Shown: positions 1 to 64,000 of the stretch, piece by piece | Layout: each line of letters opens with the position of its first letter | How positions within the stretch are numbered: position 1 is the first letter of the stretch | Assembly: GCA_051362555.1 (NCBI GenBank) | Contig: CM120642.1 | Location: 23,560,001-23,624,000 of the forward strand | Reading direction: 5' to 3' | Source: Lingula anatina | Lineage: Eukaryota > Animalia > Brachiopoda | Length of the DNA stretch: 64,000 nucleotides | Translations under genes and position numbers: made by a program | Notes under the pieces: model-generated | What the model was told of the DNA's origin: nothing | Seen by the model: the letters and a program-made list of their open reading frames with translations, nothing else | Database searches by the model: none

Positions 1-158
1 TTATTTATTTATTTATTTACTTATTTTAGCAGTCTGGTGCATGCTAGAGATTAAAGCTAAAGTAATTTTCTGTTAGATATTATTTGATAAATTCTATTGT
101 TAAATGACACTAAGTCATCTTCATATTGCTGCAATACATGTTCGTGTTAATATTCCAG

Positions 159-1706
159 TGAAGTGTTTAAAGCTCGTGACAGGAAAACAAAAACCTTGGT
201 CGCCCTCAAAAAAGTTCTTATGGAAAATGAAAAGGAAGGGGTAAGGCCATGTAATATGTAGACTTTTCTCAGGATAGATTAGAAATTGAAAAAAATAAGT
301 ATTGCCTCTTTATTTAAAAAAATCTTATGGCTTACTTTAAAAGATGTTAAAAGGAAAAAGATAAGATATTTTCTTACATGGTATGTCTTATCATTTTACC
401 AAGCACAGCCTTATATTTGAAAAACATTTTTAAAATGCTCATGTATTGTCCTGTGGCACAAGCTCCTCACCCATGTAAAGTGTGCCATGAGCACTGACTA
501 TACTGACTATAAACTTTTTAACATTTCAGTTTCCCATCACAGCATTGAGAGAGATTAAGATTTTGCAGCTTCTGAAGAATGAAAATGTTGTTAATTTAAT
601 TGAAATTTGTAGGAGTAAAGGTAAATGAAAAGTTATCAGGAATTAAGGAAGAAAATAATTCAAAAGAACCCTCAAATGACTTTATATTTTTTTTCCAACA
701 ATATTCAGTGTAAATATGCTCTGAAATTATCCTAGCTAGTGGTAAACCTTCCATTGCAAGTACTTTTAAAAAGTTATTCAGTTTCTTATGAGATGTCATG
801 TGCCCAACAATCGCTATCTTTTTGCAGAATACTTATGATTTGTCTCTCTGTTTTCCAGCCACACCCTACAACAGATTCAAGAGTACTTTCTACCTGGTAT
901 TTGAATTCTGTGAACATGACTTAGCAGGACTTCTTAGTAATTCCAATGTGAAGTTCACCTTGGGGGAAATCAAGAAAGTTATGCAGCAACTGCTCAATGG
1001 ATTATATTACATCCACAGTAACAAAGTGCTTCATAGAGATATGAAAGCAGCTAATATTCTGATAACAAAATCAGGACAGTTGAAATTAGCTGATTTTGGA
1101 CTTGCAAGAGCTTTCAGTATTAACAACAAAGGCCAGCCAATGAGATATACCAATCGTGTTGTTACTCTATGGTATCGCCCCCCAGAACTTTTGCTTGGTG
1201 AAAGGGATTATGGACCAGCTATTGACATGTGGGGGGCGGGATGTATCATGGCAGAAATGTGGACGAGAAGTCCCATAATGCAAGGTGACACTGAGCAACG
1301 CCAACTACAGCTAATCACACAGCTTTGTGGTTCTATCACAACAAAAGTATGGCCTGATGTGGAAAAATACGAACTTTATACCAAAATGGAGCTACCAAAG
1401 GACCAAAAACGTAAAGTGAAGGATCGCCTGAAAGCCTACATTAAAGACCAATATGCCTTGGACTTACTGGATAAGTTGCTCACACTGGACCCAACCAAAC
1501 GTATCGATGGTGACCGAGCACTGGACCATGATTTTTTCTGGACAGACCCACGTCCTTGTGAGCTGGGTAAAATGCTGTCCCAGCATACTATGTCCATGTT
1601 TGAGTATCTGGCGCCCCCTAGGAGGCGTGGAGCTGGACCACACCAGCAGCAGCCTGTTGCTAAACCTGCAGCAAGCATGGACCAACATTTTGATAGGATA
1701 TTCTAG
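159..1706 (+). CDS. CDK9: Cyclin-dependent kinase 9 (P-TEFb kinase), 5'-partial; exons 159-240, 530-620, 859-1706
   Basis: Spliced translation gives EVFKARD..VALKKVLMENEKEG|FPITALREIKILQ..|..HRDMKAAN..DFGLARAF..YTNRVVTLWYRPPELLLG..FDRIF*. PITALRE is the CDK9 signature. Introns are GT-AG and in phase. Exon 1 lies upstream of the window. Confidence 0.96.
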
Positions 1707-2838
1707 TCGTTTTAATTATGATTGGGTCATTCTTTTACTTCAAATTTGAAGAGTCATGTTTTTGTATACAAAAAGCATAAGATTTTGATCTTTTATATCT
1801 GCAACATATTTTACCCTCTGTCATTTCCTTTTTTTCATTTATTCATCTCTCTGATTAGATATTTATGTTAGAAGCAACCACATTGCAGATTAACTGTCTT
1901 AAATTTAACTGGAAGGAAAATAAGATGTTGGAGAAACATAACGATCCCAAAAGTACAAAGAGAGAAATTACTGTGGAATACCCCATGATAATAATACTTG
2001 CCTGGAGTAGGGCAAGACATACTGGGATAATGTTTGACATAAATAACACAGGCCTAAAACCAACAATTTCAAATGTGGTTTAAGCTTGTGGACTTTTTAC
2101 CCCCTTAGTTGATCCAACATGAGGAATTGCATAGAACCTGGACCAAATTTTGATTCAAAGTGGATCTTTTTCTCCCAAAAGGGCAATTCTTTTTAACCCT
2201 ACCACCTGATTTTGTTCCAAGTGTTCAGTGTATAAAACATTTAAAATATTTTGTCATAATCTAGATATTGTGTCAGTTTTTTTTTTTTTTACAGTAAATC
2301 CTTTAGTTCCACTTGTATTAAATGAATGATAAGGGTATCGGCAATTATTATTGTAATTCTAGAGAATGGGTAAACTTAGTGAATTTGTATGGCAGGGATA
2401 TTTTGAAAGAACTCATTTGGAAAATTATCCTTTATTGCTTTTTAAGTTGATATATTGGTACTGTGCTCACATTGGTTCATTGGTACAAGTTGATGTAGAG
2501 AAATCAGATGCAAGTAGGTTGTCATTTATTGACTAAAATTCACCATGATTCAAATGCAAAATTGAGATGAGAATATATGATATTTTTGCTTTCATTCACT
2601 GTGGAATTTGAGATATTTGAATTTTTGTGCAATTGCCTAAGGCCAGTTTATAAGTAAGTCATGTTTTCAATTCAAGGGAACAGAAACCTGCAATAGATAT
2701 AATTATGAAGTGCTTGGTTTTCGTCTTTCAGTATTGCAATTTTTATAAGGGACCATAGGATGTCTTAGAGTTGGTTGCTGTAACTTAAAAAGTTTGTATA
2801 TATATATAGTGCTTCATGCATGACATGTTATCTTAAAG

Positions 2839-2844
2839 AATAAA
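2839..2844 (+). promoter_or_regulatory. Candidate CDK9 polyadenylation signal
   Basis: AATAAA about 1.1 kb after the stop codon, at the end of a T-rich UTR-like stretch. Confidence 0.4.
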
Positions 2845-5800
2845 GATCATTACGGTATTACCTAACGTGTCAATTTAGCATCAACTTGGTTCTTCGTAAG
2901 TGAATCCTTTTTCGTATTCCAAACCTTGGCAGTTTATAAATTGAGCATGCTCTGTGCAGTTTGTTAAACAAAAATGGAATGTTTTTTTTGTATTTTTTTT
3001 TATCTATTTATTTTATTTTTTTTTTATATCGGTGGTGGTGGATGATTCAGAACAGGATGAGTAAATTGAATCATTTTTTTTTTTTTTACTTTTATAACAT
3101 ACACTGTTCCAAATATCGAACCACTGTCTTTGAAAATCGTTTTTGTTTAACCATTGATGTAATTTTGCTTCAGCTTTGATAATCAGAAGAGGTGAGATGA
3201 TTAGTGGAATGATCCCGATCAAAAAGGCTAAAATATCAACATTGCATCGTTTAGGAGCACTGATTAACGGTAGTGCGGTTATTTTAGTACTTTCCCCGGT
3301 GGGCCTATGTGCGTGCTTATGAACACAGCACCCTGAATATCAGTTTGATTTTTTGAACGGCGTAAGGAGAGTCAAGGGTATTACTCAGGGTGGAGAATAA
3401 GGGGAGTGTTTAATATCAAGGCAGTTCAGTTAGGGTGGGCGTGCAGAAATACCATTACCTCGAAAACCTTTCAATCACCTATTTTTGTGGGTTAAACGGA
3501 ATTAAGAAGAAAACTAAATGACCGAAAAAAAAAAAAAAAAAAATTTGTTGCCAAGGCTGAATCATTTCTCCATGTAAAATCTCTTGTATTAACGATGCTA
3601 GTGATGGGATGGCGAGAAATGATTTGATTAATGGACTTCGATCATGAAATTAAACAAAAGCAAAAACTGAGATGAGTTCCAAGAATTATTCACCTCAAGA
3701 TGACTTCATCATTGTCAGTCACCTGAATTCGTATCCTATCAACGAGAGCCTTTATATTCAATTCCTCCCAATTAAAGTTATATATGCACTGTTTAGCCTT
3801 AGAGGGTAGCCGAGAACGTTGATAAACGTCTTAATTACTAAAGCCAGTTAACTAGTCAAAACAATGCAATACTACGTACGGTGAGATGACATTTAAATAA
3901 ATACCGCATGATTATATTGCGTGCGAATTTCCACTCACTGTAAACAGTGTTTTCTGTCGCCCCCCTCCCATCCCCCAACATATTATACCTTTCGGAGAAT
4001 GGTTTCTCAAAATAATTGCAGCCCGAAAATGGATCAAAACTTTTAGATAAAAATGGTCTACCTCAGTTTAAGATAAACCCATAAATGAAGAATAACGAAT
4101 TCGATAGTAGACAAACTTTTGTTTTATCACATCTCAGCTGTACATAATGTTTTTGAAGAAAAATAACAGTCCATAACCTGCAAATTTTAAAATAGATTTT
4201 ATACTGTGACAAAAGGGTCATGTAATATAGAGAACTGCCTTATTTAACAAAGCTTACCGCAATGTCAGGACAGTTGAAGGTGGAGCTGAGATTGTAGCAT
4301 ACATGTATATTAGAGTCATTCACTTAATCACGGCGTGAATGTTAGAAAAAAATCTTCTCGGTCTTGGTCTGGTAAATATATTTCCGATTATAGCTCTTGT
4401 AATTAACAAACGAACCGCCAAACATTCCATTATGCCCTCTTATCTCTGTAAGCACGCCTCTCTCTCCCTGACAACAAATGAATAGTTTGCCAGAAAACCG
4501 CCCTTTACGGCTCATATCGATACATTGACACAAAGTATTAAGTGCAGTTAAAGCCAAGACAAGTGAGAATATTAAAAACAAAATGAGCAATGGCTTAATA
4601 AAGGGTGTGTGCAATTTCCCACCACTGGGAAAAATCCAAGAACGAAATCAAGAGGATGTTGGATTTAAGGATAAAGATATAGAATTAGATCGGTGAAAAA
4701 AAAACAATGAGAATGTCGAAGGCAAATTTTTTCACTGAACTTTAGTATATCTCTCAGCCTACCAGCTTTGAAACAAAATACTTCAGGCTATTGAAGTGAA
4801 CACTGAATCAATCATTTTTTTCACGAATAATATTTTTCACCTTTCATCTTCGTGGTCATGCTGGGAGATTTTTGAAGAAAAACAGCGGATGAGCACAGGA
4901 AGAGACAAAGCAGATATTCAAATACAGGATAAAAGCCATTACAAAAATCAGTTTATATAGACACTGATTTTTTGTTTGTGTGAGACAAGTAGCATTTCAT
5001 CGCTTTACACAGCCAGGTAATCTGTCGAAGTAAGCGGTAAGTCGTACATACGATCCCAAACATGATTTAGTGATTATGAGATTTTTCCCAACCATTTCTT
5101 TAATCAAACGTTTTTGGATAAAGTAATTTTTTCATTAGGCCTGTACATCGGAATGGTCAATATCCCATTAACAACACACTACCTAGTATAGTAGTAAGAT
5201 AAGAACACAAATAAAAATGAATACTTGTTTTTGTATCACTCTGGCTACAGCTCAGTTAGAAATCTACCAGAATATGCCCTAAAGTTGAAGCTGGGCAATG
5301 ATGAAATAAAAGAAGCCCTTCTAATATAAACGTAGTTTTCAAGTGTTTGCATTTTGAAAGATGAAAGTAAGTGTTTGTGAAACCGTAAAACCGTGTTGCC
5401 AAGGTTTTTTTTACCTAAATGATGATAAGCCTTGTCTTAAATACATGATTTTTACATTAACAAAACAAACACATGTAACCCAATCAATTTTTCGAAAAAG
5501 AAAACGTGATTAAAAATATCCACTTTTCAATAGTTGAATACGTAATGCATTGGCAAATATTTGAGAACATTAAAAGTGGTAAAATCTATTACTGATGAGT
5601 GTTCCATTTAAGACTTTCTTTTTTTTCATTTAACTATATATACATTATTTCGGTTACGCGGAGCTAATAGCATGGCATGCAAAAACTACAGACCATCGGG
5701 GGCACGTGCCTTTTACATTAAAATTTAAAATTAAATTAAAATTAATTAAAATTACCAACAACACACGTTGAGATACTTATTCGTTTTTAATCAACTTCTT

Positions 5801-6351
5801 AACGCCCACATAATTTGCAAACTACCATGTATCATCGATATTGTCAAGTACACTTAAGGATAAATTTAGGCAAGCATAGCAATATAAAAATGTATCGATT
5901 TCGCAGAGATTTTCTTTGTGCCTTACAAAAAGGACATTAATTTTTCGTTCTCACCTCGTCCTGGCACCGCTTGATTGATAATGTGTGTAGTAAAATGGGG
6001 CAGGTGGTGGGTTTCCTCTCCACGTTTAAAACCAATGCACCCTGTTGATCAGAGGGGACTCACTCTGTATAGATTATCGGTGTACGCTTTAACGCAAAAG
6101 TACTGGAAGAGCTATTCATCAACCACTTACATTCAGGGCGACAGATCTCCGCTTTGTTGCCAGGGCGACCTACTTCAAACAACCTGCGCTAGTCCCATGC
6201 TGACCACGTTCGGACAGAGCTTGAAATAAATTTCTGGTGCTAGAATTTTTATGTGTTATTATTTTACTTAAGTTTGAAATACCCCATTGTTTTGCCACCT
6301 AGGACTAATTCTTGACGAAGATGCAGTAAAGCTTCGACGACACTACCACAG

Positions 6352-20026
<13,675 letters not shown>

Positions 20027-20822
20027 AGAAAAATGTTGTGTCAAGACCACAGCATCACAGCAATAACACGTTCTACATATAAATAGTGATATAGTTTTCT
20101 CATTGTCTTTTTTAAAGAAGTGGTAAAAACGAAGTGTCTCATAGATAAAATATATTGACACTTTAGATGAAAATGTATGGCCAAATTTACTTGTTGACCA
20201 CAGTCTTCTTTTCACATGCCTCTCTAGTTGCTGTGCTACGTTTAGGATATTGAACATTTGGCATGTTATTTATTCATCTATTTGTTGAGAGTCTCTGATT
20301 AAGCCTCAAATTTAAAGATACAATGTAAAAGAATTTAGGAGGAAAAATGCACGCTGTACCCTGCATATTACTGTATAATTACATTCAAGTAAACAGTTTT
20401 AACAGTATCTTTTCAAATTTTATTTTTATTTTGTCCAGTTCACCCACTGTGGATAGATAAAGATATGTTAATTAAAAACTTGGATAATTCATTCACATTT
20501 TTGTATGTTACTTGAAATTTTTTATGTATGTGTGAAAGAAAAAATGTTCCATAACAATGACCATATCAAACCAATTTCATGCTAAACAGCAAAGCCCAAG
20601 AAAGGCAAAAATGAAAACAACACAAGTGGTTTTTAGAAAGCTTTAATGCTTGATTTAAAAAAAAAGGCAATTAGAATATTGACAAATAGGGTATACACAA
20701 AATTATAATGATAACAATAATAAAAAATTACATGATAAGTGTACAACTACACTAATAATGAAAAAAAAATATATAATATTATATACATAATAAGTTGATA
20801 CAACTTTTTTAAACAATATACA

Positions 20823-21088
20823 TAGTGGCGGATTTAAAGGGGAAGGGCAAGGGGGTCCTGACCTATGTCTGAAAAAATCACACCAATGGTCCCCGCTTAA
20901 AATTAGAATTTTGACTAGCTGATTCATAGTTCTAAACCGTACCAAATGGCACCGTTCGCCCTCTAAAATACCAATTATTTTTGGGGCCCTTAAGCAGACC
21001 CTGAACCGCATGCCAAGGAAGGGGGGGGGGGGAGAAGTCAGCTTCACATCCGCGGACCCCCCTTCAAATAATCCTGGATCTGCCCCTG
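20823..21088. mobile_element. Non-autonomous hAT-like TIR element
   Basis: Ends tagtggcggattt / ggatctgcccctg, with tataca on both flanks. Confidence 0.6.
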
Positions 21089-21246
21089 TATACAGGTAAA
21101 CAAACTAGGAACAAAAACCATTTTATCATTAAAACCAAAATAAACATTATTTGCATAGAAAAAAAAACATTTAATGACAAAACAGTAAATAAAGTACTAA
21201 GTAATTGTGTACTCTAACATAATGTCATGCAGATAAATATAGTTCA

Positions 21247-23125
21247 AACTAGAGGATCAGAGAGGCGATACCGCCTCCCGATATAGTACCACCAGCTGGA
21301 GCAAGCGCATTCATGTGGACCCCTCCCCCAAAAAAAGAGACACCACCACTAGTCTTGTGCTTGACAAGCTCTATAAAATGCAATCAACAAGAATTCTCAA
21401 AATATGCAAAAAAAAAAAAAAAAAAAAAATCAAAAATGGTACAATCAAAATTCAGTTCATCATAAAAAGTAGGTCAAAGGTCAATTTTAAGGTCACAGTA
21501 AATTCCCAGTATATGACTTCCTATTCAAGTTCAATAGTAACTATGGACCTATCTCTGCCAGTTTTGGAGATAAAAGGAAACCAAATTTTACAAAATTCAA
21601 TTCATGATGAAAAATAGGTCAAAGGTCAATTTCAAGGTCACACTTAGATTGCCAGTATATGACTTCCTATTCAAGTGCAATAGTAACTATGGACCTATCT
21701 CTGCCAGTTTTGGAGATAAAAGGGAACAAAAATTTGCGAAGTTCAGTTCATGGTGAAAAGAAGGTCAAAGGTCAATTTTAAGGTCATAGCAAATTGCCTC
21801 TAATGACTTTCTATTCAAATTCAATAGTAACTATGGGCTTATCTTTGGCAGTTTTGAAAGTATAAGCATTAAAAAAGTTGCAAAGTTCAGTTTAAGGTGT
21901 TAAGTAGGTCAAAGGTCAATTTCAAGATCAGAGTAAGATTACCAGTATATAACTTCCTATTCAACTTCAATTGTAACTATGGACCTATCTCTGCCAGGTA
22001 TGGAGGGAAATAAATTAGCAGAGTTCAGTTCATGATAAAAAGTAGGTCAAAGGTCAATTTCAAGGTCACACTTAGATTGCCAGTATATGACTTCCTATTC
22101 AACTTTAATAGTAACTATTGACCTATCTGTGCCGGTTTTGGAGATAAAAGGCAACAAAAATTTGCAAAGTTCAGTTCGTGGTGAAAAGTAGGTCAAAGGT
22201 CAATTTCAAGGTCACACTCAGATTGCCAGTATATGACTTCTTATTCAACTTTAATAGTAACTATTGACCTATCTCTGCCAGTTTTGGAGATATAAGGGAC
22301 TAAATGTTAGAATTCTGAGTTACAATAATGTGCCACCACAATGTACTTTTTAATACAGCATAACACGAAAACCGTATGAAATACAAAAAAACGGAGACCA
22401 CTCCCAATGTTGGGCTTTACATGCTCTACAAAATGCAAAAAAGAACGGGTCTCTAGCATTAACGGTTCCCGAATTAGAGACAGTTTTCAGTTTCGGTATC
22501 TTATGGCCGCTACTCCCGTTAAAATGCACTGATTGACCCCAAATTCATGGAGATGAAAGATGACCCAAAGGGTAACACTTTTCAATAATATTATTGGTTA
22601 AGTCTGTGTAGTGTCTGAATAACAGCGCAAATAAACTTTTTTTTCGTAAAAAATTTCGTTTTTTTGAAAATTTTGGCCCGTTTGGCCTTGAAATAAAGGT
22701 CAAAGGTCAAATCCAAGGGCATATTTGAAATCTACACATATGACTTTTGGAAAGCTGTCTGTAGAAATTTTTCCCATAATTCCTTCCGTAGGGTAGATAA
22801 TTGGCATCGAATTTTCAAAAATTTTGACAAGGGTGCATTTCAACGAGCGTCACGCCCAGGTCAATGCACCGACTGAGACAAAAAAACCTGGGGGTTCAAG
22901 TTGAGGTTATGTGTGACCTAAATCCAAGAGATGGGGACAGGGGTCCTTGCGGTCTAGGAGGAGAAGCGGTAACGGTGACTTGTATCCGGCGCCAGTACGC
23001 GGAGCCGCATGAGCCGGCGGAGCCGCATGAGCCGGCGGAGCCGCAGGAGCCGGCGGAGCCGTACGAGACGGGTCGGGACTAAAACCATGAGTACCGCCAG
23101 CGTACACGCTGGTGGTACTAATAAA
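21247..23125. mobile_element. Non-autonomous Helentron-type element (HINE) with an internal ~145 bp tandem array
   Basis: Starts ACTAG in an A-run. Contains six ~145 bp units (aggtcaaaggtcaat at about 21471, 21616, 21762, 21906, 22044, 22190), an 18-bp GC minisatellite at about 22999-23060 and a terminal hairpin gtaccgccagcgtacacgctggtggtac followed by an A-rich flank. Confidence 0.75.
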
Positions 23126-23656
23126 ACTACAACAAATTACTGACTTATACTTTGTAGCAAATAACATCTATACCATTTGCTTCTAAATTTTAAAGTAAAA
23201 TATTCTGAACCCATGTTTCTCTGGGGCTTGTTTCAACTTGTGTCAACAGCCTCCATAAATCTGATCTTCCATGTTCTAAAAAATGCAAAATCGCACACAC
23301 ACACACACACACACTGAATAGTAGTTACAGACACTGTGGGGTATACAGCAGGCTTGAAAATGAGGAAAGCTTAGTTGGCAGCCTTACAAATTGCTGTGGT
23401 GTCACCCTATGCAAGAAGTTGTTACAACTTCTTGTCCTATACTACAGAACCCATTTGTAAATTCTTAATTGCATTTGTAAATTGACTTAAACCTAATTAG
23501 AGCAGAATGGATTACCACAAAAACAACATTGCAAATAATTGTGAACTTCAGTTTGATAACTTTGATTCTTGCTCATTAAGATATGCACAGATAATTCTTA
23601 CTCAAGCTTGAAGTCACATCTGCATTATGATTTTTTCTAACTTAAAGAAATACTAC

Positions 23657-24100
<444 letters not shown>

Positions 24101-24175
24101 CCCCGACAGCTATGGCTGCAGATAACACATGAATCACACTGAAAGGGCAAGTGTCAGTAGATTTGCGTTTCCCCG

Positions 24176-26490
24176 ATGGATACAATTCTGTTAATGAACT
24201 ATCACATTCAAAATTTGATTAAGAAATTGAGCATTGCTCAAGAGATAGTCCATGAGAATAAAGAGCTGGCAAAGAAGAGAATGAAAACAGAAAAGACAGA
24301 AAAGCTAAAGATGTTAAATATCAGATTGGAGAACGTGTATTTGTTTACAAACCAGCTGTTCCGAAAGGATGCACCAAAAAGTTAGCAAGACTTTATCATG
24401 GTCCATTCACTATCATAGATATGCCGACACCTGTTAATGTGAAATTAAGCAGAGTATCAGGTAATCATGTAGTGTAACATTTTTATAATGTTAGAGTAGT
24501 TCAATTTAGTCTGTTACGCTTAGCTATAAACACAGTGTAAAGTTAATGCTAATTTTATTATATTTAATTATGCAATTGTATCTTTGATTATTGATGTGCA
24601 TGCGTCATCGGTTTATGGTGGATCAAACACATCATTCAGGACCCACTTCAGGAATTTATGAGGTCATTATTAGTGCGCACACCTGGGCCCTTGATTAACT
24701 CTCAAAATTAGAATTTGCTCAAATTGAACATTTATTGACGATAATACAAGCGTTGTCGTCCAGGATCAAATGACTTATTGATCACCTATCTGCCATGTCC
24801 AGAAACGATGAAGTGGTCATAAAATCGGCAGATACGGGGAGCACACCTGCATTGGTCTTCATAATAGAATCAAACTCTATGTAAAATTAATTTGTTGATT
24901 TGATCTCAGAGAAGTGAGACGTTCGATTATTGTAGGGGAATATTCCTCGGCCGCGTTTGCGTTTAAGTCAGAAGTTAAGACTTGGTAACTCAGTCGCATT
25001 CGCGCTGCGGGTATTCCCCAGTCATTGATTAACTTTGATTTATTAAATTCATTAGAACTGCAAAGTGCCGTATTTATTTTCTTGACTTTCCGATTCGCTG
25101 AGTTTCTAAGCCCGTACCGCAACACTCGTACGGCCGGGCCTGGCACCATACATTGCGTTATCCAACAAGTAAAGTCACGAACTTTACAACGACTAGGCAT
25201 CACATGTCCAGCTGCTGAGCTGGGGTGCTTTAACCCAATTTAAGTGCAAATGGTCATCAAAAGCTAATCAATCAATTGTCAAAGATACGCGTTTTTGGGA
25301 GTAGAAGCAGTTCCACCCATTAGAGAAAAAATCCAACAATTTTACAAGTCAAAACAGATCATCTAAGTTTATCTTTATGAAAATCGAATAGGCAACGACA
25401 CCAAGATACCAAGGTAACAATATTTTATATTTTAATGCAATTTTAAAGGTATATTTTAATGATAGAAAACTGTAACACCCCCGGTGCTTTGTTCTCTGAG
25501 CATGCCACATGGTTCAAACTGAACTTGCTTCTACAGATAAATTTTATGTACATTTCTACCTGATTTTCTTCTTATAAAGTGCACATGATTAACATCAAAG
25601 GTTATATAATTATTACTTGTCACAGCATTTTATAGAAAAGTTAGTAAAAAAGCAGTTTAATTAGTTTATCAGGATTTTTAAGTAGTGTCATATCCATTTT
25701 TTTTTTAGATTGAAAGTTATTGTAAGTAGAATTAAATGTCTTTTTGCTAAAGAACATATCTATTCTATAGGACAACTTAGAGAGATTACGTGCACTAGGG
25801 CAAAAGGGGCCAAAGTTGTGAGTTAAACTGTATTTATTGGTTTATTTAGATTAGAGACATGTTATTAATATTCCATTCTTTATGTTACAAATATTATATT
25901 GGAATTAATTTCTTATTTTTTGATATATTTCTATGTCACTACATTCATAGTGTGTTAAATGATTCAATTTAATTAATTGAGCAGTGTCATGTTACAAGTT
26001 GAGTGTTATTGTTTACTTTGAGCCACTAGTAAGTGTAGGCTGTGTGTACAAATTGTCACATATAATATTCTCCAGTCAGTCTGAGTACAGTCAAGACGTG
26101 TTAGTTTAAGACAATGTAACAAGGTCAGAAAATGGTTAGATGTTTTATTTTTCTTTGATTTTTGTTTAATTATTTTATTATTTCAGATTCACGGTAATTT
26201 GGCATTGAAATACTTCGGTATTCTGGTACTACCTATCAGTGAATAAAGGTTCCATCATCTAGTTACATCATCTTGTTACGTCATCATCTCGACAAATGCA
26301 TGCAAACTCTACATGTAGTGAAAAATTTGTCCATGTAAATCGATTGAAAATGGGGTAAGACAGGAAAATGAGACTGCCAGATACTGAAATTCCTGATTTA
26401 AATTATGCTGACAGTACAGAACTTCAAGAAGAAGATTTTCCAAGTGAAAGTTTTATCACTGAGCCAGGAAATGAAGAGCAACAATAAAAT
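24176..26490 (+). mobile_element. Gypsy-type integrase C-terminal remnant, split by a solo LTR
   Basis: Frameshifted translation ..AQEIVHENKELAKKRMK..YQIGERVFVYKPAVPKGCTKKLARLYHGPFTI.. resumes after 26318 with FVHVNRLK (GPF/Y module). Confidence 0.8.
24473..26313 (+). mobile_element. Solo LTR, about 1.84 kb
   Basis: TGT...ACA termini, 5-bp TSD TGTAG (24468-72 and 26314-18), and AATAAA about 70 bp before the 3' end. The interrupted reading frame continues on both sides. Confidence 0.85.
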
Positions 26491-26520
26491 GAGACTGGAG
26501 GACAGGTGGATAAAGTTAAT

Positions 26521-28815
26521 AAGAGTAGGCTGTAAGGTGCTGCCCCCTATTGCTGATAGGAAGTATTAAGTAGCATATGGTTTTCTTCTGATTGTTTTTT
26601 AATGAGATTCCTTGAGGGGGTTTAAATTTCCTAGCCAGAGAGCACAGCACATTCCTTTGTTCAGTTCTTGTGAAGAAGAAAACATGTTTTGATAATCCCA
26701 GAAGTTGTTCAAGCCTAGTGTATACTGTTGTGTTTTTATCAGTTTCAATTTAAAGTGTGCACTAAATGTGCGTCTCATTGTCACCTTTGATTAACACAGC
26801 TTTTCGCACTGGAATGACCAGAGCAACGTGCCCCTCTAGTCAGCTTTAATTAACGAACGCCTTTTTCCGAGCGCCCTTTTGGTCAAGGGAGCTCCGAGCG
26901 CCTTTTGCACTGGACTGCCCTAAGCAGGAGCCCTTTCTGTCAGTTCTAATTAAGGAGTGCCTCTTCCGGGATCCGGGATCCCCAGAACTTTTTTTTTTTG
27001 AGCTCCTCCGGCCCGTGCCGCTGGAGCACTATAAAAGGGTTGTGGTTCATAGCAAAAGAACATGGCATTAGAGATTAGAGATTGCATTAGAGATTGGATT
27101 AGATTAGATTAGATTGGAGTACAGAGCGTAGCACAGAACAGAGTAGAGATTAGTGATTTGAACACATGTAGAGATGATCAAGATAACCGAAAGTTGTGAC
27201 TTTTGAACTTAACTTAGTTGAATAAACTTCATAGTTTTATTTTCAACTGGTGGCAGCGTTTATTTTGAACTTCATCAGTCGCGTTCTGAAGAGGAAGTAA
27301 GAACTTGACAATACCTTTTGAGAACTCTGTCCAACCAGGAATTTAAAACCCTTGTTGATTGAGGAGTATTATATAACTGGTAAAGACAGAGAGGAGAATA
27401 AACATCATATATTATTCCAACAAGACTTTTCTAACACTAGGGGTGTTATAGTTTAAAATTCCTAGAGTGACTTAACTCCCTGAAGTTTAACATTCCTATG
27501 AGATCCTAGTAGTATGGATATCCTGAAAGAAGAGGACGGAATTGTCCTAGTAAGTCCACCCATGTCAGATGCAAGTAAAGAACTGGACACTTCATCTGAA
27601 CATCAAAACATAGAATTAAAGAAACAGCAGCTGATTATGGAGTTTGAGGAAAAGAAGGCCCTGCCTGAGATGGAGAGACAGCCTCAGCAGCTGCGGCTTA
27701 TGAAGGAGAAGATACTAAACTGACGCGGGGCATTTGTGAAATTTATTTTGAGTGAGTGAATGCAACGATTAAGAAGTACAACAAAATTGCACGTCAGACG
27801 CGCTGATAACTGAATATGGATGAAGATATTATACTTAATATTATGATAGAGGGTGAACACACTTGGACCCAGGAGGGGATCGAACAACCAAATACTTTAT
27901 ACCACCTTTCAATTAAACAATTGAACACTGGACTTTCCAATTTTAAGGAATCTCAATTTATAATGTATTTTGGAAAATTATTGAGAGAAAATATTTTGAC
28001 TGAAATGGGTAAAGATTGGATTATTGACAATTTGAATGACTGCAAAGATACCTGGCAAATTTCTAAAAAGCCGAACATTTAATCAAACTATTAAGTTCTG
28101 CCCTGTATTGCCAATGGCTAAAAAGAGTAGGCTGTAAGGTGCTGCCCCCTATTGCTGATAGAGAGTATTAAGTAGCATATGATTTTCCTCTGATTGTTTT
28201 TTAATGAGATTCCTTGAAGGGATTTAAATTTTCCTAGCCAGAGAGCACAGCACATTCCTTTGTTCAGTTCTTGTGAAGAAGAAAACATGTTTTGATAACC
28301 CCAGAAGTTGTTCAAGCCTAGTGTATACCTTTTGAGAACACTGTCTAACCAGAGATTATAAACCATCATTGATTGACAAGTATTATGTAACTGGTAAAGA
28401 CAGAGAGGAGAATAAACATATATTATTCCAACAAGACTTTATTCCTTTTCTAACACTAGGGGTGTTATAGTTTAAAATTCCTGGAGTGACTTAAATCCCC
28501 GATGTTTAATATTCCTGTGAGATCCTAGTAATATGGATATCCTGAAAGAAGAGGACGGAATTGTCCTAGGAAGTCCACCCATGTCAGATGCAAGTAAAGA
28601 ATTGGACGCTTTATCTGAACAACAAAACAGAATTAAAGATACATCAGCTGATTATGGAGTTTGAGGAAAAGAAGGCCCTGCCTGATATGGGGAGACAGCG
28701 TCAGCAGCTGCGGCTTATAAAGGAGAAGATACTAAACTGATGCGGGGCATTTGTGGAATTTATTTTGAGTGAGTGAATGCAACGATTAAGAAGTACAACA
28801 AAATTGCACATCAGG
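26521..28815 (+). repeat. Local direct duplication of about 0.7 kb (26521-27797 including the LTR, and 28123-28815)
   Basis: Both copies run aagagtaggctgtaaggtgctg ... aagtacaacaaaattgcac and contain the MDILKEEDGIVL coiled-coil-like fragment. Confidence 0.9.
26726..27310 (+). mobile_element. Solo LTR, 585 bp, Gypsy-like
   Basis: TGT...ACA termini, 4-bp TSD ATAC, TATAAAA at about 27030 and AATAAA at 27221. The empty site gtgtataccttttgag is present in the duplicate at about 28321. Confidence 0.9.
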
Positions 28816-30718
28816 CACCCCAAGGATGACAGATGTGATTCTTTTTCAAGTCGTAGAAAATGACGTGAGGGGATCGCCATTTGACCCACCAAAGATGATG
28901 GACCACCAAAGAAGATTACCACACTGAACCTTCTGATTCTGGAGCATTTTCCCTGCATTACAATCTTCTGGGGCCAGCTTCTCTACAGGTCCTCCCCCAG
29001 TTGTGGGTACCTGCCAACCAGAGAGGACCAAGACAGATATAACCTAACAATAGCAAAAGTGAACAATGCCATGAAAGAAACCTTTTAAGGCCAAGACAGG
29101 GTTCACTTTTTAGGACATGTAGGGGCCACCTTCAACTGGTCAAAAAACCTGCTACCAGATGGAGTTCACATGAATGCAACAGGCACAAACATGCTCTGGC
29201 AATCATTCAGGGGTGCTGTGCTCATCGCAAGCAAGAGTAAGTCAGTCTAATCAATTCAGTACAGGGGCATACATTTAGCTTTGTATAACATAGAATTTTC
29301 AGCTAGTATGAGAGCAGCCTGCTCCAAACTAAGTAGCACCTAAGTCACCTTTATCCCATGATCACCCAAATAAGGGATCTTAAAAGGTTTACAGATAAAA
29401 ACACATAACCTGAAAATTTCTCAACGCAAAATGAACGGAACGAGGAAGGTCAGATCACAATGATCCTTGCCCCTTCTCCCAAGAAATCTGATTTAACCTC
29501 CCTCCAGTGGTGCCAAGCCTGGCAAATCTTTTCGGCCATCTATCTACAAAAATTTCCTGATCATCAAGCCATCCCCCTTTTTGGTTTATGCCCACAGGGT
29601 TATCGCGATGTTCCCTAACAAAGCAGCAAATTGGAGGGTTTACGATGAGAGGTTCCGGCTAAAACGAGCCAGCGAAGGCATCACGTGGGAGGAGGAGGAC
29701 TCCGTAGTTTATGGACTCTCTCTGGGAACCCCAAAATTGGACAATATTCGTCCTCCTGAGGTGTGTAAAAACTTCAACAGAAGAAAGTGTTCATTTACGT
29801 GTTGCAGATATCAGCACAAATGCTATCTATGCAACAAAGATCACCCCCTTTCTATATGCCCCTCAGCCTTACCTAGGCATTTTACTTCCCCTTACCCCAG
29901 AAAACCCTTCACTAACAGCCATTACACCCTTTCTAGCCACCAAAAGTCCCAAAATTTCCGACCCAAGTTCCACAAAAAATCCATGTAACCCAATTCACAA
30001 AATTATCAAAATTAATGAGCCCTCATTACCTTTGGACCAAAACATTGTTACCCCCCTAAACCACACTGCATTGGAAAACCTTTTAGAGGATTCCCATATC
30101 ACAAAATTTTTAACTTATGGCTTCAGAGAAGGATTTATCATCCCTTACCAAGGCGAGTTACCTCACTCTCCCCCACAAAAATCTAAAAAACATGAACATT
30201 CCGAGAAACTAAAGGAAAAGATTGATTCAGAAATTCAGGCCAGACGAATAGGCCCCTTTCCCACCCCCCCCTTCCACTTTTTTACCATATCCCTAGTTTC
30301 TGTAGTTCTGAAGAAGACCCCTGGAAAATTCAGTTTTATTCACAATCTCTCTTATCCTAAACATCACTCGGTCAATGATGGCACTGATGATAAATTTGCC
30401 TCAGTGTCCTACGCCACTGTTTCAGATGTCATACAACTCACAAAATCCCTAGGAAAAAAAACTTTTGGCTAAGACTGACATCCTAAATGCATTCAGAATC
30501 TTACGAATGGGGCTACGTTCAATTTACCAAAAGTTTGAAATTTTTAGTTCGGCGATTGAGTGGATTGCCAAAGAAAAATTTGACATACCTGACATGCCAA
30601 AGAAAAATTTGACATACCTGACATCCTACACTTGCTGGATGATTTCCTTATACTGGCTCCAACTAAATAGGAATGCCAAGACCTACTTGACCATTTTAAA
30701 ATTCTGTGCAAAATCATA
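28815..30718 (+). mobile_element. Ngaro/DIRS-group retrotransposon fragment: SGNH hydrolase, gag-like ORF and overlapping RT (degenerate)
   Basis: SGNH: ENDVRGSP..FWGQL..LLPDGVHMN. Gag: WCQAWQIFSAIY..WRVYDERFR..CKNFNRRKC..CRYQHKCYLC..H. RT in an overlapping frame: GFREGF..GPFPTPPF..KKTPGKF..IHNLSYP..SVNDG..AKTDILNAFR..HLLDDF. Confidence 0.85.
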
Positions 30719-31135
30719 GAGAATGGCCTTAGTTTGAATGATTGTCTGGAAACTGGTCCGTCATTGATTCCCAACTTAGTGGAAGTGCTGTTGAGGTTTA
30801 GAAGGTGGTTAGTGGCCTTAACTGTAGACATTTCCAAGGCATTTCTTCAGATTGCTCTGAAGGAAGAGGACAAAGGTGTACACAGATTTATGTGGAGTGT
30901 GGATGGTAGGAAAAGTGTCATGAGGTTTAATAGGGTAACTTTTGGTGTGAAGTCGAGCCCTTTCCTTTTGAGTGCTACCATCGGTCACCATTTGAGTACA
31001 TGTGAGCCCTCTGATGTGGTGAGACAGCTCAAAGAAAACCTTTATGTGGATGATTGGTTGTCTGGGGCCGATTCTGCCCAAGAGGCCAGTGACATGTACA
31101 GTGGATCGGTACGTATTATGGATAAAACCAATGTG
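30719..31135 (+). mobile_element. BEL/Pao retrotransposon reverse transcriptase fragment
   Basis: SLNDCLETGPSL..VLLRFR..DISKAFLQI..HRFMW..FNRVTFGVKSSPFLL..NLYVDD. Confidence 0.9.
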
Positions 31136-32031
31136 AAAGCCAGAACTACCGCTCGGCAAGCGACGGTGGGACGGGGACACAACAGAACTGACTGATTTCA
31201 CTGCAACGAAGCTAGCCAGAATGGAAGATGGAATAAACAAGAAATTGGCGCAGGTGACACAAGAGGAGAACCAATCACCTGCGAGCGAACTTCAGGGAGC
31301 TAAAGGAAAAGCTCGATCAAAACACGTGCCAGACCCAGGCCTATCAAAAACAACTGGCCGAGCACCTGAAGATGGATATCCGACATGTCATCTCGAGTGC
31401 AGATGCCATGAGCAGGACCAGGCTGTTGTCCATAGAATTCATTTCCGCCCTAGAAACACTGGTCAAGGAAGCCAGAAGATTTTAAAGTGAGAACTCACTG
31501 ACGTTTTAGATTCAAAGCCGATGTTGGGCGTGGATATCCTTATGGTCAAAGGACTAGCCACCAAAATGACTACCGTCATAGTAGAAGATGGAACCCACTC
31601 CATCCCTGTAAACTTGTGGCGTGATGCCTCATCTTCTCCAGTCAAGGTCGGCAGTTCTGCAGAATTCCCTGGCAGTATAAATTTAAATTCATTTGAAAAA
31701 CGCCTTGTATGCCACATTAACAATCCAAAAGATGTGGAGGTAAAAACTGTTTGTTTTTTTTTTGTAATCCATACTAAACAGTCTTTATATGTTGAGGAAG
31801 TTATTTCAATTAAACAATTCCACATCACTGACATGTATATCCATCCATTAAAAATTAATACTATATCAATTGAATTAAACCATGCAAAGATGCCAATACC
31901 TACTTCACATTACTAGGTAGTCATGTTCTAAAATCTGTTTAAAAGTGCACCAAAATTCAGTTCATTTCACACGAAAAATTGCCCTCCTTGCAACTTACAT
32001 TGTTCTCATCATTAATATTTTCATGCAATTT

Positions 32032-33620
32032 CAGGGCTAGACACTAACTTTTATGAGCACCTGTCCTTCGGACAGGTGGTCACAAATTTGACCTGTCCGA
32101 TTTTCAAACCAACCTGTCCAACAAAACCAATATTTTTTTTTCTATTCATACCCAGAACTTTGTAAATGTGTAGTCATACATTTAATGTATCTATTATCAA
32201 AATACTCAATCAAATGAGCTGGGAAAATGCACCTTAAAGTGAATTTATTTTCAGGTAAAAAGTTGTTTTTTCATACTTGTGAACCTCTGAAGATTAAATC
32301 TTGCATATAAGGCTGTATTCCCAGAGCTTTTAGATCGATCTATCCCCGCGGGGAGTCTCACTAGATTACTGTCAGATAATCTGGCTTAAATGTCCTTCCC
32401 ACCTACTACAAGCTGTACGGGGGAAATTAACTTTCGTGTCCGCCTGGCTGACAGCTATTTTGCGTGAACCCCTAGGGAGTTAGGTTGATCTAAAGTAGAT
32501 TGATCTAATCTTTGGAAATGGGGTCTAAGTCTGATTTAACATAGTTCCAATCAGGGCTTCTCCTAGGATTTGGGGTACAGGGTCTACTAATTGTAAATCT
32601 GCAATTTGATAACAGATTACATGAAGTTTAACCACAGCTAAAAAAAAAAAAAATACTCTGAGCGGGAAGTGGGGAGGGGGTACTGTTAAATTAATTTTAT
32701 TAAAATATTCAAAATTAATAATATTTGAATATAGTTCAATGAAAAGTTAAATAATATTCATTTTATAATACTTATATCTTTGTTAACAATTTAACTTCTT
32801 TTCTGGATTATCATGTGTTTGATTTTTTTAAATATATGAATTAAATAAAATCAATATAAAATGTTCCCCTTCTTTTTATTTAAATTCTCATATTTGTTAT
32901 TACTAATTTCTTCCTTACATCAATATCATACTGGTACATGACAGCAATGTTAATTTATCATATTCCAGCTGAGCACTATTTTTTAACTGTAAATAACAAA
33001 GGTGATACTAAAATAATTAAAGAAAACATCATACAAAATTTCAGGTTATATTTTGGCAAATAAACAACATTTCAACAAGATCTTCAGTCCAAAAGATTTC
33101 ACTTTCTATAGTGAGTAGATAGCATACAACGTATTTGATTGACAGGCAGTATGTTGCCTTGACAACGAACTAGATATAGCCAGTTCATCCAGTTCAATCT
33201 GGCTTTGTACCCAGGCAGCACAGTACTTGTGTAGTTTCTGTTTTTTGAACGGTCTTTATTACTAGAGCACGTAGATTTTGAACTAAATAAATATAAAGTA
33301 AAGAACCTGATATGTGAATAAATTTTGTCTGATGAAGTTCTGGAGGGTGTTCTCTTTCATAATTTGGCGGTAAGTTTACTCAGACTTCGTTTTGTGACTG
33401 CATGTGTTTTGTGCCGAAAGTAGGTCACTTTTCAATGCCGTCTAGGAAGGGAATAAAAGACGTTAGTATGCAACAAAATATATCTTTTTTAAAGACTTTT
33501 GCTCCAAATTTCTCACAAAGCATGACCTGTCCGTCGGACAGCCAACCCTGCAACTTCACCTGTCCGAACTGATTTTTTACCTGTCCCGGACAGGCGGACA
33601 GGCGCTAATGTCGAGCCCTG
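32032..33620. mobile_element. Non-autonomous hAT (hAT5-like) element in an OB-gene intron
   Basis: TIRs CAGGGCTAGACACTA / TAATGTCGAGCCCTG, subterminal cctgtcc/ggacagg motifs and a 5-bp AATTT duplication. Confidence 0.85.
32311..32525. mobile_element. Nested Harbinger-type MITE
   Basis: TAA flanks and imperfect inverted ends (ggctgtattccca..tagatcgatcta / tagattgatcta..tggaaatggggtc). Confidence 0.6.
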
Positions 33621-36600
33621 AATTTAGAAACTTTCAGTGTTAAAACCAACAAACATGATGCCAAAAATTATCAAACACATCTCAGTGTTTCCATGTCTTT
33701 TACATTTTAAAAATGTGCATCCATACTTAAAACTTGAATATAAACCATACATGCATGATTTCATCCCAACAAGCAAGAATACATATATTGTACCCAGGTC
33801 AACACTGTCCTTAGACCTGTAATTTTACTACAATTAAATGTTTTATATAATAACTAATGAATACATTGTTTTAGGTATGTCTTCTTTGTTCATTTCAGAT
33901 ACAACCAAGCATGGATGTGGATAAACAACTGACAGTGATTGCTCTTTCCTCCTATGACGATGGGGATTTCCTCTTCCTAACTGAAGAGTTAGACGGGGAA
34001 ACAGCAATGAAGAAAGAAATTGCTGAGGGACTCTTTCTAATTACCAGCGAGGAAGGCATAACGACTGAATTGCCCATGAAAATACATGCCTCAATTAGTG
34101 AGGACAAGATCGTCAAAGCAAGTAAAGATGGAACATGTTTCCATTTTATCCAATTATTACAGTTTCAAAACTATTATCAAAATAACTTATATATTTATAT
34201 ACAAAGTAAATTACATCAATTACAATGCAGCCTGAGTTGGAAAAGCAGTCTAATTGGCTTCTTTTTCTGAAGTTATACATTTTAGTGAAATATTCATTTT
34301 TATCATGTTGGCATATTTATTGTGGGACTCAGAGCTCCCATGGATATAAAGCCGAATGGTAATCAAATTTTCTACATGTCCATGCTATTTATAGCCAATA
34401 AAAAAATTGGTGATAATTATTCTGTAATCTATTATGTAATGATACATCAACAAAAATCTTTTTGCGCTGCTACTACAAACATTATGAAAAGAAAACTATG
34501 TTACTTATTATTATTTTTAACTTACAAGTATGATTTTGAGGATTGGCATGCAGTTCAAATTAGAAAGCCAGCTCAATTGGGTTATCATTTATTATTGAAT
34601 TCATGCAGTGTGTGAAATTTTCATTTTTCTCATTCTGGCATTTTCAAAGTGTGAACTCTCATGGTCCTGAAGCCTTATGCTTGTTTTTAAAATTTATGAA
34701 CTTATTCAATTTCCTTTCTTGCAGAACCACATGCACATCTGTTATTCCTGATAAGATAAAAGCCCTGGCTCAGCAAATGGTGAAACCAATGGAAAGAACA
34801 GTTAGAGAAGTAAAGGATATGTTTCAAAGAGGATGTACCAGGGCCTTATTTTCAGGAACAGTAACAAAGGTATGACTAATTATTTAAGTTAGGTATATTC
34901 TATTAAACATATTTAATGTATCATAAAAAAATCTATTCATTACTGCACATTTAACATGTCCACTGTATTTAATGTCACATTTCTATACAAACTAAATATC
35001 CTTTCATACAACTCCTGCAGTTTTTTTCAAAATTCTAATAAAATTCCAACCTTTATTTCTTTCTCTTTAACAAATGGAAACCAAAGAAGTCATTGTAAAA
35101 AATGAGGCAACAGCACTAAACCAAATGACAGTTACAGATGCCACAGGCTCTTTAACGGTCAATTTGTGGAGAACAGCAACTACATCCCCAATTAAACTGG
35201 GAAGTCGTTTGTCAGTTGAAGGCAACCTCCACTTCAATACATATGAAAACCAACTGGTATGCCATGTCAATTCACCAGAAAACGTACAGGTAACCACACA
35301 TTGAACATCTTTCCTCTTTAACTGTTTTTAAAATAATGCTGATAATTTCCTATACTGTTTTTCAAGAAAACATCAACATTATACAAGCATTACAGATTAA
35401 AACAAAAGTCCACACACAGGTCACCCACATATACATGTCATGCTTCATAGAAAAACATTATTACTGAGACCACTAAAAACCATTACTAACTTACATAGAA
35501 TAGCCTTCTCTGTTATAATTAAATATATTTTTACTTATTTCTTTATTATTCCAGATTCAAGAAAGTGTCCGCATAGAGAAAGCCATCAAGTTACTGGGGA
35601 TCAGTCGTGACCAGACAACTCAAGGCATCCTCTTCTTTACTGAAGAAGAACAGGAATTAAATATGTCTTTGGAAGAAGCAAGAAAAATATGGGCCCACCC
35701 ATCAGAGGATGAAATAAGCACAACCCTACCAATGAATATCACTTGCGCAATCACTGAAGGACAAATAACAGATGTAGCAATACAGGGTAATTGTTAAAAC
35801 CATGCCATACCATATACTATAAATACTATAATCAAAATTAATAACTTTCCTTATCTTAATAACTTAATATTATGAGATGCTAACTGAAACAACAACGTAA
35901 TATGAGCATACATACACAGCTATTGATCCAGTCCTCTGCCTCCTTGGCAGTGCTGTGAAAAAAAACTGTTTAAATATACATGAAATCCTACATTTTTAAA
36001 AAATTTTCAAACTATGATCATGTACTGTTACATTATGATTTTAAAGCCTCACTCAGAGTTTTCCATTTTTTATTATCTTCAGTGTTCATTAATATGACAC
36101 AAACATTATCTTAGCATATAACAAATGACATTACCTCTTGTTACTGTTATGCATATAACTGTAACTTATATTAGCTTTTAATAAATTACACAGATATAAA
36201 ACCTTCAAACATAAGCCAGCCCACCATGCCAGAGCCAGATACCTCTCTAAGCCAGCTCACCATACCATGGCCAGGTACCTCTGTTTGAAATAGCATTATG
36301 GTAAGCTTTCTTTCTTTTTTATTGTAATATTATATTGTTTCAACCAAAAATCAGTTATATCAAATATTATTGTTTAAGCAAATGAACAAAATTCTCATAA
36401 AACACTTGGGTGCCTTTTTGGTAAACTTCACCACATATTTTTACAGTTCAAAATTTAGTACTTAAGCACATGAGCAAATTCTACATGAAATACCTTCGTG
36501 TGTCAATAATTTCTTATAATTTCTGTTGCTAATATCAACAACAAAATTTTCAGTTATATAAATTCTATCCCTTCTATAGTTTAAAATGATATTTCAAAGA

Positions 36601-38239
36601 TCTTTTTCGTGTCTACTATGGGGTCTCAAACACTCATACTTATTTTTTTTTTTCAGCACAAAATTGGTGTCTACACCTGCCAAACCATATTCTTATTTCA
36701 CTACCAATGTAATAAGTAGACTTATTTGGTAAAGAAACAGGTTGCTAACGAAAATCAACACAATCAGTAAACATTTACAGTAGTTTTATTTATTTATTTT
36801 TATTTGCTTTATATTCTAAGAGTCACATATGTAATGCTGATAAAAGTATAATATACAAGCTGCACATTATTTTTGTCTTAATGCTGACTTTTTTTACTGC
36901 TCAATATTGGTATTCTCATTGTCTGATGTTTTTCTTTTCTTTTCTTTTTTTTTTGTTTATTATAATTTTGCCTCACTTTGGTTGTAAGTGTACTTTAGAT
37001 AATGTCTATTACATATGATATTATCTAAAACTTGTTCAGGGTTTTAAGTTTCAATCAGTACTTCTGCTAATTGTTCAAGATTTTTTCATCTAGTTAAGAG
37101 TATTAAAATTGCCTTTCTACATTATAGTCCACATGTATTGAGTTTCTTGAAGGCATTTCTTTTAACTTACATTGTTAAAAAATGTTTCATTTATTTTATT
37201 ATTATATAGCTTAGTTTTATAACTTTTTCATAGTTTAGTTATTGTTACACTTTGATGTTGAAATAAAATGTTTAACAAGTCAGCCTTGCTACTATGTACA
37301 TATGATATTATCGTCACAAGTTTTAAGTTTAAATCAGTAAATTGTTCAACCTATTCAACCTATTTTTCATGTAGTTCAGTGTATGAAAAATGCCTTTCCA
37401 CGGCAGTGCAGTTATTGTAGAGTTTGTCAAAGGCATTTCTTTGATCTTACAGTGTTAAAAATGTAACTTTACATTTTAAGACAACACATGCAAAATCCAT
37501 ATTCCAAAATCCATTAGCATATCTAGTGCTCACAATCTGTGCCCTGCACACCCCATGGCGTCACTGGTTAAAGCGCAGACCGTGATCACTAGATACCACG
37601 AATAGATTTTTTTAATTTTACGTGTGAACGCAGCCAAATAGTTATATATTAGTTTGTTTTAGTCTCTTCTTTCTTTCTTTTCCTATCTTAAAAATAAATG
37701 CACTGGAATTACTTCACTCATTAGTCATGTGAGTATTTATCTACAACTAAATTGCCATCATGCTTACACTTTTACATTTTTTAACAGATATATGACTACT
37801 ATAAATCTTTCAATTTTCACTGGCAGTGATCACTGGCGCAGAGCCCAACAGTCGGGTTTCCTGGTTCTTGGTTGTTGATGAGACACCAGTTGCAGTGCAC
37901 GGTCTGAAAAGACTGTTGATTGTAGACCTACATTCGGGTCTGCAACAAGAACTCTGTTCCAAACAGAGGTGTTCCCAGAGTGGCGATCCGTTGGGACGTA
38001 ACATAAGCCAGGACGCATATATTGAAAGGCATATATATTGAAAGACATATTTAAAGGCACATATATTGTTCCCGGAGTGGCTAACCGTTGGAACGTAGCA
38101 AAAGCCAGGCCACTGATATTGAAAGACAAATAATAAAAGGCGCAAATAATTGCTCTCGGAGTAGCAAATTATGTAGACACAGCTCAGGGCAGAGGTCCAA
38201 GATCAGAAATTTAAGTATTGAATCTCAGATATTGAACAG

Positions 38240-38779
38240 TTTATACTGAAAAGCACAAGCTCAGAAAAACAGAACAAAACAAAGCAAAAAACAAGGGCAA
38301 ATCCATTTGGCTTGTTGTGGTACAAGGTACTCTGAGCACAGTTGAGAATTGGGCCAGAAGAGAACTAACACTAAAGAATGAGGCCACACACTCTGCCATC
38401 AGTGTTAAATTTTGGCAAGAAGATATCAGAAAAATTGAAGATGTCAAAAGTGGTTGTGAAGTCATGATGTCAAAAACGTCGTAACACAAGAATATCACAA
38501 CACAATTACACTGAGATGCACTCCTGAAACTAAAATAATAATCAACTGTGAGGAAGATGGGCCCAGCACGTAGCCAGAGACAGGGCCAAATGGAAAGAAG
38601 TGACTGTGGCCTTATGTCCCACACGGGACGAAGAGCACTGATGATGATGTGAGGAAGATGAAACCACAATCACAGTTGATGCCATAAACAAAAAGGGTAA
38701 GTTTACATGATATTTAACTTGTATGTACCAGATGAATATATTATGTTTGTGTATTTGCTGATGTAGAACATATATTGCT

Positions 38780-38830
<51 letters not shown>

Positions 38831-39119
38831 CTTGCTAATTATAATTTTGACATCTGAGCAAATTCAAATATTACTGTTACATAAAAAAAGTCACATGACA
38901 AATGATGCATTCTTATCTTGTAGGGATATCTGTACCATTCTCACTGAAGATGGTGTTAAGTACACTTTAAAAAAAGAAACTAATGAGGATCTATTTGCAA
39001 GGATGTGGGAGCTGATTCCTGCCAAATTCTTTGTGAAATATTTAAAATCATCAGAAAGAGTGATTCAACAAATCCACATTCTTTATGACAGTGACGAAGT
39101 AGAGGTATGTGACATATGA
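38240..39119 (+). pseudogene. Third, divergent OB-fold-like gene remnant
   Basis: VVVQGTLSTV..RELTLKNEATHSAISVKFWQED..EVMM, with a donor at about 38697 and a next exon DICTILTEDG..IPAKFFV. It carries stops and a LINE insertion. Confidence 0.5.
38560..38647 (+). mobile_element. 5'-truncated RTE-like LINE 3' end
   Basis: 13-bp TSD tgtgaggaagatg (38547-59 and 38648-60). It encodes AQHVARDRAKWKEVTVALCPTRDEEH* and has a (TGA)n tail. The empty site is seen at about 49595. Confidence 0.85.
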
Positions 39120-42100
39120 CATTACTCATACTGATTGTTACAGCATGACCCAGACATAATACTGTCATAGGATACCCGCTATGCATATTTCTTTAACAAG
39201 GCAGCAAAGCTGTCAACTGTGCAGACAAAGAACAGAAAATAAAGATGCAAATAAGTGAAAAATTAAATTTTCACAAAAAACTGTTAAATTGCCACAAAAA
39301 TTTACCAAACACACTGCGTTGCCTATTGAAGCTGTATGTTAGACCCATGTTTCTTTCCTGTAAGTTTGATAACAGTAAGTGACATGATTTCCCTTAAATG
39401 GTCATCATAGGAGCAGTGCCCAAAATAGGAGTTTCTTCAAATTTTGATGCAACATTACATAATGTTTAACAGCATAATGACAATCAAATGTTATTAATAA
39501 AATATTAGTAACATGGACATTCAGAAAATGTGACAAGCAAAAGTCTTCAAGATCATGGAACTTTAAAGTCACACCTTGAAAATGCCAATATGTGAAAAAT
39601 TAATTTTTCACAAAAAACTGTTTAACTGCCAAAAAAAAAAAAAAAAAAAACAAGGCAGCAAAGCTGTCAAATGTACAGACAAAGAACAGAAAATAAAGAT
39701 GCAAATAAGTGAAAAATTAAATTTTCACAAAAAACTATTAAATTGCCAGAAAAATTTACCAAACAGACTGTGTTGCCTATTGAAGCTGTTTTTTAGTCCC
39801 ATGTTTCTTTCCTATAAGTTTGAGAACAGTAAGTGACATGATTTCCCTTAAATGGTCATCATAGGAGCAGTGCCCAAAATAGGGGTTTCTTCAAATTTTG
39901 ATACAACATTAAATAATGTTTAACAGCATAATGACAATCAAATGTTATTAATAAAATATTAGTAACATGGACATTCAGAAAATGTGACAAGCAAAAGTTT
40001 TCAAGATCATGGAACTTTAAAGTCACACCTTGAAAATGCCAATATGTGAAAAATTAAATTTTCACAAAAAACTGTTTAACTGCCAAAACAAAAATACCAA
40101 ACAGACTGCATTGCCTACTGAAGCTGTATTTTAGTCCCATGTTTCTTTCCTGTAAGTTTGAGAACAGTAAGTAACATGATTTTCCTTAAATGATCATCAT
40201 GGAAGCAGTGCCCAAAATAGGGGTTTCTTCAAATTTTGATGCAATATTACATAATGTTTAACAGCTTAATGACCATCAATTTTTAATTATAAAATATTTG
40301 TATCACAGATATTCAGAAAATGTGACTAGCAAAGGTCTTCAGGCCCATGGAACTTCAAAGTCACGCCTTGAAAATGCCAAAATGTAAACAAGACAGCACT
40401 GTTCTGAAATGGGTTTATTTCCATTTTTAACACTTTTTTAACATAAAACAAAATAAACATTTTACTGCCATTTTTATATGACCAACTAAAAAAATTGATG
40501 AGATGGGAAAAGTATCAATAGAACAGTGTTAAATGTCCAATTTCCTCCATTCTGAGATTCTGAACATAGTGGATGATTGAATCTGACAAACTGCAATGAT
40601 ATGAGTTTATTTCCATTTTTGACACTAAAATATTACACAATACATGATAACAAGTTTACCATGTTTTTTACATAATCAACTAACAATGTTGTAAAGATGC
40701 AGGAAATATCAAACAAACACTTTTAGGCATCTTATTAGTTAAATAATGAGACTGTTAACATGCTTAAGAATTGAATCTGAGGAAATGTGAAAAAAACAGT
40801 ATAACTTCTAAAATAATGGCCCGATTATGCTGATTTTCAAACTCAACCTGCATTTTAGTAAGATTGACCACTCCTGTGAGTATAATTACAATTGGCCAAT
40901 CCGTTTTTCTTATATTGTGTTATCAGTGTTGCATTTATATTGAAACTAGTGAAAAAACAGCATAAATTCCCTCAAAATAGCCCAATCATGCTGATTTTCG
41001 AACTTGACCTGCGTATTATGAATATTCATCAGTTCTGTAAGTTTCAAGTCAAAAGGTAAAATGGTTTTCCACTTATCGTGTTATCGGTGCTGCATATATG
41101 CTGAAAAAAGTGAAAAAAAACAGCATAAATTACCTAAAAGTGACCCAATCATGCTGATTTTCGAACTTGACCTGCGTATTATGAATATTCATCAGTTCTA
41201 TAAGTTTCAAGTCAAAAGGTAAAATGGTTTTCCACTTATCGTGTTATCGGTGCTGCATATATGCTGAAAAAAGTGAAAAAACAGCATAAATTCACTAAAA
41301 GTGACCCGATCATGCTGATTTTCGAACTTGACCTGCGTATTATGAATATTCATCAGTTCTGTAAGTTTCAAGTCAAAAGGTAAAATGGTTTTCCACTTAT
41401 CGTGTTATCGGTGCTGCATATATGTTGAAAAAAGTGAAAAAACAGCATAAATTCCCTAAGAGTGACCCGATCATGCTGATTTTCGAACTTGACCTGTGTA
41501 TTATGAATATTCATCAGTTCTGTAAGTTTCAAATCAAAAGGAAAAACAGTTTTGCACTTATCGTGTTATCGGTAAAAGTGCACGGCGACGACGGCAACGA
41601 CGGCGACGACGGCGACGGCGACGACAGACGCAGATGATGGCTATATGTACAGACACATCTGTGTCTGTACATAAAAATAAATAAATAAATAAAAATACCA
41701 AACAGACTGCATTGCCTACTGAAGCTGTATTTTAGTCCCATGTTTCTTTCCTGTAAGTTTGAGAACAGTAAGTGACATGATTTTCCTTAAATGGTCATCA
41801 TGGAAGCAGTGCCCAAAATAGGGGTTTCTTCAAATTTTGATGCAATATTACATAATGTTTAACAGCTTAATGACCATCAATTTTTAATTATAAAATATTT
41901 GTTTCACAGATATTCAGAAAATGTGACTAGCAAAGGTCTTCAGGCCCATGGAACTTCAAAGTCACGCCTTGAAAATGCCAAAATGTAAACAAGACAGCAC
42001 TGTTCTGAAATGGGTTTATTTCCATTTTTAACACTTTTTTAACATAAAACAAAATAAACATTTTACTGCCATTTTATATGACCAACTAAGAAAATTGATG

Positions 42101-43869
42101 AGATGGGAAAAGTATCAATAGAACAGTGTTAAATGTCCAATTTCCTCCATCCTGAGATTCTGAACATAGTGGATGATTGAATCTGACAAACTGCAATGAT
42201 ATGAGTTTATTTCCATTTTTGACACTTTATTACACAATACATGATAACAAATTTACCATGTTTTTTACATGATCAACTAACAATGTTGTAAAGATGCAGG
42301 AAATATCAAACAAACACTTTTAGGCATCTTATTAGTTAAATAATGAGACTGTTAACATGCCTAATAATTGAATCTGAGGAAATGTGAAAAACAGTATAAC
42401 TTCTAAAATAATGGCCCGATTATGCTAATTTTCGAACTCAACCTGCGTTTTAGTAAGATTGACCACCCCTGTGAGTATAATTACAATTGGCCAATCCGTT
42501 TTTCTTATATTGTGTTATCAGTGTTGTATTTATATTGAAAATAGTGAAAAAACAGCATAAATTCCCTAAAAATGGCCCAATCATGCTTATTTTCGAACTT
42601 GACCTGCGTATTATGAATATTCATCAGTTCTGTAAGTTTCAAGTCAAAAGGTAAAATGGTTTTCCACTTATCGTGTTATCGGTGCTGCATATATGCTGAA
42701 AAAAGTGAAAAAACAGCATAAATTCCCTAAAAGTGACCCGATCATGCTGATTTTCGAACTTGACCTGCGTATTATGAATATTCATCAGTTCTGTAAGTTT
42801 CAAGTCAAAAGGTAAAATGGTTTTCCACTTATCGTGTTATCGGTGCTGCATATATGCTGAAAAAAGTGAAAAAACAGCATAAATTCCCTAAAAGTGACCC
42901 GATCATGCTGATTTTCGAACTTGACCTGCGTATTATGAATATTCATCAGTTCTGCAAGTTTCAAGTCAAAAGGTAAAATGGTTTTCCACTTATCGTGTTA
43001 TCGGTAAAAGTGCACGGCGACGACGGCGACGACAGACGCAGATGATGGCTATATGTACAGACACATCTGTGTCTGTACATAAAAATGGGAACAAAATGTA
43101 AATAGCAACAAGTTTACTGTATTATCATATTGCTGATAAATTTATATTTCAATGCCTGAAATATCTGTTAGCTTGTCAGGTAAGTTCTAATAATGTATAT
43201 TGATAATATTGATTTAAAGATCATGTATTCCCACAATGTCATTCCAATATCTTGCCCAATTTTATATCCTTAATATAAATTTATATGTACATGTATTAAA
43301 ATAGGTAAATAAATTCTTGTACATTTGCTTTCCAGATTCAGAAAACTAAAGGGGAGACCCAGGAGACCTAAGTGTTGGACACAAGACATGTATCAAATGT
43401 ATTTTTATGTACAAACACAGATGTAATAAGAGTCAAAAATGGAAAAAAAACCCCATCATTTCAGTTTGTCAGATTTAATCAGTCACTGTGTTCAGTCACA
43501 GAATGAAGCAAATTGGACATTGAAAATTGAATTTTACCCATCTCAACAATTACCTTAGTTGATCATAAAAATGACATTAAATTGACTATTTTATTTTTTG
43601 TAAAAAAAGCTGAACATGGAAAGAAACTCATTTCAGTACAGCTGTCTATTGTGTTCAAATTGTTATTTTCAAGGTGTGACGTTTTGAAGTTTTATGTTAC
43701 CTGCACTGCATAATTATAGAGTGGGGGTATTTATACCGTTTAGTGTTATGTAATATTATTAGATGGGTAAAAGAAAATGCCCACTCTTAAAGTCCAACTT
43801 TTTTATGCAAAACAAAAGGACATTTTAGTCAGACAGAAAATTTTTGCTTTGTGTATGTCTGTTCTTTGC

Positions 43870-44560
43870 ATTAGAGTTACATTTGCTGCAATGTTACTTT
43901 TTAGTTAGCATTGTGTTATTTAGTTGCATTTAAGTTAAAAAAATTGAAAAGTCTTTGTTGTTATGTTTTCATTTTACAAGTCTGAATGTATTTTACTTTT
44001 TACTATGCCAGGGGTGCTGAACAGGTAGTGTTCCATAGTTTTGCTTTACAGATCTAATGCAAACTATAGTTCAGTTTTTTAGTTCAAATGTTGTTCATTC
44101 TCCTTTTTTTGATATAGGTACATTTACCTTTGGTGCAATGTAACTCATTAGTTAGCATTGTTTAATTTAATTACTTTGAAGTTGAAAATATTGAATAGTC
44201 ACTGTTAACCTTTTCATTTTACAAGTCTGAATGTATTGCACATTTTACTATGCCAGGGGTGCTGAACAGGTAGTGTGCCACAGTTTTGCTTTTGCAGATC
44301 CAATGCAAACTAGTATTATAGTTTTTTTAGTTCAAATGTTGTTTTATCTACTTGTATCTGATTAGAAACCATTCACAACAGATGGTAAGCTTTTTTTTTC
44401 TTAGGTACAGTTACATTTGGTGCAAATGTAACTTACTAGTTAGAATTGTTTAATTAGTTACTTTGAAGTTTAAGATATTGATAAGTCGCTGTTAATGTTT
44501 TCATTTTAAAAGTCTGAATGTAGTTCAGTTTTTACTATGCCGGGGTGCTGAACAAGTAAA
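43870..44560. repeat. Three diverged ~250-290 bp tandem units
   Basis: tttcattttacaagtctgaatgta..tttactatgccaggggtgctgaaca recurs at about 43967, 44213 and 44500. Confidence 0.75.
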
Positions 44561-45179
44561 GTGAACAGAACACGGTTTGATTTTAAACTTGATTAATATC
44601 TGTTATGTCCAGATTGTGAAACAAGGCAGCAAAGCTGTCAAATGTACAGACAAAAAACAGAAAATAAAGATGCAAAAAAGGTCATTTTGTCAATTTTGAT
44701 GCAATAATAAATAATGCTTATAATAGCACTGTCAGTCAACACTGAATTTTAATCTTGTACAACGGGTAACATGGTCAATAACAGGAGCAGACCCAGAGAT
44801 ATTTTCTGACAGTATTCCAAAGAATCTATGTTGATCCATCCTCCATTTTGATGGTCTTCCAACAGAAAAAAATAGATACCAGTCAATATAAACTTAATAA
44901 CCTGACTGTCTTCCGGAAGACCCAGAAGATGGTCTCAATCCACCCCTTCAATAAGATTACAGTTTCAGGACCATGAGAGTTCAAATTCACATTATGAAAG
45001 TCTCAATATTTGAAAAATGATGACAGTGCATAAAATAATATTACATAATGTTTAAAGACATAAAAAACAATACAACTGCTTATGTAGAAATACAGAAAAT
45101 GTGCAGAGCCCCAGGCAGATGAGAGTTAAAAGTCACAAATGCAAGTGTTTGAGAAAAAATTATAAAGGAAAACAACAAA

Positions 45180-45414
45180 ACTAGAAAAGCACTTTGAGAG
45201 TGCAGACCTCTGCCAAGGCAGCAATTGTTGATTATTATTGATAATTGATTGATTATTGATCCAGACCACCACCAAAAATTAATCATTGTCCTCTTTGGCC
45301 CACTTCCGACAGTTCCTGAAAATTTCTGCAAAATTGGTCCATAACTTTTTGTGTTATGTGGATGACAGACAAACAGGGGTGAAAATATAACCCCCTTCGC
45401 AGAGCTTGAGGTAA
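45180..45414. mobile_element. Short HINE/DINE-like element
   Basis: actagaaaagcac..gacctctgccaagg..gatccagaccaccaccaaaaattaat..cagacaaac..aaaatataaccccc..gaggtaa architecture. Confidence 0.65.
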
Positions 45415-45460
45415 ATATAATTCCAATGAAGATGCTATTCAAACTTTTAATCTTCCAGTT

Positions 45461-45512
<52 letters not shown>

Positions 45513-48134
45513 CTTATTTGCAATATTAAACAAAATTTACCTGCATAATTATCACTGCTTCCTTATTATTAATCTAGCAGAGAGCTTTACCTTTGGGAGT
45601 TTACAGGGAAATATCAACAAGTGTGCTTTACGTAATCTCATTTAATGGCCTATTAAAGCAAATGACTTTATAACTCTGAAATTAATCTAGTGATACCCAA
45701 GGGTAATTTACAGACTGACCCACTCAAAGGTCTTCAGGCCCATAAGTCACACCTTAAGAAAAGCACAAAACCATAATGCCCAAAATAGGAGACTACCAAT
45801 CCTGAAGCAATAATACATTATGTTTAACTGCACAGTCAACATCAACTTATGCACAACAGGTAACACAGACGAAAGTAAAAGCATAATGCTCCAGGCCCAT
45901 CAGAGTTCAAGTTTATACTTAGAAAGTGCCAGAATGAGAAAAATGAAAATTTCACAAAAAATGCATAAATACAATAAACATGATAATCCAGTAGAGCTGG
46001 TTTTCTCATGAGCTGAAGGCCAATCCTAAAAATCGTACTTGTAAGTTTAAAATTATAATAAGTAGCACAGTTTTCTTTTCATAATGTTTGCAGTAGCAGT
46101 GCAAAAAGATTGTTGTCAATTTTGATGTAACATTACATAATAAATTAGAGAATAATTACCACCAATTTTTGTTTATTGACTATAAATAGGATGGACATGT
46201 AGAAAATATGATTACCATTTGGCTTCATGTCCATGGGAGCTCCGAGTCCCACAATGAATATGCCAAAAAGATAATGAATATTACACTAAAATGTATAACT
46301 TCCAGAAAAAGAAGCCAATTAGACTGCTTTTCTAACTCAGGCTGCATTTTAGTCCTGTGTTTCTTTTTTGAAAGTTTGACAGTCATAAGTAACACGGTTT
46401 TCCCATAATGGTCATCAAGGCAGCAGCACCAAAAATTGTGTTTTCTTCTATTTTGATGCAACATTACATAATGCTTAACAGCATACTGACCATCGATTTT
46501 TAATAATAAAATATAAGTGTCATGGATTTTCACAAAATGTGACTAGCATGGGTCTTCAAGCCCGTGGAGGTTCTAAGTCACACCTTGGAAATGCCAATAT
46601 GTGAAAAATTAAATTTTCACAAAAAACTGTTTAATTGCCAGAAAAATTTACCAAACAGACTGCATTGCCTACTGAAGCTGTATTTTAGTCCCATGTTTCT
46701 TTCCTGTAATTTTGAGAACAGTAAGTGACATGATTTTCCTTAAATGGTCATCATGGGAGCACTGCCCAAAATAGGGGTTTCTTCAAATTTTGATGCAATA
46801 TTACATAATGTTTTACAGCATAATGACCATCAATTTTTAATTATAAAATATTAGTATCATGGTTATTCAGAAAATGTAACTAGCAAAAGTCTTCAGGCCC
46901 ATGGAACTTCAAAGTCACATATTGAAAATGCCAAAATGTAAACAAGACAGCACTGTTCTGAAATGGGTTTATTTCCATTTTTAACACTTTTTTAACATAA
47001 AACAAAATAAACAGTTTACTGCCATTTTTATATGACCAATGAAGAAAATTGATGAGATGGGAAAAGTATCAATAGAACAGTGTTAAATGTCCAACTTCCT
47101 CCATTCTGAGATTCTGAACATAGTGGATGAATGCATCTGACAAACTGCAATGATATGAGTTTATTTCCATTTTTGACACTTTATTACACAATACATGATA
47201 ACAAGTTAACCATCATTTTTACAAAATCATTTAACAATGTTGTAAAGATGCAGGAAATGTCAAACAAACACTTTTACGTATCTTATTAGTTCAATAATGA
47301 GACTGTTAACATGCCTAAGAATTGAATGTGAGGAAATGTGAAAAAACAGCATAACTTCTAAAATAATGGACTGATTATGCTGATTTTCAAACTCAACCTG
47401 CGTTTTAGTAAGATTGGCCCCTCCTGTGAGTATAATGACAATTGGCCAATCTGTTTTTCTTATATTGTGTTATCAGTGTTGCATATATACTGAAAAAAGT
47501 GAAAAAAACAGCATAAATTCCCTATATGTGACCCGATCGTGCTGATTTTCGAACTTGACCTGCGTATTAAGTATATTCATCAGTTCTGAAAGTTTCAAGT
47601 CAAAAGGTAAAATGGTTTTCCACTTATCGTGTTATCGGTGCTGCATATATGCTGAAAAAAGTGAAAAAACAGCATAAATTCCCTATAAGTGACCCGATCA
47701 TGCTGATTTTCGAACTTGACCTGCGTATGATGAATATTCATCAGTTCTGCAAGTTTCAAGTCAAAAGGTAAAATGGTTTTCCACTTATCGTGTTATCGGT
47801 GCTGCATATATGCTGAAAAAAGTGAAAAAACAGCATAAATTCCCTAAAAGTGACCTGATCATGCTGATTTTCGAACTTGACCTGCGTATTATGAATATTC
47901 ATCAGTTCTGCAAGTTTCAAGTCAAAAGGTAAAATGGTTTTCCACTTATCGTGTTATCGGTAAAAGTGCACGGCGACGGCGACGACGGCGACGACAGCGA
48001 CGACGGCGACGACAGACGCAGATGATGGCTATATGTACAGACACATCTGTGTCTGTACATAAAAAAGAATTATCTTGTCAAATAAAATTGCTTACAAGTA
48101 TGGAGCATTTTCAGCCTTGTTAGTGCCACAAGTG

Positions 48135-48797
48135 TCAGTGCTGGCAGTACACGTGGTTTTAGTCCAGATCTGCAGGCTTGCGTTGGATACAAATCGCCAA
48201 TAGGGATCTAAAAGGTTTTTAAAGAGTTTTTACCCATCTGCTGTGTCTTATTTTAACAATAAAAATGGAAATTTATAATTTATTTATTTATAATTTGTAA
48301 CCCGGATAGCAGTCCAATTTCCGTTTTATATGAATTTTATATTTATATATTAATGGCTGAATAAACTCTTATCTTATCTTATCAATAATTTGGATTTCAG
48401 TCACATAATCTCAACATGAGCCCTGTTTTTTGTTTGTTGGTTTTTTAAGTTTTTTTTTTTTGTCTCAATGCATTTGCCTGTGTGATGCGCTCATCGCAAT
48501 GCACCTAATTCGCACATATGGGGTCAAATTTAACAGGTTACCTTCACATGACCTGGTAAGTGCCCATTGCCTTCAAGTTCAAAGGTCAATTTCCCTATAT
48601 TTGTCATTTTTGCCAATGTCTTACCTCCATATACCTGCTATTATACAAATATATTGCCTTAGAATAGTTAAACATAAGTCAAAATTTAGTCAAGGGGTCA
48701 TTAGGCCAATAAACCATTACACAATATCTTTTACATTTCCACACCTATTTTGCAGGGGAATCCTTCGCCACTGGCTTTAGCCAGTTGCAGTCTAGTT
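48135..48797. mobile_element. Degenerate HINE in the opposite orientation to the 21-23 kb copy
   Basis: gctggcagtacacgtggttttagtcc resembles the reverse complement of 23077-23101. The element ends in CTAGTT. Confidence 0.5.
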
Positions 48798-48844
48798 TAA
48801 TTATTATTATTTATTTATTTATTTTTTTTTTTTTTGTATCCACC

Positions 48845-49560
48845 TAAAACAGCTTCAAGAAGGAAATCCCCCATTTGGTGACCACCAACTGCACGGCACA
48901 CCAGCTACAATTGGTTACTGTAAATGCTGCAAATAGTGTTCCTTACATACAGAAGTATATTGGGATTTTGAACACCTTTGCAAAAGCTCTCAAGTTTTCT
49001 CCCAAGTTAAAACGGGCACTAGAGACAAGCAAGGAACTTCATGAAGAGAAGGCCAGAAAGATAAACCAGGTGTTTTTTTACCCCCTGGTAATCCTTTACT
49101 GATAGTGTTCAGGCACTCACTGGGTGCATAGGGGCTGTGCTCTCTGCTCTGAGCACAGTTTCCATGGAAAGGGTCGGTGAAGGGCGTGCCCTATTGCAAG
49201 GAGTGCTAACACAGATGGCCACAGTGAGATTTGTAAGAATGACTCATTTCCTGGCTGATGTGATTGGTATTATTGGAGTCCTGTCTCTTTTAATGCAAAA
49301 AGAGAGTGTTACATATGGTCAGCTCAGGCCCCAACTGGATGCAGCAGTTGTAGCTGTCCAGTCGTTACATACAGCTCCAGGACCATACAGTAAACAGATA
49401 GAGGAAATTATCCCAAAAGAGGCATCAGAGTTTGTGTTGTATAAGACACACGAATTAAAGGATTCTCCTAAACACAGAGATGCCTTCCAGAAAGATAGCT
49501 CAACTCTCCTTGATGAAGTGGTCACCCGATTGACCAGTGCATTTCCCAAGAGAGGCATTT
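48845..49560 (+). mobile_element. hAT (ZNF862-like) transposase, middle fragment
   Basis: NCTAHQLQL (CxxH), FSPKLKRAL, a degenerate TRW region and HFLADVIG..LSLLMQ. Confidence 0.8.
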
Positions 49561-49786
49561 TGAGATGTACTCCAGAGCTAAAATAATAATCAACTGTGAG
49601 GAAGATGAAACCACAATCACAGTTGATGCCATAAACAAAAAAGGTTTACTATGATGTTAAGCCAGGTTTTACTAGACCACTGGTCCAATACTAAAACCTC
49701 CTTTATGAAATGCAGGCAATCCCAAAACCTGGTGTAAACTCACTTTAGACCAGGTTTAACTTTAAACCTCCTTTAAGAAATCGGCC

Positions 49787-51443
49787 GTTGGAGTTTTAGA
49801 TTCAATCCGACAGTATCCAAATGTGATGAAAAAGGCTTTCGTATATAAGCCCGAGGTGCTCACAGCATGTTTAGTAAAAAGTCTATTTGACATCAAGTGG
49901 TCACCAGAAGGCACCAACAAAAGAAATGCAGAAGAGCAAACCCTGTCATTCATGCAGGATTTGCTACTGGATTTAGAAGGTGGGTTTCAATAAATAAAAA
50001 TTAAATGCAATCTGACAATATCCAAATGTGCTGAGAAAGGCTTTCGAATATGAGCCCGAGGTGCTCACAGCATTGTTAGTGGAAAGTCTATTTCACATCA
50101 AGTGGTCACCAGAAGGCACCAAGAAAAGAAATGCAGAAGAGCAAACCCTGTCATTCATGCGGGATTTGCTACTGGATTTAGAAGGTTGGTTTCAACTGAT
50201 TAAAATTAAATGCAATCCGACAGTATCCAAATGTGCTGAGAAAGGCTTTCGTATATGAGCCTGAGGTGCTCACAGCATGTTTAGTAGAAAGTCTATTTGA
50301 CATCAAGTGGTCACCAGAAGGCACCAAGAAAAGAAATGCAGAAGAGCAAACCCTGTCATTCATGCGGGATTTGCTACTGGATTTAGAAGGTTGGTTTCAA
50401 CTGATTAAAATTAAATGCAATCTGACAATATCCAAATGTGCTGAGAAAGGCTTTCGAATATGAGCCCGAGGTGCTCACAGCATCATTAGTAGAAAGTCTA
50501 TTTGACATCAAGTGGTCACCAGAAGGCACCAAGAAAAGAAATGCAGAAGAGCAAACCCTGTCATTCATGCGGGATTTGCTACTGGATTTAGAAGGTTGGT
50601 TTCAACTGATTAAAATTAAATGCAATCCGACAGTATCCAAATGTGCTGAGAAAGGCTTTCGAATATGAGCCCGAGGTGCTCACAGCATGTTTAGTAGAAA
50701 GTCTATTTGACATCAAGTGGTCACCAGAAGGCACCAAGAAAAGAAATGCAGAAGAGCAAACCCTGTCATTCATGCGGGATTTGCTACTGGATTTAGAAGG
50801 TTGGTTTCAACTGATTAAAATTAAATGCAATCCGACAGTATCCAAATGTGCTGAGAAAGGCTTTCGTATATGAGCCCGAGGTGCTCACAGCATGTTTAGT
50901 AGAAAGTCTATTTGACATCAAGTGGTCACCAGAAGGCACCAAGAAAAGAAATGCAGAAGAGCAAACCCTGTCATTCATGCGGGATTTGCTACTGGATTTA
51001 GAAGGTTGGTTTCAACTGATTAAAATTAAATGCAATCCGACAGTATCCAAATGTGCTGAGAAAGGCTTTCGTATATGAGCCCGAGGTGCTCACAGCATGT
51101 TTAGTAGAAAGTCTATTTGACATCAAGTGGTCACCAGAAGGCACCAAGAAAAGAAATGCAGAAGAGCAAACCCTGTCATTCATGCGGGATTTGCTACTGG
51201 ATTTAGAAGGTTGGTTTCAACTGATTAAAATTAAATGCAATCCGACAGTATCCAAATGTGCTGAGAAGGCTTTCGTATATGAGCCTGAGGTGCTCACAGC
51301 ATCGTTAGTAGAAAGTCTATTTGACATCAAGTGGTCACCAGAAGGCACCAAGAAAAGAAATGCAGAAGAGCAAACCCTGTCATTCATGCGGGATTTGCTA
51401 CTGAATTTCGAAGGTTGGTTTCAATAAATTAAAATTAAATGCA
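49787..51443 (+). repeat. Eight ~205 bp tandem copies of a HECT (G2E3-like) E3 ligase exon fragment with its splice donor
   Basis: Period of 205 bp (tatccaaatgtg at 49814, 50019 ... 51249). It encodes KAFVYEPEVLTA.LVESLFDIKWSPEGT.KRNAEEQTLSFMRDLLLDLE. The parent exon is at 57939. Confidence 0.9.
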
Positions 51444-51665
51444 TTTGGAGATAGTTGGGGAAATGTGGGGTATCTGGAACAAGAGTATTAAGTTTTGGAT
51501 GATGAGAAGGATAACTAGCAGAACTGACTCAGTGTAGGCCCGGCTGTTTTAAACATGTTGTGCTATGGACTTGGTTCCAGAACCAAATCATGCGTAAAGG
51601 CACTACAATTAGTAAGAATCTGAAGTTCATTCATTAACAGATGTCCATGGTAGTAGTTTGTGGCT

Positions 51666-52251
51666 AATAGAGAGTTTTGGCAAGGCCTTCCGTACGACGT
51701 ATAACGTGCGACGTCATCACTTTGTGCGTAGTTTTTCTCAAGGACAAGTCATAAGTCATACGACACTACGTATGAATCGGTGATTACACGTAGGTAAGAA
51801 ACGTATCGAATTTAATAGATTTACGCTTATTTCTTTCAAGTTTAACACACTGCAGAGGAATATATAGGGTGTTAAGATTCCACTGAATCACTTTTAGACG
51901 CTGTCGGTAGAAATACCCTGTGAAAACAGCTGGAAAAACCGCCAGTCAATCAGTCGTCCGTAGTAGTATCAAATTCAATTTAAGTTGATTTTTTCATAAA
52001 CAACAGGATCTGCGGCATCAATTGACGTAAATAACACATTCCATTCAACATCTTAATTATTCATCTATCTAAAAAGAATCCAAATATTATAATATTTATA
52101 TATAATATAAATAAAAATAATATTAAAAAAAAAACGCATACGGAGTGAGACCTGCCAAAACCACTGCTAGCTTTCTTGCATACGTAAAACGTATTACGTA
52201 TTGAACTATACGTTACACGTCATACGGAAGGCCTTGCCAAAACTCTCTATT
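51666..52251. mobile_element. Young MITE with near-perfect TIRs (PIF/Harbinger- or ISL2EU-like)
   Basis: aatagagagttttggcaaggccttccgta / tacggaaggccttgccaaaactctctatt. Confidence 0.88.
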
Positions 52252-52552
52252 GTATCTCATCTGTTGAGAGGTTCTGCACAGCATCAGCAATGAAACAAGC
52301 TGCAGTTTTGACAAATTTTTATCTGTATACGTTGATCACAATGGACATTGCATAGGAAGTGTGCAGTAACATTTATTTTGGTAATGTGTGAATAGTTATA
52401 AACAAATACCCCGTTTACACTGCAGTCATTTACAAGAACTTTTCAGCTTCAACTGGCTAATTGTCACTACATTAATTTGCAGTATTACTAATACATTGGG
52501 CATGCATAAAGCTTATTTATTGAATATTAAGTACTCCTTTCCTTTTATCCAG

Positions 52553-53061
52553 AAACACAACATCAACAAGGACGACTAAAGCTGCAGAGTACAAATTAAA
52601 AACCTAAAACAAAAATACAGAAAACATAAATACGCACTTAGGAAGAGTGGTGCGGGAGTGATGGGGGAAGAGTACTTCCCCTATTTTGAGGCCCTTGATG
52701 TGGTCCTGGGATGCCGGGCTTCATCAGAGCCTCTTGTCCTCTTGGACATGTCCTGCCATTGTAAGTGATCTCTTGAATTCCACTTATTGATTGCAATCAT
52801 GTTATTATTATTATTATTGTGTATTATTTATATATAAATAATTTTATCCTAAAGTTTTACTGTTCATTAATAAGAATAAAATGTTTTGTTTAAAAAAAGT
52901 GAAATTAGAACAAAAAACTTCTTTAAAGAAATAATTATTTTCTAGCTAAGGAAAGTGATGAAGAAATTGACAGTGAGAGCCAGGAAAGCCAGCAGAGTCT
53001 GATGAGGAAACCCCAAGAGATGAAGATAAAAAGCCTAAAGTGAAAAAACCATTCAAGAATA
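52553..53061 (+). pseudogene. Myb/SANT-like (trihelix) exons, as in the Harbinger accessory protein
   Basis: CRVQIKNLKQKYRKHK..RKSGAG..FPYFEALDVVLGCR with AG/GT borders and an internal stop. An acidic exon follows at about 52945. Confidence 0.7.
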
Positions 53062-53399
53062 GTAAGCAGCCTTTTATTCTCCCAATATTGAGAAGGGGGT
53101 GAAATTGTTTTGTTTCAAGTGACATTTCATGCTATGATCAAAACAAAGCAATACAAAACCAACTTCAGTGTCCTTCATATTATTTGTCCACATGTCAGCA
53201 ACAGTACGAAGGAGTAATGATACTTTAAATTGTAAATTTTTAGACATTATTTCAACACTAAAATGAAACCTTGGATAATAAGGTAATAATTTTTTTAATG
53301 TTTCTAAAAACCCCCACCTTGTCTTATATTTTTGCAGCTGCAAACAAGAAAAGAAAGGAGTAAGAGGCAACTGACCCAACAAAAACCCTGTTTACATAT

Positions 53400-54655
53400 T
53401 AGTTAAGAAGAACATTCGTGCACTGATGATGACATGAATGAAACTGAGGAAAATGTAACTGAACACAAACCAGGAGTTGAAGATAGTGTAGATGCAGAAA
53501 GTGAAGATGACATTGTTGGCATTAGCATATGACAGCTGTTTGGAACCTTTGGATCTTTGTGCTGATGTACTTAGTGAGCTTGAAAACCATATATATTCAG
53601 TAGTACCAGCTGAAGAGAACAAACCACATTCTATTTTGCATACGCCACATGATGAAGCAATTGCTTTCCCTGCATTATTTCCTCACAGATGTGGTCATTT
53701 TAATGATGAAAGAGAAACAAAGATAACAAGAGCTAAATAGATCAATGCAAGATTGTTCAACACAGATTTGCTAAAAACTCGGGATACATATTCTACTGTC
53801 ACGCTGTGACTGAGCTAGCTAACATGCTCTCAGGAATAAGTATTCAAACACGCAAAGGTGTGGCTTCTAAAAATGGACTAAACATAATGGCCGGTATGCT
53901 AGCAGATCATGAACAAGTGTACAACATGCTGAAATCTGATCAAGGGTTTTTTCTCATATGCAATCAGTTCGAAGATCACCAGAATATTAGAGAAAGACAA
54001 TGAATGATTTGTTTGCAAAGATTTGTCAAATCGGAACACCAACTTGGTTTTGTGTGTTCAGTGCAGCAGAACTCTCAAGGTGGCCACAGGTGATTGACAC
54101 CGTTGCCAGACAAAATGGAAAGCCTCTTGATTTTGAAACAATCAGTTTCAATGAAAAAGCAGAAATCATAAGGTCTAATTATGTAACAACCATCAGAATG
54201 TGGTATTCTCGAGTTCAACATTTCCTGAGATTCTTGCAAAGTCCAGCACATCCTCTTGGAGTCACTGAAGATTACTTTATCAGAACTGAATTTCAGATGT
54301 GTGGCAGTCCCCACGTTCATTGTTTGTTCTGGGGAGAAAATGCTCCAAAACTTGATACCAACACTAATGAGGAAGTTTGCAATTTCACTGACCAGTAAAT
54401 ATATCTTGTCAATTGCCAGATGAAGAGCAAAACCCAGAGTTATATGAACTAGTTAGTGCTGTGCAGACTCATAGCAAGATGCACTCAAAATCATGCAAGA
54501 AGGGCAAGAAGATATGTCGTTTCAACTTTCCTAAACCTCTAGATTCTAGAACATCAATTGTCAGACCAAAGTTACAGGATGAAAGCACAACAGAACAAAC
54601 ATAAGACAAGGTCAATCCAGCCACGGTGAAAAAATATCTTGCAAGGATGAACTTA
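53400..54655 (+). mobile_element. Helentron/Helitron Rep (HUH) domain fragment, degenerate
   Basis: PAEENKP..EAIAFPALFP..NARLFN..DLFAKICQIGTPTWFCVFSAAE..YFIRTEFQMCGSPHVHCLFW..HSKSCKK..CRFNFPKP. Confidence 0.9.
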
Positions 54656-54818
54656 CTGTACTGTACTGTTTCTGTAGGAAACAGTGGCAGCTGCGCTTTA
54701 TGATCCAGTGTGATCACTGTGGTGAGTGGTACCATGGCTCCTGTGTAAACATAACACCTACAGAAGCTCTGGACATCCTCACATACAAGTGTGCGGATTG
54801 TAAGGATCAAGGCCAGTA
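54656..54818 (+). pseudogene. PHD finger fragment
   Basis: [33 protein letters not shown] (C4HC3). Confidence 0.85.
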
Positions 54819-54861
54819 GAAACCTCTGTCGAGATATTTGAAAAGATAGTAACACTGTACC

Positions 54862-56846
54862 TTTATCTTTCCAGATAACATGGACAACATATTGACATGG
54901 CCCAGGAGGCAGTTTTGCTTGGAGAGGTCCAGGGGGACATTGGGGCTGAGGAACCTAGCATTCCAGCCGCTGCAGCTACCCCCAGTGTAACACCAGCAAT
55001 AGCAACAGGGAGTACGGCCCGTAGTGCTCTCAATGAGACTCCTGAGGCGGCCAGGTATGGTTCAGTAAGTTGGGCAGAGCAGGTGGAGCTGAGTGAAAGG
55101 CCCACCAGACGAACGAGGCGTGGTAGTCTACTGCCGCCATGGCAGCGACTCCCTCTGATGCGACCATGCCCTCTCCCAACCTTCAGGTAACGGTAGGTAC
55201 CACTAACAAAGTAGTGGAGCGGCGGGTGGCAGTACCACCACCTCCCCGCCACATCGCCATAACTGCGGTAGGTATGCGGGCTCCCTCCCTTCATGGATGT
55301 CCGGTCCCTGACTGTAGGGGCCGAGAAACAGTGGCCCATGCATTTGAGGCCCATTTGCCGCACATTTTCCTGGTCAGTCTCTCCGGTCGGGATGTGGTAA
55401 GTAGGCGGACAGGAGCCCTGAAATTCCTCATCTCCTCACTGATGGGGGCCCCAAGCCACCCTGGCTCAGTTGGTGCGTTATGGTGAGGCCCTGGGGTTTC
55501 CAGAAGGGAATGAAGAGGTCAGTTCTCAGTTGGCACTGGCCATGAAAGAGTTTGGTGCCCTGTTCGGCCAATCTGAGGGGCCCTTCCAGGTGTTGGCCCA
55601 CAACAATGGCCCGCAAGCCCTCCTTCGTTGGAGGTTTCTATTGAGGGTAGCTGCCCTCCTGGAGAAGAGTCAGCTTCTCCAATGGCAAGACCTTTTTCCC
55701 CTCTCGGAGGAAGAGCGGGTTGCCCATCTGCCCCGCCTCCCTGAGGGCTTTGATGCTCACTTTCACCTTGACCGGACCTCACTTTGGTTGGGGTTAAAGG
55801 GCCTGTCCCTCCAACAAGTTGTCTAGGGCAAGGACAAGGATTCCCTGTATCCGTTCACCCTCACGGGGGGGACGGCCATGTTCTGTGATCCAGACACATG
55901 GCCGGACCCCATAGAGTTGCCCGCTCTCAGAAGAATGGGGTTAGTGCTGGCGGGGGGGCTCCACCCCAAGAAGGTGGCCAGCAGTACGCAATTTGCCCAT
56001 CTGGAGACTCTCCTTTCCTCCCCAGATGTGTCTGCTGTGGGAGAGGTGGGGATCAATCACACAGCTCCCCCAGGCAAGTGGGTCGGCCAACGCCTCCTGC
56101 TAGAAAAGTCTCTCCAATTGTTGACCCCTGCCAAGTTTCTAGTTCTGCACTGCAGAGGTCTGCCAGGAGGTGAGGACAACGCACTGTTCTCCCTCCTGAT
56201 GCACCTGCAGTGCATCCCCATAAGTGCCACTCAGCTTATACACCTGCACCACTTCCAGGGGTCTATGGGGGTCTTGCGGCAGTGGATTCAGTCCTACCCT
56301 AACACCTATTTTGGGGTAGGGTCCCGCGCACTCTCTCTCCCTGGAAGAAGAATGGCGGTGGCGGAGCTGCACAGGAGTAGGGTCTTGCTGGGCTCAGTGC
56401 CCAGCAGGGTCTTGGTGCGAGGGTCTTGGTGCGGTGATTGCACCCATCTGGGGTTGCACCTGGCAGGAGGTGCTTGCCATCACGGCCAGGAACGCCAGGC
56501 TTCTATATGTGGACGGGCTCCCGCCCGAGTCGACGGGGCAGTAGTGTTTTGAAAGTGACCCCGGCTGAGAAGTGGTGCCACTCAGTGGGGGCTTGCCCAG
56601 TGGCCAGGGTAGGGTGCACCATGGCATGCTGGGCTCAGTGCCCAGCAGGCTGAAGACTAGGACCACCTTTATTTAGAAGAGGGGGCAGTGTAGTGACGCC
56701 GACCCCGGAACCGGTAGTGGAGTCGGACCACATGCGCAGCGGGCGCCCCCGCTCTCGACGTCAGCGTCACACCATAGAAGTAGAGAAAACCTTCAGGTAG
56801 GCATATCTTCCCCGATCGTGTGTTTAAGTTGCACATCGGCACATTA
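54862..56846 (+). mobile_element. 3' end of an LTR retrotransposon: TatD-family nuclease ORF (degenerate), polypurine tract and truncated 3' LTR
   Basis: GC-rich ORF pieces contain DAHFHLD, FCDP, GLHP, VGEVG, VLHCR and HLHHF. They are preceded by a splice acceptor tttatctttccag and followed by agaagagggggcag|TGTAGTG at 56675-56695. Confidence 0.75.
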
Positions 56847-58120
56847 TTGAAATAAAATTCATAGTGGATCCTGCCGCAAGGAGCCTTTATCTTAGGCTTA
56901 TGTCTTATAGCAGTCCAATAAATATTAAACAAAATTAATTGTAGATTGCTGATGCCACATCACAGGAAGAATACCAGGAGTTAACAGATGACCCCTTAGT
57001 GGATCTAGCAGCCTGCACTGCCTTGGGACTGTCACTGAAGGACAGAGATGCTTTAGTAACAGACTTGGTGCACTTCTTTGTCATTGGAAGGCATGGCCTT
57101 GCCATTAGCCAGTAAGTAAAGAATGATGTGACTAAATCCATTGCCTGCTACAATCAAAGTTGAAAAAAACCCCCAGTTATATGAACTAGTTAGTGCTGTG
57201 CAGACTCATAGCAAGATGCACTCAAAATCATGCAAGAAGGGCAAGAAGATATGTCGTTTCAACTTTCCTAAACCTCTAGAATCTAGAACATCAATTGTCA
57301 GACCCAAGTTACAGGATGAAAACACAACAGAACAGACACAAGACAAGGTCAATCCAGCCACGGTGAAAAAATATCTTGCAAGGATGAACTTATTAACTTA
57401 TTAAAGCTTGAAATAAAATTCATAGTGGATCCTGCAGCAAGGAGCCTTTATCTTAGTCTTATGTCTTATAGCAGTCCAATAAATATTAAACAAAATTAAT
57501 TGTAGATTGCTGATGCCACATCACAGGAAGAATACCAGGAGTTAACAGATGACCCCCTAGTGGATCTAGCAGGCTGCACTGCCTTGGGACTGTCACTGAA
57601 GGACAGAGATGCTTTAGTAACAGACTTGGTGCACTTCTTTGACATTGGTAGGCATGGCCTTGCCATTAGCCAGTAAGTAAAGAATGTTGTGACTAAATCC
57701 ATTGCCTGCTACCAGTAATTCAGTTATGTGATAAAATGTCCCAATTAGAAACTGATGGGTCACATTTACATAACTAAAAATTGGTATCTGGTATTGAATT
57801 AATTTGAAGTTTCAAAATATTTGTCAAGTGATTGAAGTTTAACCCTAAGTTAGCATGGATTGATTCACACTTTTTGAGCAATGTTATACAAGAGAGAGAA
57901 AATGAAATCTCATCTTTAGTCTACTTTAACTTTTCTAGGTTTGAGAAAGGTCTTAAGACACTTGGAGTTTTAGATGCAATCCGACAGTATCCAAATGTGA
58001 TGAGGAAGGCTTTCGTATATGAGCCCGAGGTACTCACAACATCGTTAGTAGAAAGTCTATCTGACATCACATGGTCACCAGAAGGCACCAACAAAAGAAA
58101 TGCAGAAGAGCAAATCCTGA
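56847..58120 (+). pseudogene. G2E3-like HECT ligase exons (56945-57111, duplicate 57506-57672, then 57939 to about 58120) with an interposed Helentron piece (about 57165-57395)
   Basis: IADATSQEEY..LKDRDALVTDLVHFFVIGRHGLAISQ|FEKGLKTLGVLDAIRQYP splices in phase. The interposed piece is nearly identical to 54425-54655. Confidence 0.75.
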
Positions 58121-58250
58121 TGACATATAGGCCCTGGCTCAGCACATGATAAAACCAGTTGAAAGGACACTAAGAGAAGTGAGAGACATGTTTGAAAGAG
58201 GCTGTACCAGGGCTTTATTTACAGGGACAGTTACAAGGGTATGACTAATT
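58115..58250 (+). pseudogene. Paralogous copy of OB-gene exon 34725-34869
   Basis: ALAQHMIKPVERTLREVRDMFERGCTRALFTGTVTR|gtatgactaatt matches ALAQQMVKPMERTVREVKDMFQRGCTRALFSGTVTK|gtatgactaatt. Confidence 0.85.
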
Positions 58251-58568
58251 CTACAACCCTCATTTGCATATGAGATCACGTGAGATGCACAAAGCTTCCC
58301 AGAAGTCAATGTACAGTTTACTTCTGGAAGTCTATACACGCGATCTTAGAGCTGCAAAAAATTTAGTCTGATTTATAAACTGGACAATTTTAAGATAGAG
58401 AGAGATGACAAGCAACTTGTTTCCATCTCTGTACTGTGTAAAATCTACTTTGAGCGTTAGCTTAGCCTCACACACGCCATTTCAATTTAGCGTTGGTGGT
58501 TGAACACCAACTGAACAAAGGAACCGTAAGTAGCAGCAACTGATGTGGTCAGTACTATTATAGGCGAG

Positions 58569-59241
58569 ATGGACAAATCGCGCTCAAGAAGCGAGCACCA
58601 GAAAAATGAGAAAAATCAACAAACTCGAGAGGGCGATCGGCAGTAAATCTGCCAGTGGGAAAAAAGAAAGCGGCAGAAAGCCAAGAGAGAAAGATCACCA
58701 AATAACAGCTACAGCGAAAAAAGGGACGACCACCAGATCCCAGGACAGGGCCAGCTCCGATCCCACAGAAACAAAGCCCAAAGAGGTCATATACTCGCTT
58801 AGGGAGCTTGAGAGCTCATGTGTCGCCTCAGTTGAAGTTGTTGATGGCGGTGACGTGATAACCATAGAGGGTCCCATAACTATGCAGGGGCTGCAGGCTC
58901 AGGTAGACACGCTGACAAATGCTATGTCAAAAATTTTGCCAGTGGTGCAGAGGATCAGTGCCACTATGGATGCACATGGTTCGTAGGGCGAGGATGGCAA
59001 CATAGATGAGAAGGAACATTTTATCGATGAGTCACATGATCACTCAGCGGCAAGAAATGACGCCACAGCTGGCGATGACGATTTGCTGGCCCTGCTGACA
59101 CAATCTCTTAAAGCCAAAGAAGCATGCGGCCCAGCTGTGGATGCTGAATTAGCAGAAAAAATTAATACTATGATGTCGACTGGTATATCTGACCATCGAC
59201 TCACAGAAGTGAAAGAGAAATACTTGTGACCGGACAACTGC
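58569..59241 (+). mobile_element. DIRS-type ORF1 (gag-like) fragment
   Basis: A low-complexity N-terminus followed by GPAVDAELAEKINTMM..EVKEKYL.PDNC, a pattern typical of animal DIRS ORF1. It is cut by a hAT end. Confidence 0.6.
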
Positions 59242-61335
59242 TGGGCTCACGCTAGCCGCTCGCAACGTTCGCTATAGCGAGTCGCATTTCAGAAATGTGA
59301 AAACAAAATTTTACTGGTTCGCAAATTTTGCGAAACTGTTTAAACAAAAAAAATGTTAGTCACCTTTCAGTGCGTTTGCTTTGATTTTACCTTGAAAAAA
59401 AAAATAGAAGTCACCACGCTGCTGTTTACGTCGTTGCCTACGTCCAAGTGAAAGTAAAAATATAGATGCCTCCATTTCGACTTCTGTTTCATGCAGAGAG
59501 ACTAATTGAAAACGAGGCAACAATCTAGAGACGGTGCTCCGGATTGTGTGATGTCATGTGTGTCTGGGTTTAGCCTTGTAGGTGTAAAAATAAACTAAAA
59601 ATGATTTTAAAAATAACTAACAAATAAATGTATGTATAATAATTATCCTCCGCCCATGTGTTTAACGGGATTAGGCAACCGAATTTTCAGTGCGGGATAG
59701 CCCGCACTAGCAGTCAGCACATGGTGCTCAACATGACGCAATGAACGATGTGTTATTTTTGAAAAGGTAAGGTGATTTTTTTATCTGATACGTAAAACAG
59801 AATTGTATTGCATGATAAATTTAAGCTTCAGAATGTCAAATGAAAAGTGAAAAAATTATTTTTCAGTAGTCGAAGCGTATTTTGCTGTAAGTTAGTTATT
59901 TTCAACAGTGAAAGGTTTACAATGGTCCACGTATTTCCGTCTTCTGATCTGTTCTTGTCTTCGGGTGACTTATTGTCGTCTGTCTTGTATTAATGAAAAT
60001 TTTGGTAAATTTATTTTGCTTTAACAGTTTGTTCCCAAAGAAAAATTTTCTTCTAAAAATGCTTACACGACCACGTGATGATTGATGCCGTGTGCACCAA
60101 GCAATTAATCATGTTTAGGGACATAAGTGCGTTCTTAATTTTTTTTTTGTGTGGGGGACATAATGATTAAATCGATGAAGTATTACCATGATTGGAAAGT
60201 AAATAAAGCCATGTGTACAATTTTGTTAAATAGTGTTTATTTTGCAATTTCAGTTGCCATTTGTGATTGTGATGAATTTTGCATTGTCATGTCATCAAGC
60301 AGTAAGGATTGCTTGTAATAAGGCTAAGCCAAGTAAGCAGTCCAAAACTGAATCGTTTTTCAACTTTGATTCACCAGTTCAGACAACCTCAGTGTCAGCT
60401 TTACCTACCAACACAGGAGACTCTGTATCAGTAACTTCCCGTAACTTGGCTGCTGTCACCACCAGTGAACAAACCGTCTTGGCAAATACTCAAACAAGAC
60501 ATAGTTTCAAAAGTAGTTGGCTTCTGCAATTTAAGTGGTTGGTTAATGAAAACAGTGAGCTTAAATGCAAGGTGTGTGTTGCTGCAAAAAAAGATAATGT
60601 TATGACCAAAGGAAAGCCAGATGATTCTGCTAAGAAAGATGATTTTGTAAAGCATGAGAAGTCTGCAGACCATAGATCAGCTCTTCGACTACCTTTCATG
60701 CAAAAAGGCATGAAGGAGGCAACAGTGAAGGCATACGATTCTGTGAAGGCAGCCATTGTTGCTCAGATGGCAACAGTATTAATGCAGGCCCAAGAAGCAA
60801 TTCCATCTGTAAAAAAAACATAGTCTGCTGAGACTTCAGATTTTCAATGTAAGAATAAGTTGAATTCCAAGTTAATTTGTATTTGTAAATTGACCATAGA
60901 CTGCTAGACTTCCATATTTATTAGATAATTGTTGATTAAATGTTATTTTAATTGATAAGTACAAGTTACTTTTCTAGATAATTTAGGATTATTGTGTGGT
61001 CTATTGTTATTCTCTGATGTAGCAATTTGGCATTATCAAACAAAATTATGACAACTCATTTATAAAACAATATTTTTTAAATTAACTTAGATTTTAACTA
61101 TAAATTCTCTACATGGTGTCAACAGCCTAAAGCATCTTTATTCTGGTGATGGTGGTTCTTATCAACACAATGACTCAATCAATGACTTCTACTCCATTAT
61201 GGCTGAAATGCTGACAGAAGATCTACATGCAGATAGAATGAGTAGTCCATATCCATTCTATGGAATTGAAGTTGATGAGGCCACTGATGTAGGCAGCAAG
61301 TCTATCATTGTGGTGTTTTTAAGATTTGTTGAACC
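59242..61335 (+). mobile_element. hAT (ZNF862-like) element, 5' part with TTF zinc finger and first catalytic Asp
   Basis: The end ctgggctcacgcta resembles a CAGGGCT TIR. Translation gives FKSSWLLQFKWL..CKVC..KHEKSADH, then an intron, then FYGIEVDEATDV..VVFLRFV. Confidence 0.8.
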
Positions 61336-63270
61336 ACCAGCAGTCCCAAAAATCTACTGGTCCTGCCATCACAACATTTCTATATAAAGACACACGCGTA
61401 CATGAACGAACACTTCAATCGCAGAACACAGGCAGCGTTAGACCGATCACTACTAGTCAAAGGATTGTGCATGCCTCATATTTCCACCACCATGAACGTC
61501 ATGTTAGCGGGCCATACTCTCATTAAGAGATTAGAATTCGAGTCCCCACACAACCTCAACCTCGATCCAGCCATTTTTAATATCCATTTTTATGGCAAAA
61601 GTGGGGCTCAGCTGGACCACTTCCTGTCCAGCAATGACTTTCTTGAAACAACGAAGCACATGGACCTCATCATTTTCCAAGTGGGTGGCAACGACGTAAG
61701 GGGCTCCCCATTTGATGTTCAGAGGATACTGGACAAGACTACACTCTTGACCCTGAGAATACAGGAAGTCAACCCCAAAGTGACAGTTTTCTGGGGACAG
61801 CTACATTTTAGATTGGCACTAAGCTGTGGATACTTTCCTACAAAGGCAGACGAGGACAGGTAGAACAATAAGCTGCTTTATCATACGTAGGCTATTTACC
61901 ATGACTTAAGCTGTATCGTGTGGCAGCACCAATCAAGCACAACCTCATCATTACGATAATCACTGGCCATGGCAGTAGGCCGCTTTGCCAAACGTAGGCT
62001 ATGTACAATGACTTGGGCTACAGTGCGTGGCCGCCCTTTGTCTAATGCAATCACATCAGTATCATCTACAACGGGACATAACGAGCCATGTTATTTTCAC
62101 ACGCTACTCACAGTGACTTAAGCTACAGCATGTAGCTGCATACAGTATTATTTTAATGAACCATGACATTGAGTCGCTCACCTTACATCAGTGTTGTTCT
62201 CTATAACATGTAATCAGGGGCGCAACACCCCCTCTCATTGCGAGCATGTCAATCAACAAAAATTTTGGTCCTTTTGCTTCCTTTTCTTCTTCTCTGAGCT
62301 GGCAGGGCTCTCTATCACTCGTATCTCTGCCATACGGAGTCTATACTTCCTTTCTCTCATTTTAGAGCTACAGCATGGAACAACCTCCAGGCCTTCCAAC
62401 ACTGGGGGAAGCTATCTACTGGGCCATGACATCGGGCCCCAGCACCCCATACAACACGTACCTGGCCCCTACAATGAACACGGGACACAGTACAACGGTG
62501 AATGCAATACCTTGCCCCAGCACCACGTGATCTCACCCCCAGCAGCAGGACCCAGCACCTCGGTGATCGCGACATCCATCACCACCAGCGTGACCCCACC
62601 CCAGCAGCAAGACCCACTGCCACGATAGCCACTACACCAGCTTCAATTCAACAAATCCAGGCCACAAAAAGGACGACAATGAGCCAACAACAGCCTCGCC
62701 CTCTCCCCCAACCCCACTCCTCTCCATCAGGTTCTCAAGGGCACCCCTACTTCCAACACATGGAAAGTGTCTTAGCTCCCCCCAACCCAAGCCCAGCAAA
62801 TAGGCTTCTGCGGGACAAACCTCCATCACTCCTATCCCTACCATGCCCTCCAAACAAACCCACCTCCCTCCTCCACTCGGCTAATCCAGGACAACGGAAA
62901 CCCCCTTCCCTCCTCTCCCTTCACATACCAAGGCCAACCTCCCTCTCAGCCTTTGTTTAACCCAGAACAAACAAACGAAAACCTGCACTACAACTTGCCC
63001 ATGCTCCACACATCCGTCCCCCATCCCTCTTCACAATCCCATGCTCCCCCAAATTTGCCCCATCAAAACATGCCCCCCCCCTCCCCCAAATCACACTTTT
63101 AGCCACACCTTTTCGCAGGAGCCCAGACATGGACATCAGGTGACAGGTAAGAAAATTCCATCAACTACTATTGACCACCATATCAACACAAAATTGAGAA
63201 ACAAAATTTGGATGAATTCATATACTTACGAGAACTCCTTCCCCCAGACGCAAACATTCCTAGCAAAGAA
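61336..63270 (+). mobile_element. Second Ngaro-group fragment: SGNH hydrolase ORF followed by a Pro/Thr-rich gag N-terminus
   Basis: VMLAGHT..GKSGA..QVGGNDVRGSPFD..FWGQL..SCGY, homologous to 28.8-29.2 kb, and IDHHINTKLRNKIW. Confidence 0.75.
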
Positions 63271-63920
63271 CCAGAAACATGACTGGACTCTGGAATTTGC
63301 TGTCCATTCTCACAGGGATGAAATCCCAGAATTGCTTCAACTTGCCCAGATAGCTTTTACCCTTCCTTTGCATACTGAAGATGCACTGAATGTGCGGCGG
63401 AGGAAAAAGATATTACTTCATTAAGAAATGAAATCTCTTCTCAGTAGAGTGCTCATTAAGACTGTTTAATAAGTAGCATGTGAGGATAATTTCATTAATA
63501 TAACATTTTCTCAGTTTTGAGTAATCATGGTTTTCAGTTTTTAGAGATCTAGATTGTTTACCTCTTGTTGATGGTTTCATCAAATAAAAACCAATTACTG
63601 AAGAGTATGTACATGTTTTCTGATCATTTTGTTTTCTCATTTAGTCTTCAAATAAGTACAATAAAAAACTTGGCATTGTAATGATTTTATTGAAAAAGAC
63701 AGTTACTAAATAAAAGTCTTTACTAAATAAGTATATTAACATTAAGTTTAGCTGCAAAACCTTATCATATCATTCCCAAAAATATTGATACAGATATTTC
63801 AATTATATGAGTCATGTTTAAAAATGACCCATTAATTTCAAGCAATGGCCCCTTGATATGCAAAATGGCCCATTAAGGGTGGCCCAGGAGGGGTCATTGT
63901 CCCATGGGTGGTTTGAGCCT
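63270..63920 (+). mobile_element. hAT C-terminal dimerisation-domain remnant and possible 3' end
   Basis: IPELLQLAQIAFTLPLHT and a possible degenerate TIR gtttgagcct at about 63911-63920. Confidence 0.55.
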
Positions 63921-64000
63921 TCCCAATCACTGGTTATATTAATAATTTATACTTTAATGCATTTTAATGCAAGATAATCTTGATTATTTCTAAAATATCT

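What the first reader, a model, noticed from the sequence alone, without database searches (positions are those of the whole stretch)
24176..63920. 40-kb single-strand-polarised archive of transposon fragments: candidate unistrand (flamenco-like) piRNA cluster
Seen in sequence: about 20 recognisable pieces from at least seven superfamilies all lie on the + strand. They are Gypsy integrase, two solo LTRs, Ngaro x2, BEL RT, an RTE LINE tail, hAT x3, a Harbinger-type Myb/SANT piece, Helentron Rep x2, DIRS gag, the TatD-LTR end, and OB, HECT and PHD cargo. I found no recognisable minus-strand coding fragment and no intact element. Established knowledge: random insertion gives mixed orientations, whereas Drosophila flamenco-type clusters hold co-oriented TE fragments antisense to one long precursor. 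Inference: a minus-strand transcript entering from the right would supply antisense piRNAs against many active families, DNA transposons and their cargo genes included. An alternative is a giant Helitron-like composite that captured pieces in one orientation.
Basis: partly seen in the sequence, partly recalled or inferred. Interest (0 to 1): 0.88.

Follow-up and report, generated by a model that had tools for sequence, protein, structure and literature searches.

The report
One-way transposon archive, likely piRNA source
In an animal genome, about 40 kb next to an ordinary gene is packed with broken pieces of many unrelated jumping genes whose coding parts all point one way, and faint RNA reads likely come from the opposite strand, so it likely supplies small silencing RNAs (piRNAs), although these were not tested.

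Summary
In 24.1-64 kb, 5 of 123 plus-strand ORFs pass Pfam cut-offs for transposon or cargo domains, against 0 of 138 and 0 of 91 minus-strand ORFs. One more piece matches a hAT transposase. Counted as independent pieces the bias is 6 of 6 (strict, p=0.03) to 18 of 18 (inclusive, partly recalled motifs). It is not total: two non-coding repeat copies are inverted. In the left 14.7 kb, two stranded libraries give about 22 reads on one strand against about 3 in low-copy bins: a minus-strand, antisense RNA if the usual library convention holds, which was not calibrated. An unstranded library was also skewed (73%). DNA depth argues against a multi-copy composite element. Best reading: a unistrand piRNA source locus (0.6). 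It works like flamenco but is not a flam-like member, whose bias is Gypsy-only. No small-RNA data could be tested. The scan noted the same layout before on other DNA (25 notes).

The parts
24176..64000 (-). Whole archive; inferred direction of the precursor transcript is minus (promoter would lie right of the window)
   Evidence: Piece orientation; RNA only for 24110-38780; direction depends on an uncalibrated library convention
24176..24470 (+). Gypsy-type integrase C-terminal piece, first half
   Evidence: SH3_Tf2-1 E 0.011, below cut-off; translation
24473..25188 (+). Solo LTR (TG..CA ends) inside the integrase tail; no target-site duplication left
   Evidence: Ends; a DNA contig of depth 117 matches 24536-25190 and diverges beyond; orientation inferred from poly(A)-signal layout
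26290..28814 (+). Integrase tail second half, polypurine tract, LTR, primer-site-like motif, gag start; then a partly deleted second copy (28119-28814)
   Evidence: Sequence; duplicates 96% and 91% identical; motif names recalled
28815..30720 (+). Ngaro-like element: SGNH hydrolase piece, gag-like piece, RT 5' part
   Evidence: GDSL E 0.032; 55% aa identity to the second SGNH piece; SGNH in Ngaro from PMC9210276 passages; gag and RT labels recalled
30721..31135 (+). Reverse transcriptase piece (BEL/Pao type by recalled motif), fused directly to the Ngaro-like RT
   Evidence: RVT_1 E 3.8e-8; a contig of another DNA run spans the joint (30267-31103, depth 51.5)
31136..31489 (+). Degenerate LINE ORF2 tail (recalled motif)
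   Evidence: Coding score +15.4 vs -1.2; no family hit
31490..34135 (+). OB-fold-like gene, lineage A: two exons (31490-31739, 33899-34135); its intron holds a MITE (32032-33620) with a nested very-high-copy MITE
   Evidence: 44% and 35% aa identity to lineage B; GT/AG at matching positions on +; MITE ends and 5-bp flanking duplication; depth 2e3-2.7e5
34221..34682 (-). Inverted partial copy of the non-coding repeat unit of the 39-48 kb block (counter-example to full polarity)
   Evidence: 85.6% identity to 45879-46351 on the opposite strand
34725..35788 (+). OB-fold-like gene, lineage B: three exons with introns
   Evidence: OB fold E 0.008; splice sites
37790..39110 (+). Intron-bearing coding piece (OB-like, lineage C; label recalled)
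   Evidence: Splice sites 38697 and 38924; coding score
38560..38647 (+). 88-bp LINE 3' tail with (TGA)n end and a 13-bp target-site duplication, inserted into the exon; the exon copy at 49561-49645 lacks it
   Evidence: DNA depth near 4000 at 38581
39195..48066 (.). Non-coding block of HINE-like elements with 161-bp and 340-450-bp tandem units; three end in a palindrome (about 41680, 43085, 48062); one partial copy inverted (43422-43691)
   Evidence: HINE layout from PMC7492417 passages
48300..48385 (+). Probable LINE 3' tail (AATAAA then short tandem tail)
   Evidence: Sequence; label inferred
48850..49645 (+). hAT transposase piece fused by a 7-bp shared word to an 85-bp copy of the lineage C exon
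   Evidence: P0002 E 3.9e-44, tblastn, hAT domain; joint
49788..51443 (+). Eight tandem copies (205 bp, 96%) of a HECT-like coding piece (label recalled)
   Evidence: 80% aa identity to 57939-58114; no Pfam or PDB support
51666..52251 (.). MITE with 42-bp inverted ends; no orientation assignable
52553..52770 (+). Myb/SANT-like exon (Harbinger-type by recall)
   Evidence: Myb_DNA-bind_4 E 0.0016, below cut-off; acceptor
52946..54655 (+). Helitron/Helentron Rep piece with introns
   Evidence: Helitron_like_N E 9.7e-15; splice sites
54678..54815 (+). PHD-finger exon
   Evidence: PHD E 1.5e-9
54875..56846 (+). TatD-like ORF followed by a polypurine tract and the start of an LTR
   Evidence: TatD_DNase E 6.5e-13; tract and LTR start
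56847..58238 (+). Mosaic of short duplicates: HECT-like exon twice, 227-bp copy of Rep, HECT-like exon fused by a 7-bp shared word to an OB exon
   Evidence: 97% duplicates; joints; splice sites
58540..59229 (+). Coding piece read as DIRS-like gag (label recalled, unconfirmed)
   Evidence: Coding score +26.6 vs -5.3; no family hit
59240..61330 (+). hAT element, left end and 5' half with introns, truncated
   Evidence: zf-C17orf113 E 8.6e-8; splice sites and left end
61335..63300 (+). Second SGNH hydrolase piece and a Pro-rich gag-like piece (Ngaro-like)
   Evidence: GDSL E 0.0019; paralogy; the gag-like part is weakly oriented (-10.5 vs -12.2)

Best explanation
This is a 40-kb pile of broken transposon pieces whose coding parts all face +, and it is likely a unistrand piRNA source locus: a long minus-strand RNA, predicted to start right of the window, would be cut into piRNAs antisense to many transposon families. 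Elements land by their own transposition (shown for a LINE tail and a MITE by target-site duplications), are cut down by deletions and reshuffled by short local duplications (shown), and copies facing the transcript's sense are likely removed by selection because they give no antisense guides and can stop or splice the precursor (inferred, model from PMC10643416). Non-coding repeats escape part of this filter (shown by two inverted copies).
For: Strand bias; 6 of 6 (p=0.03), 11 of 11 (p=0.001), 18 of 18 (p=8e-6) by tier. Diverged paralogues that must be separate insertions are co-oriented (SGNH 55% aa, OB exons 44% and 35%). Sharp boundary against a host region without transposon domains. RNA: in the 23 of 30 bins with DNA depth under 600, X12 has about 12.6 reads with first mate on + against 1.8, X15 about 9.1 against 0.8, spread over several unrelated families and non-coding parts, about 0.1 RPKM. 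At 24176, 29011, 29036 and 29049 the RNA reads carry the window's letters, not those of the deeper DNA contigs (2 of 2, 4 of 4). Coding pieces are from low-copy families (depth 28-250, one LTR bin 509, against 2e3-2.7e5 for MITE and HINE bins). Comparable loci are in print: 402 of 457 Nematostella clusters unistrand; T. ni unistrand clusters 79.7% antisense by nucleotide; snail clusters enriched in Gypsy, hAT5, hATw, Kolobok.
Against: No small-RNA data. The library convention was not calibrated on a host gene, so 'minus strand' rests on the usual convention; if reversed, the reads could be read-through from the plus-strand TMC gene ending about 3 kb upstream. Reads are few (roughly 11 pairs). 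X18 looks unstranded on high-copy bins yet shows 73% first-mate-plus in the same bins (about 13.5 vs 5 reads), so small samples can skew. At 28934 and 29113, 1 of 1 read carried the other letter. No spliced joint was seen. Minus-strand AATAAA is not depleted (31 vs 18 on + in 24.1-39.1 kb; 15 vs 15 in 48.1-64 kb), which a single long precursor would prefer. No RNA data right of 38780. No noise floor from ordinary intergenic DNA.
Confidence: 0.6

Rival explanations
1. The stretch lies in a long intron or long non-coding RNA transcribed on the minus strand. Insertions in the transcript's sense are purged because they disturb it, and no piRNAs are made.
For: Explains the bias and the thin one-strand RNA equally. 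The level, about 0.1 RPKM, fits pre-mRNA.
Against: No minus-strand exon or domain in 40 kb. Intronic orientation bias is usually partial (recalled), not 18 of 18 across DNA transposons too. It does not explain why coding pieces of low-copy families are packed end to end while the 15-kb TMC gene next door has none above cut-off.
Confidence: 0.2
2. An ordinary low-recombination transposon graveyard. Few original insertions happened to share a strand, local duplications multiplied them, and the reads are noise or come from other copies.
For: Many pieces are local duplicates. The strict tier gives only p=0.03 and the window was picked from a very large scan. The unstranded library is skewed too. 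Non-coding copies occur both ways.
Against: After collapsing duplicates 11 to 18 pieces remain. Paralogues at 35-55% aa identity are not local duplicates. Library-free tiling gives 28 to 6. Reads carry window letters at 4 of 6 informative places.
Confidence: 0.12
3. A giant Helitron-like or other composite element that captured pieces in one orientation and moves as a unit.
For: Helitron Rep, HINE-like ends and intron-bearing OB, HECT-like and PHD exons are present; these cargo exons may indeed come from one element family. Some stretches have depth of about 90-190, so a few related copies exist.
Against: DNA depth is uneven from bin to bin and drops to 28-51 in five bins, and junction-spanning contigs have depth 14, 52 and 68: no uniform multi-copy block. 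No common termini found; Rep is internal and broken. Nested LTR, LINE and hAT insertions would have no reason to share a strand.
Confidence: 0.08

Closest known systems
Drosophila flamenco and flam-like unistrand piRNA clusters (PMC10643416; passages read)
   Same: Dense transposon fragments on one strand, opposite to an inferred single transcript; the paper found such loci de novo from strand bias alone.
   Different: There the bias is driven exclusively by Gypsy and absent for other LTR elements; loci are 227-1085 kb and expressed in follicle cells. Here Gypsy-type pieces are a minority, and hAT, Helitron, Ngaro-like, LINE and intron-bearing cargo exons share the bias; 40 kb is seen, right end unknown.
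Trichoplusia ni unistrand clusters (PMC5844692; passages read)
   Same: Antisense bias over transposons in general; precursors rarely spliced, as no joint was seen here.
   Different: Bias there is partial (57.1% of insertions, 79.7% of nucleotides) and piRNAs are measured; here coding pieces are fully polarised and piRNAs untested.
Mollusc piRNA clusters of Lymnaea stagnalis and Crassostrea gigas (PMC6128900; passages read)
   Same: Enriched in Gypsy and DNA transposons such as hAT5, hATw and Kolobok.
   Different: The passages read give no insertion-orientation statistics; enrichment and element age could not be measured here without the genome.
Nematostella vectensis piRNA clusters (PMC5731801; passages read)
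   Same: Most clusters (402 of 457) are transcribed from one strand.
   Different: Defined by small RNAs, not by fragment orientation; the passages read do not describe cluster anatomy.

Membership tests
Unistrand piRNA cluster (general) | Produces many 24-31-nt, 1U-biased, uniquely mapping piRNAs | not testable with these tools
   No small-RNA run was listed; only long RNA was laid
Unistrand piRNA cluster (general) | Transcribed from one strand | tested here: inconclusive
   88% and 92% of bases on one strand in two stranded libraries, about 25 reads in all; unstranded library 73%; left 14.7 kb only
Unistrand piRNA cluster (general) | Transposon pieces antisense to the transcript | tested here: inconclusive
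   Pieces on + shown; RNA on minus only under the usual, uncalibrated library convention
Unistrand piRNA cluster (general) | Dense in fragmented transposons with strand bias | tested here: met
Unistrand piRNA cluster (general) | Discrete promoter at one end | not testable with these tools
   Would lie beyond the window; no genome is held
flamenco / flam-like cluster | Strand bias and enrichment driven by Gypsy elements alone | tested here: not met
   Definition; here hAT, Helitron, SGNH-bearing, TatD-bearing and LINE pieces share the bias
flamenco / flam-like cluster | Expression in ovarian somatic follicle cells | not testable with these tools
   Tissues of the RNA runs are not given
flamenco / flam-like cluster | Size of hundreds of kb | not testable with these tools
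   The archive runs off the right edge of the window
Giant Helitron-like composite element | Dispersed multi-copy block with uniform copy number | tested here: not met
   Depth 28 to 509 across low-copy bins, junction contigs at 14-68; left 14.7 kb only, single-copy depth uncalibrated
Giant Helitron-like composite element | Common termini enclosing the block | tested here: inconclusive
   No terminus at the left boundary in the sequence; right end outside the window

The most novel reading that the evidence does not exclude
The locus grows not only by trapping whole transposons but by copying exon-sized pieces from scattered low-copy elements through break repair at short shared words, in a fixed orientation: a CRISPR-like acquisition step for an animal piRNA memory that covers DNA transposons and their cargo genes. 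Two joints with a known parent show 7-bp shared words, and several joints carry short tandem echoes; both parents lie inside the locus, so ordinary deletion and local duplication explain them as well.
Probability: 0.1. Interest if true: 0.85.

Novelty: new member of a known kind. Interest (0 to 1): 0.45.

Why it matters
If confirmed, it shows that a one-strand piRNA source can be found from raw sequence in a non-model animal, and that its antisense rule can cover retrotransposons, DNA transposons and their cargo exons alike, unlike the Gypsy-only rule of fly flam-like clusters. It gives a concrete locus, polymorphic between individuals, to test how clusters gain and lose content (trap and selection against directed capture). 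The class itself is known, so the gain is a test case, not a new system.

Tried and rejected
No whole genome is held, so copy number, genome-wide background bias and the right boundary are open. No indexed RNA holder was listed for 1-10000 (no evidence either way). A strand control on the host genes was not obtained, so the library convention, single-copy DNA depth and noise floor stay open. Homologue searches for the Ngaro-like RT (0 of 283 candidates) and the TMC N-terminal exon (0 of 689) found nothing; the organism was not identified beyond 'animal', and a guess at one group was only used as a paper search term (nothing relevant). PDB sequence search gave nothing useful for the HECT-like and RT pieces. 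Related-locus scans of metagenome and viral contigs found no relatives. The representative-protein search and the Atlas gave no answer. A synonymous/non-synonymous frame test on six paralogue pairs cannot tell a plus frame from its minus mirror frame and was dropped as strand evidence. Counts of poly(A) and splice words per strand were not informative outside the repeat block. The 29-of-29 coding score on chosen pieces is circular and was replaced by unbiased tiling. Rfam 0 matches, tRNA 0. No earlier scan note on this genome or on the Rep sequence. Paper searches listed no description of a pan-superfamily fully polarised cluster, but they cover an open-access library only, I saw most hits as listings, and I read no supplements. 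PMC5340914 (passages) did not bear on the question.
Full report
Setting. The window is animal DNA of about 36% GC. The left part holds two ordinary plus-strand genes, a CDK9-like kinase (to 1706) and a TMC channel gene (about 6.3-21.2 kb); these are the only Pfam hits above cut-off among 143 ORFs there (the name CDK9 is recalled, Pfam says protein kinase). After a tandem-repeat element and A/AT runs (21.4-24.1 kb) the sequence changes into abutting transposon pieces that run to the right edge. No whole genome is held and the organism was not identified.

Is the strand bias real? Yes for coding pieces. Of 123 plus-strand ORFs of 50 aa or more, 5 pass Pfam cut-offs for transposon or cargo domains and 4 more have weak transposon-type hits. 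Of 138 minus-strand ORFs none passes and 5 have weak hits; 0 of 91 shorter minus ORFs hit at E 0.01. Weak hits are within the noise seen on the host side, so I used them only together with other marks. A hAT piece is confirmed through homologue P0002. Paralogous pieces too diverged to be local duplicates are co-oriented: two SGNH pieces at 55% aa identity and OB-like exons at 44% and 35%, with GT and AG at matching positions on +. A library-free tiling gave 28 plus and 6 minus calls among 194 tiles, shuffled tiles 3.3 and 1.6; none of the 6 is a credible minus-strand gene piece. Counted as independent pieces: 6 of 6 with profile or homologue support (p=0.03; Rep and PHD may be one element), 11 of 11 adding weak profiles with structural marks (p=0.001), 18 of 18 adding pieces named from recalled motifs (p=8e-6). 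The window was selected from a large scan, so the strict tier alone would not be enough.

Limits of the bias. A 9-kb block (39.2-48.1 kb) is non-coding tandem repeat of the HINE type (layout from PMC7492417, passages), and two partial copies are inverted. Two MITEs have no orientation. The polarity is thus a property of coding pieces, LTRs and LINE tails, not of all repeats.

How it was built. Shown: an 88-bp LINE tail sits in an exon between 13-bp duplications, and the second copy of that exon lacks it; a MITE with a 5-bp flanking duplication sits in an intron; a solo LTR splits an integrase tail. The pieces keep their introns, so they arrived as DNA, not as spliced RNA. Short pieces were duplicated locally (97% identical pairs, an 8-copy array), and two joints with a known parent share a 7-bp word. 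In DNA run X2 a contig of depth 15.5 skips 24260-26474, so deletions likely still segregate, and a contig spans the Ngaro-like/RT fusion at 30720, so that joint is not an assembly artefact. Inferred: insertion, then deletion and local duplication, then selection on orientation.

Copy number. In X2 the coding and LTR bins have depth 28-250 (one bin 509), the MITE and HINE bins 2e3-2.7e5. Depth changes from family to family and junction contigs have depth 14, 52 and 68. That is not a block moving as a unit. Single-copy depth was not calibrated, and only 24110-38780 was examined.

RNA. Three RNA runs of the same species label were laid on 24110-38780 (6-25% of each run was read). On high-copy repeats X12 and X15 are strongly asymmetric (0.66 vs 28.6; 1.07 vs 20.8), so stranded; X18 is near even. 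I dropped the 7 of 30 bins with DNA depth above 600, whose reads come from elsewhere. In the other 23, X12 has 1784 bases with first mate on + and 255 on -, X15 1210 and 103; bins leaning + against - are 7 to 3 and 7 to 1. Reads are spread over integrase tail, LTR, gag, SGNH and OB pieces, and carry the window's letters at 4 of 6 places where they cover a difference from the deeper DNA contigs. Under the usual convention this is a faint (about 0.1 RPKM) minus-strand RNA, antisense to every coding piece. Against: about 25 reads in all; X18 is also skewed (2024 vs 750 bases); the convention was not calibrated on a host gene, and if reversed the reads could be TMC read-through; no splice joint; minus-strand AATAAA is not depleted.

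Mechanism and rivals. Most likely (0.6) a unistrand piRNA source: long minus-strand precursor, antisense piRNAs, selection against sense-facing copies as modelled in PMC10643416 (passages). Rivals: intron or long non-coding RNA with purifying selection and no piRNAs (0.2); graveyard with chance and duplication (0.12); composite mobile element (0.08). Only small-RNA data separate the first two.

Comparison with what is known. It works like flamenco but fails one defining feature of flam-like clusters, the Gypsy-only bias (PMC10643416, passages), so it is not filed there. Unistrand clusters are common in Nematostella (PMC5731801, passages) and T. ni, where the antisense bias is partial (PMC5844692, passages), and snail clusters are rich in hAT and other DNA transposons (PMC6128900, passages). 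SGNH hydrolase is a Ngaro feature in amphibians (PMC9210276, passages). Membership of the general class is not established, because piRNAs were not testable. The scan's notes hold 25 findings with the same words in other genomes; I saw 8, unchecked. They show that the layout recurs and add no support.

Verdict. Real, well-polarised transposon archive; likely a new member of a known kind; interest 0.45. The boldest open reading, oriented capture of exon-sized pieces by break repair, has about 0.1.

Noticed in passing
window 28815-30000 and 61335-63300: In both Ngaro-like stretches the SGNH piece lies upstream of the gag-like piece, whereas PMC9210276 places SGNH after the recombinase at the 3' end. 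X2 contigs join 29235 to 29506 at depth 107, so the order also exists in other copies: tandem or circle-junction copies, or a family with another gene order.
   Followed up: partly
window 54875-56846: A GC-rich element end in which a TatD-like nuclease ORF precedes the polypurine tract and LTR. No relative in viral contigs; no paper search was made for it.
   Followed up: partly
window 31490-39110, 49561-49645, 58115-58238: Three diverged lineages of an intron-rich, low-copy OB-fold-like gene of unknown family, joined to HECT-like exons; an X2 contig links 25979 to 38605 (depth 95), so 25.2-26.3 kb likely belongs to the same family.
   Followed up: partly
window 24260-26474: A contig of DNA run X2 (depth 15.5) skips 2.2 kb including the solo LTR: likely a deletion allele.
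   Followed up: no
window 26249-26290, 54655-54670, 57392-57408: Short tandem echoes of neighbouring sequence at joints between unrelated pieces, as left by end-joining repair (recalled).
   Followed up: partly
window 21246-23120: HINE-like element with a 146-bp array and a terminal palindrome between the TMC 3' end and the archive, followed by long A and AT runs; the host gene and the inferred precursor would converge here.
   Followed up: no
window 32310-32600: Extremely high-copy MITE (DNA depth 2.7e5 in X2) nested in a second MITE inside an intron.
   Followed up: no
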